NCBI GenBank assembly: GCA_964429815.1
Contig: CAYSCM010000001.1
Coordinates: 192,001 to 256,000 of the forward strand
Source of the DNA: an uncultured Candidatus Saccharibacteria bacterium
GTDB lineage: Bacteria > Patescibacteriota > Minisyncoccia > Phycocordibacterales > CAYSCM01
Reading direction: 5' to 3'
Length of the DNA stretch: 64,000 nucleotides
The number at the start of each line of letters is the position of its first letter. Within the stretch, counting starts at the first letter, position 1. The position numbers and the translations under genes are program-made. Below, piece after piece: positions 1-64,000 of this stretch. The notes beneath the pieces are model-generated. The model made no database searches. It had not been told where the DNA came from and saw nothing but the letters and a program-made list of their open reading frames with translations.

Positions 1-381
1 GTACTTGAAACCGCCAAAGGTAATCATAAGAACGGCGAGAAGCGCTGCGATGCCAAGGCCAAAATCAAAAATAGTATTGAGGACACTACTGAGACTCCCG
101 TTGTTTTTTGTGTAAAGCCCTCCAATATTTTCAAGGGGGACGAAACCTTGAGAGCCGGTTACTTGTGTTCCTAAGGGAGTAGTTTGTAAGGGGGAAGCGT
201 CACCACATCCACCGGTTCCTTGTACATCAACGCAGGGTGTGCCCGATTGCGCTGGTTGAAGTGCAGAAGAACAATTTTCCGTATAGCCTCGAGAACAGGA
301 GTCTCCAGATTCTGCCTTAGAAAAGGCAAACGGCAGCATCAAAAGACAGAGAATGGAGATTATTATTTGTGACTTTCTCAT
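1..381 (-). CDS. partial CDS (runs off the window): secreted Cys-rich protein with N-terminal signal peptide and C-terminal hydrophobic helix; member of T4SS-like operon
   Basis: Manual minus-strand translation from ATG at 379-381: MRKSQIIISILCLLMLPFAFSKAESGDSCSRGYTENCSS...GLGIAALLAVLMITFGGFKY. The ORF is open to position 1. It is adjacent to the stop of the upstream gene at 383. Confidence 0.4.
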   Translation of the reverse strand, partial: MRKSQIIISILCLLMLPFAFSKAESGDSCSRGYTENCSSALQPAQSGTPCVDVQGTGGCGDASPLQTTPLGTQVTGSQGFVPLENIGGLYTKNNGSLSSVLNTIFDFGLGIAALLAVLMITFGGFKY

Positions 382-382
382 A

Positions 383-1402
383 TCATTTACCAAAGTTTAT
401 TTGAAGGGCTATCGATGTGGCCTGAAAAATTTGCGAAACATTTTGTAGCGAGAGAGCAAGATTTGCTGTGCCCGATGATGGGGCCGTCTGGCGCAGCACT
501 ACATCGGCCGGATTTTTACTCGAGGGAGTCACGCTCTTGTCATTGAGCGTCCAGGCGTAGGTGAGCGCTCCTCCGCCGCGGGAATCCGTCGAGAAAAAGT
601 ACGGGAAGGCGGAGACCGTCGCCTCGCTTTTAGTGAGATTGACACTTTCAGGAAGTGCCCGGTCGAAACGAAATCCTAGAAGTGGGTCGTTTTCATAGAG
701 GATGACGAATGGCTCGTCTCCGTTGAACGAGAGGGAACGAGTTGCTTTGATGGAACCATCCGAACTCGCTACGTCTACCGACACATTGATCCCGCGATAG
801 ACGCGGGCGCCGGGGATGGTAACGGACTGAGCGCCGCGCCCCGAAGAATCCCCCAGCACCTGGCCATTAAGGTGCCACGTGTAGAAAAGGGCCTCAGGCC
901 TGATGCGCGCGCCGTTCTCGTCTACGAAAAACGGCATCGCAAAGAGGACCATCGTGGCGTCATAGGGAGCGAGAGCTTTACCGCGGTAAAAGGGCGGGGT
1001 GTAGACATTCGCTTGCCACAGCAGATCAAGGCCTGCCGGGCGAACGATGGCTGTTTTGGTAAGGGTCGAGCCATTGGGGAGTGTTGCGTTAACGCGAAGC
1101 ACATTGATGCTTCCAATACCGCCAACCGTGAAGTGGGCCGTGACGACACCAACCCCTGAGTCAATGATCTTCCCGTTAAGGCTCCACACCAAGGTGGCGC
1201 GGGCAAGGTTTTCTGCGTAACTGGCGACCTGGGCCGATACGGCTTGACCCGCTCCGGGTACCTCAGGCGAGAGGGAGAGCGAAAAATCTCCTGGCACGGT
1301 GGGCAAATTTAGCTGTGCAAAGAGCGTTGTAGGGAGCGAAAGGGCCGCGACGAGGAGTGTCGTCGCGCAGAGGCCGCGCATGATTCGGGGGGAAATAGTC
1401 AT
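383..1402 (-). CDS. hypothetical secreted protein (signal peptide MRGLCATTLLVAALSLPTTLFAQ)
   Basis: 339-aa ORF. N-terminal signal peptide, beta-rich composition. Stop/start junction with the neighbouring gene at 1402 suggests translational coupling. Confidence 0.5.
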   Translation of the reverse strand: MTISPRIMRGLCATTLLVAALSLPTTLFAQLNLPTVPGDFSLSLSPEVPGAGQAVSAQVASYAENLARATLVWSLNGKIIDSGVGVVTAHFTVGGIGSINVLRVNATLPNGSTLTKTAIVRPAGLDLLWQANVYTPPFYRGKALAPYDATMVLFAMPFFVDENGARIRPEALFYTWHLNGQVLGDSSGRGAQSVTIPGARVYRGINVSVDVASSDGSIKATRSLSFNGDEPFVILYENDPLLGFRFDRALPESVNLTKSEATVSAFPYFFSTDSRGGGALTYAWTLNDKSVTPSSKNPADVVLRQTAPSSGTANLALSLQNVSQIFQATSIALQINFGK

Positions 1403-2016
1403 CAGGCTGCCTTCACTTTGGCTTGAGATTTATTATATTCCCTATCCTCCTGGTGAACGAGGCGGATTTCCGACCACACGCACATCGTCCATATAGGTAT
1501 TGCATTTAACCCAGGCGCTAATTTAACCGCGATGAGAATCAAATCTCGGATCGGGCGTTTTAGTGTCAAAAAGTTATGACCAGAAGTAGCAAACCATCCA
1601 ATGAAAATAAAGAAAATCACGATCGACAAAACCGTGTTGATGATGAGTCCAATGATGAGAAAGGTGAGAACAAGTTGGATAAGATCGAAAAACATCGCCA
1701 CTCCCATCATGGCCGCATACTGAAGTCCTCCGATGCGGTGACGTTTTTTTGCGGGTACGGAAACGCGTTGGGCCGTCGCCACTTGAGCGGGCTCCCGTGG
1801 TGAAACCCGCGTATATCCCGATGGCTGCCGTTGCCAAAACGCACGCTCTTGCGGGTCGAGTTCCTTACTCCCCATGCTCACCTTCGGGTTCCCGCCTATG
1901 CGAATGCCTCGCTTTACTCCTTCGGCTCGTAAGGCTTCGTATTCCTGTCGAGTCATGGAGGGATCCGCTCCAGCCGGAGGGGTCCACTTTTTTGATTGCG
2001 GGTCACGCGGAGGCAT
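1402..2016 (-). CDS. hypothetical membrane protein of T4SS-like operon
   Basis: 204-aa ORF with a basic N-terminus and 3-4 predicted TM helices (AAMMGVAMFFDLIQLVLTFLIIGLIINTVLSIVIFFIFIGWF). Lies immediately downstream of the VirB4-like gene. Confidence 0.45.
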   Translation of the reverse strand: MPPRDPQSKKWTPPAGADPSMTRQEYEALRAEGVKRGIRIGGNPKVSMGSKELDPQERAFWQRQPSGYTRVSPREPAQVATAQRVSVPAKKRHRIGGLQYAAMMGVAMFFDLIQLVLTFLIIGLIINTVLSIVIFFIFIGWFATSGHNFLTLKRPIRDLILIAVKLAPGLNAIPIWTMCVWSEIRLVHQEDREYNKSQAKVKAA

Positions 2017-2018
2017 GA

Positions 2019-3851
2019 CTATTTATTCGCCTCGGCCTCGAGCTCCTGGCGGGCCTTTTTAATAGCGAGAATTTGGCTCGGATCGGAGGTGATGATTTGA
2101 TCTTCGGTATAAGAGGCGATGATTTTGATGGCGACGTGTTTGAGGCCGGCAAAGAATATCCCCTCTCCCACGTCCGATTCCAGGAGCAGGTACTTTTCCT
2201 CGTCGGTGAGGTTAAACGTTTTCTGCACGTTGTCGATGGAGGTTGGCGATTGCTTCAGCAGCAGCTGAATGGAGGAGTTGGTTATCATAGGGAGCCCGTA
2301 GGGAGAGTTCAAGAAATCAGAAACGTCTTGCGTGATGGTGGCAAGACCCAGGAAGTATTTGCGCCCGCGTTTGGCGACCGAAAAGAGGAAACTCGCCGTA
2401 TCCTCGCTCTGCATCATCCAGTGCGCTTCATCGACGATAAAGAGGCGTTTCTTGAGCTCCTTGCGCACTGCGGTCCAGATGAAGTGCGTGACGATGTACA
2501 TGGCGACGGGCTTGAGCTCATCCTCCATGTCGCGCACGGAGAATACGACAAAATTTTTGTTGATATCGACATTGGTCGGGCGATTGATGAAACCTGCCCA
2601 CGTACCCTTGGTGTACTTGGAGAGGCGCTGCACGAGCGACTCGGAGCCTTCCATTCCGGCGAGCACGAGCTCGAAGTCGGAGAGGAGCGGCGGCTCGATG
2701 CTGGTGAAGTCGCTCTCCCCCGTTATGTCCTTGAGCGCATAGGTTTCCGTGATAGCCCGGTCGATGATGGAGTCTTCCTCCGGCGTTAGGCCGCCGAGCA
2801 TGATGCGGAACAGGCCCACGAGATTCACGATGTTGCTTCGAAGCACGTCGCCGGGAGCTTCGTCTTCCCGCGGGGTCGGCAGGTCGAAGGGGTTGATGTG
2901 GTGCTCGGAGGTGAGGGATATGTTGAAGTAGCGCCCACCGACGGCGTCCGCCATGTACTCGTACTCACGCTCAGGGTCGATGACAATGACCTCGGTGCCG
3001 AACATAAGGGAGCGCAAAATTTCGAGCTTTACCGCGTAGGATTTGCCGGCGCCGGATTTTGCGAACGTCACCGAGTTGTAGTTTTCGAGGCTAAAGCGAT
3101 CAAAGAGGATGAGGGAGCTGTTGTGGCGGTTGATGCCGTAGAGAATTCCCTTGTCGGAAGTGAGATCGAAGGAGACAAAGGGAAAGAGCGAGGAGAGCGG
3201 CGAGGAGTTGAGCTTCGTGTGCACGGAGAGCTCATCGGAGGCTATGGGAAGTACGGAGCGGAACCCCTGCTCCTGCTGAAAGAGCGCGGGCTTCACGTAG
3301 ATGAGGCGGCTCTCGAGCATGGTCTTTATCTCGCTCTCCACCTTGTCGAGCTCTTCCTGCGAGTTGCCATAGATAGAAATGTAAAGCCCGACATCGAAGA
3401 GTTTCTCTTGCGCCTGCTGGAGCTGGTCGCGGAGCGATTCAAGGTCACGATAGGCGGTGTCGAGCATTGGATCGCGCACGAGCCCGCGCTCCTCTCGGGT
3501 CGTGATCTGACTTTGCACCTCCGCGACCTTTTTTTGGAATTTCCGAAGCACTGTAGCGGTGTCCGCCGGATGCACGAATATGGATACGTCGAAGACCCGA
3601 TCGAGATTTATGATGGGAGCAAACCAGGAATCCGCGAGGTAGCGTGGGTAGGAAATAACAAATAGCGTGCGCACCAGCTTGTCGCCGAGATTCATCTCCC
3701 GCGGGGTGATCTTGAGCGCTGAAGGGGCGATGATGTCGTGGAACTCAAGCGCTCCCGCTTCATAGATTTCCTGCGGCAAAATGGGAGTGACCGGGACTTC
3801 CCTCCTCTTTTTCCCGCCCAAGCCTCCTGTGAGAAAATCAAGTAGAGCCAT
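2019..3851 (-). CDS. VirB4/TrbE/CagE-family type IV secretion ATPase
   Basis: 610 aa. Walker A FAKSGAGKSYAVK and Walker B FIVDEAHWMM. Length and domain order are typical of Gram-positive-type VirB4 (PrgJ/TcpF-like). Confidence 0.8.
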   Translation of the reverse strand: MALLDFLTGGLGGKKRREVPVTPILPQEIYEAGALEFHDIIAPSALKITPREMNLGDKLVRTLFVISYPRYLADSWFAPIINLDRVFDVSIFVHPADTATVLRKFQKKVAEVQSQITTREERGLVRDPMLDTAYRDLESLRDQLQQAQEKLFDVGLYISIYGNSQEELDKVESEIKTMLESRLIYVKPALFQQEQGFRSVLPIASDELSVHTKLNSSPLSSLFPFVSFDLTSDKGILYGINRHNSSLILFDRFSLENYNSVTFAKSGAGKSYAVKLEILRSLMFGTEVIVIDPEREYEYMADAVGGRYFNISLTSEHHINPFDLPTPREDEAPGDVLRSNIVNLVGLFRIMLGGLTPEEDSIIDRAITETYALKDITGESDFTSIEPPLLSDFELVLAGMEGSESLVQRLSKYTKGTWAGFINRPTNVDINKNFVVFSVRDMEDELKPVAMYIVTHFIWTAVRKELKKRLFIVDEAHWMMQSEDTASFLFSVAKRGRKYFLGLATITQDVSDFLNSPYGLPMITNSSIQLLLKQSPTSIDNVQKTFNLTDEEKYLLLESDVGEGIFFAGLKHVAIKIIASYTEDQIITSDPSQILAIKKARQELEAEANK

Positions 3852-3853
3852 AG

Positions 3854-4489
3854 CTATAGGTTCGCTGCGATCGGCTTTTCGAGCTCACCGGGGTTGAAGA
3901 GTTTGTAGTAAAGCTCGATGGCTTCCTCGGTGCCTAAGGTCGCGACCCTAACTCCGGTGCGCACGAGCCCTTGCTCGACGACCGCGACGCGTTGCTCAAG
4001 TTGGGTGCGGCTCTCTTCGAACGTCGCGGCGGCCTCCTCCTTCGTTTTTTTGCCGAAGCTCGGGAGCGTTGGGAGCCCGCTTTTTCCCACGGAGAGCACC
4101 GCCGGCGAGTACGGCACAACGATAAAGAAATTTTTCGTCATAATGTTGGCCTGCTCGACGAAGCTTTTTATGAAATCAATGTACTCGCGTGTCTGGATTT
4201 TCATAAGCTCGGTGGTCTGCTCTTTGTACTTTCCCTCAAGGAGCGCCACGTAGGGGCGGATATCGAGCTGGCGTGATTCGATGAATATCTGGATGGAAAA
4301 GTCGAGCGAGTTGAGGAAGTTTTGGAACTGCGCGAGGATGGCGGTCTGTTCGTCGGCGGATTTAAGCGCAAAATTGAGCGAGGAGGCGATGAGAATGGAG
4401 CGCAACCCTCCGTCCTTGAGGACCACGATGCCATCACGCACCTCCTTGATGGGCACGAACTCCTGGCTTGCTTTTCCGGCGACGGCCAT
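3854..4489 (-). CDS. hypothetical cytoplasmic protein between the PrgI-like and VirB4-like genes
   Basis: 211-aa ORF with no TM segment. Tightly packed in the operon (3-nt gap to virB4-like). Confidence 0.45.
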   Translation of the reverse strand: MAVAGKASQEFVPIKEVRDGIVVLKDGGLRSILIASSLNFALKSADEQTAILAQFQNFLNSLDFSIQIFIESRQLDIRPYVALLEGKYKEQTTELMKIQTREYIDFIKSFVEQANIMTKNFFIVVPYSPAVLSVGKSGLPTLPSFGKKTKEEAAATFEESRTQLEQRVAVVEQGLVRTGVRVATLGTEEAIELYYKLFNPGELEKPIAANL

Positions 4490-4495
4490 GGTGAT

Positions 4496-4939
4496 TTAGC
4501 GATAGGCGCCCGTTTTCTCCTTTATATCGAGGCTCCAGGCGAGATCCTTAAGTTTGCTCTCCGAGAGCTTAGGCACGACGATAGTCGCCTCCAGTTTCGT
4601 CTCCGGAGTGGCTTTTGCGGCGGCTTTGGGAACAACCTTTTTCCAGAGGTAGAGCCGGCCGCGCATCATGTAGTAGAAGGCCGCCTCGAGAGTCTCGATG
4701 AACGGACGATTATTTATCTTATAGAACGCAAGTGCAGCGGAAAGCGCGGCGACCGGAATACCAAGGAGTATCACGAGAAAAAGTGGCAGAAAAACGTAGA
4801 GAATGGCGATCACTCCTCCACCGCCGGCGAGGTAGACAAACTGGCGGAACGTGAGGGGCCCCACTATCTTGTCTTCCACCTCAATGAACTGCGGCACCTG
4901 GAACTGCATAGAAGTAGTATACCCCGCGCAAAGCCGCAT
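4496..4939 (-). CDS. PrgI-family (VirB3-like) small membrane protein; true start may be the internal MQFQVPQF
   Basis: 147-aa ORF. Motif VPQFIEVEDKIVGPLTFRQFVYL is followed by two TM helices. Sits immediately upstream of the VirB4-like gene, as in Gram-positive conjugation-type loci. Confidence 0.55.
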   Translation of the reverse strand: MRLCAGYTTSMQFQVPQFIEVEDKIVGPLTFRQFVYLAGGGGVIAILYVFLPLFLVILLGIPVAALSAALAFYKINNRPFIETLEAAFYYMMRGRLYLWKKVVPKAAAKATPETKLEATIVVPKLSESKLKDLAWSLDIKEKTGAYR

Positions 4940-4984
4940 CGCGGCTTTGCGCTGTAGATTCGGCGCGTACTACTATGAGTGCAT

Positions 4985-5273
4985 GAAATTCTATACGCCA
5001 AACTATGGAAACGCTTCACACGACGCCCGTCCGCAGTTTGAAATGCGCGGCAACGCCATCTACATCACCGCGCACCACCCCGGCTTTACCCCCAAAGGGG
5101 CGGTGCTCCCCTGGTATGAAAATAGGGGCGGGAAAGTCTATGCGACCGAGCATCACCCCGAGGGCAAATCACTCCATCCGGTCTATGAAATCCGGGGCGA
5201 TAGGGTGCACACTACGGTCGAACATTCTCAGCACGACCCACTACGCCACAGCTTTGAACTCCGCCTGCATTAA
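4985..5273 (+). CDS. possible small repeat protein (three degenerate ~22-aa repeats YExRG..(I/V)Y.T.HHP)
   Basis: Opposite-strand ORF in the 340-bp gap between operon genes. The protein repeats are FEMRGNAIYITAHHP, YENRGGKVYATEHHP and YEIRGDRVHTTVEHS. They arise from ~66-69-bp degenerate DNA tandem repeats that preserve the reading frame. No clear RBS. Confidence 0.25.
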
Positions 5274-5281
5274 AGCGAGTT

Positions 5282-5680
5282 CTATTTTTTTCGATATACA
5301 AATACTGACTTTATGCCGATGATGATCAGACTGATCAAGAAGAAAAGTATCGAGAGGAAGAACGAAATCCGCCCCTTGTCATTCGGAAACATCCAGTCAG
5401 TGCTGGTATTTGGCGCGATAAGTATCAACGCCACGGAGATTGCAAGAAACCACTGGGCAAAGCGGATCCACATTCGGAAAATTTCATCTCGGAGTTTATA
5501 GGTGACTAAACTCAAGATGAACAAAATTGGAAAAAACCTAAGTAAATCAATCAACCACAAAGTCTGATCTCTACAGAAAAAAAATTTATCTTGACATCCA
5601 TTACGAAGCACGAGGCTGAGAAGGATAAGAAACATTCCCGCGCCTATTCCGGAAAAAATTAAAAGAGTTTTTTTGGTCAT
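5282..5680 (-). CDS. hypothetical small membrane protein (about 4 TM)
   Basis: 132-aa hydrophobic ORF. Its stop abuts the next operon gene. Confidence 0.4.
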   Translation of the reverse strand: MTKKTLLIFSGIGAGMFLILLSLVLRNGCQDKFFFCRDQTLWLIDLLRFFPILFILSLVTYKLRDEIFRMWIRFAQWFLAISVALILIAPNTSTDWMFPNDKGRISFFLSILFFLISLIIIGIKSVFVYRKK

Positions 5681-5682
5681 AA

Positions 5683-8679
5683 CTATCTCAATCCTACCGT
5701 CACCGAATAGGTCTTTCCATCATCTAGCTGTGCAGACACTTTATACCAGTACCCAGGAGTAACCCCCTTCGTGTTCCAGTTGTAAATATATTGCCCTGGT
5801 GCCGAGTCCCAACGAAACTCACCTCCAGAGGTGCTGGGGTCGGAATATGTTGACTCATCGATGGCGGCAGTTAAAGTCGAGCCTTTAATCGGGGTAAGCC
5901 AAACTGGATTTTTACCTGCTTGTGCTAGCATTCCATTCACTTTCTTAAGTTGGAATTTTACCGGTACGGTACTTCCTCCTTTAAAAACGCTTAGAGACTG
6001 AGTGGGATTAATCGACGGGTCGTTTATTGGCTGGAGAAAACCGCTCCACCGATAGGTGATAGTCAGTGTGCCGACAATAAAAGAGGTGAATTGGTAGGTG
6101 CTCGAAGTTAAGGTGCCTATGGTGCAAATAATTGGATAAATTCCAATACCAGTTGTTGCTGTTGCCGTGGTTGAACATTGTGGAACCCCGGCAATGTCGT
6201 TGTGTGCCGCATCATCGCCATTTACAAATCCGCTGAAACTTACCGTAAAGGAAGGAATAGGAGAACCGAGCACGATGGTTTTATTATCCACGGTGACCGT
6301 AAGGGGATTGAAAACTACTAGTCCGTCCAACTTCGGAGTGAGAGAATAAACTGTAGTTCCGTCTCCGTTTACATCGAGTGAGAGAGGACTCGCGCCAGCG
6401 ATCGTCCCGTCAGAGAAATTCATAGTCGCGATGGTAGTTGTTGCCGAAGGAATGTCTGCGAACGTTGTTGTTGCAAGAATAGAATTCCCTTCAACCTCTT
6501 CTATTTTGAGAGTAAATCCTCCAGCCGATTCTCCTTCCAACCGCAGAGTCGGGAGGTCTTCTGCAGGGACACTCACGTATTTAATGTCACCAAACTCAGT
6601 GTACGTTGCTCCTGGGATGGTATTTTCAAGAATCCTTGTACTCGTTGCTAGTTTCAGGTGGTTCCCATTTTTATCATTGATCTCAATGGAAAGTGGTGAG
6701 TGCAGGAAGTATCTTAGACGCTTTTGAATTAAATGAGAGGGAACTTCTTTGGAGATGTATTGCGGTAGCTGTGCTGCGCTATTTATAATGATACCGTCAA
6801 TCAAATCGTTGAGTTGCCCAACTTCAAGGATGTCTGCGTGGTCTCTGCCCAAAGGAATAGTGAGTCGGTTGTCCTTATTGAACTGGTTCAAATCAACCCA
6901 ATATCTGCTCACGTTAGGCGAGCTCGTACTCATCGTGAGCGCACTTGGAGTGACTACAGTTCCGTCCCCATCGACAACGATGCCAAGGTCTTCGTCGAGA
7001 CATGGGTTGTACCTGAGACAATGGTAAAAGCCACCATTTCGATAAGAAATATTACCCACTGTTTCGTTGCCCCACCCCGCAATTTGATACAACTGAATTC
7101 CCGACGGTGGAACCCACGTATCGAGATGGCTATGCAGGACGTCAGCATCATTCAAGAGCAATGCATTACCGACGAGAGGATAGGTCACATTGGAAAATGA
7201 AGGCCCAGTTCGCCCCTCGATCCCCGAGACAAATGAAGCGAGCTCATTGAAAGTATTTATATTCGAGCCATAGGCGTCAGTAAATATTTTTGTCGTGCTG
7301 CCGCTCCGAAATGATATGGGTGGAGTAATCACATCACTCCCAGGCCCGTCAAAGTACGCTCGGGACGGGAGGAGGTTGTACACCATTGGAGAATTTTGTG
7401 CGAATGCGCGCGCCGTCGCCTCGCTTAGAACGAACCCCAAGGCATGTGATTGATTGGTTCCATCCAGGAGAGCCCCTACGGCGATAGGGGTCCCCGTTTG
7501 AGGAACGGCGACAAAAATAATCTTGTCGATAAGGGAGCTAGCTTCCGGACCGAGTATTTCCATCAATCTTTTGGCCAAAAGGCCCCCGTTGGAATGGGCG
7601 ATGATAGTGACTTTTCCGGTATTCGAGGTTCCGGCCAAGCGTCGAAGTTCCTGGAGTATGTACGGGGTCGTAGTGGAGCGGAGGTTTCCCGAATAGTAGA
7701 TATGATCGCCGACCTGATGCCCATACTTTAGAATATCATCGAGCGACAATCGCCAGTCATAAGCAGCCGGCAGCCAATCCTTGATCGTGCCGGCGGTTTT
7801 GAGTTGATCCATTTCACCGATAAAACTTTTGTAAATATTCGCTCCGGTCGGCAATTCGTCGATAACGTCGCCGATTTTTGTATATATATCGCCACGCACG
7901 CTTGAACCATCCGGATTCATGAAAAGATCCCGCGCATCGGCATTGCTGAAGGGCTCCCACAGTCTATCTTCCCCTCCGCCGTCGGCCGGGCGATATAAGC
8001 GACTTGCCTCTATGCCAGGCAAAAAGAGCACGTTTGAGTTGCTTTGCGTATTGATATTACTCGTTCCGAGTTCGTCATACATCAGAAGATCGCCCAGGTC
8101 TGGGCGTGCACCGAATTCTGCCGACAAAGCGACGGTGTCGATGAAATCTCCCGCCGCATGAGCCACGGCGCCTACCCACGAGCAGTGTCCAACATCAACA
8201 TCATCTTGCTGAAAACATGTTTCCTTGGCACCTACATGATCTCGCCATGCAAAAAGATATTGATGCCACTGTCCATCGAGAGGAGTAAATCTATTTCTGA
8301 ATTCACAATTGGTTGAAGCCGAAACATTCGGCGCACCGGTACAAAGTAAAACGATGCTGCCGTACCCAAATTGAGCCCATCCGCTCTGGGCTTTTGCGTA
8401 GAATGTGATGTTTCCTTCGGTTAACGGAGTCCCTGTTTTGTAAATTCTAGGAATTTGGAAAAGCACGGTACTTTGAAGACATTGACCGGAGATACACCCG
8501 CTGCTCACTTGGGTAAACGGGCCTACACTTCCACCGTACACGTTCCAGCCAAAGTATCCGAAGGGTAAATCGAAGGAGTCGGAGACGGGAGCGGCCGCAA
8601 ACGCGTGACTGCCGGAGAGAAGAAGAAAAAATAGTCCGAAAACGAAAACGAAGAGTCGCCAGTAGCGGACTTTTTTCAT
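5683..8679 (-). CDS. large secreted protein with LCAT/PDAT-like alpha/beta-hydrolase (phospholipase A/acyltransferase) domain and C-terminal beta-rich (Ig-like) region
   Basis: 998 aa. Signal peptide MKKVRYWRLFVFVFGLFFLLLSGSHAFAAAP. Motif LPAAYDWRLSLDD matches the AAPYDWRL signature of lecithin:cholesterol acyltransferase-family enzymes. GXSXG-type nucleophile elbow IIAHSNGGLL lies about 55 aa downstream of that motif. The C-terminal 350 aa is Thr/Ser/Gly/Val-rich. Confidence 0.65.
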   Translation of the reverse strand: MKKVRYWRLFVFVFGLFFLLLSGSHAFAAAPVSDSFDLPFGYFGWNVYGGSVGPFTQVSSGCISGQCLQSTVLFQIPRIYKTGTPLTEGNITFYAKAQSGWAQFGYGSIVLLCTGAPNVSASTNCEFRNRFTPLDGQWHQYLFAWRDHVGAKETCFQQDDVDVGHCSWVGAVAHAAGDFIDTVALSAEFGARPDLGDLLMYDELGTSNINTQSNSNVLFLPGIEASRLYRPADGGGEDRLWEPFSNADARDLFMNPDGSSVRGDIYTKIGDVIDELPTGANIYKSFIGEMDQLKTAGTIKDWLPAAYDWRLSLDDILKYGHQVGDHIYYSGNLRSTTTPYILQELRRLAGTSNTGKVTIIAHSNGGLLAKRLMEILGPEASSLIDKIIFVAVPQTGTPIAVGALLDGTNQSHALGFVLSEATARAFAQNSPMVYNLLPSRAYFDGPGSDVITPPISFRSGSTTKIFTDAYGSNINTFNELASFVSGIEGRTGPSFSNVTYPLVGNALLLNDADVLHSHLDTWVPPSGIQLYQIAGWGNETVGNISYRNGGFYHCLRYNPCLDEDLGIVVDGDGTVVTPSALTMSTSSPNVSRYWVDLNQFNKDNRLTIPLGRDHADILEVGQLNDLIDGIIINSAAQLPQYISKEVPSHLIQKRLRYFLHSPLSIEINDKNGNHLKLATSTRILENTIPGATYTEFGDIKYVSVPAEDLPTLRLEGESAGGFTLKIEEVEGNSILATTTFADIPSATTTIATMNFSDGTIAGASPLSLDVNGDGTTVYSLTPKLDGLVVFNPLTVTVDNKTIVLGSPIPSFTVSFSGFVNGDDAAHNDIAGVPQCSTTATATTGIGIYPIICTIGTLTSSTYQFTSFIVGTLTITYRWSGFLQPINDPSINPTQSLSVFKGGSTVPVKFQLKKVNGMLAQAGKNPVWLTPIKGSTLTAAIDESTYSDPSTSGGEFRWDSAPGQYIYNWNTKGVTPGYWYKVSAQLDDGKTYSVTVGLR

Positions 8680-8709
8680 CCGGGAAGCCTACCATTGTCC
8701 CGCTTAGAG

Positions 8710-8773
8710 TCAATGCATACCGTGGCGTGCATTGAATACTCAAATTATAAGCTATAGCTTATAATTTGAGTAT
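8710..8773. promoter_or_regulatory. two adjacent palindromes in the promoter region of the LCAT-like gene: 8710..8735 (8-bp arms TCAATGCA/TGCATTGA, 10-nt spacer) and a 38-bp perfect AT-rich palindrome 8736..8773
   Basis: ATACTCAAATTATAAGCTATAGCTTATAATTTGAGTAT checked base by base as a perfect inverted repeat. It is AT-rich in a GC-rich background. It lies 57 bp upstream of the 5683..8679 start. Confidence 0.5.
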
Positions 8774-8829
8774 GGTGTTTTTCTGCTGCACACCGCTCTG
8801 AGCCTACAACGACATCTGGTCGGGTCTGA

Positions 8830-9732
8830 TTAGGAGAGGGGTTCGCGGTAGGGGTCGACTTTTGGCTTTTCAGGACCTGCGGAGGCGGAGGGGCCTATCG
8901 GTGGCACGATTTTTTTCTCCTGCATCGGGGAGCGCACCTGGCTTTGGAGCTTCGCCGCGGTGAAGTCTTGTCCAAAAGTGCGAAGTGGGGGAAGTGAGCT
9001 TTCCTGCACCGGCGCTCCCACCACCGGCCCTCTATTAATAGAGGGGGTCGGGGCAGGTTGCGGTGCGACCAGAGATGTGGCTTTTGTCGGAGCTGAGGAG
9101 ACCGAGGCCGGACGGACGGGAATTTCTGGCGTCTTTTGAAGAGCAGCTATCGCGTCGGCGAGAGCTTCTCTGCCGCCGGGCGCCGTCGAGGGGCGCGCAG
9201 GAATTGAACTCGAAAGTGGAGGTTTTGTCTGGGGAGGGGGCGGGGCTTGCCTTGGTACTTGCTCCCCAGGTGGCCTTTGTGGTTGCGGGGTTTGCGTCGC
9301 GGGTTGCGGTCGTGGTGTTTGTTGGGGTGCGGCTCCTCCTTCCCCACCGCGGGCATGTGCGAAGGGGGCGGATTGAAGGGAGGGCGTTATATCTCCTTTG
9401 AGAGGAGTTTGTTTTGAGGGTTCCTCGGTAATTTTTTTAAGAGAGTCGCGAATGGGTTTAAAAATCTGTTCATTAACATCCAGAACAACCGAGCCGACTT
9501 TTTCTACAGGAAAACCACGTTTTCGAAGTTCATCTGGTAGTACCTCAGCCTTAATTTCTCCAAGAATGACTAGCGTGATTACATCACTAAGAAGACCAAC
9601 CTTATCAATGAGTAGCGCCTGTTTCCTACCAATGGCTTGAATAGCTTCTGTTACTTTCTCAGAAAAAAGAACGTCTTGGAGTTCTGAAGGAAGTTGGAAT
9701 ATCCGTCTTATTTTTTGCTTAGTATCGATCAT
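8830..9732 (-). CDS. hypothetical protein with long Pro/Gln/Ala-rich low-complexity C-terminal half
   Basis: 300-aa ORF. N-terminal globular part (about 110 aa), then PQPATQTPQPQRPPGEQVPRQAPPPPQTKPP-type proline-rich tract. Confidence 0.45.
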   Translation of the reverse strand: MIDTKQKIRRIFQLPSELQDVLFSEKVTEAIQAIGRKQALLIDKVGLLSDVITLVILGEIKAEVLPDELRKRGFPVEKVGSVVLDVNEQIFKPIRDSLKKITEEPSKQTPLKGDITPSLQSAPFAHARGGEGGAAPQQTPRPQPATQTPQPQRPPGEQVPRQAPPPPQTKPPLSSSIPARPSTAPGGREALADAIAALQKTPEIPVRPASVSSAPTKATSLVAPQPAPTPSINRGPVVGAPVQESSLPPLRTFGQDFTAAKLQSQVRSPMQEKKIVPPIGPSASAGPEKPKVDPYREPLS

Positions 9733-9737
9733 ACTTC

Positions 9738-12182
9738 TTATGGAATCCTACCGAGAGTGTGGAAGAGACGTCCCCCTTGGCTATTTCCAAAGTTTGCTAG
9801 CGCAAGTATGGCAGGATCGGTCGCACCCGCGTTTCGGCGATTAATTACTTCTTGCATAATGGCATTACCAGCACCCACATCAGCGCCTGCTTTCATCATT
9901 TCTCGAAGCGCTTCTTGTTTTAGGTGAGGAACAAGCTCGGGAAGGAGGGTGGCTCTCGTACTTGAATCGTCATAGAGACCCAGCGCCATTTTGGCCATTG
10001 CCTTGGGATCAACCCGCAACTTCTTAATATCCGTACCAAAGGTTCCAATCGCTCCATGGCCCAGAGACTCTTTAAGGAAATCCCCTCGCTGTTTACCAAG
10101 TGCCGCTTTAATACTGGCGGCGATCTTGTCGCTTTTCATAACCTCGTCGTATTTATCCTGGGACAGTGTCCTCGCCAAGGTGTCGATTTGTCCAGCGAGG
10201 GCCTTTTCAGTAATTATGAGCTCGAGCTCTTTATTGTTTACCTTGTCGAATTTCTTTATTAACTCCTCGTCTTCCGCTGAAAGATGGCCAGGAATTGCGG
10301 CCGCTGCCGCACGTGCAGCATTTTCCAGAAGTTCTTTGTGACGAGCGGTGGTTACTTTATCGCGCATTTCGTCGGTGTACTTATCATTTTTCACATCAGA
10401 TATGGATAGATACTGTGAAGAGGTAAGATTCTTCGCTACCCAGTCTTTTGTCAAAGTCTTCACCCCCAAAGAGGCCAGCTGCGTATCACTCATCGCACCA
10501 AGAGCTCGAAGACCTTTTGCTTCAGCTTCTTGTTTTTGTGCGTCTGTGTATTTTGTTGGATTCTCACTGATCTCAATCGCGCGCTCAATGTCGTCGCGGA
10601 AGTCTGCCTCCCTGCGTACCGCAGCACGCCCGAGCTTTTCCTTCTTAACCTCTTCCTTGATCGCGACTCCTGATTTAGTCGTTCCAAACTTAGCACCTGC
10701 AATTAGGCCGGTGGTGTACTTGCGGGCAAGGGAACCCAACTGGGTCCCACCAATAAGGCGTGACTGAGCGAGCCTTTGATCAAGGTTCGCAATGGGCCTG
10801 CCAATTGCATTGCGGGCCAGGAAGCCACCGCCGTATTTGCCGATAGATTTTACAGTAAAGTTGATTGCATTCAGGCCTTCATTGCCAATTTTTTTTGCAA
10901 CCGATAGGGTTAGAAGTGATAATCCAATAACAACTGCAAAGTTTATTAGCAATTGGATTGATCCGGGGGCAGTAGCCGCCGAGCTTCCGTCCGCTAGGTC
11001 CGCAAACGTTCCATTACCAATAGCGGTTTGAAATGCTGGATTTTTCATTACACCCAACACGAACCACAATAATCCAAAGTAGGCCGGTAGCATTATCGCA
11101 TTTGACCAAAGCGCCCCCCACCACTGGTTCCATAGTCCACCGAAGAAGGGTAAAAAACGAGCAAGCACAGCTAACGGAGAGGTGACCATTAGCACAAGGA
11201 ATACAATAATTCGCCCAATTATATGTAAAGCAGCGATGAGGAATGAATAGGCAAGGATTATAAAGAGAATGCAGCCAAGCATACTCAAAAGAAAACTATT
11301 GCCATTACTGAGCAGGGCGGCCGCCCTACTGCCGGTGAAGTTTTTCAAATCATATAAAGACCCCATCCGTAAAACTTGCATAAACTGTCCCGATAGCCCG
11401 ACATCCGAGTTTAGAAATTGATCAGTCTGCCCCTTCGCAAGTAACTGAGTGTAGAACTGTGTTGAAATATAATTACTTGCATCGATTACGACCCTTGTTA
11501 GAGCGAAGCTAAAATTTATCAGTAACGCCGCTATTACCACGTTCGCCAAAAGTTTTTTTGCCCCGTATTGTTGTACCCGCAATATGGTGGAAATGCCGAT
11601 AATCAAAAGGCTGAAAATAAGAACAATATTCGCCACATCACGAATGGTCATCCAAAATCCGTCGAGAGTACCGAAGGTCTTTATTGTTGTTCCAAAGTCA
11701 AGAACACCCCACACCACCACCTTGTTCAAGAAGAACCCGGCAACTCCCAGAATCCAAGCAAACAAGGTTAGGAATGCGTACCCAATACATCCGATGGAAA
11801 TATCAGGAATAAAGCCGACGTACGGGTCACAGTTGGGTGGCTTACTTCGTATATCGTCACCCTTTTTCTTTGAGGCATCGGCTGCTTGTGTATCGGTACT
11901 TTCCCTTACGTCTGCATCACTCACAGCGTCACCCTTTACGGTAATTAAGGAACCATCGGCCGCACGATAAAAATACGGATCAGTTATGTTTTTCCCTGGG
12001 CCAAGCAATGTATAGGTCTTTCCATTCCAAGTGCAAGCTGGGGGGTAGTTGTTTGCGCCAGTGGCTGTGCAAAGAGGGTCCGCGGCGAGAGCAACTTCTG
12101 TATGTAGTGAAAAGCCATACCCAACCACAAAAGACTTTAAGATGAAAATTGTGAGTAGTAATGTTGAAACAGCTTTTCTCAT
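9738..12182 (-). CDS. VirB6/TrbL-like polytopic membrane protein with signal peptide, extracellular N-domain, about 8 TM helices and 380-aa hydrophilic C-terminal tail
   Basis: 814 aa. Topology (signal peptide, about 8 TM helices, long charged Lys/Glu-rich tail) resembles conjugation-channel VirB6/TrbL proteins. Assignment is by architecture and context, not by a signature motif. Confidence 0.45.
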   Translation of the reverse strand: MRKAVSTLLLTIFILKSFVVGYGFSLHTEVALAADPLCTATGANNYPPACTWNGKTYTLLGPGKNITDPYFYRAADGSLITVKGDAVSDADVRESTDTQAADASKKKGDDIRSKPPNCDPYVGFIPDISIGCIGYAFLTLFAWILGVAGFFLNKVVVWGVLDFGTTIKTFGTLDGFWMTIRDVANIVLIFSLLIIGISTILRVQQYGAKKLLANVVIAALLINFSFALTRVVIDASNYISTQFYTQLLAKGQTDQFLNSDVGLSGQFMQVLRMGSLYDLKNFTGSRAAALLSNGNSFLLSMLGCILFIILAYSFLIAALHIIGRIIVFLVLMVTSPLAVLARFLPFFGGLWNQWWGALWSNAIMLPAYFGLLWFVLGVMKNPAFQTAIGNGTFADLADGSSAATAPGSIQLLINFAVVIGLSLLTLSVAKKIGNEGLNAINFTVKSIGKYGGGFLARNAIGRPIANLDQRLAQSRLIGGTQLGSLARKYTTGLIAGAKFGTTKSGVAIKEEVKKEKLGRAAVRREADFRDDIERAIEISENPTKYTDAQKQEAEAKGLRALGAMSDTQLASLGVKTLTKDWVAKNLTSSQYLSISDVKNDKYTDEMRDKVTTARHKELLENAARAAAAAIPGHLSAEDEELIKKFDKVNNKELELIITEKALAGQIDTLARTLSQDKYDEVMKSDKIAASIKAALGKQRGDFLKESLGHGAIGTFGTDIKKLRVDPKAMAKMALGLYDDSSTRATLLPELVPHLKQEALREMMKAGADVGAGNAIMQEVINRRNAGATDPAILALANFGNSQGGRLFHTLGRIP

Positions 12183-13840
12183 ATCGTTTGTTGTTGCGGG
12201 AAGGCGTAGCAGGCATCGAGCCTCTGCAAGGCGTCCTGAATGAGCGGATTTATTTCGGCGAGCATGTCGGACTGCTCTTGCTGCGCTGTTGCGATATCGG
12301 CATCGGAGGGGAGCGCGCCGGAGGATGTGAGTGCAGTGAACTGGGCCGAAGCGGCATCGAGCTCGTCGGGAGAAGTTGCATTCTGTATCTGGGATTCAAG
12401 TTGATACGCCTGGTTGATAGCACCCTGTGTTTTGGCGATTTGAGCCGAGAGAGCCACCTTCTTGGTCGTGACGAGGCTCGCCTGCGTCGTCGAGGCGGCG
12501 AGAATGCTTCGCTGCGCCGTCGCTAGGTCGGTGGAGCTGAGGGAAGAGCTGGCAATTTTGTTCCGGTAACAGTCAATGAGGCTCCCGAAATCGCTGTCGG
12601 CGATGAGCACTTGGTTTAGCGTCGCCTGCTTGACGCTTATGTACTGCTGGGCTTTAGCGATCGAGACATCGACGAGCGAGAGACCCGCACTTTGACGCCC
12701 CGAAATTTCTGCTGATTGCGCGTTGGCGACGTAGACGTCAAGTGCGGTACCGCCGCCAAACTGGCCGTTTTGCGTCGAGAGACCCTTGACGCCGCCGAGC
12801 GCGAGAAGGCCTTGCTTGATGAGCTGTCCGACGAGCGCGGAGATGATGGAGTTTATGTCATTGGCGAGCTCGAGCTGGTCTATATCGGTGCCTAGGACTT
12901 TTGAGAGCTGATCTTGTATCGCCGCTCCCGGGGTGACGATGGTGCAATTTGCTTTCGGGTCCGTTTTATAAGGATCTTGTCCAGGATAGTAGGTCGTGAA
13001 GGTGCCGCCGGTGCCGCTTGTTCCGTCGCTGTAGGTGGTTATAGGTGATTGGCTGCTGCACTGTTTGAACGAGAAGAAGCCGCGGCCGAACTCAAGAAGC
13101 TTCGTGTTGGTGTACTGCGCGCTCGCGATACGCACGGAGAGCTCGCTCTGTGCCATGAGGTAGGAGCCATAGGGATTGTTTTGCGGATTGGTTGTCATCG
13201 CAAACCACGCGGGCCAACCGCCGGCAGCAAAATTCGTGAACGCACTGTTGACGTTTCCGACGACGCTTGAGAGTGTGCAGCGCGCTTTGTTTTGGTACGG
13301 TTGGAAATTAAGCGCGAGCGCGACGCGCACCTGGAGCTGAAAGGGGGAACACAGGAATGAGAGTTCGGAGCCGTAAATAAATTCTCCTATCACCTGGTCG
13401 GCGACGTTGGTGAGGAATCCTTGAAGGTCGGTGACGAAGGCGGGATTCCCCTGAAAGCCGTTGTTTATCCAATTGACGATGCTTCTGGTGAGCTGCGCAA
13501 GGAGCGTCTTGGCGATGAGGATGATGATGGGCTTAATAACACAGTCATGAATGGTCGCGCTTTCGGTCGCGCCCTGGATGCCACCGCTCGCGATATGGAG
13601 ATACTTGTCTACGGCTGGGACATCAGCAGCTTGAAGTCCTATAGAACTGACCCCCGTTGCCTTGCCCTGAATAAGGGAGCTTAGGCAGAAAGCCGTATCG
13701 GGGCCGGCGGGAGTCTGAGCACTCGCCCTCTGGGGGAAGAAAGAAATAGCGGCAGCCCATGGCGCCAGAAGCACGACGAGGAGGAGCCCGGCGATTTGCC
13801 TTTGCATTGAGCCACGGATTGTAGAAATAAGCCCCCTCAT
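12179..13840 (-). CDS. hypothetical secreted protein (553 aa, signal peptide) of T4SS-like operon
   Basis: Signal peptide IAGLLLVVLLAPWAAAISFFPQRASAQ. Gln/Ala/Ser-rich C-terminal half. Start overlaps the stop of the upstream gene by 4 nt. Confidence 0.45.
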   Translation of the reverse strand: MRGLISTIRGSMQRQIAGLLLVVLLAPWAAAISFFPQRASAQTPAGPDTAFCLSSLIQGKATGVSSIGLQAADVPAVDKYLHIASGGIQGATESATIHDCVIKPIIILIAKTLLAQLTRSIVNWINNGFQGNPAFVTDLQGFLTNVADQVIGEFIYGSELSFLCSPFQLQVRVALALNFQPYQNKARCTLSSVVGNVNSAFTNFAAGGWPAWFAMTTNPQNNPYGSYLMAQSELSVRIASAQYTNTKLLEFGRGFFSFKQCSSQSPITTYSDGTSGTGGTFTTYYPGQDPYKTDPKANCTIVTPGAAIQDQLSKVLGTDIDQLELANDINSIISALVGQLIKQGLLALGGVKGLSTQNGQFGGGTALDVYVANAQSAEISGRQSAGLSLVDVSIAKAQQYISVKQATLNQVLIADSDFGSLIDCYRNKIASSSLSSTDLATAQRSILAASTTQASLVTTKKVALSAQIAKTQGAINQAYQLESQIQNATSPDELDAASAQFTALTSSGALPSDADIATAQQEQSDMLAEINPLIQDALQRLDACYAFPQQQTI

Positions 13841-14805
13841 GAAGAAAGCGTAAGCTTGAGGTTATTCACGAGCATAAAGCTTCCTAGGGTGCGGAAGGAC
13901 TGGTTGAGCGCGGCTTCTCGCGCCTCATAGCCGCTCATGGCGACGAAGGCGACGAGAGGGTCGGTCGCGATGGTCTCGAGGTCGGCGAGCGTTGCCTTCA
14001 TGCCCGAGAGAGCGTTGAGGAGTCCCACATGTGCCGAAAGTGCGTCGCGCGGAACGTTCATCGACACGAGCGCGCGGATACTTTCCCCATAGAGCGCGAC
14101 GTCGTGCTTGTAGGTCATCATCCCGTTTGGATCTTGACCGCTGATGGCATTCTGGAGCGTGAGAAGCTCGTACTCTTTGATGGAAAGGACCGGTGCGAGC
14201 GCGGCGCTGAGGGCACGGTTGTATGCGGCAAGCGTCGACGATGAGGTGCCGGTGACGGAAACGTCGCCGGCTGCGTACACCGTTGGTTTGGTCGCGACGT
14301 TGCCGCTTGCGGCTACGGCATTGACGACCGCCTGCTCATCCTCGGGGGTGAGCGTCTGGCCGCCCTGCTTTTTGCTCAAATAATTTTTGAACAGATTGAT
14401 GGCAAGCGCGTCGGTGTTGCTGAGGCCATTGCCGGGGGCGGTACGAGCGGTAAGGTCGAGCGTCGATCCTGGAGACGTGACAGACGGACTTTTTCCCTCC
14501 CCCGGTGTGAGAGGGTCGCGGCCCTGCGCGACTTCCTGTCCGTCGGAGACCCCGTCGCCGTCGGTGTCGGGATTGTGCGGATCGGTGCCGCGGAGTTGTT
14601 CTTCCCAGTCGGGAAGGCCGTCCCCGTCACTGTCCTTACTTGCCGACGCTATAAGAGCGCTACTTATAGCATCTTCCGAGCTCGCAAGTGAGGGGGAGGA
14701 TGGGGTTTTTGGTTGTAGGAGCGTGAAAAAGGCGACTAAGGCGACGAAAAGAGCCACCACAATGAAAACAAGTACCAGCCCTCTGCTTGGTAGCCACTTG
14801 TACAC
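13837..14805 (-). CDS. membrane-anchored protein with thrombospondin-type-3-like calcium-binding repeats
   Basis: 322 aa. N-terminal TM helix LVLVFIVVALFVALVAFFTLL, then DSDGDGLPDWEE and DTDGDGVSDGQE repeats of DxDxDG type. Confidence 0.45.
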   Translation of the reverse strand: MYKWLPSRGLVLVFIVVALFVALVAFFTLLQPKTPSSPSLASSEDAISSALIASASKDSDGDGLPDWEEQLRGTDPHNPDTDGDGVSDGQEVAQGRDPLTPGEGKSPSVTSPGSTLDLTARTAPGNGLSNTDALAINLFKNYLSKKQGGQTLTPEDEQAVVNAVAASGNVATKPTVYAAGDVSVTGTSSSTLAAYNRALSAALAPVLSIKEYELLTLQNAISGQDPNGMMTYKHDVALYGESIRALVSMNVPRDALSAHVGLLNALSGMKATLADLETIATDPLVAFVAMSGYEAREAALNQSFRTLGSFMLVNNLKLTLSS

Positions 14806-14898
14806 ACCTTAAGTATAAGCGCCGACCCTGTAATCCCTCGCTATTTTGCTGTGAATACCGGCGCACGTTCCACAGGAATGAGCTATAGTTGGCTTATC

Positions 14899-15381
14899 AT
14901 GCGGAAAATCTCCCGTCTTGGAATCGTGACGCTCCTCCTCGGGGCATTTTTGCTTACGTTTTCGCCACTTTCCGGCGTTTTTGCTAAAACAGGCATGAGT
15001 ACAAACAAGGCATCGACGTTCGGCTTTATAGGGCTTGGAGCGTTAGGGCTTGGCATAGGAGCGTCTTTGTTTGGGAGCGGAGCGGGAACGGTAGCGAACG
15101 CACCAGCCGCCATCACCGCCTTCGGTGGGCTTATAACTAAAATAGTCCCTTGCACGAACGGCGGCTTCTGGATGCTTGTTGCCCAACCTCCCCCGAAACA
15201 ACCGACCATCCAAGCTCTGATCTGGACCCCCGCTACGCGGACTTATTTGTGGGGCCCTCCCCGCAAGGTGGGGCAATGGGTACTCGGCCGCTACGATATC
15301 CCCTACGCGTGCACCCAAGGACCACACATCCCAGCGCTCTATGGCTTTCGCATGACTATGGTCGGAACAAGCGCTATCTAA
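14899..15381 (+). CDS. small secreted protein with two hydrophobic segments (pilin/VirB2-like topology; speculative)
   Basis: ORF 14851..15381, probably starting at internal MRKISRLGIVTLLLGAFLL. Signal peptide followed by a second hydrophobic stretch FGFIGLGALGLGIGASLFGSGAG. Divergent from the T4SS-like operon. Confidence 0.3.
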   Translation: MRKISRLGIVTLLLGAFLLTFSPLSGVFAKTGMSTNKASTFGFIGLGALGLGIGASLFGSGAGTVANAPAAITAFGGLITKIVPCTNGGFWMLVAQPPPKQPTIQALIWTPATRTYLWGPPRKVGQWVLGRYDIPYACTQGPHIPALYGFRMTMVGTSAI

Positions 15382-15392
15382 CTGGCAATTAT

Positions 15393-16172
15393 TTAAAGCG
15401 CTTTCGCCAACGCAAGCCACGTTTCAAGTCCCACATCCTCGGCACGGGCTTTTTCGGAAAGTCTGAGGCGCGCGAAAAGCTCGAGGAGCTTTTCGCGCGG
15501 AGCAAACTTTTTCAGATTTCCAACGAGCTGTTTTCGTTTGCTCGAGAATCCCGCGCGAAGCAGTTTAAAAAATAATGCTTCGTCAGCGTCGGCGAAGTTC
15601 TTTCGTGAGATATCCTCGATATTCAAAACCGCGGAGTCGACCTTCGGAGTTGGCGCAAATGCGCCACGGGGAATTTTCGCTACGTAGCGGGGCCTTCCAA
15701 AAACTTTTACCGAAATGGAGAGAATACTTTCTTTTGTATCTTTGGCGATTCGCTTTGCCACATCGTCTTGCACGAGTAGCGTCATGCGCTCGGGAAATAT
15801 TGCGCTCGAAAGAAATGAGCGCAGAATTTCTCCCGTAATGTAGTAGGGAATGTTAGCGACCACTTTATATGCACCTGGCTTAAGGCCAAGCTTTGAAAGA
15901 GGAACATCGCGGATATCGGCGTTAATGAGCGTGAGTTTGTTACGCTCGATTTCCGTTTTAAATTTTTCTGAAAGAAGCGGAATGAGGTCGCGATCTTTTT
16001 CGATCGCGATGATATGGTGGGCCCGCAACAGTAGCTCTTGCGTAAGCACTCCCTGCCCGGGCCCGATCTCCAGAACGTTTTCTTCGGGGGTAATGTCGGC
16101 GGCGTCGACAATGCGCTTAAGCGCCGCTTGAGAGCGCAAAAAGTTTTGTCCTAAGGCCTTTTTTGCCTGCAT
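15393..16172 (-). CDS. rsmA: 16S rRNA (adenine1518/1519-N6)-dimethyltransferase RsmA/KsgA
   Basis: 259 aa. N-terminus ALGQNFL, SAM-binding motif VLEIGPGQGVLT, length typical of KsgA. Confidence 0.85.
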   Translation of the reverse strand: MQAKKALGQNFLRSQAALKRIVDAADITPEENVLEIGPGQGVLTQELLLRAHHIIAIEKDRDLIPLLSEKFKTEIERNKLTLINADIRDVPLSKLGLKPGAYKVVANIPYYITGEILRSFLSSAIFPERMTLLVQDDVAKRIAKDTKESILSISVKVFGRPRYVAKIPRGAFAPTPKVDSAVLNIEDISRKNFADADEALFFKLLRAGFSSKRKQLVGNLKKFAPREKLLELFARLRLSEKARAEDVGLETWLALAKAL

Positions 16173-16173
16173 G

Positions 16174-18108
16174 TCAGTCTAAATAGATCACCTTTCTCGG
16201 CATCTGCGGGTCGACCGTCTCGAGAAGATCCTCCGGTACGTCGGTGATGAACTCGGAGGGAACATTGACCTGACGTGCGCCGAACAGGGTGCGTACAGAT
16301 GCATACGAGAGGTAGAGTTTTTTGCGCGCGCGGGTGAGAGCCACGTAAAAGAGACGCCGCTCTTCCTCGTCGTCGCGTCTTTCATCGCCGAGCCCTTCGT
16401 GCGGGAAAAGCCCGTCTTCAAGGCCGGCAATGAACACGTAGTCGAACTCGAGGCCTTTGGCGGCGTGCACGGTCATAAGCCTGATGGCCGATTTCTTTTC
16501 ATCGAGCTCATCCTGCTCGCTTTGGAGCGCCGCATCGGAGAGCATCGTCTCGATGCCGGAGGGTATCGGCAGATGGTCATAGCGGCTCGCGAGCGTCGCA
16601 AGCTCGCGAATGTTCTCGAGTCGCTCGAGGTCTTCTTCCGTTCCTTTTTTCAAAAAATCCTCGATACCGGATGACTGCAGCGCTATTTTTACTACCTCGC
16701 TCGGAGATTTTGTTGCCACGGCCGCTTTTATTTTATCCAACGTGCTCGTGACAGCGGCGATTTTGGCGCGCATGTTTGCCGGTAACGTCTCTCTCTTACC
16801 TTCCAATAGTTTCAGGAGCGTCACCTTGCCGATACCGCGTGGCGGAAAACTGTACGCGCGCTTTACGTCCGAGATACTCTCACTGCCGAGCGCGAGCCGC
16901 AGATACGAGAGCACGTCCTTCACCTCCTTGCGCTCGAAGAAACGCACCCCGAGCACCTGGTAGGGAAGGTTTTCAGCCAGCATTGCCTCCTCTATAGCGC
17001 GCGACTGGAAGTTCGCGCGGTAGAGAACCGCGATTTCTTCCGGAGGGACGTACTGCAGAAGCTCTTTGGCGGTCGTCGCGATAAAGCGCGCTTCATCTAT
17101 CTCGTCATAGGCGCCATAGAGCGCCACCTTGTCCCCTTCAGGGTTGTCGGTGAAGAGGTTTTTTTCCTTTCGGCGAACGTTCTTTTTGATGATGTCGTTG
17201 GCGGCAGCAAGAATAGTCTTCGTCGAGCGATAGTTTTGTTCAAGCACTACGGTGCACACTCCAGAGTAATCCTTTTCAAAATTGAAAATGTGCTCGAGGT
17301 CCGCGCCGCGCCAGCTGTAGATGTTCTGGTCGATGTCGCCGACGACGCAAATATTCTTGTGTTTTCCGGCAAGGAGCTTTATGAGCTCGTACTGTACGCC
17401 GTTGGTGTCTTGGTATTCGTCGACATGGATGTACTTCCAGAGTCCCTGGTAGTAGTCGCGGATGGCGGAGTTTTCGCGCAGCAGGGTGAGGGTGCGCAGG
17501 AGAAGATCGTCGAAGTCGAGAGCCTTCTCTTCTCGCAGGGAGCGCTCGTACCGCTCCCACACCGCAAGAACGAGCCGTTTGAAAAAGTCGTTCCCCGGAT
17601 TCTCTCTAAACTGTGCGAGCGCAACCCCCTTCCCTTTCTCCCGCGAGATGGCCGAGAGAATACGGCGTGGCTCGAACTCCTTCGGATCGAACCCGGCTTC
17701 CGAGAGGGCTTCTTTCACCGCGCGAGTTGAGTCGGTGCGGTCGTAGATAGTGAAATTGCGGGGTATATTGAGGGCGCGGGAATTTTCTTTAAGGATGTGG
17801 ACGCCAAGGCTATGAAAGGTTGAAACAAAGGGGGCGCCCTCCGCGCGCATCAACGTGGAGCTTCGAAGGAGCGCGCGGACGCGCTCGCGCATCTCCTTGG
17901 CGGCTTTGTTGGTAAAGGTGACGGCGAGAATTTCATGGGGGGCGACGCCCGACTGAATGAGAACTCCGATACGATGTGTTATGACGCGGGTTTTGCCGGC
18001 CCCCGCTCCTGCGAGAATGAGGAGTGGGCCCTCGGTCTGAAGAACGGCCTTTTTTTGGACGGGATTGAGACCCTCGGTGAGCGAAGAAAAATCGCTTTTC
18101 ATCGGCAA
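16174..18108 (-). CDS. pcrA: ATP-dependent DNA helicase PcrA/UvrD family
   Basis: 644 aa. LNPVQKKAV, Walker A AGAGAGKT, helicase motif VTFTNKAAKEM, and DEYQDTN. Confidence 0.85.
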   Translation of the reverse strand: MPMKSDFSSLTEGLNPVQKKAVLQTEGPLLILAGAGAGKTRVITHRIGVLIQSGVAPHEILAVTFTNKAAKEMRERVRALLRSSTLMRAEGAPFVSTFHSLGVHILKENSRALNIPRNFTIYDRTDSTRAVKEALSEAGFDPKEFEPRRILSAISREKGKGVALAQFRENPGNDFFKRLVLAVWERYERSLREEKALDFDDLLLRTLTLLRENSAIRDYYQGLWKYIHVDEYQDTNGVQYELIKLLAGKHKNICVVGDIDQNIYSWRGADLEHIFNFEKDYSGVCTVVLEQNYRSTKTILAAANDIIKKNVRRKEKNLFTDNPEGDKVALYGAYDEIDEARFIATTAKELLQYVPPEEIAVLYRANFQSRAIEEAMLAENLPYQVLGVRFFERKEVKDVLSYLRLALGSESISDVKRAYSFPPRGIGKVTLLKLLEGKRETLPANMRAKIAAVTSTLDKIKAAVATKSPSEVVKIALQSSGIEDFLKKGTEEDLERLENIRELATLASRYDHLPIPSGIETMLSDAALQSEQDELDEKKSAIRLMTVHAAKGLEFDYVFIAGLEDGLFPHEGLGDERRDDEEERRLFYVALTRARKKLYLSYASVRTLFGARQVNVPSEFITDVPEDLLETVDPQMPRKVIYLD

Positions 18109-18147
18109 ACTATACCTCGCGCGACGCTCTTAAGAAAATGAGCAGCG

Positions 18148-18441
18148 CTATCCTTGAAGTTTTCTTGCGGCCACGAGAATTTTCGCGGCTTCTTCACTGA
18201 CGATGTGTTCGAAGTTTTTAAGGTGGGAGCACAAAAATTCATACACTTCCTCGGTCGAGGCGTTAGCGTCGATGAGGGAAGAAAGCTTAGAAACGTCCTT
18301 TTCTGAAAGTTCGCCAACGGAGCGCACCGAAACGGCCGCGAACACGGCCGTTGCTACGTCAGCGGATACTTCGGCCGCTCCCTCTGTAGTCAGTGTGTCG
18401 AGGGCGAGGAGTTCTGCGAGTGATTTTTGTTCGGAGTCCAT
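18148..18441 (-). CDS. small acidic hypothetical protein
   Basis: 97-aa ORF with plausible composition, co-directional with flanking genes. Confidence 0.3.
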   Translation of the reverse strand: MDSEQKSLAELLALDTLTTEGAAEVSADVATAVFAAVSVRSVGELSEKDVSKLSSLIDANASTEEVYEFLCSHLKNFEHIVSEEAAKILVAARKLQG

Positions 18442-18443
18442 GA

Positions 18444-21134
18444 TTATTTCAAATAGGGCAGTCGCGAAGCGATGATGTCGAGTCGAGAAATCTGTTCAGG
18501 GGAGAGATGTTGCGCCTGGGAAAGAAATTTCCCAAATAGCGAAGGGTCTTTCAAAATCCCGGCATAGTTTATGGTGCCGCCGATATTGGCACCTTGGTTG
18601 ATGCCCTTCAAAACTTCCTCTGGCTTCAATCCCCACCTTGCGAGCTGTTCGAAGTTGCCGCTATCGAGAGCTCCTTTCACCGTCTTGCTTAGACCGTCCG
18701 CGATGTACATACGCTGGCCGGGAGAGAGGTCGAGACTATCGAGATCGGGATGCCCATGCATCGTTTTTGCGAGCGTACTCCAAAGACTGTCTCCTCGCTC
18801 GATGGTAACTCCTCCATAGATCGGATTTTCTGGAGCCGCAGGAACCTCGCCAGGGTGGGCCGGTACGCTGGGCGCTTCTGGGTGGTACGGTGGCGTTGGG
18901 GGTGATGTATCTGGATTGGCTAATGAGGATTGATCGAGCTGATGCTGCGCTTCGTTGAAACCTTCGGGAGCCGATGGGGAACCTGGTGCGATCGAACCAA
19001 CTCCTAGATCGGTCAGTGCCGCCATCGCGCCGGCTCCCCCTGCAGTGGAAACGGCACGAATTATTTTTTCATTTCGCTCGACACGTGCGGTTCTTCTTTC
19101 TATTTCCTTAAGGAGATAGTCCTTCTCGGCGATCGGAGCGCCCTGGAGAGCGAACTTAAGCTTGGCGATTTCCTGTTTTTCCTTTTCGGCACGATTTTGC
19201 CAGGCGCTATAGGAGTGCGCGGCGAATTCTCCCAAAAATCTACCACCAGCAGCTCCGAGAAGAGCACGCCCGACCAATATCGCGCCTCCAGTTAGTGATG
19301 CTCCGCCGCCAGCCGCAAGTATCGTCGCACCCGCAGCAGCCTTTGCGTAGCGATTTTGCCTCCCATACCAACTCGCCATCTTTCTAAACGCACCTGCACG
19401 TCGCGAAGGTAGAGCGGCAGCGCGTTCCTCGGCAAGTTTACGTGACTCTAGAAGTACAAGTTGTTGCACGAGGCGGCCCTCGTAGCGGCGTTTAAATATT
19501 TCCTCTGCTTCGGCCGCAGTTCTCCTTCCCGGGCCCCGATTTTTCTCAATTTTTTTCCAAAATTGCCACCAGCTTTTGTTTTCCTCCTGTCCTTGTTCGA
19601 AGGCCGCCTGGTTTGCGACAGCAGCTTTACGCAGCTTGCTCTTACGAAAATGTTCGTCAGCTTCCGCTCGGAGCCGCATAAGCATTTCTTGTCGCACGGC
19701 TTCGTGTTGATGGCGCGCCGCCGCTAACGTTTCGGGCTCCCCTCGGCTTCGCAAACCCACAAATTCAAGGGTTTTGCTAAGTCTCCCACGAGAGTTATAC
19801 CGCACCTCTTCCTGGGCAAGTTTTTTGCGTGCCTGTACGAGATGCGCCGCTCTCTCCTGGCCAAGGTATCTCTCAAGCAAATCCTCTTCCTTCACGGGGG
19901 CTCTTTCTCGAAGTTTTGCACGGGGTTCATCAGGGAGACGATCGGTAAGTTCCAAAACGTCTTCCTGTTCGCGTCGCGCCTTCTCCTCCTTTTCAAAATC
20001 AGGACGAAATTGTTCTGCGAGAACGAGCGCCTCAGCTTTCGTTGCTCGAGTATCAGCGTCTTGTGCGCGAAGTTTCTCTCGGGCCGCCTCCGCCGCAGCT
20101 CCTGCCTCGGAACTTAGCGGCGAGACTTTTTCAGCTTTGAGTTTTCGCAGATAGCGCTGGGGCACGGGTACTTCATGCGGAGGTTTTTGCTCCGTGGCGG
20201 CGTTAATCCGTACCGTACGGTAAAAATCACTTCGGTTTTGAAAACGCTGCAGTTCATTTGTGTAAGCCGCGGATGGCGCTACGAATTTGTTTTCAGGGCG
20301 CAGCTCTTTTGTGGTTGAGGTCCTTGCCGTGTCTTTCTTCATAGGTACGGTATCTTCACCTCTCCACTCACCACCAACGTTTACTCGCCGGACCATCTTC
20401 GCCCCTCCATCACGTTGACGCCGGTATTCCTGACCTTCCGGCTCTTTCGCTACCATAGGCGCGTCAATCTGCGCCTCCTCGTGCGTGGTAATGGTTTCAG
20501 TACTTTCGGTTGAGACATGGCCGGGTTGGGAATCATCCACCTCTACAGCGGGAATTTCGATTTGCGGTTCCTCGTACGTGGTGATGGTGTTGCCACGCCC
20601 TATCGTTTCATTTGCTCGGACACGATCCCCAGGAGCAACCACGGTAGAGACCTTGGACGGTTTCTTCCCATCGCGTGAGCCGCGTCCGTATCTTTTTTCG
20701 AGAACTTCCTTTTGACGACGCACACTTGTTACCCATTGGTCATGGCCAATGGACTTTTGGATGTCTTTAACCTCGTCCATGTGTCGTCGGTACTTGGTGG
20801 CCACTCCTCGCGCGACTCTCCCGAGCTTCCCAAAGCGATCCCTCCCTTGAGCGGGCTTCTCTTTGGAAGTCGCTCCAACTTCAAGGTGCTCGGTTTTATC
20901 TGACCGTTTCATTTCAACAGTCGGACGAAACCGCAGTGGCGAGCGCCTAACCGTAGTTCCCTGTTCACTTTTGGGACGCCGGATACCAACGGGGATGGGA
21001 GCACCTTTTTGGTTAACCTGGGCCTCTCGATCACCCAGGGCGTTTTTGGATGGAGAGCTGGTTAGTTTGCGGGCGTTGTTGAGGGGTGACTGACCTTTTT
21101 TCCTTGAAGAAGGAAGGTTCTCAATCCTTTTCAT
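18444..21134 (-). CDS. large hypothetical protein: basic low-complexity N-terminus, long charged coiled-coil region, Gly/Ala-rich hydrophobic segment, C-terminal globular domain
   Basis: 896-aa uninterrupted ORF. EEKARREQE-type coiled-coil composition. One central hydrophobic stretch GATILAAGGGASLTGGAILVGRALLGAAGG. Confidence 0.5.
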   Translation of the reverse strand: MKRIENLPSSRKKGQSPLNNARKLTSSPSKNALGDREAQVNQKGAPIPVGIRRPKSEQGTTVRRSPLRFRPTVEMKRSDKTEHLEVGATSKEKPAQGRDRFGKLGRVARGVATKYRRHMDEVKDIQKSIGHDQWVTSVRRQKEVLEKRYGRGSRDGKKPSKVSTVVAPGDRVRANETIGRGNTITTYEEPQIEIPAVEVDDSQPGHVSTESTETITTHEEAQIDAPMVAKEPEGQEYRRQRDGGAKMVRRVNVGGEWRGEDTVPMKKDTARTSTTKELRPENKFVAPSAAYTNELQRFQNRSDFYRTVRINAATEQKPPHEVPVPQRYLRKLKAEKVSPLSSEAGAAAEAAREKLRAQDADTRATKAEALVLAEQFRPDFEKEEKARREQEDVLELTDRLPDEPRAKLRERAPVKEEDLLERYLGQERAAHLVQARKKLAQEEVRYNSRGRLSKTLEFVGLRSRGEPETLAAARHQHEAVRQEMLMRLRAEADEHFRKSKLRKAAVANQAAFEQGQEENKSWWQFWKKIEKNRGPGRRTAAEAEEIFKRRYEGRLVQQLVLLESRKLAEERAAALPSRRAGAFRKMASWYGRQNRYAKAAAGATILAAGGGASLTGGAILVGRALLGAAGGRFLGEFAAHSYSAWQNRAEKEKQEIAKLKFALQGAPIAEKDYLLKEIERRTARVERNEKIIRAVSTAGGAGAMAALTDLGVGSIAPGSPSAPEGFNEAQHQLDQSSLANPDTSPPTPPYHPEAPSVPAHPGEVPAAPENPIYGGVTIERGDSLWSTLAKTMHGHPDLDSLDLSPGQRMYIADGLSKTVKGALDSGNFEQLARWGLKPEEVLKGINQGANIGGTINYAGILKDPSLFGKFLSQAQHLSPEQISRLDIIASRLPYLK

Positions 21135-21233
21135 GTCGTCAGTGTATCAGAAGGGTAAATTTTGTCGGAAAATGAGCCTACGAAAGCCCTTTTTTGACAA
21201 AATATTGCTATCCACATGTAGTTTGCATGGCAG

Positions 21234-21261
21234 TTGACGCGCCTACCCCGGGGGCTATAGT
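21234..21261 (+). promoter_or_regulatory. sigma70-like promoter TTGACG-16-TATAGT
   Basis: -35 at 21234..21239, -10 at 21256..21261. Confidence 0.45.
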
Positions 21262-21289
21262 GGGTATATACCGAACGGAAGCTAAATCC

Positions 21290-21313
21290 ATGGCTCAACA
21301 GAGCCATTTTTTC
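21290..21313 (+). terminator. intrinsic terminator hairpin ATGGCTC-AACA-GAGCCAT followed by TTTTTTC, about 30 nt downstream of the promoter above
   Basis: 7-bp perfect stem plus U-run. Confidence 0.45.
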
Positions 21314-21507
21314 TGAAAAGGATCGAAATTCCGCATAAAAACAGGCCTATAGCTCACGAACGCTCAAAGCTCAGGTCAAAGCTGAAAATATGGCTTAACC
21401 GGGCCAAATACCGAGTACTACGCGCACTTTTCCTTTCCGGGGTTGTCGCTTCCCTTTCCTTTACCCCGATCATTGCAAGCGCCGGCCTTCTCTCAAATCT
21501 TAGCGGT

Positions 21508-22425
21508 ATGTTGGGCACATCCGTATCTGCTGCCTCGGCCACCGCACCGAAGACTTTCTGGAATCTCCAAACCATGCCGCTTCTCCAGGCGGCTCACAAT
21601 CAGGATCTGACGCTTGCGCGCGGCGGCGGGGACATCACCATCGTCGATAATACCTCGCTTCTCCCTGAATCAGGCCCCTCGGGAACACTTGCCGACATAG
21701 AGGATGCACAATCGACCGTGATCAGCGTCTACGTCGTACGACCAGGCGACACGCTCTCCTCGATAGCCAAACTCTTTGGCGTGACCGCCAACACCATCTT
21801 CTGGGCCAACGATCTCAAGAGCATCCGCGACATCCATCCTGGGGACACCCTCGTCATTCTCCCCATTTCGGGCGTTCGCTACACGGTGAAGAAAGGTGAT
21901 ACGGTCGCCTCCGTCGCTAAAAAATTCAAAGCCGACGCCGCCGACATTATTTCCTACAACAATCTCGGCGACGGCGGGCTCACGGTGGGTGCGGACATCA
22001 TCATCCCCGACGGCGAGCTCGCAACTCCGCCAACGCCGGTAAAAGGGAATCCTTACCGTGGTGGCAGTGGCCCTCTCTACGCGGGTTACTATATTGCACC
22101 ACTTGCGCACTACATAAAGACGCAGGGCCTCCATGGCTACAACGGCGTCGACCTGGCTGCGCCCTACGGCTCCCCTGTTCTTGCCGCAGCGGGTGGCACT
22201 GTAATCATCGTCAAAGACTTTGGCTGGAACGGCGGCTACGGCAACTACATCGTCATAAGCCATCCAAACGGCACCCAGACGCTCTACGCTCATACGTCCA
22301 AAAATATCGTTTCTGTGGGCGAGAGCGTCGTTCAGGGCCAAGTAATCGGCTACGAGGGAGCGACCGGCAAGGCGACCGGGCCTCATGTCCACTTCGAGAT
22401 ACGCGGTGCGAAAAATCCGTTCTAA
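21508..22425 (+). CDS. LysM-domain M23-family metallopeptidase (cell-wall hydrolase); ORF is open upstream to about 21382 with a signal-peptide-like stretch, so the start may be non-ATG
   Basis: Two LysM repeats (YVVRPGDTLSSIAKLFGV and YTVKKGDTVASVAKKF). M23 motifs HGYNGVDLAAPYGSPV and GPHVHFE. In-frame upstream VLRALFLSGVVASLSFTPIIASA looks like a signal peptide. Confidence 0.8.
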   Translation: MLGTSVSAASATAPKTFWNLQTMPLLQAAHNQDLTLARGGGDITIVDNTSLLPESGPSGTLADIEDAQSTVISVYVVRPGDTLSSIAKLFGVTANTIFWANDLKSIRDIHPGDTLVILPISGVRYTVKKGDTVASVAKKFKADAADIISYNNLGDGGLTVGADIIIPDGELATPPTPVKGNPYRGGSGPLYAGYYIAPLAHYIKTQGLHGYNGVDLAAPYGSPVLAAAGGTVIIVKDFGWNGGYGNYIVISHPNGTQTLYAHTSKNIVSVGESVVQGQVIGYEGATGKATGPHVHFEIRGAKNPF

Positions 22426-22459
22426 CGAAGCGGTTTCGCCCGAGCGCGAAGAATCCGCT

Positions 22460-22987
22460 CTAGAGCCGCTCTACGTCGCGAAACTCTTCCTTTCGAGTTT
22501 CAAGCTCTTCCGGGGTTTGTTCACCATAACCTTTGATCTCAAGAAGTCCTTCTGCCACGAGATTGATTGAGGCGGGCAATTTTGACTGAACAAATTCATA
22601 TACCTGCGGACGTAGTGTATCGATAATTTCTCGTCGCACCGAAAGGGGAATGGTCGCCAGGAGGCCTTTTTTGCTGAATGCCCGCATTGGCGGATCGCAG
22701 GCAAACACTATGTCGACGTCGCTTTCCTCACTCATTTCCTTCCCAAAAGCATTTCCGCCAACGACATAGAGAGCTGTCTCCTTGGTGGTGACGCCAGCTG
22801 CGGCCTCAGCGATGGTTTTAAAAAGTTCTACTACCTCTGTGCGCTGCTCAGTCAGTACGGTAAGTACAGCTTCGAGAGTCTTTTTTCGTTCCGAAATTTT
22901 TGTTGGATCGGAATCGGCCACAGCTTCTCGAGCTTGCATTCTTTCGATAAGCGACGGAGAGGGTTTTTGTGGAAAAGATTCTTTCAT
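22460..22987 (-). CDS. nucleotidyltransferase-domain protein (minimal NTase-like motif GGNAFGK..SDVDIVF)
   Basis: 175-aa ORF with a G[SG]-x9-13-DxD pattern. Confidence 0.35.
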   Translation of the reverse strand: MKESFPQKPSPSLIERMQAREAVADSDPTKISERKKTLEAVLTVLTEQRTEVVELFKTIAEAAAGVTTKETALYVVGGNAFGKEMSEESDVDIVFACDPPMRAFSKKGLLATIPLSVRREIIDTLRPQVYEFVQSKLPASINLVAEGLLEIKGYGEQTPEELETRKEEFRDVERL

Positions 22988-24558
22988 TGGATGTTTTGTT
23001 TAGGGCGGTACCGCAGTGCTTCAAGCACGTGCACATCGGCAACCTCATCAGCGCCCTCGACATCCGCGATCGTGCGGGCGATTTTTATGACACGGTGGTA
23101 GGCGCGAGGTGAAAGATCCAGCTTTTGTGCCGATTCATTGAGAAGTCCTCGGACATTCGGCGCAAGTTCGGCGAATTCCTCTAGATCTTTCACGCCCATG
23201 TCGCTGTTTTTCGAAATAGCCCTGCCCGCAAAACGCTCACGCTGACGCTCTCGAGCTTCCGCGACGATCCTCTGCGCTCGCGTCGTTTCGCCCTCGGAGC
23301 CGCGCTTTCCCGAAAGTTTTTCGTGGTCGATATGAGGCACCTCTATCCAGAGGTCAACGCGATCGATGATGGGGCCGGAAATTTTTCTGCGATAGCGCGA
23401 GAGCGCGACTGGCGTGCACAGGCAGGGCTTCCCTGAGCCGAAATTGCCGCACGGGCAGGGATTCATCGCGGCGATAAGAGTGAAGTTCGCCGGAAAACGG
23501 GCGGAGCCTTTCGCGCGGGAGATGGAAACGACACGGTCTTCGAGCGGCTGGCGCAGGGCGTCGATGACGCGCCGGTCGAATTCGGGAAACTCGTCCATGA
23601 AAAGCACGCCGCGATGGGCGAGCGTTATCTCGCCGGGTTTAGGGAACGCGCCGCCGCCCACAAGCGACACGTAGGAGGCGGTGTGATGGGGCGAGCGAAG
23701 CGGTGGCATCGTGAGAGGTTCTCCGGATAGCGTACCGGCAACCGAGTGAATGCCGGTCACCTCGAGCACTTCCGCCGAGGAGAGCGGCGGCAGGAGGCTG
23801 ACGAACGCTTTGGCGAGCATGGATTTGCCGGTCCCCGGCGGACCGTAGAGGACGACATTGTGCCCGCCCGCAGCTGCAATGATGAGCGCGCGCTTGCCGC
23901 TTTCCTGTCCGCGAATGTCTTCAAGGGCGACGAGCGGTTCTTCATTCTTCACGTCGATCGGAGTCAGTGGAGCTGGTTGTATGCGAAATGTGCTCACGTT
24001 CCCGGATCTTTCCCCCGTAAGATGTTCGATGAGTTTACCGAGGGTTTCAAGAGGGTATACTGAAATGCCTTCGATGAGAGCGGCTTCCTCGACGTTCTCT
24101 CGAGGAACATAGAGCTCCTTGATTCCCCCCTCGCGCGCAGCACGCGCCGCGGAGAGGATTCCAGTAATTTTACGTATCGAGCCGTCAAGACCAAGCTCAC
24201 CCAAAAACAGCTTTCCCGTCGGATCGAACGTTATCTCGTCAGCCGCGAGGAGATAAGAAAGTGCGATCGGTACGTCAAACGCGGGCCCCTCTTTTTTGAG
24301 ATCGGCCGGTGCGAGGGATATCGTTATCTTATGGTTTTTTGATTTTGGGGAGACGAACCCCGAATTTTTTATCGCCGCCGAAACGCGGTCCCGCGACTCC
24401 TCAACGGCTTTATCCGGGAGGCCGACGATAGTGAACGAGTGGAGACCGCGCGCGATGTCAGCTTCGACCGAGAGCAGACACGCGCCCAGAAGTTGTGGCT
24501 GGGCACTCCCGACTTTTGCGAACGACATGGAAATCAGGCGTTCATGTGCTTTATGCAC
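22984..24558 (-). CDS. comM: YifB/ComM-family Mg-chelatase-like AAA+ ATPase
   Basis: 524 aa. N-terminal Lon-like domain, Walker A LYGPPGTGKSM, and C-terminal MNPCPCGNFG zinc-ribbon-like motif typical of ComM/YifB. Confidence 0.85.
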   Translation of the reverse strand: MHKAHERLISMSFAKVGSAQPQLLGACLLSVEADIARGLHSFTIVGLPDKAVEESRDRVSAAIKNSGFVSPKSKNHKITISLAPADLKKEGPAFDVPIALSYLLAADEITFDPTGKLFLGELGLDGSIRKITGILSAARAAREGGIKELYVPRENVEEAALIEGISVYPLETLGKLIEHLTGERSGNVSTFRIQPAPLTPIDVKNEEPLVALEDIRGQESGKRALIIAAAGGHNVVLYGPPGTGKSMLAKAFVSLLPPLSSAEVLEVTGIHSVAGTLSGEPLTMPPLRSPHHTASYVSLVGGGAFPKPGEITLAHRGVLFMDEFPEFDRRVIDALRQPLEDRVVSISRAKGSARFPANFTLIAAMNPCPCGNFGSGKPCLCTPVALSRYRRKISGPIIDRVDLWIEVPHIDHEKLSGKRGSEGETTRAQRIVAEARERQRERFAGRAISKNSDMGVKDLEEFAELAPNVRGLLNESAQKLDLSPRAYHRVIKIARTIADVEGADEVADVHVLEALRYRPKQNIQ

Positions 24559-24905
24559 GTTTGCGCCGCCGGGTCGGCATCGAGGCGCTTCTCTTCGATG
24601 GGCTCTCCGGATATTTTGCAGATGCCGTAGGTACTCTGCTCAATGCGAGCGAGTGCGTCTTTTACCTCGTTGTAGCGCGTCTCGAGCTCCTTGAGAATGG
24701 CGGAATTTTCTTCGTAGCCCTCGATGCGGTCCGCCGCTTCGTTGGTATCGGCTTCGACGTCCTCCGCGAGCGGGGCGGTCGCCTCCCAGTCGGCCGGATT
24801 CTGAGGATTCTTTCGCCCGACGCCCCGGAGCTCCTCTTCGAGCTCAGTGAGCTCTTCCTCGAGACGGCTTTTGTATTTTTTCACGTCGATCATGTGCGCC
24901 ATCAT
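24534..24905 (-). CDS. DksA/TraR-family C4 zinc-finger protein
   Basis: 123 aa. Acidic coiled-coil N-terminus and C-terminal CKISGEPIE...C finger pattern. Confidence 0.55.
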   Translation of the reverse strand: MMAHMIDVKKYKSRLEEELTELEEELRGVGRKNPQNPADWEATAPLAEDVEADTNEAADRIEGYEENSAILKELETRYNEVKDALARIEQSTYGICKISGEPIEEKRLDADPAAQTCIKHMNA

Positions 24906-24931
24906 ACCAAGAGGGCGCGGGCACGCAAACG

Positions 24932-25987
24932 CTAAAGGCGTTTGCTTTGGAGTCGAGTGAGCACCTCGGCGAAGGTGTTTTCGTTGGTCGTGATGACAAG
25001 CGTGTTTCTGTCGACGAACGAATACACGAGACGCATCTTTCCGGTCTCGTCATAAAGCGCCCGCGCGTCGTGGTTTTTTATGATTTTATCGACGAAGGCG
25101 GGATTGAACGCCGGCGTCGTCGTGCCGCTTGCGGGGTGTGAAAGGAGTTGCGGCCCGAAAAAGCCGAAAAAGTCGTTGAGAATATTTCTCTCGAATGCGA
25201 GCATTCCTGAAAATGCCCCCTCATAGTTGTCGGTTTCAAGAATGAGGAACCCCTGATTGCCGTCGAAGACATGAACCCCGAGCATAAACGGTGCGGAAAG
25301 CGTTCGTGTAAGCTCTTGCGGCGCAGAGGTGCCGAGGAGTTTTAGAAAGCTTTGCGCGTCGATAAGTTTTTTAGTCGCATCTTCCCCCTGCGTGAAGTGG
25401 ATGTCCTCAACGCTCCCGAGCCGCAAAGTGACACTATCCCTCTCAGCAACGAGACGCTGTCCGAGATTTCTTCCGAAGAGCCCCATGACGGGGATTTCGG
25501 CTTGCTTGTCGACGAATATGAGCGGCGTATAGACGAAACCCTCTGGCGCTGAGGAAGGAAGCGACGAGAAGTAGAGCCCGATACCTATCGAAAGTCCGAC
25601 GACGACGAGCACCGTCGCCACGGTAACGGTAATGCGCCTGACACGAGTATCGTGAATTTCCCGTTTCATCTCGTCGCTCAAGACCTCGGCTTCTTTGGCG
25701 CTGTGCGTGCGTTTTTCCTGCTCTGCGGCGGCGACCTGCACGGTCGATATATGCTCGGTTTTGATGATCTCAGCGAGATCATCTTTGAAGGTGCGCAATC
25801 GCGGGATGGAACCCTCCTCGGAGGGCGTCTGCATGCGGGCCGACGTTGGTATAGATGGTCCGTTCATCGGTCCACCTGTCGGGTTTTTGAGATCGGCACT
25901 ACTAAATCGCCGCTCGAATTCGCTGCTGAGCGCTGACTTTATCTTTTCATTTTCTCCCTGGGGAGATTCTTTAATGTCGTCGGCCAT
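24932..25987 (-). CDS. hypothetical single-pass membrane protein
   Basis: 351 aa with one TM helix ITVTVATVLVVVGLSIGIGLYF and a large extracytoplasmic domain. Confidence 0.4.
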   Translation of the reverse strand: MADDIKESPQGENEKIKSALSSEFERRFSSADLKNPTGGPMNGPSIPTSARMQTPSEEGSIPRLRTFKDDLAEIIKTEHISTVQVAAAEQEKRTHSAKEAEVLSDEMKREIHDTRVRRITVTVATVLVVVGLSIGIGLYFSSLPSSAPEGFVYTPLIFVDKQAEIPVMGLFGRNLGQRLVAERDSVTLRLGSVEDIHFTQGEDATKKLIDAQSFLKLLGTSAPQELTRTLSAPFMLGVHVFDGNQGFLILETDNYEGAFSGMLAFERNILNDFFGFFGPQLLSHPASGTTTPAFNPAFVDKIIKNHDARALYDETGKMRLVYSFVDRNTLVITTNENTFAEVLTRLQSKRL

Positions 25988-28157
25988 TGCCGTGTGTGGG
26001 TGGGCGCGGTGAAGTGTCGGGCTCGACTCCTTTGCGCGAGGCGAACTCCGGGTCTACGTCTTTGATCGAAAGGTTGATGCGCCCCTCCCTGTCGATCTCT
26101 CGTATGACGACTGGCACTTTCTCGCCAAGCGAGAGCGCCTGCTCGACGCGGCCGATGCGGAAGGGCGCGATCTCCGAAATGTGGACGAGTCCCTCGGCCG
26201 AATCATTGAGCCTCACGAAGGCCCCAAATGTCGCGATGCGCGACACGGTGCCTTCGAAGCGCTCCCCGGCTACGTACTGCCGGGTCATATCGACAATGAT
26301 AGCAGCAGCCTTGTTTGCCGTCCCGTTTTTTCCGGTGATAAATACCGAGCCGTCGTCCTCGATGTCGATTTCTTCGACACCGGTCTTTTCCTTGATGGCC
26401 TTGATGACTTTTCCAGCCGGCCCGATGATGGAGCCGATTTGATCGGGGCGGATCTTGAGCGCGACTATCTTCGGCGCATTCGGCGAAATATCCGGCCGCG
26501 GCGCGGCGATGGCGCGCTCGATGACGTCAAGAATTTCCATGCGCGCGGTCCTAGCCTGCGCGAGCGCTTCAGAGAGAATCCGCACCGGTATCGCACCTAC
26601 CTTGATGTCGAGTTGGATGGCCGTGACGCCGCGGCGCGTGCCGGCCACCTTGAAGTCCATGTCTCCATACTCGTCCTCCGGACCCTGAATATCGGTGAGA
26701 ATTTTGTACGCTCCGTCCGTGTGGTGCTTCGGCGAGAGCATGAGTCCCATGGCGATGCCAGCAACGGGCGCTTTAATGGGCACTCCGCCATCCATGAGCG
26801 CGAGCGTGGAGGCGCAAACTGAACCCATGGACGTAGAGCCGTTGCTGGCAAGGCATTCGGAGACGAGGCGTATGGTGTAGGGAAACGTCTCCTTGGGCGG
26901 AATGACGGCTTCGAGCGCTTTTTCCGCGAGAGCGCCGTGTCCGACCGCGCGGCGATTCGCGCCTCCAACACGGCCTGTCTCGCCCGGCGCGAACGGAGGA
27001 AAGTTGTAATGGTGCATGAAGCGCTTCTGTGCCTCGCGCGCTTCCATGGAGTCGATTATCTGAGAGTCCTGCGGACCGCCGAGGGTGAGGGTCGAGAATA
27101 CGTGCGTGCCGCCGCGATAGAAGATTCCCGAACCATGGAGCATGGGCGAAAAGTCTCCAGCCTGCGCGAAGAGTTGGCGCAGCTGCCCCATACCCCTCCC
27201 GTCGGCACGCGCGGTGCGCTTCACCGCTCCCTCGTGGATGGCAAGGTCGACGCCATCATCGAAGAGGCTTGAAGCTTGTCTAATGTTCGCATCGGGAAGT
27301 TTCTCCGTGAGCGCCGCCTTCCACTCATCCTTAAGTGCGTAAATTTTTTCCTTACTTGCGGAGTTGGAGAAGACGGCCTTTTCCATCCTCGGCGCAATGA
27401 GCTCGTCGTAGAGCGCCCGCACGTCGACTGGAATCTCGGACTTTGCGAACGCACGCTTTTCCTGCCCAAGCTCGGTACGAAGTTTCTGTTGGAATTCCTG
27501 CAGCTTCTCGATTTCTTCCGATGCGCGAGTGAGGGCGGCGATGAGCACCTCCTCCGACACCTCTTGCGCACTGACCTCGATCATATTAATAGCGGCATCC
27601 TTGCCGCAGGCGAGGAGGTCGAGCTCATAGTCCCCGTGAGCGCGGCTCGCATACGAAGGATTCACTTCGAAGCTGTCACTGCCGTGCTTTTTCCCGATGC
27701 GTACCGCGCTCGCCGGTCCACTCCAGGGTATATCACTGGTGTGGAGCGCGACCGAGGCGGCGTTGATGGCCATGACGTCCGGATCGTCCTCGTCGATGGA
27801 GAGAACGGTAATGATGGCCTGCACCTCATTTCTGATGTGATGATCGAAGAGAGGCCTAATGGTGCGATCGACGACACGCCCGGAAAGGATCGCCTCCTCA
27901 GAAGGCTTCCCTTCGCGGCGTACGAAACGCGAGCCAAGAATTTGCCCGGCAGCATAAAAGCGCTCTTCGAAATCGACCGTGAGCGGAAAATGGTCGATAT
28001 CGTCGCGTGTCTTCTCCGACAGTACTGCCGTCGCGAGCACCACAGTGTTGCCGTAGCGTACAAGGACCGAGCCGTTGGCATTCTCGGCGAGGTCCGAGAA
28101 GGTGAAAGTCATGGGTTTCCCGCCTACGGCAAGCGAGTATTCTTTTTTCTGCATCAA
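25971..28157 (-). CDS. pnp: polyribonucleotide nucleotidyltransferase (PNPase)
   Basis: 728 aa. Two RNase PH domains, KH (IGPAGKVIKAIKEKTG) and S1 (GERFEGTVSRIATFGAFV) C-terminal domains. rpsO follows, as in the classic rpsO-pnp arrangement. Confidence 0.9.
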   Translation of the reverse strand: MMQKKEYSLAVGGKPMTFTFSDLAENANGSVLVRYGNTVVLATAVLSEKTRDDIDHFPLTVDFEERFYAAGQILGSRFVRREGKPSEEAILSGRVVDRTIRPLFDHHIRNEVQAIITVLSIDEDDPDVMAINAASVALHTSDIPWSGPASAVRIGKKHGSDSFEVNPSYASRAHGDYELDLLACGKDAAINMIEVSAQEVSEEVLIAALTRASEEIEKLQEFQQKLRTELGQEKRAFAKSEIPVDVRALYDELIAPRMEKAVFSNSASKEKIYALKDEWKAALTEKLPDANIRQASSLFDDGVDLAIHEGAVKRTARADGRGMGQLRQLFAQAGDFSPMLHGSGIFYRGGTHVFSTLTLGGPQDSQIIDSMEAREAQKRFMHHYNFPPFAPGETGRVGGANRRAVGHGALAEKALEAVIPPKETFPYTIRLVSECLASNGSTSMGSVCASTLALMDGGVPIKAPVAGIAMGLMLSPKHHTDGAYKILTDIQGPEDEYGDMDFKVAGTRRGVTAIQLDIKVGAIPVRILSEALAQARTARMEILDVIERAIAAPRPDISPNAPKIVALKIRPDQIGSIIGPAGKVIKAIKEKTGVEEIDIEDDGSVFITGKNGTANKAAAIIVDMTRQYVAGERFEGTVSRIATFGAFVRLNDSAEGLVHISEIAPFRIGRVEQALSLGEKVPVVIREIDREGRINLSIKDVDPEFASRKGVEPDTSPRPPTHGNGRRH

Positions 28158-28181
28158 AGGAGTGACCTTCGGATTCCAGAA

Positions 28182-28199
28182 TTGAACCGCGGTTCAATG
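28182..28199. promoter_or_regulatory. 18-bp perfect palindrome ATTGAACCGCGGTTCAAT in the pnp leader/promoter region
   Basis: Located 25 bp upstream of the pnp start codon (28157, minus strand). Checked base by base. Confidence 0.35.
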
Positions 28200-28345
28200 C
28201 TGTCTATCCAAAGGCCACGGTTACGAGTAATGATCCAACAATAACAAAATGGCAAAAAAAGAAAATTCTCGAAATTGAGGGAGTTGTGGCGATACGTTGT
28301 TTTTGGTAATTTCTTTGCAGTTGGTCTCAACGAAGGAGAAATGTC

Positions 28346-28846
28346 GTGCAACATGTGCACCCCAAAAGCGGCAAGATCGTCGAAGGACTTCGTCTCGTGC
28401 CAGGCGCTGTCTTCCGGGAGGAGGATCTCTACACTTCCACATCTGGGGACTGGGAGCCATGCCCTATGGACGTCAGCGAAGGGGTAGAGCTAAAACAGAC
28501 CCCAGCTATCTGGATTCGGCCGGGGAATCTGTCCGAACCCGCGCGAACCCTCCTCGCCGTTCTCAGTGACCCAAAAGCCTTTTATTCGTGCGCGATCGAA
28601 TCGACACGAGGAACTGTGGCAGCTCCTGCTCCTCACTGGAACCACGATGGACGCTGGGACTTGCCAATAATTCTTCACCCCGAGTGCCTCCAAGAGCTCG
28701 TCGACGTCGGCTACCTGAAATTCGGCGAACATCCGATCAAGAATTGGGAATCGGATTATGCCGTGTGCCGACCGGAGGGCACCAACAAGGCCTATACGGT
28801 CACAGAAATAGGTAAGCGAAAGGGCGAAGAGCTTCGCACTACGTGA
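28346..28846 (+). CDS. hypothetical protein
   Basis: 166-aa ORF followed directly by a strong bidirectional terminator. Confidence 0.35.
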   Translation: MQHVHPKSGKIVEGLRLVPGAVFREEDLYTSTSGDWEPCPMDVSEGVELKQTPAIWIRPGNLSEPARTLLAVLSDPKAFYSCAIESTRGTVAAPAPHWNHDGRWDLPIILHPECLQELVDVGYLKFGEHPIKNWESDYAVCRPEGTNKAYTVTEIGKRKGEELRTT

Positions 28847-28849
28847 ACC

Positions 28850-28884
28850 AAAAACCCGAGCAGGACTACCTGCTCGGGTTTTCT
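28850..28884. terminator. bidirectional intrinsic terminator (CCCGAGCAG-GACTAC-CTGCTCGGG flanked by A-run and T-run)
   Basis: 9-bp perfect stem between two convergent genes. Confidence 0.7.
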
Positions 28885-29417
28885 TAAAAGTGTATGAGGG
28901 GTTTGCCTTCGGCTCGGTAGCCGATGAGGAACTTGCGCGGGTCGTCGCACATGTCGATGAAATCGTCAACTTCCTCACGCAAGCGCGAGGAAGTTGATTT
29001 GCCGAACGCCATCGCTTCCACCTGGCAGGAACCCTTCAGATACTCGACGAGCGGCACGAAGTCCCCATCCCCGGAGGCGATGATGATGGCGTCGAGCTTC
29101 GGAGCCATCTTGATGGCGTCGACCGCCATGCCCACGTCCCAGTCGGCCTTCTTGGCGCCACCGTAGAAAACCTGGAGGTCCTTTGTTTTCGTCTCGATGC
29201 CGATCTTGGTGAGCGCATCGAAAAACGCCTTCTCCTCCCCGCTCTCCGTGGTGACGACGTAGGCGACGGCGCGCACCAGAATGCGTCCGGCGAGCGCTTC
29301 TTTTAATACGTTTGCGAAATTGACCTTCGCTCGGTAGAGATTCTTGGCGGAGTGATAGAGATTCTGCGTGTCGATGAAAAGGCCGACCCGCTGCGCCTTA
29401 TGTTTAATGATAGCCAT
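28884..29417 (-). CDS. NYN-domain (LabA-like) protein
   Basis: ORF 28884..29483. Probable start at MAIIKHKAQRVGLFIDTQNLY (ATG at 29415..29417). LabA/NYN pattern GLFIDTQNL...IIIASGDGDF. Confidence 0.65.
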   Translation of the reverse strand: MAIIKHKAQRVGLFIDTQNLYHSAKNLYRAKVNFANVLKEALAGRILVRAVAYVVTTESGEEKAFFDALTKIGIETKTKDLQVFYGGAKKADWDVGMAVDAIKMAPKLDAIIIASGDGDFVPLVEYLKGSCQVEAMAFGKSTSSRLREEVDDFIDMCDDPRKFLIGYRAEGKPLIHF

Positions 29418-29529
29418 ATAAATTACTGACAAAACTGCTGTTAAAAAGTGCCTGCTGGCACGACTGCTGACGTTAAAAAACAAGAAAACCTACAAAAAGT
29501 ATACGCCCGAAGCGGCGAAAGGAGAAAAA

Positions 29530-29796
29530 CTACTTCTTAAGGTCGTGTTTCTTCAAGACCGCGTTGTAGAGACGCTTGTTGGTCTTCTCGAGGTAGCGAA
29601 GGTGTGCGCGGCGATCGGCCACCATCTGCAAAAGTCCGCGGCGGGAATGCTTATCCTTCCCATGCTTCCGGAGGTGGCTTGTAAGCTCGTCGATGCGTTT
29701 GGAGAGGAGCGCGACCTGAACCTCCGGGGAGCCGGTATCCGTGTCGTGACGCTTGGTTTCCTTGATTACGTTAGCTTTTTGTCGTTTCGTGAGCAT
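29530..29796 (-). CDS. rpsO: 30S ribosomal protein S15
   Basis: 88 aa. TGSPEVQVALLSKRIDELTSHLRKHGKDKHSRRGLLQMVADRRAHLRYL is canonical S15. Confidence 0.9.
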   Translation of the reverse strand: MLTKRQKANVIKETKRHDTDTGSPEVQVALLSKRIDELTSHLRKHGKDKHSRRGLLQMVADRRAHLRYLEKTNKRLYNAVLKKHDLKK

Positions 29797-29867
29797 AAAT
29801 GCAGAATATCACGCTTTTTTCACCTTTGCAAGACCCTCGAAAGAAAAGAGGGCTCACCGAGAGCCCT

Positions 29868-30059
29868 CTAAGCGGCACGTGGAAGCGGGATAACCTTGAT
29901 GTACTCGGCGCACCCCGGGGATTCGACCACAGTGGCGAGGCGGTGATTTGCCTCGCTGCAACCACAGTGCACACAGAGGCCTTCGCGCAGTCTCCGAGCA
30001 AGTTCGTCGAGGTATTCGGGCGACAGATCATAACCGCGGAGTTTCAGCATGGCCACCTC
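29868..30059 (-). CDS. small hypothetical protein with CVHCGC motif
   Basis: 60-aa ORF MLKLRGYDLSPEYL... with strong RBS GGGAGGTG 6 nt upstream of the ATG at 30059. Confidence 0.3.
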   Translation of the reverse strand, partial: EVAMLKLRGYDLSPEYLDELARRLREGLCVHCGCSEANHRLATVVESPGCAEYIKVIPLPRAA

Positions 30060-30220
30060 CCTCAATCCTATGTATAAGTGTAGCGCTTGGATCGTGAGCG
30101 CTCTAGATATTTGTGTGTAAAAGCAAGCGGCCCCCACCGGGTTGCTTGCAATATTTTGCATCAGATAAAAGAATTGTCAAGTATATTGTGCGACGTTTGC
30201 GTTAGCTGCACAATATCCCT

Positions 30221-31132
30221 ATGGCCGACCTTGAGACGCTCAAACGCCAGTTCCTCGAACACCTTGAGATAGAAAAGGGCCGCTCGCTCAAGACGATCGA
30301 AAATTACGATCGCTACCTCTCGCGCTTCCTCGATTTCACCAAAACGAAATCCCCCAAAAGCATCTCGGACGATTCGGTGCGAGAATTCCGGCTTTGGCTC
30401 AACCGCCAGCCAGGCGGCGGCAACGAGACGCTCAAGCGCAAGACGCAAAACTACTACCTCATCGCGCTTCGCGCGTTCCTCAAGTACTTGCGCAAGCGCG
30501 GCATTGAGTCCATCTCCCCGGAGCGCATCGAGCTTGCCAAAGTATCGCAGCGGGAACTCGATCTCATTTCAGGAAGCGAACTCGAGCGTTTGATGAAAGC
30601 ACCGGAAGAGAACACTCTCTCTTCCCTTCGCGATCGCGCCATCCTTGAGCTTCTTTTTTCGACCGGATTGCGGGTGTCAGAGCTCACCTCGCTCAATGCC
30701 GACATCGACTTGGGGAGCGACGAGCTTTCCGTGCGCGGCAAGGGCGAAAAAATACGCGTGGTGTTTCTCTCCCCCTCAGCCAAAGATGCCCTGAAAAAGT
30801 ACCTCGCGAAACGAAAGGACATGGACGAAGCGCTCTTCGTGCAGATGGGAAAAAACGCTAAAGGAGTGAGTGAACTTCGCCTCACCCCGCGCTCCGTCGA
30901 GCGGCTCGTGAAACGCTACGCGATAAAGGCCGGCATCACGCGCAAGGTGACCCCGCATGTCATCCGTCACTCCTTCGCCACCGACCTTCTTCATAATGGC
31001 GCGGACCTTCGAAGTGTGCAGGCGATGCTCGGGCACGCCAACATCGCGACGACGCAGGTCTACACACATGTTACCGACAAGCACCTACGAGACATTCACA
31101 AACATTTTCACGGGCGTAAGCGTCGCTCCTAA
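30221..31132 (+). CDS. xerD: tyrosine site-specific recombinase XerC/XerD family
   Basis: 303 aa. Catalytic region HVIRHSFATDLLHNGADLRSVQAMLGHANIATTQVYTHV with the R..H..R..Y signature and an N-terminal SAM-like domain. Confidence 0.85.
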   Translation: MADLETLKRQFLEHLEIEKGRSLKTIENYDRYLSRFLDFTKTKSPKSISDDSVREFRLWLNRQPGGGNETLKRKTQNYYLIALRAFLKYLRKRGIESISPERIELAKVSQRELDLISGSELERLMKAPEENTLSSLRDRAILELLFSTGLRVSELTSLNADIDLGSDELSVRGKGEKIRVVFLSPSAKDALKKYLAKRKDMDEALFVQMGKNAKGVSELRLTPRSVERLVKRYAIKAGITRKVTPHVIRHSFATDLLHNGADLRSVQAMLGHANIATTQVYTHVTDKHLRDIHKHFHGRKRRS

Positions 31133-31209
31133 CAAAAAAACCGCGTGCCGGGGAGGGTTCCCAAAACACGCGGTGCGTCCAGTTACGGCAAGGGCGGACG
31201 CAAGTACCC

Positions 31210-31605
31210 CTACTCTATCACGCGATACGTCGGCCTCCCTTGTACGCGGGAGGGGTTGCGGACGGCTATCGTGCAGCGCGCCTTCACTGCGCCGCCTTTC
31301 TCCCAAAACGGCACGCGCTGCGATACCGCCTCGCCACGAGTGAGCGTTTGTCTAAGGAGCGGAAGTGGTCCTGTCCACATGCTGCGCGTGCCTTCCATAA
31401 CGATGCAGGTCTTGATCGATACCCTCACGGTATCGCTCGAGCCGTTTTCGAACACGAGGCGTGTCGTGCCAGAGAGCGTGCATACAAGGACGGTAATGCG
31501 GAGGTCAGTGCTCACCCCTGGTTGACAGCGCCACGAGGGCGATGCGACGGTCTGCTGCGAGAGGACGATAAGAGCGAGAATAGAGAGCGGGAACATACAG
31601 CGCAC
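31210..31605 (-). CDS. small secreted hypothetical protein (GTG start)
   Basis: 131 aa. RBS AAGGAGG 5 nt upstream of GTG. Signal peptide MRCMFPLSILALIVLSQQTVASP. Confidence 0.4.
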   Translation of the reverse strand: MRCMFPLSILALIVLSQQTVASPSWRCQPGVSTDLRITVLVCTLSGTTRLVFENGSSDTVRVSIKTCIVMEGTRSMWTGPLPLLRQTLTRGEAVSQRVPFWEKGGAVKARCTIAVRNPSRVQGRPTYRVIE

Positions 31606-31678
31606 GGGTACCTCCTTATGCGAACCGCTCCCACCTTACCATAGCGGCACCGTAAAAGAAGAAGCCCGCTTTCGCGGG

Positions 31679-32197
31679 CTACGTACAGGTCGGAAAGCGG
31701 CGCATTTTTTCAAGGATATGCTCCTCCCGCTCCCTGCTCTTGCCGAAAAGTTTGAGGTGCTTCTCGCTTGCGTGCAGCATCTGCTCACGGACGAGCGAGA
31801 GACGCACCATCTGGGCGAGGAGCTCTTCGAGCCCGAGGCCCTCGGGAAGGGGAACGGTCTTGTTGAGCTTCTCCAAATCGAGTCCGCGGTCGCGCGCAAG
31901 CATCCAAAAGAGGTGTGCCGCGGCGAGCATGCGGTCGGTCTCTCGCCGCTGCTCCTCGTAGTCTCTCGAGAGAAGAAACCACTCCTGGCGCTGGAAGCGA
32001 ATGTCCTCGGGCGTGCAACCGCGCCGGGCAAGAGCCACAGGATCTATCTGCTTTGGTTCGTCAGGCTTGGTCTCGTCGACCGTGGTCGCCAGAACGTATT
32101 TGAGACGCAACAGGTCCATAGGACCCGGCGACAAGCTCCCGTACAGAACGCCGCAGCAGGCCGCTACGGCGAGGATAGTGAACACCTTTCGCATCAT
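31679..32197 (-). CDS. secreted hypothetical protein
   Basis: ORF 31679..32221. Likely start MMRKVFTILAVAACCG with RBS GGGGAGG. Signal peptide then charged helical protein. Confidence 0.4.
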   Translation of the reverse strand: MMRKVFTILAVAACCGVLYGSLSPGPMDLLRLKYVLATTVDETKPDEPKQIDPVALARRGCTPEDIRFQRQEWFLLSRDYEEQRRETDRMLAAAHLFWMLARDRGLDLEKLNKTVPLPEGLGLEELLAQMVRLSLVREQMLHASEKHLKLFGKSREREEHILEKMRRFPTCT

Positions 32198-32301
32198 GGG
32201 GTTCCTCCCCGTTTCCTTCATATACTGAACCGCCGCGAGCCTTTTTTGTCAAAAGCATTCGGTGCGTTTGCAATCGCCCGACATACCGGTAGCATGTAGC
32301 T

Positions 32302-33099
32302 ATGAAAATTTTTTCCTGGAACGTGAACGGCCTGCGCGCAGTGCATCGAAAAAATCTTTTCATACCGTTCATCGAGAGATACGATCCCGACATTCTCTGT
32401 CTCCAAGAGACCAAAGCGCAGCAGCATGAGTCGGTTATCGATTTGCCACAGTACGAAGAGTATTGGAATTCCGCCGAGAAAAAAGGATACAGCGGCACGG
32501 CGATTTTCACGAAAGAAAAACCGAAAAAAGTTATGTTAGGGCTGCCGGAAGATTTGGAGAAGAAGTACCGTCTCCACAATGACGGCTACGGAGATCCAAA
32601 CAAAGAGGGGCGCATCGTCGTTGCTGAGTACAAAACATTTTTTGTGGTGTCGGTGTACACGCCAAACGCCAAGGATGATCTCTCGCGTCTCTCGCTGCGG
32701 CACAAACAGTGGGACCCGGCATTTCTTGCGTACATGAAACGTTTGGAGCGAGAAAAACCTGTCATTTTTTGCGGAGATCTCAACGTCGCTCATACCCCCG
32801 ATGACTTGGCGCGTCCAAAAGAAAATGAAGGCAATAAAGGTTTCACGAAAGAAGAGCGCGAAGGGATACAGGCCCTCGTCGACGCGGGCTTCGTCGACAC
32901 GTTCCGCCTCTTCACCAAAGGCAACGGGCACTACAGTTGGTGGAGCCACTTCGCGGACGCCCGCGCGCGCAATGTCGGTTGGCGCATCGATTACGTATTC
33001 GTTTCACCGGTGCTAGGCGGAAAGGTGAAGAAAACATATCTTGAGTCGAAGGTCATGGGGTCCGATCACTGCCCTGTCGGGATAGAAATCGCGGTTTAG
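32302..33099 (+). CDS. xth: exodeoxyribonuclease III (AP endonuclease)
   Basis: 265 aa. MKIFSWNVNGLRA...LCLQETK...GDLNVAH...SDHCPV are canonical Xth/APE1 motifs. Confidence 0.9.
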   Translation: MKIFSWNVNGLRAVHRKNLFIPFIERYDPDILCLQETKAQQHESVIDLPQYEEYWNSAEKKGYSGTAIFTKEKPKKVMLGLPEDLEKKYRLHNDGYGDPNKEGRIVVAEYKTFFVVSVYTPNAKDDLSRLSLRHKQWDPAFLAYMKRLEREKPVIFCGDLNVAHTPDDLARPKENEGNKGFTKEEREGIQALVDAGFVDTFRLFTKGNGHYSWWSHFADARARNVGWRIDYVFVSPVLGGKVKKTYLESKVMGSDHCPVGIEIAV

Positions 33100-33444
33100 G
33101 CCTCAATTGCGGCTTATTCTTTCGGACAATCCACACGTTGTCCTTTACGAGTGGTGATGCTTTGCATACAATGGTTAGCGGAGAACATGCGGTGTCATTA
33201 AGTTCTTTCTAGAGTTCTTTAACGTTTTTCCAGTTCTTTCCGTGCGCTCCGAGAGACAGTGCGTGAACGGCACGTTCACTACGATACATATACCTCCAAG
33301 CTTTAACACTTTTGTACTCACAGGTATGATGTACGGGCTCTGACGTCCCGCTCAAACACTCTCTTACGAAGCAACAATAAAAGCCGTTCAGGCGCAAATC
33401 TCCACCCGAAGTCGCCATGGGCGGCTTTTTTCTTTGCCTATTTT

Positions 33445-34977
33445 CTAGGAAACGTGGTAGCGTCCGCGAATTTTTTTTATCTCCTCCCCTTCCGCCTCAG
33501 CCTTTTTCTCTTTACCGCTATCACCTAACTTTTTTAGTTCTGCTTCCGAAAGCTTCACTAATTCTTTCGAACGCGATTCAAGATACTCCGCTGAATTTTT
33601 TTTCGGGTCATCGAGTACTTCTTCCAAAAGTGCGTGCAGAACGAATCCTATTTTTGGCCCGGGCTTTTCATTCGTCACCTCCATTACCTTCACCCCATCG
33701 ATTTTGAGCATGCCCACGGAGATCGGATCGCGCAACGCCTCCTCGACCATCGATTGATATTTACGAAATCGAAAGGGTTGTTCTTTCGGTCGGCCCGTGC
33801 CGATGCGATCACACACGCGCAGATTCATAAGATCCCAAATATTTTCCGGTCCGACATTTCTAATGACGCGACGCACTGCGGAAAGTGTTATTTTTTCTGG
33901 ATCGGAAAAAAACATGTGCCAACGAACAAGCTCCACAACCTTACTGATGGTGTCGCTCGGAAAGCGCAGGTCGGTGAGGATTTTTTTAGTACGCTTCGCG
34001 CCAACTACGTCGTGGCCGTAAAAAGTCCAGTCTTTTTTTTCATCCGACCAGCGTCTCGTCTCCGGTTTAGCTATGTCGTGAAAAAGCCCCGCCAGGCGAA
34101 GATCGAGCGACCACCCTTTATCTGCCGCGTGCTGAAGGGTGCGTAAGTTATGCTCAAAAACGTCGAATTTGTGGGCTTGATTTTGATCTACCCCGATACC
34201 CTGCTCGAGCTCCCCCGCGATGAAGGGCAGGACCTTGAGTTTCTCTGCCAGCCAGAGACCTTGGGCGGGACTATCCGTTTGAAGAATGCGGACAAACTCG
34301 TCTCGAATACGCTCCTTCGATATCTTGGAGAGGCTTCTGGCACTTTGTTCTATGGCTGCCGCCGTCCTCTCTTCTAGAGAGAAGGTAAGGTCGGTCGCTA
34401 TGCGAATAGCGCGAAGCATGCGAAGCGCATCCTCGGCGAAGCGGTCTGCTGGCTCTCCCACTGCACGAACGAGTTTCTTTTTAAGATCCACTTCCCCCTC
34501 AAAATGGTCGACAACCTCTCCGGTATGGGGGTTTAGCGCGAGTGCATTTATGGTGAAATCGCGGCGCTTGAGATCTTCTTCGAGTGTGGCACCAAATTCA
34601 ACCGAATCAGGGCGGCGGGCATCCGAGTACTTCCCCTCCCGTCGGTATGGGGTTACCTCGATAACCTTCAGACGAAGGTCGACGGCCTCCTCGTTCACTA
34701 CCCCCACTGTGCCGAATTCATTGGTGTAGAAGGTATTAGAAAACAACTTCTGTATTTCCTCGGGACGGGCATTCGTCGCCACGTCCCAATCTTTTGGTTC
34801 GCGTCCGAGGAGGAGGTCGCGTACGCAGCCACCGACGATGTAGGCCTCAAAACCGGCCTTTTCTAGGGCTTCAGTGACAGCGAGCACCTCATGTGGGATG
34901 GAAACGTCGTGCGATTTTGGCACCCCTGCATTATACGTGTTTTCCCATAAGCTCACTTTGTCGTAGTATGGCCTCAC
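33445..34977 (-). CDS. cca: CCA-adding tRNA nucleotidyltransferase with HD domain
   Basis: 510 aa. GGCVRDLLLGREPKDWDVAT polymerase-beta NTase motif, RDFTINALA, and HD-domain HDIAKP. Confidence 0.85.
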   Translation of the reverse strand: MRPYYDKVSLWENTYNAGVPKSHDVSIPHEVLAVTEALEKAGFEAYIVGGCVRDLLLGREPKDWDVATNARPEEIQKLFSNTFYTNEFGTVGVVNEEAVDLRLKVIEVTPYRREGKYSDARRPDSVEFGATLEEDLKRRDFTINALALNPHTGEVVDHFEGEVDLKKKLVRAVGEPADRFAEDALRMLRAIRIATDLTFSLEERTAAAIEQSARSLSKISKERIRDEFVRILQTDSPAQGLWLAEKLKVLPFIAGELEQGIGVDQNQAHKFDVFEHNLRTLQHAADKGWSLDLRLAGLFHDIAKPETRRWSDEKKDWTFYGHDVVGAKRTKKILTDLRFPSDTISKVVELVRWHMFFSDPEKITLSAVRRVIRNVGPENIWDLMNLRVCDRIGTGRPKEQPFRFRKYQSMVEEALRDPISVGMLKIDGVKVMEVTNEKPGPKIGFVLHALLEEVLDDPKKNSAEYLESRSKELVKLSEAELKKLGDSGKEKKAEAEGEEIKKIRGRYHVS

Positions 34978-34978
34978 T

Positions 34979-35050
34979 GCCCCCGTGGTGAAATGGATAT
35001 CACAACTGGCTTCGGACCAGTTATTGTGGGTTCGAGTCCTGCCGGGGGCG
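34979..35050 (+). tRNA. tRNA-Arg (anticodon UCG)
   Basis: Manual cloverleaf. Acceptor GCCCCCG/CGGGGGC, D-stem GUGA/UCAC, anticodon stem ACUGG/CCAGU with loop CUUCGGA, T-arm GUGGG-UUCGAGU-CCUGC, discriminator G, no encoded CCA. Confidence 0.85.
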
Positions 35051-35253
35051 CAAACGGCACAAAACGCGGTGCATTTTGCGCGTTTGCGCCAGGCGGAGCG
35101 ATGTTTTGCGAGTACACAAAACCGTGAGCCGAGGCCGCGAAAATTCTGAGCGACGACGAAAAACTATTTTTGTGACCGCCTCGGCGTCGGGTGACAGATT
35201 CTAGATTGAGAAAGCACTGACGCGTGCTATAGTTTCCCCGAAGTATAAAGCAG

Positions 35254-35324
35254 GCGGCCATAGTTTAGTGGTAGGACGGATCCTTGCCAAGGATCAGGTG
35301 GGAGTTCGATTCTCCCTGGCCGCA
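35254..35324 (+). tRNA. tRNA-Gly (anticodon GCC)
   Basis: Manual cloverleaf. Acceptor GCGGCCA/UGGCCGC, anticodon stem GGAUC/GAUCC with loop UUGCCAA, T-arm GGGAG-UUCGAUU-CUCCC, discriminator A. Confidence 0.85.
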
Positions 35325-35348
35325 CAAAAGGACACTTCCCTACGGGGT

Positions 35349-35363
35349 CAGGGAGAATCGAAC
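35349..35363. repeat. inverted copy (CAGGGAGAATCGAAC) of the tRNA-Gly T-arm/3' segment GTTCGATTCTCCCTG (35304..35318)
   Basis: 15-nt perfect reverse complement 30 nt downstream of the tRNA. Confidence 0.6.
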
Positions 35364-35462
35364 GGGAAGGGGTCGGGAAACGGCAGTTTCCCGCGGAGGC
35401 GGAGGAAGGCAGGCAAAGCCTCTGGAAAACCTGGGTTTCCAGAGAGTGAGATAGCGGGGCGT

Positions 35463-35479
35463 CTCCCTGGCCGCACAAT
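35463..35479 (+). repeat. 17-nt direct repeat of the tRNA-Gly(GCC) 3' end (TCTCCCTGGCCGCACAA, identical to 35311..35327)
   Basis: Exact 17-nt match 152 nt downstream of the tRNA. Resembles an att-site duplication left by tRNA-targeting integration. Confidence 0.6.
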
Positions 35480-35610
35480 ACGTAATAAACTTTTCTTACA
35501 TGGCCTGTCTCATAGAAAACTCATAATTTGAGCGTTTCTGTGGATAAATCTGTGAGTATGTGTATTAAGGACAGTCCTATAACCAAAGAATGGCTTTAAA
35601 TCCGTAAAAG

Positions 35611-35656
35611 TTTCACGTGAAAATTAGTTACACGTGAAAATGTTACATGTGAAATG
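35611..35656 (+). repeat. three direct repeats TT(T/A)CACGTGAAAAT at 16-17-bp spacing upstream of the yraN-like gene
   Basis: tttCACGTGaaaat / ttaCACGTGaaaat / ttaCATGTGaaat. Confidence 0.5.
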
Positions 35657-35666
35657 GCAATCCACA

Positions 35667-36047
35667 ATGAACGAACTGGGAAGACTCGGAGAGGACATTG
35701 TTTGCCGCTATCTTTCTGATAGGGGGTATCGGATTGTTTCAAGGAACTATCGTAAAAAGTGGGGTGAAATTGATGTAATTACGACTAAGGGCGGAATCCT
35801 CCATTTCATTGAAGTTAAAGCTGTTTCGCGTGAAAATCTTGACTCAATTTCACAAGAAACAAATTCCTATCGTCCAGAGGACAATGCTCATCCGGAAAAG
35901 CTCAGACGCCTTGCAAGAACCGTTGAAACATATTTACTGGAAAAAGGTGTAGAAGGTGGGCAGTGGAGATTTGATGTTGCGGCTGTCTATATCGATCAGA
36001 GGAAAAAGAAGGCAAAAGTTTCTCTTCTCGAGAACGTTATTTTATAG
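35667..36047 (+). CDS. yraN: YraN-family (UPF0102) putative endonuclease
   Basis: ORF 35634..36047 with likely start MNELGRLGEDIVCRYL. Motif GEIDVI...FIEVKA typical of YraN. Confidence 0.6.
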   Translation: MNELGRLGEDIVCRYLSDRGYRIVSRNYRKKWGEIDVITTKGGILHFIEVKAVSRENLDSISQETNSYRPEDNAHPEKLRRLARTVETYLLEKGVEGGQWRFDVAAVYIDQRKKKAKVSLLENVIL

Positions 36048-36104
36048 GACATTATTAAGGACATGTCTTTTGGCGCTCAACCGTGCTATGATTTTGCCAA
36101 CCAT

Positions 36105-36146
36105 GGGGCGTGGTGTAACGGCTAACATACCCGCGTGGGGAGCGGT
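36105..36146 (+). repeat. partial duplicate (5' half: acceptor, D-arm and anticodon stem) of the downstream tRNA-Pro; pseudo-tRNA fragment
   Basis: 30 nt identical (GGGGCGTGGTGTAACGGCTAACATACCCGC) to 36167..36196, then diverges. No T-arm can form. Confidence 0.6.
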
Positions 36147-36165
36147 TTTCCTTCGAGTTCTTCGT

Positions 36166-36238
36166 CGGGGCGTGGTGTAACGGCTAACATACCCGCTTTG
36201 GGAGCGGGCGACTCCCGGTTCGAATCCGGGCGCCCCGA
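36166..36238 (+). tRNA. tRNA-Pro (anticodon UGG) with C1-G72 base pair and A73 discriminator
   Basis: Manual cloverleaf. Acceptor CGGGGCG/CGCCCCG, anticodon stem CCCGC/GCGGG with loop UUUGGGA, T-arm CCCGG-UUCGAAU-CCGGG. C1:G72 is a known bacterial tRNA-Pro identity feature. Confidence 0.85.
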
Positions 36239-36275
36239 CGAAGCATTTGAATAGACGCGCTTAAGCATGTCTTTT

Positions 36276-37415
36276 CTATTGGGGGAGCTGGTCGGTGAGG
36301 AGCTTGGTAAGAGTCGGCGCTACGGTCGCCTGAAAAGTCGCCGCTTGCACCGCGATATCGGCGGAGAGCATGCCACGAAGAGAGGTGCCGCTTCCCGCGA
36401 TAAGAGAGCGATTTATGTGTGCAAGAGTGATGGCATGGAGGTCGCGAATGTCGGTCGTCGGGCCGTCCGAGCTTGTCGAAACGATACCCACGAGGTCGCC
36501 CTTTGAGGAAAAAACACCACCGCCTGAAGAGCCTTTTTGCGCCACAACAGAGCCGCCGATCGAAATGACATCGATGGTCGAGGTGTCGAAGGTGAACACC
36601 TCTTTGATGGTGGTATAGGCCGAACTTACATACAGGTCTCGCAAGATGGTCTCCGCTCCGAGAAAGCCCGCAGGGTAGGCGGCAACGAGCATCGTGGCAC
36701 CTACCGTGAAGGCGTTTTCCGAGGTATCTAGCGAAGTCGCGGGGAATTGCGCTGGGAGCTGGTCGCTTGGGTTGGTGGGGGCGGTCACATAGAGGAGCGC
36801 AAAGTCATTTTCTCCCGTGCCGACCGGCTCGGTACTCTTTATCTGTGGGGCATTGTCACGCACCCACTGCGGCGAAATGTAGAGGAGACCTAGCTTGTAA
36901 CGCGGATATGCTGGGCTTCCGGTGCGAGCAACGCACTCCACAAAGTTGGGCATCGGGTAGTCTTTGAGGAGAAGGTACTGGCCCACGTGGGCATTGGCAA
37001 GAATAACTCCGCGCGAGTCGATAAAGACGCCGCTGGCGGTTATAGGACTAATGACCCCGCCGTACCTCGTGGTGCAGAGAATATTGACGATAGAGGGACG
37101 AGCTACCGCGTTGACGTCAATGCTTGCGTTTGTTGGCGCGGGTGGGGGTGGTGGCGTGAGAACAGTAACTTTTTGGGTTGGGACAGGAGATGCAGACTGA
37201 GCTTTTTTTGCCTCGGGTTTTTGAGTGAGCGTGGCAGCTTGCGTGGTTGTTGCTTGTGTTTGCGCGGCGGTAGTCGCTATTGCCCGGCCTTTCTCAGGCG
37301 GGGGCGCTAGTCGGGGAGTTCCCGGCAGGAGAGTAGAAAGCAGAGCGAGTGTACCTAGAAAAATGCTGAGGAGTAGCTTTCCCGTTAGTGAGTAGATGGC
37401 GGTAAGAAGCGACAT
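36276..37415 (-). CDS. membrane-anchored trypsin-like (S1/chymotrypsin-family) serine protease
   Basis: 379 aa. N-terminal TM/signal anchor, Pro/Thr/Ala-rich linker, protease core with ANAHV (His) and GSSGGGVF (Ser) motifs. Confidence 0.65.
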   Translation of the reverse strand: MSLLTAIYSLTGKLLLSIFLGTLALLSTLLPGTPRLAPPPEKGRAIATTAAQTQATTTQAATLTQKPEAKKAQSASPVPTQKVTVLTPPPPPAPTNASIDVNAVARPSIVNILCTTRYGGVISPITASGVFIDSRGVILANAHVGQYLLLKDYPMPNFVECVARTGSPAYPRYKLGLLYISPQWVRDNAPQIKSTEPVGTGENDFALLYVTAPTNPSDQLPAQFPATSLDTSENAFTVGATMLVAAYPAGFLGAETILRDLYVSSAYTTIKEVFTFDTSTIDVISIGGSVVAQKGSSGGGVFSSKGDLVGIVSTSSDGPTTDIRDLHAITLAHINRSLIAGSGTSLRGMLSADIAVQAATFQATVAPTLTKLLTDQLPQ

Positions 37416-37492
37416 GCGCGGTCAGTATACCAAAGAGAGTGAAGTGTTTTTCTTTTACTTTTTGTTTGCTACAGTTGCCTTCGAGACGAAAT

Positions 37493-37563
37493 GCGGGCAT
37501 AGTTTAGTGGCAAAATGGGATCCTTCCAAGATTCGGTCGCCGGTTCGATTCCGGCTGCCCGCA
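37493..37563 (+). tRNA. tRNA-Gly (anticodon UCC)
   Basis: Manual cloverleaf. Acceptor GCGGGCA/UGCCCGC, anticodon stem GGAUC/GAUUC with loop CUUCCAA, T-arm GCCGG-UUCGAUU-CCGGC, discriminator A. Confidence 0.85.
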
Positions 37564-37604
37564 CAAAATGAAATAAGCGCCGCACAAAGGCGGCGCAGCA
37601 CAAT

Positions 37605-37928
37605 TCACATGACTTCCTTGAAGTAACCGAGACCTTTCGGGGGTCGGATGGTACCGGATGAGATGATCGACTCGATCACATCGTCGGTGTCGGTCGGATC
37701 GACGACAACGACAACGACGGCGCAATTGAACATGATGCTTTCCGATTCTTCCCGACTGTCGAGATATTTTTGCATCTCGGCATCGCCAGGGAGCGAGTGC
37801 CATTGCGCAGGCGATTCACGATCATATGCGATCGCGAAGAGGCGTCGACGCCCCTTTTGACGAGCTTCGGAAATTTTTTGCACCATCCCATTCCGGTTGA
37901 GATTCCATTTTCTGACCGATCGAGGCAT
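37605..37928 (-). CDS. hypothetical protein
   Basis: 107 aa. Strong RBS AAGGAGG 6 nt upstream of ATG. A terminator-like hairpin GCGCCGC-ACAAAG-GCGGCGC lies just downstream of the stop at about 37577..37596. Confidence 0.45.
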   Translation of the reverse strand: MPRSVRKWNLNRNGMVQKISEARQKGRRRLFAIAYDRESPAQWHSLPGDAEMQKYLDSREESESIMFNCAVVVVVVDPTDTDDVIESIISSGTIRPPKGLGYFKEVM

Positions 37929-37998
37929 GGCCGCCTCCTTTTTGCTGCTCGCCGCAGCATACTCGACAGACTGGTCGTGTCAACTTGGTCAGAAACAT

Positions 37999-38024
37999 AA
38001 AAACCCCACGCTGTGGGGTTTTTA
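37999..38024. terminator. bidirectional intrinsic terminator (AAAAA-CCCCAC-GCTG-GTGGGG-TTTTT) downstream of hup
   Basis: 6-bp GC stem flanked by A-run and T-run. Confidence 0.7.
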
Positions 38025-38057
38025 TGTGTAGTGGTGAAATTCACCGGCCGGTGAATC

Positions 38058-38330
38058 TTACTTCACGGCGTCTTTGAGGGCCTTGGCGGCGCGGAACTTG
38101 GGTACGCGCATCGCCGGAATCTGGATGGTCGCGCCCGTGCGCGGGTTGCGTCCCGTACGGGAAGGTCTCATTTTGGTCGCGAAGATGCCGAGACCCGCGA
38201 TCGAAACTTCTTTGCCGCCTTTGAGGCCAGCAACGATGCTGTCGATCATGGTGTCGACGGCGCGCTCTGCCTGGGCTTTTGTGCCCCCGAGCACTTCGTG
38301 CACCTTGTCTACAATTTCAGCTTTGTTCAT
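38058..38330 (-). CDS. hup: HU-family nucleoid DNA-binding protein
   Basis: 90 aa. MNKAEIVDKV...GLGIFATKMRPSRTGRNPRTG is the canonical HU arm. Confidence 0.9.
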   Translation of the reverse strand: MNKAEIVDKVHEVLGGTKAQAERAVDTMIDSIVAGLKGGKEVSIAGLGIFATKMRPSRTGRNPRTGATIQIPAMRVPKFRAAKALKDAVK

Positions 38331-38561
38331 TCAAGAATATTATGAGCCGATAATGTCGACCTGTGTGAAAAACGTGCGGTGTACGAATTTGAGCCGCGAA
38401 ACGACGGCTTAAAATCGTCAGTGTCTGAAAATAAGTATATAGTGCGCCGTTTTTTGGGCAACAGCTCCTGTGGAGAGAGAAAAATTGACGAAAAGGGCCA
38501 CTATTTCATAATTTCAGCTCCTCCAAACGGAAAAAAACCAAGCAATTCCTTCGTTTTTGCT

Positions 38562-40097
38562 CTATCGGGCGAATTCAATTGCTCGGGACTCCCGAATCAC
38601 GTTTACCTTGATCTCACCGGGGTACTTGAGCTCTTGTTCAATGCGGTTGGCTATTTCACGGGCCAACTTTTTAGCATCGAGGTCGCTCATTTCTTCAGGA
38701 CGAACAAAGACGCGCATCTCGCGGCCAGCTGCGATGGCGTAGCTCTTCTCGATACCGGGGAAGGAGTTGGCGATAGCTTCAAGATCGGTAAGGCGTTTAA
38801 TGTAGTTTTCGACGGAGTCGGAGCGCGCTCCGGGGCGACCGCCAGAAATAGCATCTGCGACCTGTACGATGATCGATTCGAGATTTTCATACGGGTACTC
38901 CTCGTGATGAGCCTGCATGGCCTTGATGATCTCGGGGTCGACGCCGAACTTCTGAAGGATTCGGCGACCGATTTCCACGTGCGTTCCCTGCACTTCATGA
39001 TCGACGGCCTTGCCGAGGTCGTGGAGAAGCGCTCCCGCCTTGGCGACCTGGACGTTGGCCCCCACTTCCTGCGCAATAATGCCCGCAATGTGGGCCATTT
39101 CTACCGAATGCTGCAGGACGTTTTGTCCGTAGCTGGTGCGGAAGTAGAGACGGCCAAGGATCTGAAGAATGCGCGGATCGAGATTGAGAACCCCGCACTC
39201 ATACGCAGCTTGCTCCGCTTTGTCTTTCATTATTTTTCCGATTTCCTCCCGCGCTTTATTGACCATTTCCTCGATCTTCGCGGGCTGAATGCGGCCATCA
39301 ACGATGAGGTTTTCAAGTGCGACACGCGCGATCTGGCGGCGCACGGGGTCGAATGAGGAGAGAGTAATGGTTCCCGGCGTATCGTCGACGATGACATCGA
39401 CGCCGGTTGCTCGCTCGAACGCTTTGATATTGCGACCTTCCTTGCCGATGATCTTCCCCTTCACCTCATCGGAGGGGATAGTGATGGTGGTTGCCATCAT
39501 GTCCGAAGCGACGGAGTTGCCAAAGCGGTGAATGGCGGTCGTAAGGATCTGTTTGGCCTTTTCCTCCAGCTTTTCTTTCCCGCTCATCTCGAGCTTTTGC
39601 ATGCGCACGAGGATGTCGCCCCCGTACTCTTTTTCGACTTCCTTCAGAAGCTCATCTTTTGCGGCATCGCGCGAGAGAGACGCCACGCGTTCGAGTTCGG
39701 CTACCTTGGCTTTCGCCATGTCCTCGACCTTTTCGCGCACCTGTTTCACTTCCGCTATCTTTCCCTTGAGGGCCTCCGCCTCTTTTTCAAGCTCTCCCTG
39801 GCGTTTTTCTATGGTTTCTTCTTTCTTAAAGAGGCGATCTTCGGTCTTTTTGACCTGCTCTTCCTTCTCTTTGACCTCGGCGCGGATCTTCTCGGCTTCT
39901 TCTTCTGCTTTCACCTTTCCCTCGTCGATGACTTTCTTAGCCTGCTCTTTGGCATCGAGCATCATCTTCTTTATCTCGAGCTCCATGGAGCCCTTCCGGC
40001 CGAGCGCGACGAGAAAGCGCAGAAGGTACCCGGCTCCGATGCCAACGAGACCGGCAAGGCCGGCGAGTATGAGTGCTGTGGTTACTGACATATGCAA
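38562..40097 (-). CDS. rny: ribonuclease Y
   Basis: 511 aa. N-terminal TM helix, coiled coil, KH domain (GKIIGKEGRNIKAFE) and HD domain (LLHDLGKA). Confidence 0.9.
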   Translation of the reverse strand: MHMSVTTALILAGLAGLVGIGAGYLLRFLVALGRKGSMELEIKKMMLDAKEQAKKVIDEGKVKAEEEAEKIRAEVKEKEEQVKKTEDRLFKKEETIEKRQGELEKEAEALKGKIAEVKQVREKVEDMAKAKVAELERVASLSRDAAKDELLKEVEKEYGGDILVRMQKLEMSGKEKLEEKAKQILTTAIHRFGNSVASDMMATTITIPSDEVKGKIIGKEGRNIKAFERATGVDVIVDDTPGTITLSSFDPVRRQIARVALENLIVDGRIQPAKIEEMVNKAREEIGKIMKDKAEQAAYECGVLNLDPRILQILGRLYFRTSYGQNVLQHSVEMAHIAGIIAQEVGANVQVAKAGALLHDLGKAVDHEVQGTHVEIGRRILQKFGVDPEIIKAMQAHHEEYPYENLESIIVQVADAISGGRPGARSDSVENYIKRLTDLEAIANSFPGIEKSYAIAAGREMRVFVRPEEMSDLDAKKLAREIANRIEQELKYPGEIKVNVIRESRAIEFAR

Positions 40098-40365
40098 GCA
40101 CGTGGCTTGCAGGGTCGACGTATCCTACGAAAAATTAGAGCGTCGTGCTGACGGTGCGGGAAAGTGTCGTGTGTGCTAGTCGGAGAGACATATCTCTAAC
40201 GGCTCGGGAGATTCGGTACTGCAAGAAACGTGGAATAAAGTTTCGGATAATTTTGATACAAGGTAACGACCTCAAAATACCACTCGCTCGAGGGCCTGTA
40301 AAGCAAACTTGAAATTCTTAAAGATCGTGGTAGGGTTTTGTCGAAACGCACCTTAAGGAGGAGCT

Positions 40366-40815
40366 ATGGACGGGCAGGAGATCATTCGGCGCCTCTCGCC
40401 ACTTTCGTTGCCAGCCGGACAGTATTGCTGTTTCGGCTCGTGCACCCTCGCGCTTCTCGGTATCCGGGAAGCCAAAGACATTGACGTCCTCGCCACGCCG
40501 GAAATTTGCGATGAGCTCCGAGGGCTCGGCTGGAGGGAGGAGCTTGTTCCCGCTGGCAGACCACAGAAGCAAACGCCCGTGTTGCGGCGTTTACAGTACC
40601 CCAACGTCGATATCTTCCGGACCTGGGACTACACAGGCTTTAATCGGACACCGACCGAGATAATCGCCGATGCAGACGAGTCAGACGGTATCTATTTTGC
40701 CAAGCTCGGCGACGTCATCGACTGGAAACACGCCTTTGGGCGTGAAAAGGACAAGGTCGATCTCAAACTGATCGAGCGGCATTTGAAGAACCTTCAGAAG
40801 TTTGTTAACCGATGA
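40366..40815 (+). CDS. hypothetical protein, possibly a nucleotidyltransferase fold (GSCTLALLGIREAKDIDV)
   Basis: 149-aa ORF with good RBS AAGGAGG. Has a G[S]-x-DxD-like motif. Confidence 0.4.
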   Translation: MDGQEIIRRLSPLSLPAGQYCCFGSCTLALLGIREAKDIDVLATPEICDELRGLGWREELVPAGRPQKQTPVLRRLQYPNVDIFRTWDYTGFNRTPTEIIADADESDGIYFAKLGDVIDWKHAFGREKDKVDLKLIERHLKNLQKFVNR

Positions 40816-40859
40816 ACGAAACACTCGCGAGCTTCGGCTCGCGGGTGTATTTTTTTCGT

Positions 40860-41462
40860 TTAGCGCGCTTTATACACCTCGTCGATGATGCCGTACTTGC
40901 GTGCCTCGTCTGCAGTCATCCAGTAGTCGCGCTCGGCGTCTTTCTCTACCTGTTCAGGGCTCTTCCCAGTGTTTTTCGCCAAAATCTTGTTGAGATTCTC
41001 CTTGGTGCGCAGAATGTGCTTGGCGGCGATAGCGATGTCGGTCGCCTGACCTTCGACGCCGCCCATCACTTGGTGGATCATGACCTCAGAGTTGGGAAGA
41101 GCGAAACGCTTGCCCTTGCTACCGGCGGAGAGGATGACCGCTGCCGCGGAGGCTGCTATACCGACGCACACAGTCGCGATGTCGGGCTTCACGTGGTTCA
41201 TCGTGTCGAGGATCGCTAGGCCCGCAGAGACTGAGCCGCCCGGAGAGTTTATATAGAAGGAAATGTCTTTCTTTGGGTCTTCGCTCTCTAGGAAAAGAAG
41301 TTGCGCGATGACGAGGTTTGCGGTGTGGTCATCAATAGGGCCGCCAAGGAAAATAATGCGGTCCTTGAGAAGGCGCGAGTATATGTCGAAGGCACGCTCA
41401 CCGAGGGGGGTCTTTTCGACCACCATCGGCACTAGCTGGCTGGAAAAAGAGGAGTTTTTCAT
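40860..41462 (-). CDS. clpP: ATP-dependent Clp protease proteolytic subunit
   Basis: 200 aa. [14 protein letters not shown]...GIAASAAA...MIHQ catalytic Ser/His/Asp context is canonical ClpP. Confidence 0.9.
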
Positions 41463-41557
41463 GGGGAGAGTCTAGCAGATTAAGGCCTATAAACAAGGAC
41501 TATTGGCAAAGCGGTCTCTACTTTTTAAGAGGCCGTTCTTCCTGCTAGACTTAAGGC

Positions 41558-41875
41558 ATGGCAAAGATGGAACAAGGGCCAAACGGAGGCGGGCTTAAGG
41601 GAAGCGAGCTCATGAAAGCTCATCCCGAGGTGTTTAATTATTTAAAAGAGAAAGTAGAACCGCAGCTAGCGGAACTCTTTGGGCCAGAAATAGAGGCCAA
41701 GCGTTACTCAGCTGAGGAGCTTTCCTCGCGCGTCGCCAACTTTATTGCGCTACGTGCTGAACAGCACAAACCGATAAAGACCAGGGAAGATGTCGATGAG
41801 TTAGCAGAGCAAGCATCATTTCAACAAATGCTTATCGATGCCGCCGCACGGCGTGATCAAAGTCTTCGCGAATAG
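41558..41875 (+). CDS. hypothetical protein
   Basis: 105-aa ORF followed by an intrinsic terminator. Confidence 0.35.
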   Translation: MAKMEQGPNGGGLKGSELMKAHPEVFNYLKEKVEPQLAELFGPEIEAKRYSAEELSSRVANFIALRAEQHKPIKTREDVDELAEQASFQQMLIDAAARRDQSLRE

Positions 41876-41890
41876 TGTAGAAATGGAAAA

Positions 41891-41917
41891 GGCCTCGGAC
41901 GAATCCGAGGCCTTTTA
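41891..41917. terminator. intrinsic terminator GGCCTCGGA-CGAA-TCCGAGGCC followed by TTTTA
   Basis: 9-bp perfect stem. A-run on the other side makes it bidirectional. Confidence 0.7.
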
Positions 41918-42285
41918 CTAGTGAATCGATAAGGTTTCTGGCGCGGGCTTCAAAGACCAGCGCTTGATGAACGTGAGCAATTTCACCCGTTCGCACGGGG
42001 AGTAGCCCGCGAAGAAAAGTTGCTGCTCCGGCGTGAGCGGAAAGTCTTCTTGGAGAGCCGCAAACTCCGCCAGACATTTAGTATCGGACTTGCCGAAACC
42101 GCTTCCTTTTTTAAAATCCATCTAGTCCTCCTCAGAACCTAAAGGTACTTTGTGCGTTTTCGAAAACCTTACAACGAATATACGGTTTTGCAAGTGCATT
42201 GTGCAAAATGTCCGTTCAACCCTACAATACCTTTATGGAAAAAATGCCTCTCCCGCAGGAAGGATCGAAAAAAGGAGAAGAGAAA

Positions 42286-42483
42286 ATGACCCGCCGTGGA
42301 TTTCTTAGCGGACTTGGAAAGTATGTTGCCGGAGCTGCGGCCATAGCTGGTGCCTCAGCCATTGCAGGGCCTATTTACAAGCCTACACAAGAGAAAAAGC
42401 TCCCGGATTTTGGCAAAGTTGACCTGGATATTAAAGAGAAAAAGCCAACTCCTCCCCAGGCGGAGGTGAAAGAAGAAAAATAG
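42286..42483 (+). CDS. small protein with twin-arginine-like signal (MTRRGFLSGLGKYVAGAAAIAG)
   Basis: ORF 42199..42483. Internal start at 42286 has RBS AAGGAGAAG. RRGFL motif plus hydrophobic h-region. Confidence 0.45.
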   Translation: MTRRGFLSGLGKYVAGAAAIAGASAIAGPIYKPTQEKKLPDFGKVDLDIKEKKPTPPQAEVKEEK

Positions 42484-42485
42484 TC

Positions 42486-43238
42486 ATGCTAAAGGAACTC
42501 CAGGACTTTGGACTCTCTGAAAAAGAAGCAAAAGTGTATCTCGCCTCACTTGAGGTTGGACGGGCAACCGCAGATCAGCTCGCGAAGCAAGCTAAAGTGA
42601 ATCGCTCGACCACGTACGTACAAATGGAGTCTCTTATGAAAAAGGGACTCATGAGTACCTACGTAAAGGGCAAGAAAACCTATTTTGCCCCCGAGTCGCC
42701 GGAGTATCTCGAGCAAATTCTTCAACGGAAAAGAAGTAATCTAGAATCAACGGCACTGGAGCTCAAAAAGAAACTCCCTGATCTGGTGCGTCTCTATGAC
42801 AGTGCCGGCGAGAGGCCATTTGTGCGTTTTTTTGACGGGAAAGATGGCATAACCGCCATGCGCGAGGAAACACTCCAGCTTCCGAGGGGAGAAACTTTTT
42901 ATGTAATGTATTCTTACGACGCACTGAGATCCCTTTATTCATCAGAAGAAATTCAGGATTTTTCAGAGCGACGTGAAAAGAAGGGTCTAAAAATTAAACT
43001 TCTTTACACTCGCAAAGATGGAAAATTTGATCCAAAAAACATCGCAGTCGACACGGAAAGACGTTTTTTCTCTCATGAGAAATTGGGACTCGATACCGAT
43101 TTTTTTATTTATGGAGATAAAGTTGCTCTTATGGCTCTAAAAGGGAAGGTGTTTGGTATTGTCATTGAAAGCGCAGTTATTGCGGACAGCTTCCGTACTA
43201 TATTTGAGCGACTCTGGGAAGGAGCTGAGGAAGAATAA
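42486..43238 (+). CDS. TrmB-family transcriptional regulator
   Basis: 250 aa. N-terminal winged-HTH LSEKEAKVYLASLEVGRATADQLAKQAKVNRSTTYVQMESLMKKGLM typical of TrmB, plus C-terminal effector domain. Confidence 0.7.
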   Translation: MLKELQDFGLSEKEAKVYLASLEVGRATADQLAKQAKVNRSTTYVQMESLMKKGLMSTYVKGKKTYFAPESPEYLEQILQRKRSNLESTALELKKKLPDLVRLYDSAGERPFVRFFDGKDGITAMREETLQLPRGETFYVMYSYDALRSLYSSEEIQDFSERREKKGLKIKLLYTRKDGKFDPKNIAVDTERRFFSHEKLGLDTDFFIYGDKVALMALKGKVFGIVIESAVIADSFRTIFERLWEGAEEE

Positions 43239-43248
43239 AAAAATAAAA

Positions 43249-43278
43249 GGCCGTGGAACGCAGAAGCATTCCACGGCC
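43249..43278. terminator. stem-loop GGCCGTGGAA-(10 nt)-TTCCACGGCC after trmB-like gene. A-run upstream, no U-run downstream, so it would work better as a minus-strand terminator
   Basis: 10-bp perfect stem. Confidence 0.4.
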
Positions 43279-43650
43279 GGACGTTGAGCACGAACAGATG
43301 TTGGAGGCGACTAGGCTGCCCCCACAGGTCTACCGCCAGTTTACCAGCCGGACGGATCGCCTGGATCCAGTCTCATTTTGTCTGCCGCCACCTTTGGGCG
43401 GCAAAGAACTTTTTTGCCGCTTTCGCATGGCGGCCCTTCCATCAAACCCGGGTTTGGAACTGGGCTTTCCCGGCAGTACCCAGGTCGGTCAGGCGCACGC
43501 CTTAACCGATCCGCAGAAAGTCTAGCATATCGAACAAAATTTGTAAAGGTTCTGCAAAATAAGGTCAGTTAAAATTGACATTACTATTTTAAAAAATGGC
43601 TTTAAATATAGAGATTTTTATTACTTCATGATATAATTTGTCAAAAGCAC

Positions 43651-43679
43651 TTGACAAAAATATAGGCGGCGCTATAATG
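43651..43679 (+). promoter_or_regulatory. perfect consensus sigma70 promoter TTGACA-17-TATAAT
   Basis: -35 at 43651..43656, -10 at 43674..43679, spacer exactly 17 nt. Embedded in a 140-bp AT-rich island within a GC-rich genome. Confidence 0.6.
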
Positions 43680-43685
43680 CCGTTG

Positions 43686-44850
43686 TCAGTGTGAGCTAAC
43701 AGGTTGGTAACCTGCATAAGCATCTTGTTTGTCCATCCTCTGGACCCCGCAGCCATTCGCTTTGTGCAGCTGTATCGTGGGCCGCTGGACGCGGCTTTTC
43801 TTGATGCTCGGTTTCGACCTTAGCTCACCCTGTTCGTTTCACAATAACCCTGCTCGCTGCTTTCGCAGCCAGCAGTGCCCTCGGAAGAAATTCTGTGTGC
43901 ACTGTTGGCTGTGGAGAGCCAGTAGCCCCGCAAGGGGGTATAGGTGACGAAGGCGTCCTCTTCGTTGCCGGCTACTTTCGTAGCCAAGTCTCCACGTGTA
44001 TGGAAACGGTGCCCTCGGAAGGGGGACTTCACATCGTTCCTACACGGCCGAGCCCTTGCAAGGGGCAGAGTCGTTAGAAATCGATAGCGGCTTGCAACCG
44101 CGATGCGATGGAAAGTCAGGAGGCGAAGTGTACAGATCGCAAGTCTGTGCATGGATCTCCTCACGCCTGGCAAAGGACAGTGGGATCATGAAAAGATCTT
44201 GCTGATGCCAATAGTGAGGGAATCGGATGAGCGTCGGGCCATGCCCCAATCCCTGCGCCGGTGGGACGGCGCAGGTGGAAAAGGGGAGCGGTTACGCACC
44301 GCATGGAGGAAGCCCTGGCCGGGGTGGATTCCAAGAAGCTCATTCGAGGATAAAAGGCACAGCATATGCCTTCGACCCAAGGGGCGACCCAAGGGATATG
44401 CGGTCAGAACCGGCAGCTGTCAGCAACAGCGGTCCATCTGGGCAGTACATGCGCCCAGCGATGTCGGTCGGGAACATTGGCCTTATGTTCCGTCTCCCAC
44501 ATTTTCGCTTGTTCCTTCAGGTTTGTGCCAAGGGTGTCCACGGCAAAGTTGGCGGCTCTCCAGCCGCCAACGTGTCCGGCGGCATCCGGGCAACCCAGTG
44601 CACGGAGGTGCACGAAATGGATTGGTCTCGCTGAGGACCAGTGCACGTACCATCTTTTAGGGTACGGGTGCAGAGGAGTGTTGTCGCGATGCCCGCGGCC
44701 GCGCTCCTCATCAGTTGCTTCGCGAGATGTGTGTCTCGCCTGATGAGCTTGAAAGAGCGAAAAGCACAGTTCTCTATACATGCAAATTGAGTCGTTTGAA
44801 GAGGATGCTGCCGCTTCTTCCTCAAACGACTCAATCGCCACGGAAGGAGG
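43686..44850 (+). ncRNA. candidate large structured non-coding RNA (class unknown) downstream of the consensus promoter; about 1.15 kb with no credible ORF
   Basis: All ORFs in this stretch are short, overlapping on both strands and Arg-rich (a GC-rich non-coding signature). Local hairpins are present (CAGGTT-GGTA-ACCTG). The 13-nt motif GTGCCCTCGGAAG occurs twice. There are weak resemblances to RNase P CR-I, CR-II/III and CR-V motifs, but P4 pairing does not work. Confidence 0.25.
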
Positions 44851-44856
44851 GACCCG

Positions 44857-45060
44857 ATGAGCGACATTTGCGTTGTCTCCGAGAACGGGCACGTTCTCGG
44901 CACCCACTCGTGGGTGGAGGGGTTCAAGCCCCTCAAGGTGTCCAGCCGCACAAGCGAGATAGATGTGCTCGCCCACGCGCTCTATCTGGAGCGCACGGTC
45001 TCTTCGGAGGCTGGCCTCGAGTACATCGAGGTGTGGGAGAAGCGCAAGCTTCTTCGCTAG
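44857..45060 (+). CDS. small hypothetical protein (67 aa)
   Basis: Strong RBS GGAAGGAGGG 6 nt upstream of the ATG. Confidence 0.4.
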   Translation: MSDICVVSENGHVLGTHSWVEGFKPLKVSSRTSEIDVLAHALYLERTVSSEAGLEYIEVWEKRKLLR

Positions 45061-45251
45061 CGGTTATGCCGGGAGAGGAGGGGGGATCCTCGCATACCGG
45101 CGGGGGTGAAACTTCACCTTGGCAACAGAAGATTTCTCGGACCACACCCCTACATAGTCAGAGAAATCAAGTTTTGGGCGATGATGAATCGCCCTCTCCA
45201 CTGCGCACATGAATCCTTCGTGTGCGAAGACGAGATCTTTGGGAGGAAACC

Positions 45252-45569
45252 ATGACCGAATCGAGCTCCGTGCAGAGCGCGCCCCGCACGTGCGTCTCCT
45301 GCGGGAGGCCGGGCGCCAAGTGGGATCTCAGTGTTGGCGGGAAACTGCCGGTGCCGGCCCACAAACCCTGCGCGGAGATAATCCGCGCGACCGCGCCGCA
45401 AGGTACGGTCGTGACGGTCAAACCGTCACCCGAACTCCGCGAGGAGTGGGCTCGTGAAAACGCCCGCAAGTTCTGGGAAGGCCAGAACAAACTCGGCGCG
45501 GCCTTACAAGCCGCAGGGGTCACGCTGCCGAAATCCGGAAACGGATCGCTCGGCGGGGGTGGGAGCTAA
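45252..45569 (+). CDS. small hypothetical protein with CxxC motif (MTESSSVQSAPRTCVSCGRPG...)
   Basis: RBS GGGAGGAAACC directly upstream of the ATG at 45252. 105 aa. Confidence 0.4.
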   Translation: MTESSSVQSAPRTCVSCGRPGAKWDLSVGGKLPVPAHKPCAEIIRATAPQGTVVTVKPSPELREEWARENARKFWEGQNKLGAALQAAGVTLPKSGNGSLGGGGS

Positions 45570-45678
45570 TCCATCCTGGCAACAGAAACAAAAATCCGCG
45601 TGGCGAACGTTCCTCGCCATTTCTTTTGAGTTCGCGAATCCTCGTGGGCTCATCGAAATAGCTCTTTGGGAGATACAG

Positions 45679-45996
45679 ATGCGCTACGTTGCAAATGCTT
45701 TTTCACTCAACATGCTTGCCTCGCTTTCGGCAACAATCAACTCGGTCGCGATCGGCGCGCGTGAGGCCGCCGCGTGGGCCGAGGGTGCTCAGTCGATCGT
45801 GGGTCACCCCGATACGGCCGCAGTGATGAGTGCGACGCTCGGGACCCCCGTTCAGTTCAATCGCGAGAGTGTGCAGCTCAGGCCGGGCGACGAGCTTCTT
45901 GTGGGCCAATACCGTGGCCCTCGGCTCCCGGAAGGGGCAAAAGTCCTTCCGGAAGGCGCTCGCTTCGAGTGGGCGCACGTCAAAATCATCGCGTAA
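45679..45996 (+). CDS. small hypothetical protein (105 aa)
   Basis: Internal start MRYVANAF of ORF 45454..45996 with GGGAGA RBS. Confidence 0.35.
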   Translation: MRYVANAFSLNMLASLSATINSVAIGAREAAAWAEGAQSIVGHPDTAAVMSATLGTPVQFNRESVQLRPGDELLVGQYRGPRLPEGAKVLPEGARFEWAHVKIIA

Positions 45997-46263
45997 GCGT
46001 ATTCACAAGGCGAGGTCCCAGAACGTGTCCGACTATATATCTCGGACACTACCTACGCTGTTCGTCTGGTAGCACCAGACGTTAGGGAAAATCCTCTCCC
46101 GTAAAACAATGAGGTCAGGCTGAGGGGGCCTGTGTGTTTGCTCCGCGGACCTCCCGAAAGGAGCGTCGCGTAAAGGAACACAAAACCCCGGGCGAGTGCA
46201 CGTGTTTACTCGCCCCTCTTATCAAATGCATCAATGGTGGTGCATTTGAATGGAGGTCCACAC

Positions 46264-46494
46264 ATGGACAAGTTCGTTGCGTTTGTGCTCGCGAGGCTCT
46301 GCGCGCCGCGCAGATCCGCCTCGAAGCGAAGCGCAACGTCGAGCAGCGTTTTGCGGCATAGCGACGCAACAGCTCTTTTAAGAAAGGAGGGTCGCCATGA
46401 ACAGGCGACTAAGTACAAGCTACGCGACCATCACTCACGGGGTGGTCGCTTTATTTTTGAGACTCGAGAAATTCGATCGCTTTTTGGTTGGTGA
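46264..46494 (+). CDS. possible small ORF (76 aa) overlapping the 3' end of tig
   Basis: RBS GGAGG 7 nt upstream of the ATG. Basic composition. Overlaps the convergent tig by 44 nt. Confidence 0.2.
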   Translation: MDKFVAFVLARLCAPRRSASKRSATSSSVLRHSDATALLRKEGRHEQATKYKLRDHHSRGGRFIFETREIRSLFGW

Positions 46495-47530
46495 GTGCGT
46501 TCGCGACATAGGCACGAACACGGTTTTCGTCAGCGCCCTTGTGGTGCTCAAGGAGGTGCTTTGCTTCACCGGCGATTTCCTCGGGAGAGGGAAGAAGGTT
46601 CTCGCGTATAGCGATTTCGTGGAGTATGAGCTGGAGCCTAGCTCTCTTTTCAGCGTCGGGGCGCCACTCTTTTCTCAAATCATCCTCGCTCTTTTTTATA
46701 TGCGCAAGATAGTCATCGAACTTTCCGCCGAAGCGCTCAACATCGTCGCGAAACTGCAGGAGGAGCTTTCCGAGCTCGCTTTCAACGAGAAGCTCAGGGG
46801 TATCAAAGGAGCTTCCCGCAACGATGGCTTCCATAATGGCACTTCGACGCGATTCGATGGCCCGGCGGCGTTTGTCTTTCACGAGGTCCTCGCGCAGCAT
46901 CTTCTTGAACTCGTCGACGGAGGCGAAAGGACCGAGGGCTTTTACGAACTCATCGGTTATTTCGGGAAGGATTTCCTTGTCACCCTCCCTAGATGCTGAC
47001 GCATCGGGCGAACCTCCGTCTTCGGCGGAGGTTTTAGCCTTCGTCGCTTTGCTTTTGCGCAACTGCGTGAGGGCGTCGTCGAACTCTTTGTCAGTGACCT
47101 CGAACGTCTCCGGAACTTTTTCCTGTTTCATCGCGAGCTTTTTATAGTCAGGAAGAGCGATGTCCGGCTTAACGGTAACGACGATAGAAAAACCGACTGG
47201 ATTTCCCGGTGCAAGCTTGGTGATTGCGATGCGCGGCTCTCCGAGCGGTATGAGCTTGTGCTCCTCTATGAGTTTTGGATAGAGCTCAGAGAGCGCCTCC
47301 TTAGAGGCTTCTTCGAGGAGCGCCATCTCGTCGACCCGCTGGAGGACCATTTCTTTCGGGGCCCTGCCGGGACGAAAGCCGGGAAGTTTGGCCTCTTTCA
47401 CAAAGTGTTCGAGCGCATGCTCACGCAGCCGCGCTATGGTAGCGGTCGGAATTTCGCCGGTGATGATGACGATCGAGCCCTTTTCCTTCTTTACGGAAAT
47501 GTTTTCGTACATGAAATCCGAGTCTAGCAA
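46451..47530 (-). CDS. tig: trigger factor (short form, apparently lacking the FKBP-type PPIase domain)
   Basis: 359 aa. N-terminal ribosome-binding signature GFRPGRAPK and C-terminal helical arm region. No FKBP-like segment recognised. Start may be the internal MYENIS. Confidence 0.75.
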   Translation of the reverse strand: MLDSDFMYENISVKKEKGSIVIITGEIPTATIARLREHALEHFVKEAKLPGFRPGRAPKEMVLQRVDEMALLEEASKEALSELYPKLIEEHKLIPLGEPRIAITKLAPGNPVGFSIVVTVKPDIALPDYKKLAMKQEKVPETFEVTDKEFDDALTQLRKSKATKAKTSAEDGGSPDASASREGDKEILPEITDEFVKALGPFASVDEFKKMLREDLVKDKRRRAIESRRSAIMEAIVAGSSFDTPELLVESELGKLLLQFRDDVERFGGKFDDYLAHIKKSEDDLRKEWRPDAEKRARLQLILHEIAIRENLLPSPEEIAGEAKHLLEHHKGADENRVRAYVANALTNQKAIEFLESQK

Positions 47531-47547
47531 AGGAGGGCGGACAATAC

Positions 47548-47574
47548 AAAATCCGCCCGAGGGCGGATTTTGTG
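47548..47574. terminator. stem-loop AAAATCCGCCC-GA-GGGCGGATTTT between 47588..47953 gene and tig (terminator or attenuator)
   Basis: 11-bp perfect stem flanked by A and T runs. Confidence 0.55.
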
Positions 47575-47587
47575 TCAGGGAGCGTCG

Positions 47588-47953
47588 TTAGAGGGAGTTG
47601 ATGGACGTATCCATCGTCGAAGCGCCCGAATCGAGCGTCGCCAGGTCGGTAGCGTTGAGGTCCGCTTCTATCATCGAGAGATTGTCGGAAGAGCTCAGGC
47701 TAAGGAGCGAATCGGTCGCCGTATCGCCGGTACTCTGCGGCTGCGTTTGCTGCTGCGGCTGCGTCTGCCCGCTCTGCTGCGGCTGTGCGCTTTGCTGCTT
47801 GGAGAGCTTCTCTCCCCAGAAGTAGAGGGCACCGACGATAAGAAGGAGCACGATGATGAAGATGCCGAACATGGGCCCCCACCCGCCGCGCCTCTGCGGT
47901 GCGACTGGAGGGAAGGAGTTCATGTTCATGGGATTTGGTGTCTGTGGGGGCAT
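47588..47953 (-). CDS. hypothetical membrane protein (Pro/Gln-rich, one TM)
   Basis: 121 aa. TM helix MFGIFIIVLLLIVGALYFW. Q/P-rich spacer. Confidence 0.4.
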   Translation of the reverse strand: MPPQTPNPMNMNSFPPVAPQRRGGWGPMFGIFIIVLLLIVGALYFWGEKLSKQQSAQPQQSGQTQPQQQTQPQSTGDTATDSLLSLSSSDNLSMIEADLNATDLATLDSGASTMDTSINSL

Positions 47954-47962
47954 GGGATTTAG

Positions 47963-48613
47963 TTAGTCATTTTGTTTGGTCGAACTTGCCGTTGAGGTCG
48001 CGTGGCCGGGGTTATTGCTCGAGCCAGTCGCTGCGCGGGTGGCTTTCAGCGCATCAACGAGCGCTTTGTGCGCCTCACGGATTGCTTTCACGGTCGGGGC
48101 GATGAGGTCGCGCGCCTTTTTCATGTTCTCGCGCGTCGTTGAAGCATTGAAGGCATTCGCAAAGGCATTGTTGAGGTTGTTCCAGGAGTTTTGGGCCGTG
48201 ACAATGGCGTTGGTCGCGATAGTGAGCTTTGCCTCGGCGTTGCTAGTATCAACACCAGTGGCCTTTATCTTTTGGATGCGCGAGGAAATGCGGTCGGCTA
48301 TTTTCGTGAGCCGATTGATAGCGGCCTGAAGACGAGTAACCACCCGACGAGCAACCTCGAGAATGTGCTGAAGGGCCCGAGCGCGGATGTCCGCGCGGAC
48401 CTGCTCGCGTGTTTGCGTCGAGGTCGCGGAGGCGCTATTGCTCGAAGTACCCTGTGCGAGGGCTGGAGTGGACGATGCGAGGAGCGCGGCGGCAAACGCG
48501 GTCGCTGCGGCGATCCTCATGAGCTTGTGCTTTGAAGAGAGTGACATAGACGTGATTAACGATAAGTACCCTCTAGTATACTCCGCTTCTTTTTGCTGCC
48601 AAGATTTTCCCAT
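47963..48613 (-). CDS. hypothetical secreted protein
   Basis: 216 aa. Signal peptide MRIAAATAFAAALLASSTPALAQG. Ala/Thr/Asn-rich helical protein. Confidence 0.45.
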   Translation of the reverse strand: MGKSWQQKEAEYTRGYLSLITSMSLSSKHKLMRIAAATAFAAALLASSTPALAQGTSSNSASATSTQTREQVRADIRARALQHILEVARRVVTRLQAAINRLTKIADRISSRIQKIKATGVDTSNAEAKLTIATNAIVTAQNSWNNLNNAFANAFNASTTRENMKKARDLIAPTVKAIREAHKALVDALKATRAATGSSNNPGHATSTASSTKQND

Positions 48614-48620
48614 GGGAAAG

Positions 48621-48657
48621 GGAAACCCCGGCCGCGTCCCGCGCGGCCGGGGTTTCT
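48621..48657. terminator. strong GC-rich hairpin AAACCCCGGCCGCG-TCCC-GCGCGGCCGGGGTTT downstream of ppa
   Basis: 14-bp stem with flanking A and T residues. Confidence 0.7.
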
Positions 48658-48668
48658 CAGAGCCTTAT

Positions 48669-49199
48669 CTATTTAGCAAACTTCTCTGTGTACAGTTTCC
48701 TAGCATGAGCGAAGGCCTTGTGTGCTTCCGAAACGCCGTCGAAACTGAGGACTTTTACTTCTACGGGCTTTCCTTTGAGCTGCTTGATGGTTTCAAAGAA
48801 AAGTTTTATCTCGCGGAGGGTGTGGGGGTTGAGATCTCCCACGTCCTTTACATTCTCAAAGCGACGATCTTCAGCTGGCACACCGATAATTTTGTCATCT
48901 GATTCACCCCCGTCGATCATTTTCATTATTCCTACGGGACGAATAGTGACCAAGACCCCTGGATGGAGCGGGAAAGTCGAAAAGAGAAGAACATCTACAG
49001 CATCCCCGTCGTCCCAGAGCGTTTGCGGGACGAAACCATAGTTCACGGGGTAGTGAGTGGGGCCATAGTTTACTCGGTCGAGCTTGATAAGGCCGGTGTC
49101 CTTATCCAGTTCATACTTATTTGAAGACCCTTGTGGGATCTCGACGATAACATTCATCTCCTCCGCACTACCCGCGTCGACATCATGCCAAAGATTCAT
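48669..49199 (-). CDS. ppa: inorganic pyrophosphatase (family I)
   Basis: 176 aa. IPQGSSNKYELDKDTGLIKLDR and DGDAVDVLL signatures. Confidence 0.9.
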   Translation of the reverse strand: MNLWHDVDAGSAEEMNVIVEIPQGSSNKYELDKDTGLIKLDRVNYGPTHYPVNYGFVPQTLWDDGDAVDVLLFSTFPLHPGVLVTIRPVGIMKMIDGGESDDKIIGVPAEDRRFENVKDVGDLNPHTLREIKLFFETIKQLKGKPVEVKVLSFDGVSEAHKAFAHARKLYTEKFAK

Positions 49200-49203
49200 G
49201 GAA

Positions 49204-50433
49204 TTATTCTTTAGTTTCTTTAGTAACTTTCTCGGGAGCGCCCTCTTCTGAGGCTTTTTCTACCCCTGTCGCCACCTCCTTCTCCGGGGCGCCCTCCTCA
49301 TCGAGGGTTTCTCCCTTGAGAGATTGAATATCGATGCGCCAGCCGGTCAATTTCGCGGCAAGGCGCACGTTCTGACCCCCCTTTCCGATCGCAAGGCTCT
49401 GCTGATCATTGGCCACCTCGACGGTTGCTTTGTGCTCGGCCTCGTCGATCGTGACGGAAGCGACTTTCGCGGGGGAGAGAGCGTCCTCGACGAAGGTCTT
49501 CGGGTTTTCGGACCACTCGACGATGTCTATTTTCTCGCCTCCGAGTTCGCTCATGACCGTCGACACGCGCACCCCGCGCTGTCCAACCAGGGAGCCGACC
49601 GGGTCGATGTGCAGATCGGTGCTCGCGACCGCGACCTTGCTCCTTGAGCCTGCCTCGCGCGCGATAGCTTTAATGACCACCGCGCCTGAATTAAGCTCAG
49701 GAGCTTCGAGCATAAAGAGTTTCTCGAGGAATTTTGGGTGCGAGCGACTAAGCCTCAGGTAGGTACCGCGCGGGCTTTCCTCTACCGAGTAGAGGTAGGC
49801 GCGGATGCGCTCGCCCGGGCGGTAGCGCTCGCCCGGGATCTGCTCGTCGTAGGGCAAAATGCCCGTCGCGCGGCCAAGGTCGATGAAAATATTGCCCCGC
49901 TCCATGCGCTGGACGATGCCCGAGACGATTTCTCCCTGGCGTCCGCCAAACTCCTCGAGAATGGAGACTTTTTCTGCCTCGCGAATCTTCTGGATAATGA
50001 CTTGCTTTGCGGTTTGTGCCGCAATGCGGCCGAAATCGCCCTTATCCTCAAGCGGAAAGACCAACTCTTCATCGAGCTGCGCGTCCTTTTTGATGCGGCG
50101 TGCATCTTCTATAAGAATGTGGTGCTCCGGGTTATAGCGGACGCGCTCGTCGGTTGGCTCGCCTTCTTTGGGCTCCGGGAGGGGCTCACCTTCGACGCCT
50201 TCTTCCTCCATCTTGACGCGGCTTTCGTCGACAACAATTTTTACCTGGTAGAAGCTGGTCTTCCCGGTATTGATATCGAAGTCGGCGCGGACGATTTGCC
50301 CGCGCTTTCCGTACTCGCGCTTGTAGGCGGTCGCGAGCGATGCTGCGATTGCCTCGATCATTTTTTCTCGCGGAATGCCGCGCTCCTCCTCGAGCTGATC
50401 TATGACTGAATTGATTACCTTGAGATCGAACAT
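49204..50433 (-). CDS. nusA: transcription termination/antitermination factor NusA
   Basis: 409 aa. N-terminal domain, S1 domain, two KH domains (LAIGKGGQNVRLAAKLTGWRIDI), and an acidic C-terminus. Confidence 0.9.
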   Translation of the reverse strand: MFDLKVINSVIDQLEEERGIPREKMIEAIAASLATAYKREYGKRGQIVRADFDINTGKTSFYQVKIVVDESRVKMEEEGVEGEPLPEPKEGEPTDERVRYNPEHHILIEDARRIKKDAQLDEELVFPLEDKGDFGRIAAQTAKQVIIQKIREAEKVSILEEFGGRQGEIVSGIVQRMERGNIFIDLGRATGILPYDEQIPGERYRPGERIRAYLYSVEESPRGTYLRLSRSHPKFLEKLFMLEAPELNSGAVVIKAIAREAGSRSKVAVASTDLHIDPVGSLVGQRGVRVSTVMSELGGEKIDIVEWSENPKTFVEDALSPAKVASVTIDEAEHKATVEVANDQQSLAIGKGGQNVRLAAKLTGWRIDIQSLKGETLDEEGAPEKEVATGVEKASEEGAPEKVTKETKE

Positions 50434-50539
50434 GTTTTCTGTGTTTGCTGATAAAAGAGAAACCGCCCACTCGGGGCGGTATCAGGTAGGGAGAGTGTAG
50501 CAGCTCTTTGCTGTTTGTCAATACGGCCGCAAGGGTATA

Positions 50540-50567
50540 TTGACAAAATATAAAAAAGTGATATTAT
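50540..50567 (+). promoter_or_regulatory. sigma70-like promoter TTGACA-16-TATTAT (with TG extended -10 context)
   Basis: -35 at 50540..50545, -10 at 50562..50567. An RBS AAGGAGAGG for the 50614 gene follows. Confidence 0.55.
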
Positions 50568-50613
50568 TTGCTCATCCTGTTCCTTACTAACCCTAACCAC
50601 AAGGAGAGGCCAC

Positions 50614-50997
50614 ATGGCCTACTTCACCTTATCCTTCCCGTTTACTGGAGTTTGCTTTGGTCGCATGACCGAGGAGGACTACAGTAACGAGCACTTCCTC
50701 GTTGAGGAGCGAAGCTGCGATTTGGAAGATGAGCGCGAGCTCTTCGCCCAGATCGACATTCCCAAGTGGCGTCTGCCGGGGATAGAGCCTCGCATCAAGC
50801 CGTGGAAGTTGCGGGGGTTGAGAGTGGGTCTGCATAGCGGATACGTTCTCCATCCCCGGGATGAAGAGCCCATACTCTACTCAGCGGTCGAACAGCTTCG
50901 TTTGCTGGAGAGCAGGTGCCCCAGCAACCAAGCAGACCTCGAGCAGATTGTAGGTCACCTTAAGCCCGGCCGGCTGGTGATCTTCATCCACTCATAG
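50614..50997 (+). CDS. hypothetical protein
   Basis: 127-aa ORF with own promoter and RBS. Confidence 0.4.
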   Translation: MAYFTLSFPFTGVCFGRMTEEDYSNEHFLVEERSCDLEDERELFAQIDIPKWRLPGIEPRIKPWKLRGLRVGLHSGYVLHPRDEEPILYSAVEQLRLLESRCPSNQADLEQIVGHLKPGRLVIFIHS

Positions 50998-51147
50998 GTT
51001 TTGACTCCCGGGCGCGCGCCGCGCGCCCGGAAACGGAGGACGGACAAACGTCGGATTAGGGAAACAGGAACAGAGTATCTTAGCCCTCGCGCCAAGCGCG
51101 AGGGCTTTTCTTTATGCATTTCTACTTTTCCTTGGTATTTTTATTTT

Positions 51148-51588
51148 ATGGGTGAAAGACAGTACGCCCACACTCTTTTTGAAACTCCTTTTTGGACAAT
51201 TATATTGAACAAGAATGACCAACGTTATTTAGGTCGATGTATGGTGATTTTGAAACGCCCTTGTGGCGACCTTGCAGATCTTACTGATGAAGAATTTATC
51301 GACTTTAAAAATGTTGTTCAGAGATTAGAGTCGGCTGCGCGGCAAGCATTTACAGCAACCATGTTCAATTGGAGTTGTCTTATGAATCTGGCTTACAGAA
51401 AAAAACCTTCCAACCCTCAAGTTCATTGGCATTTTCGCCCGCGTTACGATCACATCGTGACGGTCGATGGAAAGGAGTTTCAAGATCCAAATTTTGGTTC
51501 CCACTATCTTCAGGATGAAGGTGATGAAATAGCGCCTAGCGAGAAAATACTTCAAGAAATCGCTGTCATACTTAAGCGTTACGTTTAA
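51148..51588 (+). CDS. possible HIT-like (histidine triad) family protein
   Basis: ORF 51001..51588 with probable start MGERQYAHT (ATG 51148). Motif QVHWHFRPR resembles the HxHxH-type HIT signature. Confidence 0.4.
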   Translation: MGERQYAHTLFETPFWTIILNKNDQRYLGRCMVILKRPCGDLADLTDEEFIDFKNVVQRLESAARQAFTATMFNWSCLMNLAYRKKPSNPQVHWHFRPRYDHIVTVDGKEFQDPNFGSHYLQDEGDEIAPSEKILQEIAVILKRYV

Positions 51589-51611
51589 AACTGATTTGAG
51601 ATAGCGCCAAA

Positions 51612-52175
51612 CTAAAGATCTACTGTATCCAAATTTCTTATATCGAGGTTCCCCTTATAAAGGATATGAGGGACGAGGTGGAAAAGAAGCGGGCGTTCGC
51701 CGGCATCAAATTTTTCTTTGTAGTACGCGAGAGTCTCAGGAGGAACTTTTCTATATTCCTCCATTCGGCCCGGATCAAATGGCTGAAAGTCTCGCAGTCG
51801 CGGCACAATACCGGCATCGCGTCGGTACAAACAGGTTGTGGTATTTTCAGGTTCGAAAAGTGAAACGGGAATTTGAAACCACGTACGCGAGAGCTCCATC
51901 GTGGAAGTATCAAACCCCGCTCCTTCAAGGTTTTTGGACAACGTTTTCGGGTGCACTGCGGTGAAGTGGAGTACATCGTTCCACAGGCAATGAAGCGGCG
52001 GAATAGGGGATTCTAAAAGTCTTTCGCGGCCAGCGTATTTCTTTACGTGCTCCGCGTACGCATCCGGATAGATTTCTTTGAGGCGATTGAGGGGGTATAG
52101 AGTCGTCCCTCGAAAATCTTTGACGACTCGATGATAGACGAACGGTCCTTCCATACTAGTGCGGCAAGTGAGCAA
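51612..52175 (-). CDS. hypothetical protein
   Basis: 187-aa ORF with normal composition, convergent with the HIT-like gene. Confidence 0.4.
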   Translation of the reverse strand: MLTCRTSMEGPFVYHRVVKDFRGTTLYPLNRLKEIYPDAYAEHVKKYAGRERLLESPIPPLHCLWNDVLHFTAVHPKTLSKNLEGAGFDTSTMELSRTWFQIPVSLFEPENTTTCLYRRDAGIVPRLRDFQPFDPGRMEEYRKVPPETLAYYKEKFDAGERPLLFHLVPHILYKGNLDIRNLDTVDL

Positions 52176-52794
52176 AATCGTTTAGAGTACGCAGAAGCCA
52201 ACCCTTGTTACTGTTTTCCTCGTCGTATTCGACGTAGGTGATGCCCGTATTTGCTGTTTGAAACCCAAGAATAAAACCTGTCATATCACGGCTTGAAAAA
52301 CCCTCTTTAAAAAGTATGGATCCGGTAATAGCTCGTAAAAAGAAGCCGTGGGTGACCACCAATACATGCGTGTGAGGTAGGTTTTTTAAAAAAGTGAGTG
52401 CCGCTTCCGCTCTTTTCTTCAAATCCTGAAAGTTTTCTTCGTCCGAATAGCGCCAATCGGCTTCATCCCAATGCTGGACTATCTCATCCTCCATGGTGAT
52501 GAAATCTGGGTCACTCTTTTTCATCCTGAAGCTCTGCGAAGGGCGACGACGCTCCACAAAAAGATCAGAAAATTCGATCTCTTTGTTAAGAATTGTAGCG
52601 ATCTCTTCTGCGGTGTGATGAGCTCGCTTCATCGTACTTGAGACGAGGTGATCTATCTCAAGATCAGCAACTCTTTTCGCGATCGCTTTTGCCTGGAGCT
52701 CGCCTTTTTCAGTGAGGGGAGATGAGCCGTCTTGGATTCCTGACCCAATATTTCCTTCGCTCTCACCATGTCGCACAAAATAGAAGCGTCGCAT
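52156..52794 (-). CDS. histidine phosphatase superfamily (phosphoglycerate mutase-like) protein
   Basis: 212 aa. RHGES catalytic motif at the N-terminus (FVRHGESEGN) and a second His region VVTHG. Confidence 0.75.
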   Translation of the reverse strand: MRRFYFVRHGESEGNIGSGIQDGSSPLTEKGELQAKAIAKRVADLEIDHLVSSTMKRAHHTAEEIATILNKEIEFSDLFVERRRPSQSFRMKKSDPDFITMEDEIVQHWDEADWRYSDEENFQDLKKRAEAALTFLKNLPHTHVLVVTHGFFLRAITGSILFKEGFSSRDMTGFILGFQTANTGITYVEYDEENSNKGWLLRTLNDFAHLPH

Positions 52795-52880
52795 CAGGAA
52801 ACACTACCACATCCCCCTCGTACACAGGAAAATGGCGCCGCTAAAGGGCATTTCGCGCTACACTATAGATACGCCGTTCT

Positions 52881-54632
52881 ATGCACGTTGAAGAAAAACA
52901 GCTTAAGGAATTTATCCTTGACTCCGGCCTCGTTTCCCGAAGTGCTGTCGAGAGTGCTGAAAAGGAGGCAAAGGAGCAGCAATCCTCGATAGGTAAGGTT
53001 CTGGTGACCAAGGGATCGCTCTCCGAAGACGATTTGCGCCGGATGCAGGCGTACGTGCTCGGTATTCCCTACGTATCGCTGAAGCGCCAAAAAATCCCCT
53101 TCGAGATACTCTCCCTCATCCCCGAGCCCATCGCACGCAACCACAACATCGTCGCGTTTAACAAGCGCTCCGATAAAGAGCTTGAGGTCGCCATGCTCGA
53201 CACCGATGACCTCGCCGCCATCGAGTTTATCAAGAAAAAGACTGGGCTCAAGATACAGCCGCGCCTCACCGACACGGATTCCATCAAAGAGGTGCTTCTC
53301 CAGTATCAGCGCACGCTCAAGGCCGAGTTCGGCGACATAATTCGCAAAGAAACCGACGCCCTAAAGACGCTCTCAGAGAAGGAGGGTGATCTCTCCGAAG
53401 GGGACCTTAAGAAAATGGCCGAAGACCTCCCCGTCGTGCGTGTCGTCGACGCGCTCCTGCGCCACGCTATCATCCAGGACGCTTCCGACATACACATCGA
53501 GCCGCAGGAGCAGGAGGTTCTCGTCCGCTACCGCCTCGACGGCATTCTCCATGAGGCGATGACACTGCCGCGCTCTGCGGGCGCTTCCATCACGGCCCGC
53601 ATCAAGGTGCTCAGCAATCTCAAGCTCGACGAAAAACGCCTCCCCCAGGACGGCCGTTTCAAAATGGAGCTCAATGGCCAAAAGGTTTCTTTCCGCGTTT
53701 CCATTCTTCCCACCTACTTTGGCGAAAAGACCGTCATGCGTCTTTTGCGTGAGAATCGCTCGGGCTTCACGCTCGAGAGCCTCGGCTTTCACGGCAAAGG
53801 GCTCGACGACATCCACGAGGCCACGAAGCAGACGACCGGTATCATTCTGACCACGGGGCCCACCGGCTCAGGGAAGACGACAACGCTCTACACGGTCCTT
53901 GATATTCTCAACACGCCCGACGTTAATATTTCAACCATCGAAGACCCTATCGAGTACCAGATGCCGCGGGTCAATCAAACGCAGGTAAAACCCGAAATCG
54001 GCTTCACGTTTGCCAATGGATTGCGCAGCCTCCTGCGCCAGGACCCGGACATTCTCATGGTCGGCGAGATACGCGACGCCGAGACCGCGGGACTCGCCAT
54101 CAACGCCGCTCTCACGGGGCACCTCGTCCTCTCGACGCTCCACACTAACTCGGCCGCGGGCTCGATGCCGCGCCTCATCGACATGGGGGTACAGGCGTTT
54201 CTCATGGTCTCGACCATCAAGGTCATCATTGGTCAGCGCCTCGTGCGCAAACTGTGCGCGGACAGGGAAGAACACCAGCTCACCAAAGCGGAAATGGCGC
54301 AGCTCTCTCATGCCGTCGATATGGATAAAGTCCTCGTCGAGCTCAAGGCTGAAAAGATCGTGCCGCAAAACGCGACGTGGAGCACGGTGCCGTTTTACAA
54401 AGCAAAACCTTCGGCGGAGTGCGAAGACGGGTACCGTAGCCGCATCGGTATCCACGAAGTCCTCAAAGTGACACCGACCATCCGCGAACTCATCATCAAA
54501 GGTGCGACGACGGACCAGATCGAAAAGCAGGCACGCGCGGAGGGAATGCTTACCATGCTTGAGGATGGTGTCTTCAAAGCTGCGCAAGGCATTACGACCA
54601 TCGAAGAAGTATTGCGCGTCGTGTACGAATAA
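52881..54632 (+). CDS. pilB: type IV pilus assembly ATPase PilB/GspE family
   Basis: 583 aa. N-terminal GSPII domain, Walker A TGPTGSGKTTT, Asp box, Walker B DPDILMVGEIRD, His box LVLSTLHTN. Confidence 0.9.
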   Translation: MHVEEKQLKEFILDSGLVSRSAVESAEKEAKEQQSSIGKVLVTKGSLSEDDLRRMQAYVLGIPYVSLKRQKIPFEILSLIPEPIARNHNIVAFNKRSDKELEVAMLDTDDLAAIEFIKKKTGLKIQPRLTDTDSIKEVLLQYQRTLKAEFGDIIRKETDALKTLSEKEGDLSEGDLKKMAEDLPVVRVVDALLRHAIIQDASDIHIEPQEQEVLVRYRLDGILHEAMTLPRSAGASITARIKVLSNLKLDEKRLPQDGRFKMELNGQKVSFRVSILPTYFGEKTVMRLLRENRSGFTLESLGFHGKGLDDIHEATKQTTGIILTTGPTGSGKTTTLYTVLDILNTPDVNISTIEDPIEYQMPRVNQTQVKPEIGFTFANGLRSLLRQDPDILMVGEIRDAETAGLAINAALTGHLVLSTLHTNSAAGSMPRLIDMGVQAFLMVSTIKVIIGQRLVRKLCADREEHQLTKAEMAQLSHAVDMDKVLVELKAEKIVPQNATWSTVPFYKAKPSAECEDGYRSRIGIHEVLKVTPTIRELIIKGATTDQIEKQARAEGMLTMLEDGVFKAAQGITTIEEVLRVVYE

Positions 54633-54638
54633 ACGCCC

Positions 54639-55853
54639 ATGGCCCTCTATACATTTAAAGCGGTGCGGGTAACCGGTGAACCATTCGAAGGGCAGCTTGA
54701 AGCATCGGATCGATTCGCGCTTTACAGGGAAATACGCAAGCAGGGCGGTTCGGTGCTCTCCGTCCATGAAGCGAGGAAAAAGAGAGGCCTCACGTTCGAC
54801 CTCGGTGCACTTTTTGGTTCGGTAAAGACGGCCGAGAAAATCGTGCTTTTACGCAACCTCGCCGCGATGATAGACGCGGGACTCTCACTCGCTCGCGGGC
54901 TCTCGGTTATGGAGCGACAGTCGCGCAACAAAAAGCTCAAGGAAGTGCTTCAGGCGATAGAAGGGGAGATAAACCAGGGAGGAACTCTTCACGATGGCCT
55001 CGCCAAGTTCCCAAAAATTTTCCCGCCTTTTCTCATCGCCATGGTGCGTGCGGGAGAAGAGTCAGGAACGCTCGGGAAAGCTCTGCGCATCGTCGCGCTT
55101 CAAATGGACCGCTCCTACCACCTCACCAAGAAAATCCGTGGCGCCATGATATATCCCGGCATCGTACTCTCCGTCATGGTGCTCGTTGGAGCTATCATGC
55201 TCATTTTCATCGTGCCGACCCTTACCTCGACCTTCAACGACCTCCACGTGACGCTCCCCACCTCGACAAAGATAGTCATCGCAGTCTCAAACTTTCTCGC
55301 GCATAACACGCTCGTGGCGCTTGCGGGGCTTATCTTCCTTGTTGGCGCGTTTATCTACGCCATTCGTACGCCGAAGGGAAGCCGTGCGCTCGACTGGACG
55401 CTGCTGCGGGTCCCCATCATCAACGGGCTCGTAAAACAGACCAATACCGCACGCACCACACGCACGCTCTCTTCGCTCCTCTCCTCCGGCGTTTCCGTGA
55501 CGAATGCCATCACCATCACGCAGGACGTGCTCCAAAGCTCGTACTTTAAAGCGGTCATGAAAGAGGCGCGCGAGCACATCGAAAAAGGCGAACAGATCGC
55601 CGCGACCATCGAAAAGTACCCGAACCTCTATCCGGTCATGGTGGGCGAGATGATCGCCGTCGGTGAAGAAACGGGGAAGCTCTCGGAGCTCCTGCTCCAG
55701 GTCGCGGAATTTTATGAAGACGAGGTCGAACAAAAGACCAAGGATATGTCCACCATCATCGAGCCGTTCCTCATGGTCGTCATCGGCATTACGGTGGGCT
55801 TCTTCGCCTACTCGATGATAACGCCGATTTATTCGATAAGCAGCAGCTTTTGA
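54639..55853 (+). CDS. pilC: type IV pilus/type II secretion platform protein PilC/GspF family
   Basis: 404 aa. Two GspF repeats and 3 TM helices. Follows pilB with a 6-nt gap. Confidence 0.85.
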   Translation: MALYTFKAVRVTGEPFEGQLEASDRFALYREIRKQGGSVLSVHEARKKRGLTFDLGALFGSVKTAEKIVLLRNLAAMIDAGLSLARGLSVMERQSRNKKLKEVLQAIEGEINQGGTLHDGLAKFPKIFPPFLIAMVRAGEESGTLGKALRIVALQMDRSYHLTKKIRGAMIYPGIVLSVMVLVGAIMLIFIVPTLTSTFNDLHVTLPTSTKIVIAVSNFLAHNTLVALAGLIFLVGAFIYAIRTPKGSRALDWTLLRVPIINGLVKQTNTARTTRTLSSLLSSGVSVTNAITITQDVLQSSYFKAVMKEAREHIEKGEQIAATIEKYPNLYPVMVGEMIAVGEETGKLSELLLQVAEFYEDEVEQKTKDMSTIIEPFLMVVIGITVGFFAYSMITPIYSISSSF

Positions 55854-55856
55854 CGT

Positions 55857-56306
55857 ATGAACGCGCGCGGCTTCACATTGGTCGAGATACTCCTGACGAT
55901 CCTCATCATGATCCTGATCGCCGGTGTGCTCTTCTCCGCGTTCCGCTCCTTCACCTCGCGACGCATCCTCGACGGCGCATCGGCGGAGGTCGTCTCGGCG
56001 CTCTCACAAGCGCGACAGGATACCCTCGACTCGCTCGCCGACTCCTCCTATGGCGTACACTTCGGCAGCGGCAGCGTCGTCATTTTCAAAGGGGCTTCGT
56101 ACACGCCGGGGGATTCGAATAATCGGACCATTACGCTCACGTCGCTCGTGACCCTAACTCCCTCCCTCACCGGCGGCGCGATCGACATCACCTTCGCTCG
56201 TCTCACGGGGAAGGCGAGCGTATCGGGCACCGTCGTGGTCTCCCTTAAAGCCGACACGTCGCAAACACGCACGGTAACGGTGACGCTAGGCGGCATAAGC
56301 TCATGA
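55857..56306 (+). CDS. type IV pilin-like protein (class III prepilin signal)
   Basis: N-terminus MNARGFTLVEILLTILIMILIAGV: G-F-T-L-V-E prepilin cleavage/methylation motif. Confidence 0.75.
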   Translation: MNARGFTLVEILLTILIMILIAGVLFSAFRSFTSRRILDGASAEVVSALSQARQDTLDSLADSSYGVHFGSGSVVIFKGASYTPGDSNNRTITLTSLVTLTPSLTGGAIDITFARLTGKASVSGTVVVSLKADTSQTRTVTVTLGGISS

Positions 56307-56791
56307 AACAAAACCTTCAACGCGGGGTCGGGCTCATCGAGGTGGCGATAGGGATCGGCATCGTCGCCGTTTTTATCGTCGGCGTCATACTCGCCTTTCG
56401 TCAGTACTTGGCGGTGGGGCTCGGGAATACCGCAAAAATCCAGGCCGCCTATTACGCCGAAGAAGGCATAGAAGTAGCGCGCGCGCTGCGGGACTCTAGC
56501 TGGAGCACGTTTGCCGCTCTCTCGACGACAACGACGTATTATCTCGCTCAGGTGAGCGGGGTGTGGGCGACGACAACGACCGCAACGACGACCCTCCCGG
56601 GGTTCACGCGCACTCTGCAGCTTGGGAGCGTCTATCGGGACAATTCGACGAGCAATATCGTAGCGGCCACCTCCTCGAATAAGTATCTCGATCCCGATGC
56701 GCGTCAAGTGACCGTGAGCGTTTCGTGGGTCGGTCCTACGCGCTCCACTATTTCCTATACGCTCACGACCTATCTCACTAAAATTTTCTGA
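56303..56791 (+). CDS. type IV pilin-like protein
   Basis: N-terminus MKQNLQRGVGLIEVAIGIGIVAVFIVGVILA, prepilin-like (G-V-G-L-I-E). Confidence 0.7.
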   Translation: MKQNLQRGVGLIEVAIGIGIVAVFIVGVILAFRQYLAVGLGNTAKIQAAYYAEEGIEVARALRDSSWSTFAALSTTTTYYLAQVSGVWATTTTATTTLPGFTRTLQLGSVYRDNSTSNIVAATSSNKYLDPDARQVTVSVSWVGPTRSTISYTLTTYLTKIF

Positions 56792-56793
56792 CC

Positions 56794-57309
56794 ATGAACA
56801 CGCACCGACACGATCGCGGATACTCGCTCGTCGAAATGATCATCTATATCGCCATTCTCGTCCTCGTCGCGGGGCTCGTCATAGAGGGACTCCTGCCGCT
56901 GGCTCGTTCATATCGGCAAGTGGTCCTTGCGCTTGCGATCGACGGCTCGGCGTCCGCAGCGCTCGAGCGGATGGTGCGCGAAATCCGGCAAGCAAGCGCC
57001 GTCTCGGGTTCGAGCGTCCTCAACTCCTCCCCGGGGACGCTCGTTCTCACTTCGACAGATAGTTCCGGAAACGGCACGACCATTACGTTTGATACGAGTG
57101 CGGGCGCCGTGCGCATCCAGGAGGGAGGAGGGGCTCCCTACAATCTCACCGGAGGAGGGGTGAGCGTTTCAAAACTTATATTTTCGACCCAGGCGAACGG
57201 TACAACCTCCGCGCTCGTCGGTATTGACATGGTACTTTCGGCGACGTTCGGTTCGACAACGCGTGCGAGCGAATTTAAAACAAGCGCGACGCTGCGCAAC
57301 AGCTACTAA
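56794..57309 (+). CDS. type IV pilin-like protein
   Basis: N-terminus MNTHRHDRGYSLVEMIIYIAILVLVAG, prepilin-like (G-Y-S-L-V-E). Confidence 0.7.
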   Translation: MNTHRHDRGYSLVEMIIYIAILVLVAGLVIEGLLPLARSYRQVVLALAIDGSASAALERMVREIRQASAVSGSSVLNSSPGTLVLTSTDSSGNGTTITFDTSAGAVRIQEGGGAPYNLTGGGVSVSKLIFSTQANGTTSALVGIDMVLSATFGSTTRASEFKTSATLRNSY

Positions 57310-57346
57310 TATGCGATACGGCACGAGAGGTCAAGGAGGTCAGGCA

Positions 57347-58600
57347 ATGCTCGGCGGCGTACTCTTTTTTCTCTCCGGAGCACTCCTCGTCATCGGCGCC
57401 ATCGCCTCGCCGGTGCTGCGCGATACCCGTATGGCTCGAAACCTCGCGGTCTCCAAGGTTACGTATGCCGGCGCAGAAGGCGCGCTCGAGGACGCTCTCT
57501 ATCGCTATATCAAAAACAAAACGATCGCGAGCACGTATGCCATGAGCATCGGCAGCTCTTCCCTAACCATATCCGCGCAAGACGTCGTCACCGACAAGGT
57601 GATCACCGCCGTGAGCGCCGATGAGGGGAGGGTTCGCAAGGTCACCGCCACCATCGTTCAGGGCGACGGCGCATCGTTCAATGCGGGGCTTCAGGCGGGA
57701 ACCGGAGGGATTTCGATGACCAATTCGGCGTCGGTGATCGGAAACGTTTTCAGCAACGGCCCCGTGACCGGGTCGAATAGCAATATTATCTACGGCGGCG
57801 TCGTATCGGCCGGACAGGCCGGCATTATTGACGGCGCTCATGCAACCGGTACCGCCTATGCACACACCATTCAAAATGCGGTCATCGACAAAGACGCTTA
57901 TTACCAGGTGATAACGAGCTCGACCGTGGGCGGCACCAATCACCCCAACAGCACCGATGTTTCTACGACGAGCCTACCGATTTCCGATGCCCAGGTAACC
58001 ACATGGGAGAACGACGCGGCCGCCGGCGGCACGATATCCACGTGCCCCTATACCATAAGCGCCAACACGACACTGGGTCCCAAAAAAATTGCCTGCGACC
58101 TCACCCTTAAAAACGCGACCCTCAACCTCACGGGACCGCTTTGGATAACCGGCAACTTTACCGTGGGAAATGGATCGTCTATCACCATCGATCCGTCCGT
58201 CGGCAACAAAAGCGTCGCCATAGTCGTCGACAATCCGAGCGATCGCGCAACCGGCAGCACCGTCACGCTTCAAAACAACATTTCGTTTAGCGGAAACGGC
58301 AACACCGGCTCGTTCGTTCTTCTTCTTTCCCAAAACAACAGTGCGGAAAATGGAGGAAGCACCCTTGCTATCAACCTGGCCAATCAAGCGACGGGAGACC
58401 TCATGCTCTATGCCGGCCACGGCAAAGTAAGTCTTTCGAATAACACCGGCGCCGCAAGCCCAGTGCGCACCGTAACCGCGTATCGCATCGAATTATCGAA
58501 CTCGGCCCAGGTCATTTATAAGATCGGTCTCATAAGCGTCATTTTCACAGAAGGCCCTTCTGCGGGGTATAGCATTTCCAAGTGGCAGGAGACGCAGTAA
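57347..58600 (+). CDS. large pilus-associated (minor-pilin/tip-like) secreted protein
   Basis: ORF 57224..58600. Start assigned to the ATG at 57347 with RBS AAGGAGG. Hydrophobic N-terminus LGGVLFFLSGALLVIGAIASPVL. Thr/Ser/Gly/Asn-rich beta repeats. Confidence 0.5.
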   Translation: MLGGVLFFLSGALLVIGAIASPVLRDTRMARNLAVSKVTYAGAEGALEDALYRYIKNKTIASTYAMSIGSSSLTISAQDVVTDKVITAVSADEGRVRKVTATIVQGDGASFNAGLQAGTGGISMTNSASVIGNVFSNGPVTGSNSNIIYGGVVSAGQAGIIDGAHATGTAYAHTIQNAVIDKDAYYQVITSSTVGGTNHPNSTDVSTTSLPISDAQVTTWENDAAAGGTISTCPYTISANTTLGPKKIACDLTLKNATLNLTGPLWITGNFTVGNGSSITIDPSVGNKSVAIVVDNPSDRATGSTVTLQNNISFSGNGNTGSFVLLLSQNNSAENGGSTLAINLANQATGDLMLYAGHGKVSLSNNTGAASPVRTVTAYRIELSNSAQVIYKIGLISVIFTEGPSAGYSISKWQETQ

Positions 58601-58679
58601 AACCCTGGTACCAGGCGAAGAAATATGGTATAACTTCGCGCGGAACTGAACTCACAAGGGCAATCATAAGGGATTACTG

Positions 58680-59891
58680 ATGAGTGAAAATCTGACTGCA
58701 GCAGCGGAAACGCTGCTGAAGCCGCTCGCTCCCGACGGTGCATCCGCCTCGGCCGCGAACGGAACTTCCCTCATAAACGAGCAGAAGGCCTCGATCACCC
58801 GCCCGGAAGAACCTATCGTGCTTCCAGGTGCGGCAGCTGTCCCCTCCGAGACTCCGGTTGCGGCTGATGAAGCGCGACCGGAAGAACTTCGAGCTCCCCA
58901 GTCCGTACGCCCGAACAAATTCCAAGAGCTTCTCGCTCGCTCCATCGAAGCGCGATTACGGCTCCGGTGGGAAGAAGCGGCTGGAGAACTCGCGCTCCTT
59001 GGTATGACGCCGGAAGAGCGCGAGAGCGCCTTCAGGGCGTGGGAAGCTCGACATCGGCCGCTTGTTGATATGAAAGAAGAACGGCGGATGCTTCTGCGCT
59101 TGAAGCGTTCGCGGGTCAAGGAAAAGAAAAAGGAGGGCGACTACTTGCAAATCCTCAAGAGCAAGAACGTCGACCTCACGCCGTTTGAGGACTTTTTCGC
59201 ACATGAGTGTGAAAAAGACCCTCGAGTCCGTTTGCGCAAGGACCTCTGGAACAATTTCCTTCGAGCTAGCGATGTAGGCCGTGGTGCGCTTCTACCGCTC
59301 TCGCAAGCTCTTCGCTTCACGGGCCTAAGCGACAAGATCGCCTCAATATCGCTTGCGGGCGACAAGGGTCGCACAGGCGTGATAACTCTTAGCATCAGCG
59401 GAAGGGTGGTCGTCAGACACGGGACCCCGGGCGTTACGTGGATCGGCGAACACGTGATACCCGTCATCGTGTTTTCCATTCGGACCTGGTTTTCCGGCTG
59501 GCGACGATTCCACTGTCGTCCCAGGACACAGATGTTCACGTACCCCTTGGTCTCGTGGATCAAGCTCACCACGACAGCACAGTTCTGCGATACGGATAAG
59601 GTCGGCAGAGCCGTCGAACCGATGAAACTCGAGCGTGTCATCGAGGCACTCAAGGATCGGGAGTCTGAGGAGCTTTCAACCTCGTTCGAGGTCCGCCGCT
59701 CTGGGACGCACGACCACCTTCGGTTCGTTGTGCGCACCAGCATGCCCTACGTCGGCGTGAAGTACGTCGACGACTGCGACGCGAGTCCTGAGCTGTGGGG
59801 GGTTCTTGGCGAGGACGTGCACAAGCTCTTCCTTCCCTGGATCCCGCATCCCGGCTTCGCGCCGGCTCCCCGAGCGGCATCGTCTTCCTGA
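58680..59891 (+). CDS. hypothetical protein
   Basis: 403-aa ORF downstream of the pilus operon. No recognisable motifs. Confidence 0.35.
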   Translation: MSENLTAAAETLLKPLAPDGASASAANGTSLINEQKASITRPEEPIVLPGAAAVPSETPVAADEARPEELRAPQSVRPNKFQELLARSIEARLRLRWEEAAGELALLGMTPEERESAFRAWEARHRPLVDMKEERRMLLRLKRSRVKEKKKEGDYLQILKSKNVDLTPFEDFFAHECEKDPRVRLRKDLWNNFLRASDVGRGALLPLSQALRFTGLSDKIASISLAGDKGRTGVITLSISGRVVVRHGTPGVTWIGEHVIPVIVFSIRTWFSGWRRFHCRPRTQMFTYPLVSWIKLTTTAQFCDTDKVGRAVEPMKLERVIEALKDRESEELSTSFEVRRSGTHDHLRFVVRTSMPYVGVKYVDDCDASPELWGVLGEDVHKLFLPWIPHPGFAPAPRAASSS

Positions 59892-59988
59892 ATTTTCGCG
59901 CCACGGTACCAGGCGCCCGCAGTGCGGGCGCCTTTTTCTTTTTGTTCTTTTTAGAAATTGCGCGGCGCCGTCATGCTACAATTTCTCC

Positions 59989-60747
59989 ATGAAAAAAGGG
60001 CTCGTCGTCGCCAATTGGAAGATGAACCCGCAGAGTGTCGCGGAGGCCCAGAGGCTCCTGCGCGCGACCAAACTCGTAGCGTCTCGCTCCAAAATTCAGG
60101 TCGTCGTGTGCCCTCCCGCGCCATTCCTCTCGCTTCTTAGCTCCTCGATGCGCTCCGGCAAACTCGCACTTGGCGCGCAAGACCTCTCTGCGCTCGATGG
60201 GGGTTCTCACACCGGGGAAATTTCTGCCGCCATGCTCCGAAGCGTGAAAGTCTCCTATGTCATCGTAGGACACTCGGAACGCCGTGCACTCGGAGAGAAG
60301 AATGACGCGGTCGCGGCGAAACTGCGTCGAGCCCTTTCGGATGATCTTACCCCAATCCTTTGTGTCGGAGAGCATGAACGCGACAAGGAAGGCGAGTATC
60401 TCGAGGAACTACGGACCCAAATAAAAGAGTCACTCAAAGGCATACACCTCACGGACCTCAAATACCTTGCCATTGCCTATGAGCCGGTGTGGGCCATCGG
60501 CCGCACGGCAGCCTTCGCGCTTCCCCCGAACGAGCTCGTTCAGACGACGCTCTTTGTCCGCAAGGTACTTTCAGAACTCTACAATAACGCCACGGCTCTT
60601 TCCGTTCCTATTCTTTATGGTGGTTCCGTCGAGCGGGACAACGCAGCACAGCTCGCGGAAAGTGGCGCCGTCTCCGGCGCGCTCGTCGGGCATGCTTCTC
60701 TGAAACCGGAGGAATTTTCGATTATCGTCAAAGCTTTCGACCACTAG
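59989..60747 (+). CDS. tpiA: triosephosphate isomerase
   Basis: ORF 59806..60747 with start MKKGLVVANWKMN (ATG 59989). VVANWKMN, IVGHSERR and AYEPVWAIGRT active-site motifs. Confidence 0.9.
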   Translation: MKKGLVVANWKMNPQSVAEAQRLLRATKLVASRSKIQVVVCPPAPFLSLLSSSMRSGKLALGAQDLSALDGGSHTGEISAAMLRSVKVSYVIVGHSERRALGEKNDAVAAKLRRALSDDLTPILCVGEHERDKEGEYLEELRTQIKESLKGIHLTDLKYLAIAYEPVWAIGRTAAFALPPNELVQTTLFVRKVLSELYNNATALSVPILYGGSVERDNAAQLAESGAVSGALVGHASLKPEEFSIIVKAFDH

Positions 60748-60749
60748 CT

Positions 60750-61886
60750 ATGGCCCTCTCCGTCCCCACCATACGAACGCTTGGTAACTTGCGCGGTACG
60801 CGCGTACTTCTGCGCACCGGTTTTAATGTTCCGCTTACTTCGGAAGGGGAGATAGCAGATGACTTCCGCATTCGCCGGGCGCTGCCGACAATAGAGTATC
60901 TGGTCCAGCTTGGGGCCCGCACGACCATCGTGGCGCACCTCGGGGACGGCAATCGCTCACTCTCCGCCATCGCTACCATGCTCGAAAGCCAGCTGCCCCT
61001 CACGTTCGTGCCTGACCTCGTGGGGCGCGAAGCGAAAAAGGCCCGCGAGGCGCTCCAAAACGGGGAGGTACTCCTCCTCGAGAACGTCCGCAGTGACGCG
61101 CGCGAGGTGCAAAATGATGATGCTTTCGCCCGTGAACTTGCCGCAGGGGCCGATATCTATCTCAACGACGCATTCGCCGACTCCCACCGCATGCACGCTT
61201 CGATAGTCGGTATCCCCAAACACCTCCCTGGCGGGGCTGGCTTTCTCATGGAGGAAGAGACGAACAATCTCTCGCGGGCGCTCTCACCGGAACACCCGTC
61301 GCTGTTCATTCTCGGTGGTGCGAAATTCGCGACCAAGGAACCGCTCATCAAAAAGTTTCTCGACATCTATGACCATGTCTTCGTTGGGGGAGCCGTCGCC
61401 AATGATTTTTTCAAGGCGAGAGGCTACGAGGTCGGCCACTCGCTCCTCTCCTCCGGCTGGCTCAAGGCACGCGAGCTCATGAACCACCCCAAAATCCTTC
61501 TTCCCTCCGATGTGACCGTGGCCTCTCTTTCAGGGAAGGAGGCGAAACTTCTTATCGATATCGGAGAGAACGACACCATACACGACATAGGGCCGCGCTC
61601 GCTCCTCGAGCTCTCCGACGCGGTCGCCAACTCGCGCTTCGTGCTCTGGAACGGTCCCTTAGGTAACTACGAAATGGGCTACACGGAGCCCACCGAGGAG
61701 ATCGCGCGCGTCATGAGCTCCTCTTCCGCCTACTCGATTGTCGGCGGCGGTGACACCATCGCCTCCATCGGGCGCCTTAAACTCGAAAAACATTTTTCCT
61801 TTCTCTCGACAGGCGGCGGCGCGATGCTCCAGTTCCTCCAAAGCGGCACACTCCCCGGCATCGACGTACTGCGGCGAAAAACGTAG
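60750..61886 (+). CDS. pgk: phosphoglycerate kinase
   Basis: 378 aa. RTGFNVPL N-terminus, SHLGD-like IVAHLGD, and C-terminal GGGDTIAS motif. Confidence 0.9.
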   Translation: MALSVPTIRTLGNLRGTRVLLRTGFNVPLTSEGEIADDFRIRRALPTIEYLVQLGARTTIVAHLGDGNRSLSAIATMLESQLPLTFVPDLVGREAKKAREALQNGEVLLLENVRSDAREVQNDDAFARELAAGADIYLNDAFADSHRMHASIVGIPKHLPGGAGFLMEEETNNLSRALSPEHPSLFILGGAKFATKEPLIKKFLDIYDHVFVGGAVANDFFKARGYEVGHSLLSSGWLKARELMNHPKILLPSDVTVASLSGKEAKLLIDIGENDTIHDIGPRSLLELSDAVANSRFVLWNGPLGNYEMGYTEPTEEIARVMSSSSAYSIVGGGDTIASIGRLKLEKHFSFLSTGGGAMLQFLQSGTLPGIDVLRRKT

Positions 61887-61888
61887 GC

Positions 61889-62302
61889 TCACAGGCTCCG
61901 GCGTATCTTTTCCGCCACCTGCTGCGCCTCTCCCGGCTTATACGCGCGCTTCCCCCAGTGCGTATAACCGTCTTCTCTGAAGCGGGGAATGACGTGGAGG
62001 TGGGCGTGGAAGATGATCTGTCCCGCTACCTCTTCGTTGTTCATGGCGATGTTGATGCCGCCCGCGGCAACCGCCGGTTTTACTGCCTTTGCTATTTTCT
62101 GGACGGTACGCATGAGCGCCGCGAGATGATGGTCGTCTAGTGCGTAAAGGTTTTCAAAATGCTTTTTTGGAACGACGAGCGTGTGACCTGGATTGTTCGG
62201 GTGGATGTCCAAGAACGCGAGCGTATCATCGTCCTCGTATACCTTGTAGGAAGGGATTTCGCCCCGAACTATCTTACAAAAAACGCAGTCGAGAGAATTC
62301 AT
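61889..62302 (-). CDS. HIT-family (Hint-like) hydrolase
   Basis: ORF 61889..62386 with probable start MNSLDCVFCKIV. Signature HAHLHVIPR (HxHxHxx). Confidence 0.8.
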   Translation of the reverse strand: MNSLDCVFCKIVRGEIPSYKVYEDDDTLAFLDIHPNNPGHTLVVPKKHFENLYALDDHHLAALMRTVQKIAKAVKPAVAAGGINIAMNNEEVAGQIIFHAHLHVIPRFREDGYTHWGKRAYKPGEAQQVAEKIRRSL

Positions 62303-62319
62303 CGTGCTAGGATTGTACC

Positions 62320-64000
62320 ATGCGCCGTTATGCTCTCCGCGAAGCACCTCATCCGGACACCCTACAAGAACTCTCCACTCTTCCACCGCTACTTTCCGAA
62401 CTCCTCGTCGCGCGTGGCATCACTGAACCGCTCGGGGCTCAGGAATTTCTCAATCCCTCTTACGAGAAACATCTTCACGATCCCTACCTTCTCCCTGATA
62501 TGGAAAAATCAGTGGAGAGGATTCTCTCAGCGATCGCAAAGAGCGAGAAGGTCGTTATTTGGAATGATTATGACTGTGATGGCATCCCCGGCGGAGCGCT
62601 CCTCCACGATTTTTTTAAAAAAATAAACTACGCCAATTTTCGAAACTACATTCCGCACCGTCACAGGGAAGGCTACGGGCTCAATGTGGAGGGAATTGAA
62701 ACGCTCAAGGCAGAAGGAGCCGCTCTCATCATCACTGTTGATTGCGGGATCGTGGATCACGTCCCGATTGAAAAGGCAACTCAGCTGGGAATCGATGTCA
62801 TTGTCACTGACCACCACCTGCCGGGCGAGACTCTACCGCCGGCCTACGCGGTCATAAACGTAAAGCGCAGGGATTCGACCTATCCCTTCGATGGTCTTTC
62901 CGGCGCCGGAACCGCATTTAAGCTCGTTCAAGCTCTTCTTATAAAGAATCGTTTCGGGATTAAAGAGGGATGGGAGAAATGGCTTCTCGATATGGCAGGG
63001 CTTGCGACGATTGCTGACATGATGCCGCTCATAGGCGAAAACCGGGCCCTCGCTCACTATGGCCTTAAGGTACTTCGCAAATCACCGCGGCCAGGACTTA
63101 TGAAACTCTGCCGTCTTATGAAAACTGAACAATCATCCATCACCGAGGATGATGTCGGTTTTATGATCGCACCGCGCGTCAATGCCGCCTCACGCATGGA
63201 CAAACCCGAAGATGCGTTCCATCTTTTGACCACAACGGACGAAGGGCAGGCTGACGAGCTTGCAGCGAAGCTCAACCGCATCAATGACGAACGGAAAGGC
63301 GTGGTAGCCTCGACCGTAAAAGAAATAAAGAAGCGCATCGCATCCTTTACGGAAGTGAAAGAAGTGATCGTCATGGGCAATCCCGCTTGGCGCCCGGGAC
63401 TCCTCGGACTTGCCGCCAATACACTCGTTGAAGAATACAGTCGGCCGGTGTTTTTGTGGGGGCGTGAGGGAGGAGAGATCATCAAGGGCTCGTGTCGCTC
63501 CGATGGATCGGTCAATGTGGTCACTCTTATGGGTGCTGCGAAGCGGGTATTTGATGACTTTGGTGGGCACTCTCTTTCGGGAGGATTCTCAATGTCACAA
63601 GAGAAAGTACACGTGCTCGAGGAGACGCTCATTGCCGCGTATAAAGAGGTAAGACTTGAAGAGGGAATTATTGAAGAGGCAATGATAGATAAAAAACTCT
63701 CGCTTGAGGATGTAACCTTCGATACCTATCGCCTCATCGAAAAGCTCTCGCCGTTTGGGGAGGGGAATCCGAAGCCGCTCTTTATGTTCGAGGACGTCGA
63801 GGTGAAAGAAGTTCGAATGTTCGGCAAGGAGAAACAACACCTCGAGCTCCTATTTGAAAATTTCTCCGGGCGAAAAATATCCGCCATAGCCTTTTTTGCT
63901 AAACCCGAGGATTTTCAGCGTGTTCCCGTAGCTGGAAAGACGATAAATCTCGTCGCTAACATGGAAAAATCCAATTTTCGAAACTATTCCCAGCTGCGCC
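62320..64000 (+). CDS. recJ: single-stranded-DNA-specific exonuclease RecJ (3' end beyond window)
   Basis: Manual translation from ATG 62320: MRRYALREAPHP...VVIWNDYDCDGIPGGALL (DHH motif I)...VDCGIVDH...VIVTDHH (DHH). Open to the window end. Absent from the ORF track because no stop is reached. Confidence 0.8.
   Translation, partial: MRRYALREAPHPDTLQELSTLPPLLSELLVARGITEPLGAQEFLNPSYEKHLHDPYLLPDMEKSVERILSAIAKSEKVVIWNDYDCDGIPGGALLHDFFKKINYANFRNYIPHRHREGYGLNVEGIETLKAEGAALIITVDCGIVDHVPIEKATQLGIDVIVTDHHLPGETLPPAYAVINVKRRDSTYPFDGLSGAGTAFKLVQALLIKNRFGIKEGWEKWLLDMAGLATIADMMPLIGENRALAHYGLKVLRKSPRPGLMKLCRLMKTEQSSITEDDVGFMIAPRVNAASRMDKPEDAFHLLTTTDEGQADELAAKLNRINDERKGVVASTVKEIKKRIASFTEVKEVIVMGNPAWRPGLLGLAANTLVEEYSRPVFLWGREGGEIIKGSCRSDGSVNVVTLMGAAKRVFDDFGGHSLSGGFSMSQEKVHVLEETLIAAYKEVRLEEGIIEEAMIDKKLSLEDVTFDTYRLIEKLSPFGEGNPKPLFMFEDVEVKEVRMFGKEKQHLELLFENFSGRKISAIAFFAKPEDFQRVPVAGKTINLVANMEKSNFRNYSQLR

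Follow-up and report, generated by a model that had tools for sequence, protein, structure and literature searches.

What does a T4SS-like gene cluster do in a patescibacterial chromosome when the usual DNA-transfer genes are not beside it? The question is posed by the first 15 kb of the window, a 64-kb stretch of DNA analysed here as a whole. Our overall best explanation, to which we give a probability of about 0.85, is an origin-proximal patescibacterial T4SS into which a lipase module has been inserted. The region itself is very probably a chromosomal, origin-proximal T4SS gene cluster of the relaxase-free kind typical of Patescibacteria, and this copy is its Paceibacteria (Parcubacteria, Kaiserbacteria-like) form. 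The kind is already published, so the reading is correct rather than new; the local extra is the inserted secreted-lipase module.

Layout and chromosomal setting

The cluster occupies the minus strand from 14805 down to 1 and runs past the window's left edge by two genes; coordinates below are on the minus strand unless stated. An earlier note on this DNA counted at least 13 co-directional genes, but the window holds 12, and 14851-15381 lies on the opposite strand. The same note described a packed, translationally coupled run. The genes are indeed tight over 1-14805, but they form two coupled blocks and not one unbroken series, with breaks at a 150-bp gap carrying a 38-bp palindrome and at a 372-bp gap carrying an opposite-strand gene.

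The latter gene (4983..5273, plus strand; called on contig L082 of the same genome) encodes a 96-aa His-rich repeat protein between the two blocks. The closest relative (L084) has a similar 96-aa ORF at this position. The protein has no Pfam match, is found in 0/80 GTDB loci (best 80 of 579) and is no recognised T4SS part. The divergent protein between ksgA and the cluster (14851/14878..15381, plus strand, 167-176 aa) has a signal-like leader in its translation, and its gene is called on contig L081 as 14878..15381. Its Pfam scan gave no match, and opposite-strand homologues lie at the same place in 20 of the 52 eligible loci.

On the upstream side, a single gene separates the cluster from ksgA. 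On the downstream side, the distance to dnaA is about 2 kb from the last cluster gene and roughly 4 kb from the window edge. The upstream flank holds PNPase, ComM, PcrA and KsgA genes and the downstream flank rnpA, yidC, jag, dnaA and dnaN, with synteny conserved across species. A place between ksgA and rnpA-yidC-jag-dnaA is as reported for Paceibacteria (Quiñonero-Coronel et al. 2025, Microb Genom, PMC12102498).

Related loci were taken as the best 80 of 579 confirmed Paceibacteria stretches, drawn from 185,579 species-representative genomes (GTDB). Presence of each gene was counted among eligible loci only, so the denominators differ by gene. Eleven cluster genes keep their order and strand in 74-100% of the eligible loci, a pattern that speaks for strong purifying selection acting on all of them.

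Pfam scans covered 40 ORFs of the window, among them all those of at least 300 aa except KsgA, PcrA, ComM and PNPase, which were identified only by reading their translations; neither VirD4 nor a relaxase nor VirB11 came up. Six-frame tblastn of all 64 kb with pCF10 PcfC and PcfG as queries returned no coupling protein or relaxase. For the next 4.3 kb past the window edge, the precomputed Pfam families of the gene calls include no T4CP, relaxase or VirB11; to these we added our own Pfam scan of the pilin and a 422-aa protein. By these searches, the earlier note's claim that all three parts are absent from the window is borne out. The missing VirB11 is nevertheless uninformative and carries no weight as an argument, since VirB11 is not among the listed parts of Gram-positive-type T4SSs. 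VirB8-like and VirB1-like genes were not recognised inside the cluster either. The rest of the genome, of which 64 kb are seen here, could hold a gene for a coupling protein; VirD4-like proteins occur in most patescibacterial genomes, mostly far from virB4 (2025 survey, PMC12102498).

Could this be a plain conjugative or integrative element, with its relaxase and coupling protein encoded shortly beyond the window? VirB4, PrgI and TrsD are homologous to Gram-positive plasmid conjugation proteins, and a tyrosine recombinase is encoded at 30221-31132. However, the recombinase is 15 kb off amid housekeeping genes and looks XerC/D-like, and the searches of the window and of the next 4.3 kb gave neither missing part. 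The housekeeping flanks are syntenic across species, and VirB4 is about 80% identical across species at a fixed chromosomal site (78-85% among the best 80 of 579 related stretches), unlike a mobile element. We regard such an element as very improbable.

Secretion parts and accessory proteins

The VirB4 ATPase (2019..3851) is of the Gram-positive (MPF_FATA / CD1110) type and is without the N-terminal domain. It matches NCBIfam conju_CD1110 with 374.2 bits (curated cutoff 325) over profile positions 184-733 of 752 and Pfam P-loop_TraG with 78.3 bits, as the earlier note's assignment would predict. Among solved structures, the VirB4 of T. pseudethanolicus (4ag5) comes closest (E = 2.6e-41). Both ATPase motifs are intact, Walker A as GAGKS at residue 267 and Walker B as IVDEAH at residue 472. 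By similarity rather than by a tree, it would be placed in the Patescibacteria clade.

The adjacent 211-aa ORF (3854..4489), left unrecognised before, is TrsD-like. Its matches to VirB4_plasma (positions 104-233, E = 1.1e-8), TrsD/TraD NF041427 (E = 5.7e-7, 29.5 bits against a cutoff of 200) and CD1110 (positions 2-118, E = 2.1e-5) are all under the curated cutoffs, and the gene in L082 has a precomputed match to the TraC-like Pfam PF26593. By these profile alignments, the protein fills the N-terminal part of the VirB4 profiles that the ATPase body lacks, so VirB4 is taken to be split in two genes. The split is kept throughout, with a TrsD orthologue in 76/76 eligible loci. TrsD is the most abundant component beside patescibacterial VirB4 (Quiñonero-Coronel et al. 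2025, PMC12102498).

The split and the missing DNA-transfer parts might suggest a decaying, functionless remnant of an old conjugative system. That reading is the least probable of all and is already contradicted by the conservation data. All the cluster ORFs and ATPase motifs are intact, the split is general, and dozens of species with very small genomes share the 11-gene order. Moreover, the Saccharibacteria counterpart is essential (PMC10633639).

The next gene (4496..4939) encodes the expected PrgI/VirB3-like two-helix membrane protein, which passes the gathering cutoff of Pfam PrgI PF12666 (44.7 bits, cutoff 27). Its true start is probably the ATG at 4909; the orthologue in the closest relative has 137 aa, and 70 of the 72 eligible loci have one.

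An extended polytopic membrane protein of 814 aa (9738..12182) is assigned to VirB6 by remote sequence similarity. The chain begins with a signal or anchor and an extracytoplasmic stretch (about 95 aa, 3 Cys), continues with about 7 TM helices (about 7-8 hydrophobic segments by hydropathy) and ends in a 380-aa charged helical tail with 28% K/R/D/E, much as the earlier note's description of an approximately 8-TM VirB6/TrbL-like protein had it. The window protein has no direct Pfam match, but 7 of 52 orthologues match TrbL/VirB6 PF04610 (best 1.9e-7), and a profile of the TM domain against the whole PDB gave TrwI, the R388 VirB6 (7o3v_F), first at E = 0.0015. An orthologue is present in 58/59 eligible loci.

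The Cys-rich secreted protein of the earlier note does have a signal peptide and a Cys-rich module, but it was overlooked that these are the start of a VirB2-like pilin. The gene crosses the window's left edge, leaving 131 of its 313 codons inside (1..393), and is whole on a contig of the same genome (L082:8385-9326). The part in the window runs from the signal peptide through the Cys-rich module to the first hydrophobic helix of the pilin hairpin. T4SS_pilin PF18895 scores 18.4 bits on the truncated ORF and 28.5 on the complete gene, against a gathering cutoff of 26.6, and orthologues are found in 60 of the 65 eligible loci.

Six conserved genes without an assigned role are the Paceibacteria-specific set. 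The first gene of the cluster encodes TSP3_322 (13837..14805), with an N-terminal membrane anchor, bacterial thrombospondin type-3 (calcium-binding) repeats, as noted earlier (TSP3_bac, 49.9 bits, cutoff 25), and a family-less C-terminal domain of about 200 aa. It overlaps the next gene by 4 bp and has an orthologue in 53/54 eligible loci. SP553 (12179..13840), secreted or anchored, has a conserved Cys-containing middle region and a C-terminal long helical bundle predicted with confidence. A possible fold link to TraC/VirB5 makes it a candidate VirB5-like component, as a lead only.

Pro300 (8830..9732) has a conserved N-terminal domain of about 100 aa and a Pro-rich, probably disordered tail. 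It matches no Pfam or NCBIfam family, and its orthologues, in 65/70 eligible loci, always lie between the VirB6-like gene and PrgI. TM204 (1402..2016) is a small membrane protein, by hydropathy a charged N-terminal part and 2-3 TM helices. It sits directly after virB4 in 54 of 73 eligible loci, with a Pfam match in 0/36 members and no PDB sequence match.

SP339 (383..1402) has no Pfam or NCBIfam family but an orthologue in 70/71 eligible loci. AlphaFold2, at a mean pLDDT of 89.3, predicts an N-terminal helix (signal or anchor) and three tandem Ig-like beta-sandwich domains, for which Foldseek against the PDB finds generic multi-Ig adhesins and S-layer proteins (NCAM Ig1-3, SbsB, Hoc). The model suggests that SP339 is probably a surface scaffold or adhesin. 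The sixth member, a TolB-like propeller protein, is encoded just past the window edge and is also conserved in the cluster.

By hydropathy, six minus-strand products carry N-terminal hydrophobic leaders, which agrees with the earlier count of six or more signal-peptide proteins. The earlier note's remark that the accessory proteins lack obvious described counterparts is right for the C-terminal part of TSP3_322 and for SP553, Pro300 and TM204, while SP339 is only a generic triple Ig-like protein. It fails for the lipase, which comes from a large, annotated family and is inserted material, not a part of the system.

The lipase insertion

The 998-aa lipase-like protein of the earlier note, Lip998 (5683..8679), is a Sec-signal, LCAT-like alpha/beta hydrolase (Pfam LCAT 47.2 bits, cutoff 21) with MBG_2 (57.5 bits) and PxKF (NCBIfam, 97.9 bits) domains. 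H362-S363-x-G365-G366, D572 and H614 are invariant across 44 homologues. It has at least 1,386 relatives, of which those with a source name are nearly all patescibacterial. In the closest relative of this genome, another gene stands at the junction where Lip998 sits here. Its partner gene encodes TM132 (5282..5680), a small protein with 4 TM helices by hydropathy and a GC of 0.39 versus the window mean of 0.54. Together they make up a species-specific insertion of 3.4 kb. Lipase homologues in unrelated genomic contexts (L086, L087) are also followed by a visibly similar small membrane protein, and both genes are found in 0/80 related T4SS loci (best 80 of 579). In this lineage the pair, a mobile module of two genes, has entered a variable junction of the cluster and is no component of the system.

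A perfect 38-bp AT-rich palindrome (8736..8773) lies at the insertion's upstream edge, in the 150 bp that separate Pro300 from the lipase. It is the only one in the window, where 0 are expected by chance, and in an independent Logan assembly two contigs stop on either side of the palindrome gap.

A secreted lipase inside this copy invites the reading of an effector-exporting T4SS that places proteins in or on a host cell, with its coupling protein elsewhere or dispensed with, as in Bordetella Ptl and Brucella VirB. Protein-exporting systems without a T4CP are known, VirD4-like genes are common elsewhere in patescibacterial genomes (PMC12102498), and effector delivery has been suggested for Saccharibacteria (PMC10633639; 2024 perspective). 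However, the cluster has no conserved effector candidate; the lipase bears a leader of the Sec type and is missing from 80/80 loci (best 80 of 579), so it is not a conserved substrate. In S. epibionticum the distant t4cp is non-essential while the T4SS genes are essential (PMC12102498). We consider effector export unlikely, although it overlaps with our best explanation and the two are not mutually exclusive.

Known relatives and a possible working mode

A Patescibacteria-specific VirB4 clade is described with TrsD, PrgI, VirB6 and VirB2-like pilins, a relaxase only rarely and a frequent location near dnaA or ksgA (PMC12102498). Its T4SSs, including S. epibionticum SEML1_0006-0019 (PMC10633639), share with this cluster the MPF_FATA-type VirB4 with an adjacent TrsD-like gene, PrgI/VirB3, a long VirB6-like protein (SEML1_0011 and 0013 are analogous to the 814-aa protein) and a PF18895 pilin. 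They are likewise chromosomal near ksgA and dnaA, with no relaxase or coupling protein nearby. Unlike them, this cluster has one pilin with Cys-rich extensions instead of an array of 6 short ones, no recognised NTF2/VirB8-like gene or adjacent peptidase/lysozyme, and, in addition, the Paceibacteria-specific six genes and the lineage-specific lipase insertion.

The MPF_FATA prototype, pCF10 Prg/Pcf of Enterococcus faecalis, has the same order of VirB6-like (PrgH), PrgI and VirB4 (PrgJ); the two VirB4s align over 553 residues at 25% identity (E = 3.7e-40). Both are monoderm-type without an outer-membrane core, and the cell that carries this cluster is expected to be monoderm. However, the PcfC (VirD4), PcfG relaxase, PrgK hydrolase, PrgL (VirB8-like) and PrgB adhesin of pCF10 were not found here, whereas the pilin and the VirB4 split are features of this cluster and not of pCF10. 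The Staphylococcus pGO1 Trs system, of the TrsD-bearing MPF_FATA subclass, also has a separate small TrsD/TraD-family protein akin to the VirB4 N-terminus, but the TrsD-model match here is far under its cutoff (29.5 versus 200 bits) and pGO1-type plasmids are conjugative with relaxase and coupling protein.

With the Gram-negative VirB/Trw systems (A. tumefaciens VirB, R388 Trw, pKM101 Tra), the cluster has the VirB2, VirB3, VirB4 and VirB6 set in common, along with the remote TrwI link and the possible SP553 fold link. It differs in having no outer-membrane core of VirB7, VirB9 and VirB10, no VirB11 and a 313-aa pilin with extra domains. Bordetella Ptl, Brucella VirB and H. pylori ComB are also without an adjacent VirD4 or a relaxase, but these belong to the diderm MPF_T type, have complete VirB7-10 cores and carry toxin, effector or DNA cargo, none of which is assigned here.

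ComB does bring up DNA uptake. A machine like it or like archaeal Ced would import DNA from the host, either to obtain nucleotides or to recombine it, and ComB works without coupling protein, relaxase or VirB11, as would be the case here. The T4SS has been put forward as a candidate for acquiring nucleotides (2024 perspective). The window also encodes RecJ and, with conserved synteny, ComM/YifB (22984-24558) 8 kb upstream of the cluster, and T4SS loci of class ABY1 are often accompanied by comF, recG and radA (PMC12102498). On the other hand, ComM and RecJ are ordinary housekeeping neighbours at this locus, no ComB7-10 or CedA-like parts are found, and the CedD NCBIfam match has 14.7 bits against a cutoff of 600. 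Transformation of S. epibionticum needs type IV pili and ComEC. Deletion of comEC removes competence and spares viability while the T4SS is still essential, so that the essential role is not ComEC-linked DNA uptake. This makes DNA uptake quite improbable, more so than effector export.

Taken together, these parts suit a machine that builds a pilus and contacts a host better than they suit conjugation. In Gram-negative systems, VirB2, VirB3, VirB4, VirB5 and VirB6 are the pilus-assembly subset, and VirD4 is required for substrate recruitment rather than pilus biogenesis. The earlier note's preference for a DNA-uptake or effector/host-interaction apparatus over conjugation is supported and is also the published view (PMC10633639, PMC12102498). 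In Saccharibacteria the counterpart, pilins included, is essential for epibiotic growth and has no recognisable coupling or relaxase proteins (Wang et al. 2023, Cell, PMC10633639), and a pilus-like conduit has been proposed in the literature.

The patescibacterial T4SS that we favour probably descends from Gram-positive (MPF_FATA) mating-pair machinery by loss of the DNA-processing and substrate-recruiting parts. It keeps the membrane and pilus-assembly parts, namely the extended VirB6-like channel or platform, PrgI/VirB3, VirB4 (TrsD and ATPase body) and the VirB2-like pilin. The pilin and those accessory proteins that have leaders would be inserted or exported through the Sec pathway. PrgI and TrsD would keep a VirB4 hexamer at the membrane, on the VirB6-like platform, and this hexamer would then pull the pilin from the membrane. 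The pilin, its subunits bearing Cys-rich modules at both ends, would polymerise into a surface filament or conduit. The TSP3 protein, SP553 (possibly a VirB5-like bundle), the triple-Ig SP339 and the TolB-like propeller may serve as wall-spanning, tip and adhesion parts.

It is somewhat more probable than not that the main activity is to build a pilus or a contact structure. The filament would touch a host bacterium and aid the exchange of molecules, rather than the conjugative export of DNA.

Gene layout and core components

Twelve genes, all on the minus strand, are tightly packed from position 14805 down to 1, with most junctions being overlaps or gaps of 2–6 bp. The packing is broken twice, by a 150-bp gap 3′ of the gene for the 300-aa Pro-rich protein Pro300, holding a perfect 38-bp palindrome, and by a 372-bp gap before PrgI, holding an opposite-strand gene. 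The earlier note described at least thirteen co-directional, coupled genes in one run reaching 15381. The co-directional packing stands, but the two breaks and the opposite strand of 14851–15381 bring the count down to 12 genes in one direction, which form two coupled blocks.

The stretch removed from the run belongs to a gene for a small secreted protein at 14878–15381 on the plus strand, divergent from the T4SS cluster and located between ksgA and the TSP3 gene. It matches no family; in 20 of 52 related loci a homologue is found at the corresponding site and on the corresponding strand. The gene in the second break, 4983–5273 (+), lies just upstream of prgI and encodes a His-rich protein of 96 aa in which a motif like HP.G.S..P.YEIRG..V..T is repeated three times, also without a family match. 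A similar 96-aa ORF is at the matching place in the closest relative (L084:15274–15564).

Rfam gave no match on 1–16200. Compared with shuffled sequence, promoter-like sites were not enriched (9 found, 11.6 expected), and terminator-like sites, one of which is the 38-bp palindrome, were somewhat commoner (27 found, 18.9 ± 4.7 expected).

The 610-aa VirB4 at 2019–3851 is of the Gram-positive type, as had been proposed, scoring 374.2 bits with NCBIfam conju_CD1110 (cutoff 325) and 78.3 bits with Pfam P-loop_TraG. Both Walker motifs are intact, A as GAGKS at residue 267 and B as IVDEAH at residue 472, and the nearest PDB structure is 4ag5, a Gram-positive (Thermoanaerobacter) VirB4. It shares 78–85% identity with Paceibacteria genomes and 25% with pCF10 PrgJ, a similarity comparison that would place it as patescibacterial-type rather than plasmid or ICE type.

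This VirB4 is split. The 211-aa ORF directly upstream (3854–4489) matches CD1110 positions 2–118, VirB4_plasma 104–233 and the TrsD/TraD model, with none of these matches reaching its curated cutoff, and VirB4 itself spans only CD1110 positions 184–733. Since the ORF covers the N-terminal part of the profile and VirB4 the rest, the small gene is taken as TrsD, for which a PF26593 TraC-like match is also on record. TrsD is the commonest companion of patescibacterial VirB4 (PMC12102498). The two-helix PrgI/VirB3 protein claimed beside virB4 is confirmed at 4496–4939 by PF12666 (44.7 bits, cutoff 27).

The 814-aa polytopic membrane protein at 9738–12182 had been read as VirB6/TrbL-like with a 380-aa charged tail. 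Its layout agrees and is that of an "extended VirB6": a leader precedes a short outer segment with Cys residues, and then come about seven hydrophobic helices and the 380-aa charged tail. The assignment itself holds only as a remote homologue. The protein has no direct match in Pfam or NCBIfam, and 7 of 52 orthologues match TrbL/VirB6 PF04610 (best 1.9e-7). Against PDB, the full-length alignment was swamped by the low-complexity tail, so the TM domain was used instead, and its profile ranked TrwI, which is the R388 plasmid's VirB6, first among 177,635 PDB sequences (E = 0.0015). We accept it as a putative VirB6 on this remote but consistent support.

The edge-cut "Cys-rich" ORF at 1–393 is the beginning of a VirB2-like pilin gene. 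Its first 131 codons score only 18.4 bits with PF18895, while the complete 313-aa gene of the same genome in an independent Logan assembly (L082:8385–9326) scores 28.5 bits, above the gathering score of 26.6. The complete pilin has a 4-Cys module, a VirB2-type hydrophobic hairpin, a Thr/Pro-rich linker and then two 4-Cys modules; the pilins of related loci (176–462 aa) have similar Cys modules. A pilus made of this pilin would carry decoration on its outside.

Conjugation genes and known systems

Pfam scans covered 40 window ORFs, a set that includes all those of at least 300 aa except KsgA, PcrA, ComM and PNPase, which were identified from their translations only. Among the 40, no match to a VirD4/TraG coupling protein, a relaxase or VirB11 was found. 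Six-frame tblastn of the window with pCF10 PcfC (coupling protein) and PcfG (relaxase) gave no match either (best E = 0.25–0.39); with pCF10 VirB4 as the query, the window VirB4 came up at E = 3.7e-40. The scans and tblastn thus agree with the earlier note that none of the three is visible in the window. The VirB11 absence carries no weight, because it is expected for Gram-positive-type T4SSs (2025 review).

Two candidates were rejected. PilB (52881–54632) is the sole member of the secretion-ATPase superfamily seen in the window, but it is not VirB11, as it has an MshEN N-domain and adjoins PilC, which assigns it to type IV pili. The tyrosine recombinase at 30221–31132 is not taken as an ICE integrase, as it sits among housekeeping genes.

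The window thus has another surface-filament system, the type IV pilus genes PilB (T2SSE, MshEN domain, 414 bits) and PilC (T2SSF) at 52881–55853 (+). After them, at 57224–59891, come two large ORFs of 458 and 403 aa that match nothing in Pfam.

A pCF10-like conjugative MPF_FATA T4SS has a relaxase and VirD4/TcpA beside the mating-pair genes, whereas neither was found in the window. In the cluster, no VirB1-like wall hydrolase or VirB8-like protein was recognised by Pfam, NCBIfam or pCF10 tblastn. Alignment of the cluster families with the single pCF10 proteins PrgC to PrgM by hhalign gave no PrgF, PrgL or PrgK match, but the PrgI–PrgI positive control reached only 7.5% probability, so the method was too insensitive for these negatives to carry weight.

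The likeness is rather to the Patescibacteria-clade T4SS. An MPF_FATA VirB4, an adjacent TrsD, PrgI, a VirB6-like protein, a PF18895 pilin, no relaxase or coupling protein nearby and a location near ksgA and dnaA are all found here. A VirB4 is present in 2,417 of the 3,035 genomes of Patescibacteria surveyed; almost all of these VirB4s fall into a single clade inside MPF_FATA, and their surroundings hold TrsD, PrgI, VirB6 and PF18895 pilins, rarely a relaxase, and in Paceibacteria frequently dnaA, dnaN, rnpA and ksgA (Quiñonero-Coronel et al. 2025, PMC12102498). The gene table of Saccharibacteria also has a core order like the window's, with long VirB6-like proteins, PrgI, a TrsD-like protein and VirB4. 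The Saccharibacteria T4SS, pilins included, lacks recognisable coupling or relaxase proteins and is essential for growth on the host, a requirement for epibiotic growth shown only for S. epibionticum, by Tn-seq (Wang et al. 2023, PMC10633639). The 2025 review regards the patescibacterial system as a new T4SS superfamily member and speculates on a pilus-like conduit.

The cluster adds one more well-resolved locus to the known patescibacterial T4SS. The earlier note was largely correct in its observation, as the T4SS genes and the absences stood and only the gene count and the single block did not, although TrsD and the pilin had not been named. Its reading of a non-conjugative host-interaction apparatus is supported, yet the match with the published system makes it right but not new (Wang et al. 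2023; Quiñonero-Coronel et al. 2025).

DNA uptake by the machine is less likely, as the comEC result in S. epibionticum counts against it. No ComB7–10 core or CedA/CedB-type family was matched, the CedD model reaching 14.7 bits against a cutoff of 600. The window also has a ComM/YifB-like Mg-chelatase-family ATPase at 22984–24558 (−) and RecJ at 62320–64000 (+), DNA-processing genes often tied to transformation, and both appear to be housekeeping neighbours outside the cluster.

Conservation, neighbours and the inserted lipase module

A VirB4 scan with one genome per species yielded 600 candidate stretches, of which 579 were confirmed and the best 80 loci used. All these 80 are from Patescibacteria MAGs; the ones named more finely are Kaiser-, Campbell-, Taylor-, Nomura-, Adler- or Wolfebacteria, or bear Paceibacteria/Parcubacteria labels. 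Genes were counted by profile searches over all their ORFs, and an 11-gene cluster keeps a fixed order and orientation across the 80 loci.

Among eligible loci, VirB4 occurs in 80/80, TrsD in 76/76, PrgI in 70/72, the VirB6-like protein in 58/59 and the pilin in 60/65. The other six are the TSP3 protein (53/54), SP553 (53/54), Pro300 (65/70), the 204-aa membrane protein TM204 (54/73), the 339-aa SP339 (70/71) and a 422-aa membrane-anchored protein (60/61).

KsgA and PcrA are upstream of the cluster in most related loci, and here ksgA is one gene upstream. Past the window's left edge, the pilin is followed in the same genome by the 422-aa anchored protein, by jag, yidC and rnpA, all three on the opposite strand, and finally by dnaA (L082:9328–13083), an order that puts the window's start at a distance of about 4 kb from the region of the replication origin. 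From the end of the cluster's last gene it is about 2 kb to dnaA, and from the window edge some 4 kb; a related locus has dnaA and dnaN in the matching place. The conserved loci and the origin-side neighbours show that the cluster is chromosomal, ancient in the class and located beside the replication origin.

Further upstream, an M23 peptidase with two LysM domains is encoded on the other strand at 21508–22425 (+), 6.7 kb from the cluster, in synteny shared with the closest relative. Such domains are noted in some VirB1-like proteins (Quiñonero-Coronel et al. 2025, PMC12102498), so this one could be a wall-opening helper, or equally an ordinary division hydrolase. Between it and pcrA, 18148–21134 (−) encodes an 896-aa highly charged low-complexity protein without a Pfam match and then a 97-aa acidic protein. 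Both genes are missing there in the closest relative (L083/L084), so they look like a second lineage-specific insertion.

The conserved accessory proteins are mostly without a named family. The membrane-anchored TSP3 protein (13837–14805) matches the bacterial TSP3 calcium-binding repeats PF18884 at 49.9 bits. Pro300 (8830–9732) and TM204 (1402–2016) match no known family in Pfam or NCBIfam, and TM204 has no PDB link either. The family profile of the 422-aa protein finds TolB beta-propellers as its best PDB matches (E = 8e-4). The predicted structure of the leader-bearing SP339 (383–1402) is of high confidence (pLDDT 89) and consists of an N-terminal helix and three Ig-like sandwiches, matching generic adhesin and S-layer modules. 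As these are not the NTF2 fold, SP339 was rejected as a VirB8 analogue.

SP553, the leader-bearing 553-aa protein at 12179–13840, belongs to a family of 5,514 cluster representatives at E ≤ 1e-10, none of them annotated. In a few members the protein is joined to discoidin and Ig-like domains, consistent with a position outside the cell. Its structure finds nothing better than E = 0.13 in PDB by Foldseek, and its profile finds only coiled-coil noise among PDB sequences. A VirB2-type pilus would need a VirB5-like partner, and SP553 is a candidate for that role, as a lead.

The two remaining genes are Lip998 (5683–8679), a leader-bearing 998-aa protein, and TM132 (5282–5680), a 132-aa protein with four TM helices. 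Neither was found in any of the 80 related T4SS loci, the best of the 579. The closest relative, with 57–64% identity in the accessory proteins and shared synteny from PNPase to the pilin, has a 23S_rRNA_IVP-family gene and the 96-aa His-rich gene in their place at the Pro300/PrgI junction. In two other genomes, lipase homologues are located among housekeeping genes (L086:8001–11348 and L087:8001–12002), each followed by a small membrane protein visibly like TM132. The absence from the 80 loci and these varied contexts suggest that the lipase and TM132 form a two-gene module that moves. Their GC contents (0.49 and 0.39, against 0.54 for the window) are weak evidence, because the VirB6 gene is also low (0.47).

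Lip998 matches PF02450 (47.2 bits, cutoff 21), MBG_2 (57.5 bits) and PxKF (97.9 bits), and 44 homologues keep S363 (AHSNGG), D572 (GDGTV) and H614 without exception. By these motifs it is assigned as an LCAT-like alpha/beta hydrolase with a Ser-Asp-His triad, and the invariance implies that the enzyme is probably active. Neither its sequence nor its profile matched PDB. Its predicted leader is of the Sec type, so no T4SS would be needed for its export. The family has at least 1,386 relatives, mostly unnamed, and those with a source name are nearly all patescibacterial. A small four-TM protein of the TM132 type may act as the hydrolase's membrane partner or as a factor for self-protection.

The palindrome between Pro300 and the lipase, at 8736–8773, is AT-rich and unique in the window (ATACTCAAATTATAAGC TATA GCTTATAATTTGAGTAT). 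In the independent Logan assembly of SRR12313482, two contigs end on either side of the palindrome gap, a break that could be explained by the palindrome or by strain variation at the insertion edge. The palindrome itself may be an operator or the scar of an insertion, or simply hinder assembly.

Proposed function and significance

Under strong conservation, the VirB2-like, VirB3, VirB4 plus TrsD and VirB6-like components are kept with no DNA-processing or coupling genes nearby. In Gram-negative systems, VirB2 to VirB6 build the pilus, and VirD4 and the relaxase recruit DNA. By this analogy, the machine's main job would most likely be a surface filament or a contact conduit. VirB4 on the VirB6/PrgI platform would extract the Sec-inserted pilin and polymerise it, and the conserved extracytoplasmic proteins would serve as wall-spanning, tip and adhesion parts. 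Effector export is possible and is compatible with such a pilus.

A more specific proposal, to which we give a probability of only about 15%, is that the TSP3 protein, SP553, Pro300, TM204, SP339 and the TolB-like protein supply what is otherwise missing from a monoderm T4SS that forms a pilus, the parts that span the envelope and those of the tip. SP553 would be the VirB5-like nucleator or tip adhesin, and in this lineage the mobile module of the LCAT-like phospholipase and the small membrane protein would have been recruited into the operon, where the harvesting of lipids from the host membrane would be expressed together with host contact. If true, this would bear on what the patescibacterial T4SS does and how lipid-auxotrophic cells get their lipids.

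The patescibacterial T4SS is essential in the sole species tested and its role has been described as completely unknown, so each well-resolved locus helps to define the parts list. Only two points go beyond the literature, the insertion of the lipase module and the lead from SP553 to VirB5; the current picture of the system is unchanged and little new is added on the system itself, while the test targets are sharpened. The window clarifies a Paceibacteria-type cluster of 11 syntenic genes, six without an assigned role, abutting the replication origin, and offers SP553 as a testable VirB5-like candidate. It also places inside the cluster a secreted LCAT-like lipase module, of a large and mostly unnamed family from lipid-auxotrophic bacteria.

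Follow-up and report, generated by a model that had tools for sequence, protein, structure and literature searches.

A two-gene cassette encodes a predicted LCAT/LPLA2-like exported hydrolase and a membrane protein partner

The minus strand between positions 5282 and 8679 of the window, i.e., the whole 64,000-nucleotide stretch of DNA that was analyzed, carries a self-contained two-gene cassette, and the conserved unit consists of a hydrolase gene and a gene for a protein with four transmembrane helices (4-TM partner). The hydrolase gene (5683-8679, minus strand) is an ATG-to-TAG open reading frame for a putatively exported LCAT/LPLA2-like protein of 998 amino acids, and the partner gene (5282-5680, minus strand) encodes 132 amino acids, its ATG being located 2 nt past the hydrolase stop codon. 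Upstream of the hydrolase gene, a gap of 150 nt contains a perfect 17-bp palindrome with a TATAAT sequence (8736-8773), which is a candidate for either the cassette's own promoter/operator or the terminator of the upstream gene.

The N-terminus of the hydrolase, MKKVRYWRLFVFVFGLFFLLLSGSHAFA followed by AAP, combines a stretch of basic residues with a hydrophobic helix and a cleavage site resembling AxA. These correspond to a Sec signal peptide predicted from the sequence for residues 1 to 28 (MKKVRYW...SHAFA; 8596-8679, minus strand), in which residues 2 to 21 were modelled as a helix. A hydrophobic N-terminal segment was also found in 102 of the 114 hydrolase homologues that start with methionine. 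Furthermore, the ten cysteine residues of the protein are arranged as five close pairs, as is expected of an exported protein. The signal peptide proposed in an earlier, first-pass annotation of this DNA was thus borne out, and the hydrolase is predicted to leave the cytoplasm via Sec.

Relation of the hydrolase to LCAT and LPLA2

Comparison with Pfam yielded a match to the LCAT family (PF02450, model positions 68-388 of 392) that scored 47.2 bits against a gathering cut-off of 21 (E = 2.5e-12), and most of the 120 homologues listed already had a precomputed assignment to this family. In a Foldseek search with the hydrolase model, ranks 1 to 9 were taken by LPLA2 and LCAT. The top match of the fold search, LPLA2, stood about 9 Z-units over generic hydrolases, with 330 of 376 residues aligned and the cap region included, and it was followed by phospholipases and lipases. 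In sequence, the hydrolase resembles LCAT and LPLA2 only remotely (about 15-17% identity). The family profile did not retrieve either of them from the PDB sequences, where phmmer and this profile found just Tle4 and generic lipases with marginal E-values. Since the PDB sequence searches miss LCAT and LPLA2, the link to these enzymes rests on the Pfam model and on the fold, which together identify the modelled hydrolase as a member of the LCAT/LPLA2-fold (PF02450) group, in agreement with what had been proposed from its AAYDWRL motif.

The motifs of the catalytic domain are consistent with this assignment. The YDWR motif (Y307, D308, W309, and R310; 7750-7761, minus strand), an LCAT-family signature which, when located upstream of the nucleophile, we take to be diagnostic of that family, is a part of the sequence LPAAYDWRL (residues 303-311; AAYDWRL, 305-311). 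The predicted nucleophile, Ser363 (codon 7591-7593, minus strand), is placed in AHSNGG (residues 361-366), 56 residues past Tyr307, close to the spacing of about 55 noted in the first-pass annotation; in the model it occupies an elbow between a strand (residues 357-362) and a helix (residues 365-383). The predicted catalytic acid, Asp572 of the DGDGTV motif (codon 6964-6966, minus strand), is located at the end of strand 561-572, and the predicted base is His614 (codon 6838-6840, minus strand), three residues before the Pfam LCAT match stops at residue 617. Among 85 sequences with 39-53% identity, S363, D572, H614, Y307, D308, and R310 were invariant, and W309 was conserved in at least 90%. 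The order xHSxG ... GDGTV ... H is as in the LCAT/LPLA2/PDAT family, and LPLA2 (PLA2G15) and LCAT (4X90, 4XWG) share with the hydrolase the YDWR motif, the xHSxG elbow, the GDGTV acid motif, and the C-terminal histidine in identical order. Judging from conservation and secondary structure, Ser363, Asp572, and His614 probably form the catalytic triad of a competent enzyme with the geometry and lid of this family.

The substrate of the hydrolase could instead be another ester. The enzyme would then be a non-lipid esterase (e.g., a polyester/PHB depolymerase, a cutinase-like enzyme, a feruloyl esterase, or a peptidoglycan O-acetyl esterase) serving polymer feeding. However, the distance of LPLA2 from the generic hydrolases in the fold search, with the cap aligned and phospholipases and lipases as the next matches, as well as the Pfam family and the conserved YDWR signature, argue against this explanation, which we regard as highly improbable.

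Domain architecture of the hydrolase

The mature protein begins with a variable domain (residues 29-210; 8050-8595, minus strand) that contains three of the cysteine pairs, has no Pfam match, was modelled with a pLDDT below 50, and is common to only 2 of 120 homologues. The rest of the model (residues 211-998) has a pLDDT above 90. It comprises the catalytic α/β-hydrolase domain with its cap (residues 211-640; 6760-8049, minus strand), followed by a predicted family-specific β-sandwich domain (residues 641-790; 6310-6759, minus strand; all-β, pLDDT above 90) in which LHSPL, D669, G672, and D769 are conserved. No Pfam model matches the latter domain, and it is absent from LCAT and LPLA2, yet it always aligns jointly with the hydrolase domain, so that the two make up one core of 580 residues. 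Next come an MBG_2 surface-protein domain (PF18676, residues 793-873; 6061-6303, minus strand; E = 2.1e-15) and a PxKF "rightmost" C-terminal domain (NF038114, residues 879-998; 5686-6045, minus strand; 97.9 bits, the cut-off being 35; E = 4.3e-28). The PxKF domain is optional, as about half of the homologues cover just 58% of the query. The whole region from residue 641 to 998 is all-β with 22% serine plus threonine, and it is here that the Thr/Ser-rich β region described earlier was recovered, with MBG_2 and PxKF as its adhesin-like modules. In homologues, the core is flanked by other modules, among them β-helix/NosD, DUF5011, and DNRLRE. The best explanation for the flanking modules is that they are swappable and bind surfaces.

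The hydrolase departs from LPLA2 and LCAT in further respects: (i) it is a bacterial (CPR) protein of about 1,000 residues, (ii) it possesses an extra conserved β domain of 150 residues and variable adhesin-like modules, and (iii) it is paired with a dedicated 4-TM partner gene.

The 4-TM partner is the conserved neighbor of the hydrolase

The partner family has a size of about 135 amino acids, its AF2 model consists of four helices, and two cysteines (Cys29...Cys36) are invariant in the predicted outer loop. While a single-sequence search found 3 homologues of the partner, a profile search found 245. Comparison with Pfam gave sub-threshold matches only, the best being DUF202 (E = 0.016, below the cut-off), and Foldseek revealed no fold match in the PDB (E > 7).

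In 59 of 73 loci, the hydrolase gene is followed directly downstream by the partner gene in the same orientation; the gap between the two lies between -41 and +41 nt in 58 cases and is +114 nt in the remaining one. A reciprocal test gave the same picture, as a gene with the LCAT domain was present upstream of all four independently found 4-TM proteins. By comparison, each of the other neighbor families was found in at most 12 of 81 loci, the commonest being an IS200-like transposase, an FAD oxidase, an ABC ATPase, and FtsK, and no other conserved neighbor hinting at lipid metabolism was detected among the 81 loci. One locus harbors a tandem hydrolase-partner-hydrolase-partner array, and for two assemblies that each carry two hydrolase genes, the loci fetched gave a hydrolase-to-partner count of 2:2. 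Of the fourteen hydrolase open reading frames called without a downstream partner, 10 represent complete genes, which puts the share of hydrolases lacking an adjacent partner at about one in seven.

The cassette is independent of the adjacent T4SS genes

The first-pass annotation, which had overlooked the conserved 4-TM partner, was right in regarding the protein as a secreted LCAT/LPLA2-family hydrolase. It had also embedded the gene in a cotranscribed T4SS-like operon and suggested that its product could be an effector of that system, and this part did not withstand the analysis. The idea is tempting, since the hydrolase gene is separated by 343 nt and one small gene from PrgI, TrsD, and CD1110-type VirB4 (2019-4939, minus strand), with which it shares the strand, and since a cultured Patescibacterium, whose T4SS substrates are unknown, requires its T4SS genes to grow as an epibiont (PMC12102498). 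The arrangement in the window, PrgI-TrsD-VirB4-...-pilin beside jag/yidC/rnpA/dnaA, matches the patescibacterial MPF-FATA-like T4SS near dnaA studied there, though an LCAT-like cassette is neither a component of that system nor mentioned in the study (PMC12102498).

Several observations speak against such a connection. A gene call of 96 amino acids with three internal repeats (4983-5273) lies on the opposite, plus strand between the cassette and PrgI; it marks the boundary outside the cassette and is conserved in a close relative (L083, 8585-8875). This relative (about 70-74% nucleotide identity) retains the same UvrD...PrgI-TrsD-VirB4...dnaA order, though the cassette is absent. Searches with tblastn and phmmer detected VirB4, TrsD, or PrgI within 10 kb of the homologous hydrolase genes in none of 80 loci. 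In addition, the GC3 of the cassette is 0.49 versus 0.66-0.75 for the T4SS genes, a strong difference, and the hydrolase has a Sec signal peptide, while T4SS substrates are typically cytoplasmic. Linkage to the T4SS was rejected on the basis of the 80 loci and the cassette-free syntenic relative; that the hydrolase is a substrate of the neighboring machine, cotranscribed with its genes, is scarcely credible. Its position beside the T4SS is incidental, and to list it among T4SS effectors would be a mis-assignment, which is corrected here. The absence of the cassette in the close relative also means that it is dispensable or replaceable, at least at this site; this is more in keeping with an accessory factor, or one used in competition, than with an indispensable step of salvage.

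Proposed function of the cassette

LPLA2 and LCAT are secreted, disulfide-containing enzymes that act on membranes or lipid surfaces and do not use CoA. Acyl transfer in the LCAT family needs neither CoA nor ATP, a chemistry that is available extracellularly. We lean, if only slightly, toward the view that the hydrolase is an extracytoplasmic, CoA-independent phospholipase A/transacylase that acts on foreign membranes in order to salvage lipids and/or to attack these membranes. With regard to the substrate, the direction in which acyl groups move, the membrane targeted, and the part played by the partner, we infer the following course of events. Located at the cell surface, the enzyme would dock on the foreign membrane of a host or neighbor through its variable modules, and Ser363 would attack an acyl ester of a glycerolipid to form an acyl-enzyme. 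The acyl chain could then be passed to water, in which case the protein would work as a phospholipase A releasing a fatty acid and a lysolipid, or to a lipid acceptor by CoA-independent transacylation, as in LCAT, LPLA2, and PDAT. Unlike the setting of LCAT and LPLA2, that of the hydrolase is devoid of sterol- or ceramide-bearing lipoproteins, so the acceptor, if any, must differ from theirs. The outcome would be lysolipids and acyl chains for a lipid-auxotrophic CPR cell and a weakened target membrane. The 4-TM partner, translationally coupled to the hydrolase gene and cognate to the enzyme, would reside in the producer's own membrane. It would most probably serve self-protection (immunity) or docking; alternatively, it could present or take up the acceptor or product.

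If the purpose were killing or permeabilizing rather than lipid supply, the two genes would constitute a toxin-immunity pair. The hydrolase, delivered by contact or diffusion, would be an antibacterial or host-lytic phospholipase that mainly damages target membranes in predation or competition, and the 4-TM protein would be its immunity factor, shielding the membrane of the producer. The two explanations otherwise overlap. Several features point in this direction. The partner gene is tightly coupled 1:1, tandem arrays occur as well as surplus or orphan copies of the partner, and the counts per genome are 2:2. The N- and C-terminal modules are highly variable, like those of polymorphic toxins, and the cassette is an indel between close relatives with an atypical GC3. 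Disruption of host envelopes by secreted phospholipases has also been suggested for CPR predators (PMC8080830, PMC11665869). On the other hand, the hydrolase contains no recognized toxin-delivery domain (LXG, Rhs, VgrG, or similar) and is predicted to be exported by plain Sec, the partner has no fold match in the PDB, known Tli proteins are soluble periplasmic proteins or lipoproteins rather than 4-TM proteins, and some hydrolase genes are partnerless. Taken together, we consider a toxin-immunity function possible, though rather unlikely. A known pair of this type is Tle4 (PA1510/TplE)-Tli4 of Pseudomonas aeruginosa (4R1D), a phospholipase effector and its immunity protein, in which a lipase directed against the membranes of other cells is encoded next to a cognate protective partner. 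However, Tle4 is delivered by a T6SS and lacks a Sec signal, Tli4 is soluble and periplasmic, and the structural match of the hydrolase to Tle4 is clearly weaker than that to LPLA2. No T6SS, VgrG, or conserved T4SS was found in the cassette loci examined, and the clusters of neighbor genes inspected included no family relevant to T6SS. Patescibacteria are not known to possess a T6SS.

A housekeeping function was also considered, in which the enzyme would remodel the producer's own envelope, either by forming lysolipids for curvature or by de- and reacylating its own lipids, lipoproteins, or lipoglycans, and the 4-TM protein would hold it at the producer's membrane. Such a role would agree with the dedicated membrane-protein partner encoded by the producer and with the unusual abundance of lysolipids in CPR-enriched fractions, for which relief of curvature stress has been proposed (PMC7242380). 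Yet the cassette is missing from the corresponding site of the close relative, it occurs in variable copy number (0 to 2 or more), and variable adhesin-like modules (MBG_2, β-helix, DUF5011) suggest outward-facing, diversifying interactions, which makes this function quite improbable.

Our preferred reading, that of a phospholipase A/transacylase acting on foreign membranes, has a counterpart in Vampirococcus lugosii, a CPR predator, for whose secreted phospholipase Vamp_34_196 recycling of host lipids has been proposed (PMC8080830). Both would be exported phospholipases of lipid-auxotrophic CPR bacteria that breach the host membrane and supply phospholipids. Vamp_34_196 is a single gene of Absconditabacteria, and the passage devoted to it neither states that it is LCAT-like nor includes a partner or a family-wide analysis (PMC8080830). 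In a more far-reaching version, the cassette would be a lipid-acquisition device of Paceibacteria-type CPR bacteria, whose surface transacylase strips acyl chains or lysolipids from the host membrane. Needing neither CoA nor ATP, it would transfer these to an acceptor that the 4-TM partner presents or imports, and the symbiont would thereby build its own membrane from host lipids. We deem this version unlikely.

Distribution and significance of the hydrolase family

A large part of bacterial diversity belongs to the CPR/Patescibacteria, most of which are unable to make fatty acids or phospholipids. According to a 2024 perspective, no mechanism of lipid uptake or breakdown has been identified in these bacteria, and lipidomics points to lysolipids obtained from neighbors in CPR. 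Judging by the named homologues and its CPR-typical gene content, the organism studied here is a CPR/Patescibacteria-type bacterium. The lipid-scavenging idea, which the first-pass annotation had made conditional on an obligate epibiont, is thus reasonable, and it matches a question that the literature explicitly leaves open (PMC11665869, PMC7242380). A search of the literature revealed no paper linking LCAT/lecithin-type enzymes, PF02450, or PxKF with CPR/Patescibacteria, nor did we find a published description of the hydrolase family in the literature searched. The cassette would provide a clonable candidate for lipid salvage and host-membrane attack.

The hydrolases form a large clade of predicted exported enzymes, found almost exclusively in Patescibacteria, with the fold of animal enzymes that catalyze extracellular, CoA-independent acyl transfer. 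At 50% identity, the family comprises 2,977 clusters (E ≤ 1e-3), or 1,602 at E ≤ 1e-30, and at least 542 hydrolase loci were present in species-representative genomes. A plasmid search found only a remote α/β hydrolase of Bacillus cereus (22% identity) with no annotated partner. The named family members belong to Patescibacteria, mostly Paceibacteria, with the exception of one 5-kb contig labelled "Bdellovibrionales," and the chief lineages with the hydrolase are Kaiser-, Moran-, Lloyd-, and Nomurabacteria/Paceibacterota.

Identification of an exported LCAT-type hydrolase

The region at 5683-8679 on the minus strand holds a single ORF of 998 codons, running from ATG to TAG. As the first-pass annotation had claimed, its product starts with a signal peptide: a classical Sec signal (MKKVRYWRLFVFVFGLFFLLLSGSHAFA/AAP) forms the N-terminus and is modeled as a helix at residues 2-21. 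The ten cysteines form five close pairs, which is what an exported protein would be expected to show. The two motifs reported earlier, AAYDWRL and AHSNGG, are present within aa 303-311 (LPAAYDWRL) and at aa 361-366, and the Thr/Ser-rich beta region corresponds to aa 641-998, which are all-beta with 22% Ser+Thr. The proposed membership of the LCAT family also held, as the Pfam model PF02450 covered aa 285-617 at 47.2 bits (E = 2.5e-12), above its curated threshold of 21. Further toward the C-terminus, MBG_2 (Pfam, aa 793-873) and a PxKF 'rightmost' domain (NCBIfam, aa 879-998) were found.

An AlphaFold2 model based on 85 homologues had pLDDT values mostly >90 from residue 211 to the end and was poor at aa 23-210. 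When it was compared with the PDB using Foldseek, ranks 1-9 were taken by lysosomal phospholipase A2 (LPLA2; TM-score on target 0.70-0.72) and LCAT (0.61-0.69), with E = 2e-12, and the T6SS phospholipase Tle4 ranked next. By plain sequence the relationship to LCAT and LPLA2 is remote; phmmer and a family profile run against PDB sequences retrieved neither of them, only Tle4 (E = 0.0097) and lipases. In an alignment of 85 sequences sharing 39-53% identity with the query, the invariant residues comprised Y307, D308, and R310 of the YDWR motif, H362-S363 and G365-G366 of the nucleophile elbow, D572 (within DGDGTV), and H614. In the model, Ser363 is located between strand 357-362 and helix 365-383, strand 561-572 terminates at Asp572, and His614 lies in a loop shortly before the Pfam match ends. 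These positions fit a predicted Ser363-Asp572-His614 triad, and because its order and the motif set are those of the LCAT family, the protein is very probably catalytically active. Pfam score, fold, triad order, and YDWR signature all place it in PF02450.

Architecture and distribution of the family

The conserved core comprises 580 aa (aa 211-790), that is, the hydrolase and a beta domain of about 150 aa that LCAT and LPLA2 lack. This beta domain matched no Pfam model and has conserved residues of its own (LHSPL 659-663, D669, G672, and D769). When 1.84 billion representative proteins were scanned exhaustively with HMMER, the core always aligned as a single stretch, and the hits formed 2,977 clusters at 50% identity with E<=1e-3 and 1,602 with E<=1e-30. 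Up to about 775 aa precede the core, and some fragmentary sequences have nothing before it; among the 120 best homologues, just 2 share the N-terminal domain of the query. The modules added to the core across the family include beta-helix/NosD, DUF5011, DNRLRE, chitobiase-C, MBG_2, and PxKF. The family is widespread in lipid-auxotrophic CPR lineages, with named members in Kaiserbacteria, Lloydbacteria, Moranbacteria, Nomurabacteria, Kerfeldbacteria, Paceibacterota/Parcubacteria, and the 'Patescibacteria group'. One member sits on a 5-kb contig labeled Bdellovibrionales, which may be a binning error. A remote homologue, a 1,155-aa 'alpha/beta hydrolase' with 22% identity across 88% of the core, occurs on Bacillus cereus megaplasmids (L088; NZ_AP022879.1, 53746-57213); a small downstream gene on the same strand is not annotated in its gene table, which is incomplete.

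The sequences themselves were already in public databases under automatic LCAT or PxKF labels, the source annotations reading 'PxKF domain-containing', 'hypothetical', or 'pimeloyl-ACP methyl ester carboxylesterase'. Full-text literature searches returned no paper tying LCAT-type enzymes, PF02450, or PxKF to CPR bacteria.

A four-helix membrane protein is encoded next to the hydrolase

Clustering of all ORFs from 81 hydrolase loci revealed exactly one conserved neighbor family, a protein of about 135 aa whose gene comes immediately after that of the hydrolase, in the same orientation. The copy in the window encodes 132 aa (5282-5680, minus strand), and its ATG lies 2 nt past the hydrolase stop codon. 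The partner follows 59 of the 73 hydrolase genes for which 500 nt or more were available downstream, and in 58 of these 59 the gap is between -41 and +41 nt. The second most frequent neighbor family was found in only 12/81 loci; its ORF, about 234 aa long, resembles an IS200/Y1 transposase by eye (e.g., locus L072, 4765-5454), and this would be in keeping with a mobile region. A profile search with the partner yielded 245 members, all of 127-156 aa and none with a Pfam domain or an informative name. Reciprocally, the gene upstream on the same strand was examined for four members located on long contigs; it carried PF02450 in every case and was directly adjacent in three (gaps of 5-13 nt).

The AlphaFold model of the partner (pLDDT 79) consists of four long helices (3-28, 36-62, 65-88, and 102-131), and Foldseek found no related solved structure. 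The charge distribution places both termini in the cytoplasm. Cys29 and Cys36 in the first outer loop are invariant or nearly so, and W71 and S117 are invariant too. Hydrolase and partner genes form a tandem array, hydrolase-partner-hydrolase-partner, in L054 (2321-9829). The cassette comes with a duplicated partner in L002 (9341-13375), and with an orphan partner 3 kb from it in L020 (8921-16187); in these two assemblies, each with two hydrolase genes, the other locus has no partner (L010 and L026), so that hydrolases and partners stand at 2:2 across the loci fetched. The tandem array and the equal copy numbers suggest cognate pairing. Three features of this clade are new relative to LCAT and LPLA2: the additional beta domain with its conserved residues, surface modules that can be exchanged, and a partner with four transmembrane helices (59/73 loci). 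TspO/MBR genes (tryptophan-rich sensory protein), which encode a lipid/tetrapyrrole-binding membrane protein, were seen a few genes downstream of the cassette in two of the four loci examined from the partner side (L084, 6942-7337; L087, 9374-9784).

The cassette does not belong to the T4SS operon

The neighboring T4SS cluster (2019-4939, minus strand) comprises PrgI, a separate TrsD-like VirB4-N-terminal protein, and a CD1110-family VirB4 (374 bits; cut-off 325). It continues with two genes without an assigned family and, past the window start (L001, 8385-9326), a T4SS pilin, and adjoins jag-yidC-rnpA-dnaA. It is a complete patescibacterial MPF-FATA-like cluster of the monoderm type. The arrangement near dnaA agrees with the published patescibacterial T4SS, in whose description a lipase or LCAT-like component is not mentioned (PMC12102498).

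The first-pass annotation had placed the hydrolase within this operon. Both criteria by which we tested membership of the cluster spoke against it, and four independent lines of evidence contradict the claim: (i) VirB4, TrsD, PrgI, and the two downstream cluster proteins were found in none of 80 homologous loci from species-representative genomes (flanks of <=10 kb; tblastn E<1e-5, phmmer E<1e-2); (ii) a close relative (L082/L083), with about 70-74% nucleotide identity and a VirB4 in the same 90% cluster, has the order UvrD-KsgA-TSP3-552-797-258 ... 96aa-PrgI-TrsD-VirB4-173-340-pilin-435-jag-yidC-rnpA-dnaA, and at the cassette site a 123-aa four-helix-bundle 23S_rRNA_IVP gene on the other strand (8180-8551, minus) replaces the hydrolase gene; (iii) an oppositely oriented 96-aa gene (4983-5273, plus strand; source annotation), conserved in the relative (L083, 8585-8875), separates cassette and PrgI, and therefore the cassette is convergent with it and PrgI divergent from it; and (iv) the hydrolase has a Sec signal, and the GC3 of its gene (0.485) is sharply different from that of the T4SS genes (0.66-0.75). 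The 96-aa product has three internal repeats, [FY]ExRGxx[IV]YxTxHH(P), and no Pfam match.

Nucleotide homology with the relative is interrupted between about 5215 and about 11077, and the spot occupied by the cassette is a variable insertion site. The GC3 of the whole cassette (5282-8679) is 0.49 versus about 0.7 in housekeeping genes (PNPase, UvrD, and PilB) and the 0.66-0.75 of the adjacent T4SS genes. The 150-nt gap upstream of the hydrolase gene contains a perfect 17-bp palindrome, ATACTCAAATTATAAGC TATA GCTTATAATTTGAGTAT, at 8736-8773, which includes TATAAT. It could serve the cassette as a promoter/operator of its own, or it could terminate the gene upstream.

Proposed role of the hydrolase and its partner

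By sequence and model, the hydrolase is an exported, disulfide-containing protein of the LCAT/LPLA2 fold. It has a predicted triad of invariant residues and adhesin-like modules that vary across the family, and it is paired with a dedicated membrane protein. LCAT, LPLA2, and PDAT act through an acyl-Ser intermediate; its acyl group comes from a glycerophospholipid and is passed to water or a lipid hydroxyl, with no need for CoA or ATP. No other chemistry for acyl transfer is known to be available outside the cytoplasm. The substrate and target are inferred: the variable modules would bind a foreign membrane, and the enzyme would strip acyl chains from it, giving lysolipids and fatty acids or transacylated products. 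This would nourish the symbiont's membrane and weaken that of the target. The partner most plausibly shields the producer's own membrane or docks the hydrolase there; alternatively, it may handle the acceptor or product. This proposal fits statements in three reports: that CPR-enriched fractions are lysolipid-rich, possibly from phospholipase A acting on other cells (PMC7242380), that a mechanism of lipid uptake or breakdown in Patescibacteria is, in a passage of PMC11665869, described as not yet identified, and that a secreted phospholipase of Vampirococcus is proposed to both supply membrane and weaken the target (PMC8080830).

The main rival is a pure toxin-immunity pair, which is favored by the resemblance to Tle4 and by the variable modules of the family, as well as by the indel that separates the relatives and by the copies found in tandem or as orphans; it is compatible with the proposal above.

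Other genes of the window

The DNA under study has 54% GC and a CPR-typical gene content, with housekeeping genes present and no lipid-synthesis gene within the 64 kb. Judging by the homologues, its lineage is probably Paceibacteria and resembles Kaiserbacteria. A type IV pilus cluster (52881-58600, plus strand) encodes a PilB-like ATPase (T2SSE) and PilC (T2SSF), followed by several small ORFs and a 458-aa ORF without Pfam matches, possibly pilins. A LysM-LysM-M23 peptidase (21508-22425, plus) is of a kind suggested to substitute for VirB1 in Patescibacteria. There are also a XerC/D-type tyrosine recombinase (30221-31132, plus) and four tRNA genes (Arg-TCG, Gly-GCC, Pro-TGG, and Gly-TCC; 34979-37564, plus). 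Three minus-strand ORFs gave no significant Pfam or NCBIfam match: 814 aa (9738-12182; GC3 0.46), 553 aa (12179-13840; 0.67), and 896 aa (18444-21134; 0.50). The first two are syntenic with the 797- and 552-aa genes of the relative. The low GC3 of the 814- and 896-aa genes resembles that of the cassette, whereas that of the 553-aa gene does not.

Follow-up and report, generated by a model that had tools for sequence, protein, structure and literature searches.

The window, by which we mean the entire 64,000-nt stretch of DNA analyzed here, derives from a Parcubacteria-like bacterium and is bacterial in content, as it encodes RNase Y, NusA, trigger factor, PNPase and a tRNA cluster. Its G+C content was measured at ~54%; the genome, called GC-rich in a preliminary description of the same DNA, is therefore not strongly so. 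The minus-strand genes from 14805 to 383 include those for PrgI, a TraC-like protein and a VirB4-type ATPase, and their leftward continuation comprises a T4SS pilin gene followed by jag, yidC, rnpA and dnaA. As it runs into these latter genes, the T4SS-like cluster is considered chromosomal and near the origin. Three further minus-strand genes are of concern here, namely a 300-aa gene, an LCAT-like gene and a gene for a 132-aa hydrophobic protein (Table 1). The 998-aa LCAT-like protein has a signal-peptide-like N-terminus, and its homologs are labeled Kaiserbacteria, Paceibacterota or Patescibacteria by their sources, whereas homolog searches with the upstream 300-aa protein left it essentially an orphan. 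In keeping with general CPR biology, we take LCAT-like secreted hydrolases to be candidates for host-lipid scavenging; given how widespread they are, the switching or insulation of their genes would be of biological interest.

Table 1. Coordinates of the features at the locus and elsewhere in the window.
Feature	Coordinates	Strand	Details
Accessory block	5274..8829	−	3556 nt (3.6 kb): gap with palindrome, LCAT-like gene and 132-aa gene
132-aa hydrophobic protein gene	5282..5680	−	
LCAT-like gene, 998 aa	5683..8679	−	Secreted alpha/beta-hydrolase with MBG ('PxKF') domain
300-aa gene	8830..9732	−	Last of upstream four-gene unit starting at 14805; ortholog of the 258-aa gene in L098
38-bp palindrome	8736..8773	strandless	21% G+C; center GCTATAGC
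Second inverted repeat	8710..8735	strandless	TCAATGCA-N10-TGCATTGA; RNA dG −10.5; abuts palindrome
Distal flank	8774..8794		GGTGTGCAGCAGAAAAACACC read on − strand; GGTGTTTTTC... read on + strand
−35-like hexamer TTGACT	8708..8713	−	Putative promoter element, read from sequence; 16 nt upstream of −10
Extended −10-like TGgTAGGCT	8686..8694	−	Putative; hexamer TAGGCT at 8691-8686, ends 6 nt before ATG
TATACT-6-GTG	gene start 14805		
TACACT-6-ATG	gene start 21134		
TAGCAT	gene start 32302		6 nt before start codon
TAGTGT	gene start 52794		6 nt before start codon
TATAGT-6-ATG			UvrD-like gene
TATACT-6-ATG	gene start 4909		PrgI, provided that it starts here
96-aa gene	4983-5273	opposite	
Tyrosine recombinase gene	30221-31132		XerC/D-like; only one in the window; 21 kb from palindrome
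TrmB-like gene	42486-43238		Sole transcription-factor-like gene of the window; 34 kb from palindrome
Bidirectional terminators	28851-28882, 37995-38027, 41887-41916, 47546-47573		

The 150-nt gap between the stop codon (TAA) of the 300-aa gene and the ATG of the 998-aa gene (8680–8829) harbors two inverted repeats, both of which were confirmed at the positions previously given for them upstream of the 8679 start. The longer one, ATACTCAAATTATAAGCTA|TAGCTTATAATTTGAGTAT, is a perfect 19+19 palindrome with zero spacer and sits in the dead center of the gap, with 56 nt on either side. The RNA of either strand forms a hairpin of 17 bp and a 4-nt loop (dG −20.0 kcal/mol, z ~ −8.7). The expected number of spacer-less palindromes with arms of at least 19 nt in 64 kb is ~2.6e-7; in 100 Markov resamplings of the window the longest palindrome arm was 11 nt, and shuffled windows contained no occurrence of the half-site. 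The earlier judgment that chance is an unlikely source therefore holds for the 38-bp palindrome. It does not carry over to the second repeat, which is only modestly unusual, since a similar repeat with 8-nt arms arose in 62 of 5000 shuffles of the remaining gap.

The palindrome is flanked by ...GCATTGA| on one side and |GGTGTTT on the other, with neither a GTAG nor a CGTC tag. On the plus strand, the distal flank carries a T5 run (8778–8782) that renders the palindrome terminator-like in this direction, and the same flank also forms a weak repeat, GGTGT-N11-ACACC. The palindrome was recovered a second time in run SRR12313482, in which one of two Logan contigs (k=31) ends and the other starts inside it, each holding exactly 30 palindrome bases beside its own flank. 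These breaks are what a k=31 graph would be expected to show where a real palindrome exceeds k in length, and the two contigs constitute an independent reconstruction of its sequence.

With regard to the start site of the LCAT-like gene, a putative core promoter can be read directly upstream of its ATG, the TTGA of the −35-like hexamer being provided by the promoter-proximal arm (minus strand) of the second repeat. A consensus promoter scan missed this promoter, as its −10 element agrees with the consensus at only three of six positions. A TAnnnT hexamer exactly at −12, i.e. 6 nt before the start codon, is common to the LCAT-like gene and at least six other first-in-unit genes in the window (Table 1), and its presence at one fixed position in 7 of 52 window genes is statistically unexpected (P ~ 2e-7). 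Likewise, among LCAT-homolog loci a TAnnnT peak at −14 to −12 was present in 20 of 58, with a background of ~1.3 per position. From this systematic placement, we infer that the LCAT mRNA is probably leaderless or near-leaderless, starting at or beside the ATG. Counted from such a start, the palindrome would span −57 to −94 and the second repeat −31 to −56. The two repeats had initially been assigned to the promoter together; this stands for the smaller one, which overlaps the −35 box, whereas the palindrome lies upstream of the putative core promoter. If a conventional repressor acts here, it would more likely do so at the smaller repeat than at the palindrome.

Comparison with a close relative (L098/L099; VirB4 93% identical) revealed that the palindrome belongs to an accessory block. 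The relative has the same gene order as the window (UvrD, KsgA, a TSP3 protein, 552 aa, 797 aa and 258 aa), continuing with the 96-aa opposite-strand gene (66% identity between window and relative), PrgI, TraC-like and VirB4 through to jag, yidC and dnaA. Between the 258-aa ortholog of the 300-aa gene and the 96-aa gene, however, it holds 433 nt with a 23S_rRNA_IVP gene, and the palindrome, the LCAT gene and the 132-aa gene are absent together. The far end of the block, 8 nt from the convergent gene, has no hairpin. The LCAT-homolog loci inspected lie in unrelated neighborhoods (RNase HII, PMM, FtsK, ribosomal protein genes, DnaJ), and in seven of the seven loci that could be read past the stop of the LCAT-like gene a small gene of 116–148 aa follows directly 3′. 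The proposal that the palindrome controls the downstream half of an operon thus does not hold, since the LCAT and 132-aa genes form a separate block missing from the relative and PrgI–VirB4 a separate unit with its own putative TATACT-6-ATG promoter.

Palindromes were also found upstream of several LCAT homologs. At L009, where the protein is 50% identical and the upstream neighbor is PMM, a perfect 34-bp spacer-less palindrome (ACACCGAACCTACGCTA|TAGCGTAGGTTCGGTGT; 53% G+C) lies 61 nt before the ATG; the Logan contig breaks inside it, and a separate metagenome contig (record k141_26647) spans it. It has in common with the palindrome of the window the center GCTATAGC and 10 of 17 arm positions, and the flanks of both conform to TGTGCA-N2-3-GAAAA(A)CACC (TGTGCA..GAAAACACC). 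All seven arm differences between the two are changed on both arms, such that not a single pair is broken. At L093 (55% identical), the first bases of the Logan contig, 103 nt upstream of the ATG, are AATTCTAGCAT|ATGCTAGAATTTGCTATTT, from which k−1 logic suggests a palindrome of 38 bp whose near end is 73 nt from the ATG; its arm has GCT.A.AATTTG in common with the window. Two further repeats, ~60–155 nt upstream of the ATG, comprise an imperfect palindrome of ~48 bp in L095 (3-nt loop, one mismatch, one indel) and 15-nt arms around a 52-nt loop in L011/L012; in both L095 and L011, a separate canonical terminator precedes the repeat.

A comparable element is absent from most homolog loci, including those of the nearest relatives of the L009 protein, and is thus dispensable. 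More generally, the regions upstream of LCAT homologs are more structured than coding controls (z < −3 in 9/55 vs. 1/55). Where the palindrome occurs, its arms are symmetric across genomes over all 17–19 positions, not over a short core alone, and the palindromes of the window, L009 and L093 look vertically related and linked to the gene rather than independently inserted. As judged from sequence, the palindrome is gene-linked and under some pairing or symmetry constraint.

To place the element in a wider context, perfect palindromes (arms of at least 12 nt, loop of at most 4 nt) were collected from 583 kb of Parcubacteria loci, in which they occurred about once per 10 kb, with less than one expected in total. 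Many of these are bidirectional terminators with A/T runs inside their arms, a type that is also found within the window (Table 1). A second group is characterized by arms of 17–22 nt, a loop of 0 or 1 nt and no clear T run; wherever gene maps were built, every clear case was located between co-directional genes, 40–90 nt before the next start. Eight of 12 long palindromes had no loop, vs. 1/16 expected (P ~ 9e-8). This excess of spacer-less forms goes beyond what an RNA hairpin needs and points to symmetry at the DNA level. Loop size did not cleanly separate palindromes by T-run class (Fisher P = 0.34).

The second, long-arm group is heterogeneous. For instance, a 36-bp spacer-less palindrome in L097 occupies a boundary position between rplL and a TAGGAT-6-ATG promoter. 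An apparent 43-bp palindrome in L059 resolves into a 21-bp dyad present twice, and further copies of this dyad lie close by, the third copy covering the start of the next gene; an analogous decomposition of the window's palindrome into two smaller dyads was rejected, as its 19-nt arm is not itself palindromic. In L075, the ATG of the LCAT homolog is preceded at 81 nt by a 44-bp perfect palindrome built from a 16-mer with GTAG in it and the inverted copy of this 16-mer. Over 10.7 kb the 16-mer is present eight times, and it borders a Y1_Tnp (IS200/RAYT-like) gene. At three loci, L075, L059 and L066, a Y1_Tnp gene immediately precedes the LCAT homolog. The L075 palindrome and these neighbors indicate that REP-like elements exist in the lineage and can take the same spot. 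Other families of palindromes recur both within a single Parcubacteria locus and from one locus to another, in some cases within coding sequence. A palindrome in L076 that is likewise centered on GCTATAGC proved unrelated, being made up of two DnaA boxes in inverted orientation within an oriC-like region. Some metagenome contigs, L077 among them, contain giant palindromes that are artefactual.

No copy of the window's half-site was detected elsewhere in the window with up to three mismatches, and in the window plus L002 (~78 kb) allowing two to five mismatches returned a single site and no further copies above chance; the L009 half-site was similarly confined to one site in 15 kb. In public genomes, searched in a collection without the source genome, the half-site gave five single chance matches in Bacteroidota and Lentisphaerota. 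The inner palindrome had no match among viral contigs and the gap none among plasmids. Rfam searches at gathering and permissive thresholds returned plant miRNA-hairpin matches only, far below threshold. Neither tblastn nor Pfam gave a Y1_Tnp/RAYT gene anywhere in the 64-kb window, and there was no regulator gene within or beside the accessory block; PaaX_M-type proteins were seen near LCAT homologs. A literature search for work on leaderless genes, promoters or palindromes in Patescibacteria/Parcubacteria retrieved nothing specific.

Our tentative reading, held with somewhat less than even confidence, is that the palindrome is a gene-linked element that forms a hairpin and thereby hinders transcription at the 5′ boundary of the accessory block, a self-contained unit of a secreted hydrolase and a small membrane protein. 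Transcribed from either strand, it would fold into the 17-bp stem of about −20 kcal/mol and block transcription. On the plus strand, where the stem is followed by GGTGTTTTTC, the barrier would stop backward (divergent or antisense) transcripts short of the upstream genes. On the minus strand, it might pause, end or 3′-protect transcripts of the upstream four-gene unit that read into the block; here, lacking a U tract, the barrier would be weak at most, i.e. a weak stop to read-through, a pause, or protection of 3′ ends. Blocking read-in would keep the leaderless promoter free, and on a read-in transcript the internal AUG without a Shine–Dalgarno sequence would go untranslated anyway.

In line with such a barrier, the stem (−20.0 kcal/mol) approaches the window's terminator hairpins in stability (−20.8 to −24.3 kcal/mol), the palindrome followed by GGTGTTTTTC scores as terminator-like on the plus strand, and an A run followed by the hairpin, read in gene direction, also occurs in L009 and L011. 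The placement of the putative promoter, the joint absence of palindrome and genes from the relative, the homology with L009, the boundary position of the L097 palindrome and the structured upstream regions of homologs count in its favor as well. The combination of variable loops and fully compensatory changes favors a structural constraint over protein binding of fixed geometry. Several observations argue against it. In gene direction (minus strand), the stem is followed by UCAAUGCACG rather than a U tract, and the initial assessment that this is no classical terminator for the flanking genes is accordingly correct in their own direction. On the plus strand, the T run does not begin until 4 nt past the stem, no gene or proven promoter of this strand leads into it, and no plus-strand ORF or Rfam RNA was found to end at the palindrome. 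The stem is AU-rich, whereas the terminators of this genome are G+C-rich. In addition, no hairpin marks the opposite end of the block, the element is missing from most homologs, and the symmetry extends to the center. Lastly, the arms in the window, L093 and L009 contain a hexamer, CRAAYY, at a spacing of 14–16 bp, which is reminiscent of an operator.

In the main alternative reading, a symmetric DNA-binding regulator recognizes the palindrome, and perhaps also the repeat at −35, as an operator or upstream activating site and thereby switches the LCAT gene. We give this reading somewhat less credence than the barrier. It would account for the position of the palindrome just upstream of a plausible promoter, for the second repeat overlapping the −35 box and for symmetry through the center, for which RNA hairpins have no need. 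The hexamer, present as CAAATT/AATTTG (CGAACC/GGTTCG in L009), is kept at its spacing in three genomes; the outer-arm sequence CACCGA/TCGGTG of L009 is found there again, as a second dyad immediately 5′ of the −10 element, and the 43-bp palindrome of L059, with its two 21-bp dyads and a third copy over the start of the next gene, is a further operator-like arrangement. However, 38 bp far exceeds the contact length of a dimer, yet all arm positions are symmetric, and loops of 0, 3 and 52 nt at homologous positions fit poorly with one. Neither did the 78 kb yield a second half-site at two to five mismatches, nor is there a regulator gene next to the palindrome, the TrmB-like gene being 34 kb away; the absence of the element from most homologs speaks against an operator, too.

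Improbable, in our estimate, is a REP-like mobile hairpin or its relic, i.e. a substrate of a Y1 (IS200/RAYT-type) HUH transposase that was deposited beside the gene and then kept or tolerated. REPs are palindromes of 20–40 bp found mainly between co-directional and convergent genes, one end of which bears an unpaired tag, GTAG or CGTC (PMC3733652); size and position of the 38-bp palindrome fit this description, while no such tag adjoins it. Precedents from the lineage come from the Y1_Tnp genes that immediately precede the LCAT homolog at three loci (L075, L059, L066), from the L075 palindrome with its eightfold repeated GTAG 16-mer in the same relative place, and from the palindrome families that recur across Parcubacteria loci, in part within coding regions. 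Against this stand the single site in 78 kb (and in 15 kb for L009), the lack of a Y1_Tnp gene in the window and of viral-contig or plasmid matches, as well as the apparent vertical relationship of the window, L009 and L093 palindromes. The counter-case raised in the preliminary description, a generic REP-like repeat at many unrelated sites, is hence not what is seen at the 78-kb scale, but does apply to the L075 palindrome at the same position. Even less probable is the absence of any dedicated function, with a quasi-palindrome perfected by template-switching during replication in a repair-poor small genome, or with an assembly artefact. The high frequency of perfect palindromes (about one per 10 kb vs. 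less than one expected in 583 kb) and the many homologs that manage without the element would suit a neutral origin, and metagenome contigs such as L077 do contain artefactual giant palindromes. Yet both sides were rebuilt identically by independent k=31 assembly, and the L009 palindrome is bridged by the separately assembled contig k141_26647. Moreover, a homologous element persists in perfect form, with conserved center and flank, across proteins of ~50% identity, which is hard to explain without selection.

Other identities were considered and rejected. A Xer/dif site would be 28–31 bp in an 11-6/8-11 layout rather than 38 bp; in addition, the arms differ between genomes, and the palindrome lies ~13 kb from dnaA/rnpA/yidC and not at the terminus, and is absent from the close relative. 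An integron attC or cassette site is incompatible with a perfect palindrome 5′ of the gene whose flanks lack RYYYAAC...GTTRRRY cores, with the lack of an integrase and with a block whose other end carries no repeat; the only tyrosine recombinase of the window is XerC/D-like and distant (Table 1). As for a conjugative oriT, the T4SS-like genes form a conserved chromosomal cluster bounded by ksgA on one side and jag/yidC/dnaA on the other, in which no relaxase was seen, and the palindrome is part of the inserted lipase block, which is absent from the T4SS cluster of the relative. A recombination site in general is made less likely, the edges of the block having revealed no recombinase, tag or target duplication. 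The palindrome may extrude as a cruciform.

To our knowledge, almost no promoters, terminators or regulators have been characterized experimentally in Patescibacteria/CPR. The present locus offers a testable picture, composed of leaderless-type TAnnnT promoters, mobile accessory blocks and a symmetric hairpin element that moves along with one of them. It is conceivable, albeit unlikely, that Patescibacteria keep single-copy, center-symmetric palindromes inherited with accessory genes as a class of cassette boundaries distinct from terminators, REPs and attC sites. If so, the flawless retention of symmetry under sequence drift across deep divergence would imply a dedicated reader at the DNA level or a symmetrizing process; conceivable agents are an HUH/Y1 enzyme specific for hairpins and a boundary protein that is itself symmetric, and the palindromes would mark and insulate, or even mobilize, leaderless gene cassettes. 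On the practical side, an assembly at k=31 is interrupted exactly where a palindrome exceeds k in length, and catalogs built with short k consequently hide elements of this kind.

Compared with known systems, the palindrome is like bidirectional intrinsic terminators and insulator hairpins in forming a perfect stem-loop where co-directional units are separated by a short gap, in having a stability equal to that of the terminators of this genome and in having a T run after the stem on one strand. It differs from them in being AU-rich and center-symmetric, in lacking a U tract when read the same way as the flanking genes, and in being inherited with the downstream rather than the upstream gene. 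REP/REPIN elements with their RAYTs are matched by a 38-bp extragenic palindrome between co-directional genes with a species-specific sequence, and comparable palindromes flank Y1 genes next to the same gene family in L075, L059 and L066; unlike these elements, it is single-copy in 78 kb, has neither GTAG or CGTC nor a RAYT in the window, and is apparently co-inherited vertically with one gene. Operators of dimeric regulators (trp-, pur- or lac-type, or class I activator sites) likewise form a dyad that includes the center just upstream of a promoter, here with a second dyad over the −35 box, but the palindrome is twice their usual length, all of its positions co-vary symmetrically, the arm spacing varies widely, and neither regulon copies (78 kb) nor a cognate regulator were found. 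Cruciform-prone AT-rich palindromes of promoters and replication origins are similarly perfect and spacer-less, with an AT-rich center that favors extrusion under negative supercoiling, whereas the L009 homolog has 53% G+C and that of L011 a 52-nt loop. Taken together, the palindrome resembles terminators, REPs and operators, while having the defining features of no one class. The finding by itself overturns nothing; rather, it adds an element of putative function that resembles known hairpin elements.

A TAnnnT hexamer lies 6 nt upstream of the start codon of the first-in-unit genes starting at 14805, 21134, 32302, 52794, 18102, 4909 and 8679; at 37415 the spacing is 8 rather than 6 nt. The variants preceding window starts are TATACT, TACACT, TAGCAT, TAGTGT, TATAGT and TAGGCT, and LCAT-homolog loci likewise show a TAnnnT peak (20/58). 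Judged from the sequence, its presence at window starts together with the peak among homolog loci suggests that leaderless mRNAs are widespread in this lineage. A few genes, including those starting at 40366 and 50614, instead carry an ordinary AGGAG Shine-Dalgarno sequence. At the PrgI gene, TATACT-6-ATG adjoins a G+C-rich hairpin, and the start is therefore probably the ATG at 4909 rather than that at 4939 within the hairpin. On neither strand does this hairpin have a U tract.

With respect to the close relative L098/L099, whose VirB4 is 93% identical, window 5274–8829 is an indel made up of the palindrome, the LCAT-like gene and the 132-aa gene. In place of this block, the relative carries an opposite-strand gene for a four-helix-bundle 23S_rRNA_IVP protein between A-rich imperfect inverted repeats (TAAGAAATAAAAGAGA / TCTCTTATTTCTTC). 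The site resembles an accessory-gene hot spot within the T4SS-like cluster. The neighboring gene for a 96-aa His-rich protein is convergent with the 132-aa gene, their stop codons being 8 nt apart; its product has a counterpart in the relative (66% identity) and no Pfam match.

Positions of sequence features in the window and in the comparison loci (L-handles)
Feature	Location	Position	Remark
96-aa His-rich protein gene	window	4983–5273 (+)	opposite strand; between lipase block and PrgI
Perfect hairpin	window	4926–4952	12-bp arms; dG −22.3
Perfect DnaA box TGTGGATAA	window	35539–35547	
parS-like sites GTTTCACGTGAAAA; GTTACACGTGAAAA; GTTACATGTGAAAT	window	35610; 35628; 35643	three in tandem, after DnaA box
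Site holding the 23S_rRNA_IVP gene	L098/L099	8152–8584	
DnaA-box cluster (TATCCACA / TGGATA)	L076	6200–6400	oriC-like
PaaX_M/Cas2-like-domain genes	L008; L009; L088	150–728; 9531–10121; 6856–7437	
42-bp spacer-less palindrome	L088	7472–7513	
Inverted duplication	L077	1–6216	arm 3108 nt
Part of L077 duplication junction	L078	2–53	contig start
16-mer CTAGGGTAGTCCTTGT	L075	1–945, 3157, 6009, 7616	8 copies in 10.7 kb
Dyad TACAAAGGA-N3-TCCTTTGTA	L059	2499–2616, 2785–2807	21–23 bp
Dyad TCCCAAAGAAC-N-GTTCTTTGGGA	L066	2496–2587, 2770–2793	21–23 bp
Perfect in-gene palindromes	L021; L024; L049; L026; L054	2581–2611; 3070–3104; 2027–2061; 2705–2731; 1–27	
Second copy of L021 unit	L021	7612–7646	
29-bp palindrome CCCCGTTAGAAATC-N-GATTTCTAACGGGG	L016; L045; L051; L069; L080	3839–3867; 6075–6103; 2518–2546; 6027–6055; 5826–5854	

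Some 40 kb from dnaA, the DnaA box and parS-like sites, followed by one more ATCCACA, form a group (35539–35669) flanked by a tRNA cluster on one side and a UPF0102 gene on the other. The oriC-like cluster of the comparison locus L076 contains a near-perfect 38-bp palindrome whose center, GCTATAGC, is also that of the window's palindrome, apparently by coincidence.

Small proteins (~190 aa) with a PaaX_M/Cas2-like domain are encoded repeatedly near LCAT homologs, at distances of a few kb, and are possible regulators; the window encodes none. The one in L088 is followed by the 42-bp spacer-less palindrome.

Where a perfect palindrome exceeds k, Logan contigs (k = 31) break off exactly 30 nt inside it (end of L001; starts of L002, L010 and L093), and contig ends ~60–100 nt upstream of a gene can therefore serve to detect such palindromes. 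Short-k assemblies are systematically fragmented at these sites. The 6.2-kb perfect inverted duplication of contig L077, part of whose junction reappears in L078, is almost certainly an assembly artefact.

Other repeats accompany Y1_Tnp genes. In L075, from a Parcubacteria genome, the gene for a 242-aa Y1_Tnp protein is preceded by three direct copies of the GTAG-containing 16-mer with a 54-nt period and has an inverted pair at its 3′ end; some copies fall inside the span of the LCAT gene. The 16-mers and transposase constitute a REP/RAYT-like system. Two or three dyad copies precede the Y1_Tnp genes of L059 and L066, with one extra within the coding region, and the differences between the two loci's dyads are mirrored changes.

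The 29-bp palindrome is shared by five separate metagenome loci, in four of them close to the LCAT homolog's 3′ end and in L016 after an obg-like gene, ~1.5 kb beyond the homolog's stop. Five further loci (L021, L024, L049, L026 and L054) carry palindromes of differing sequence, several including GTAGGAC, at one shared position within a conserved gene, antisense to and upstream of the LCAT homolog; the L021 unit recurs 5 kb away. The reading frame apparently continues through these in-gene palindromes, and in this they recall the Rickettsia palindromic elements.
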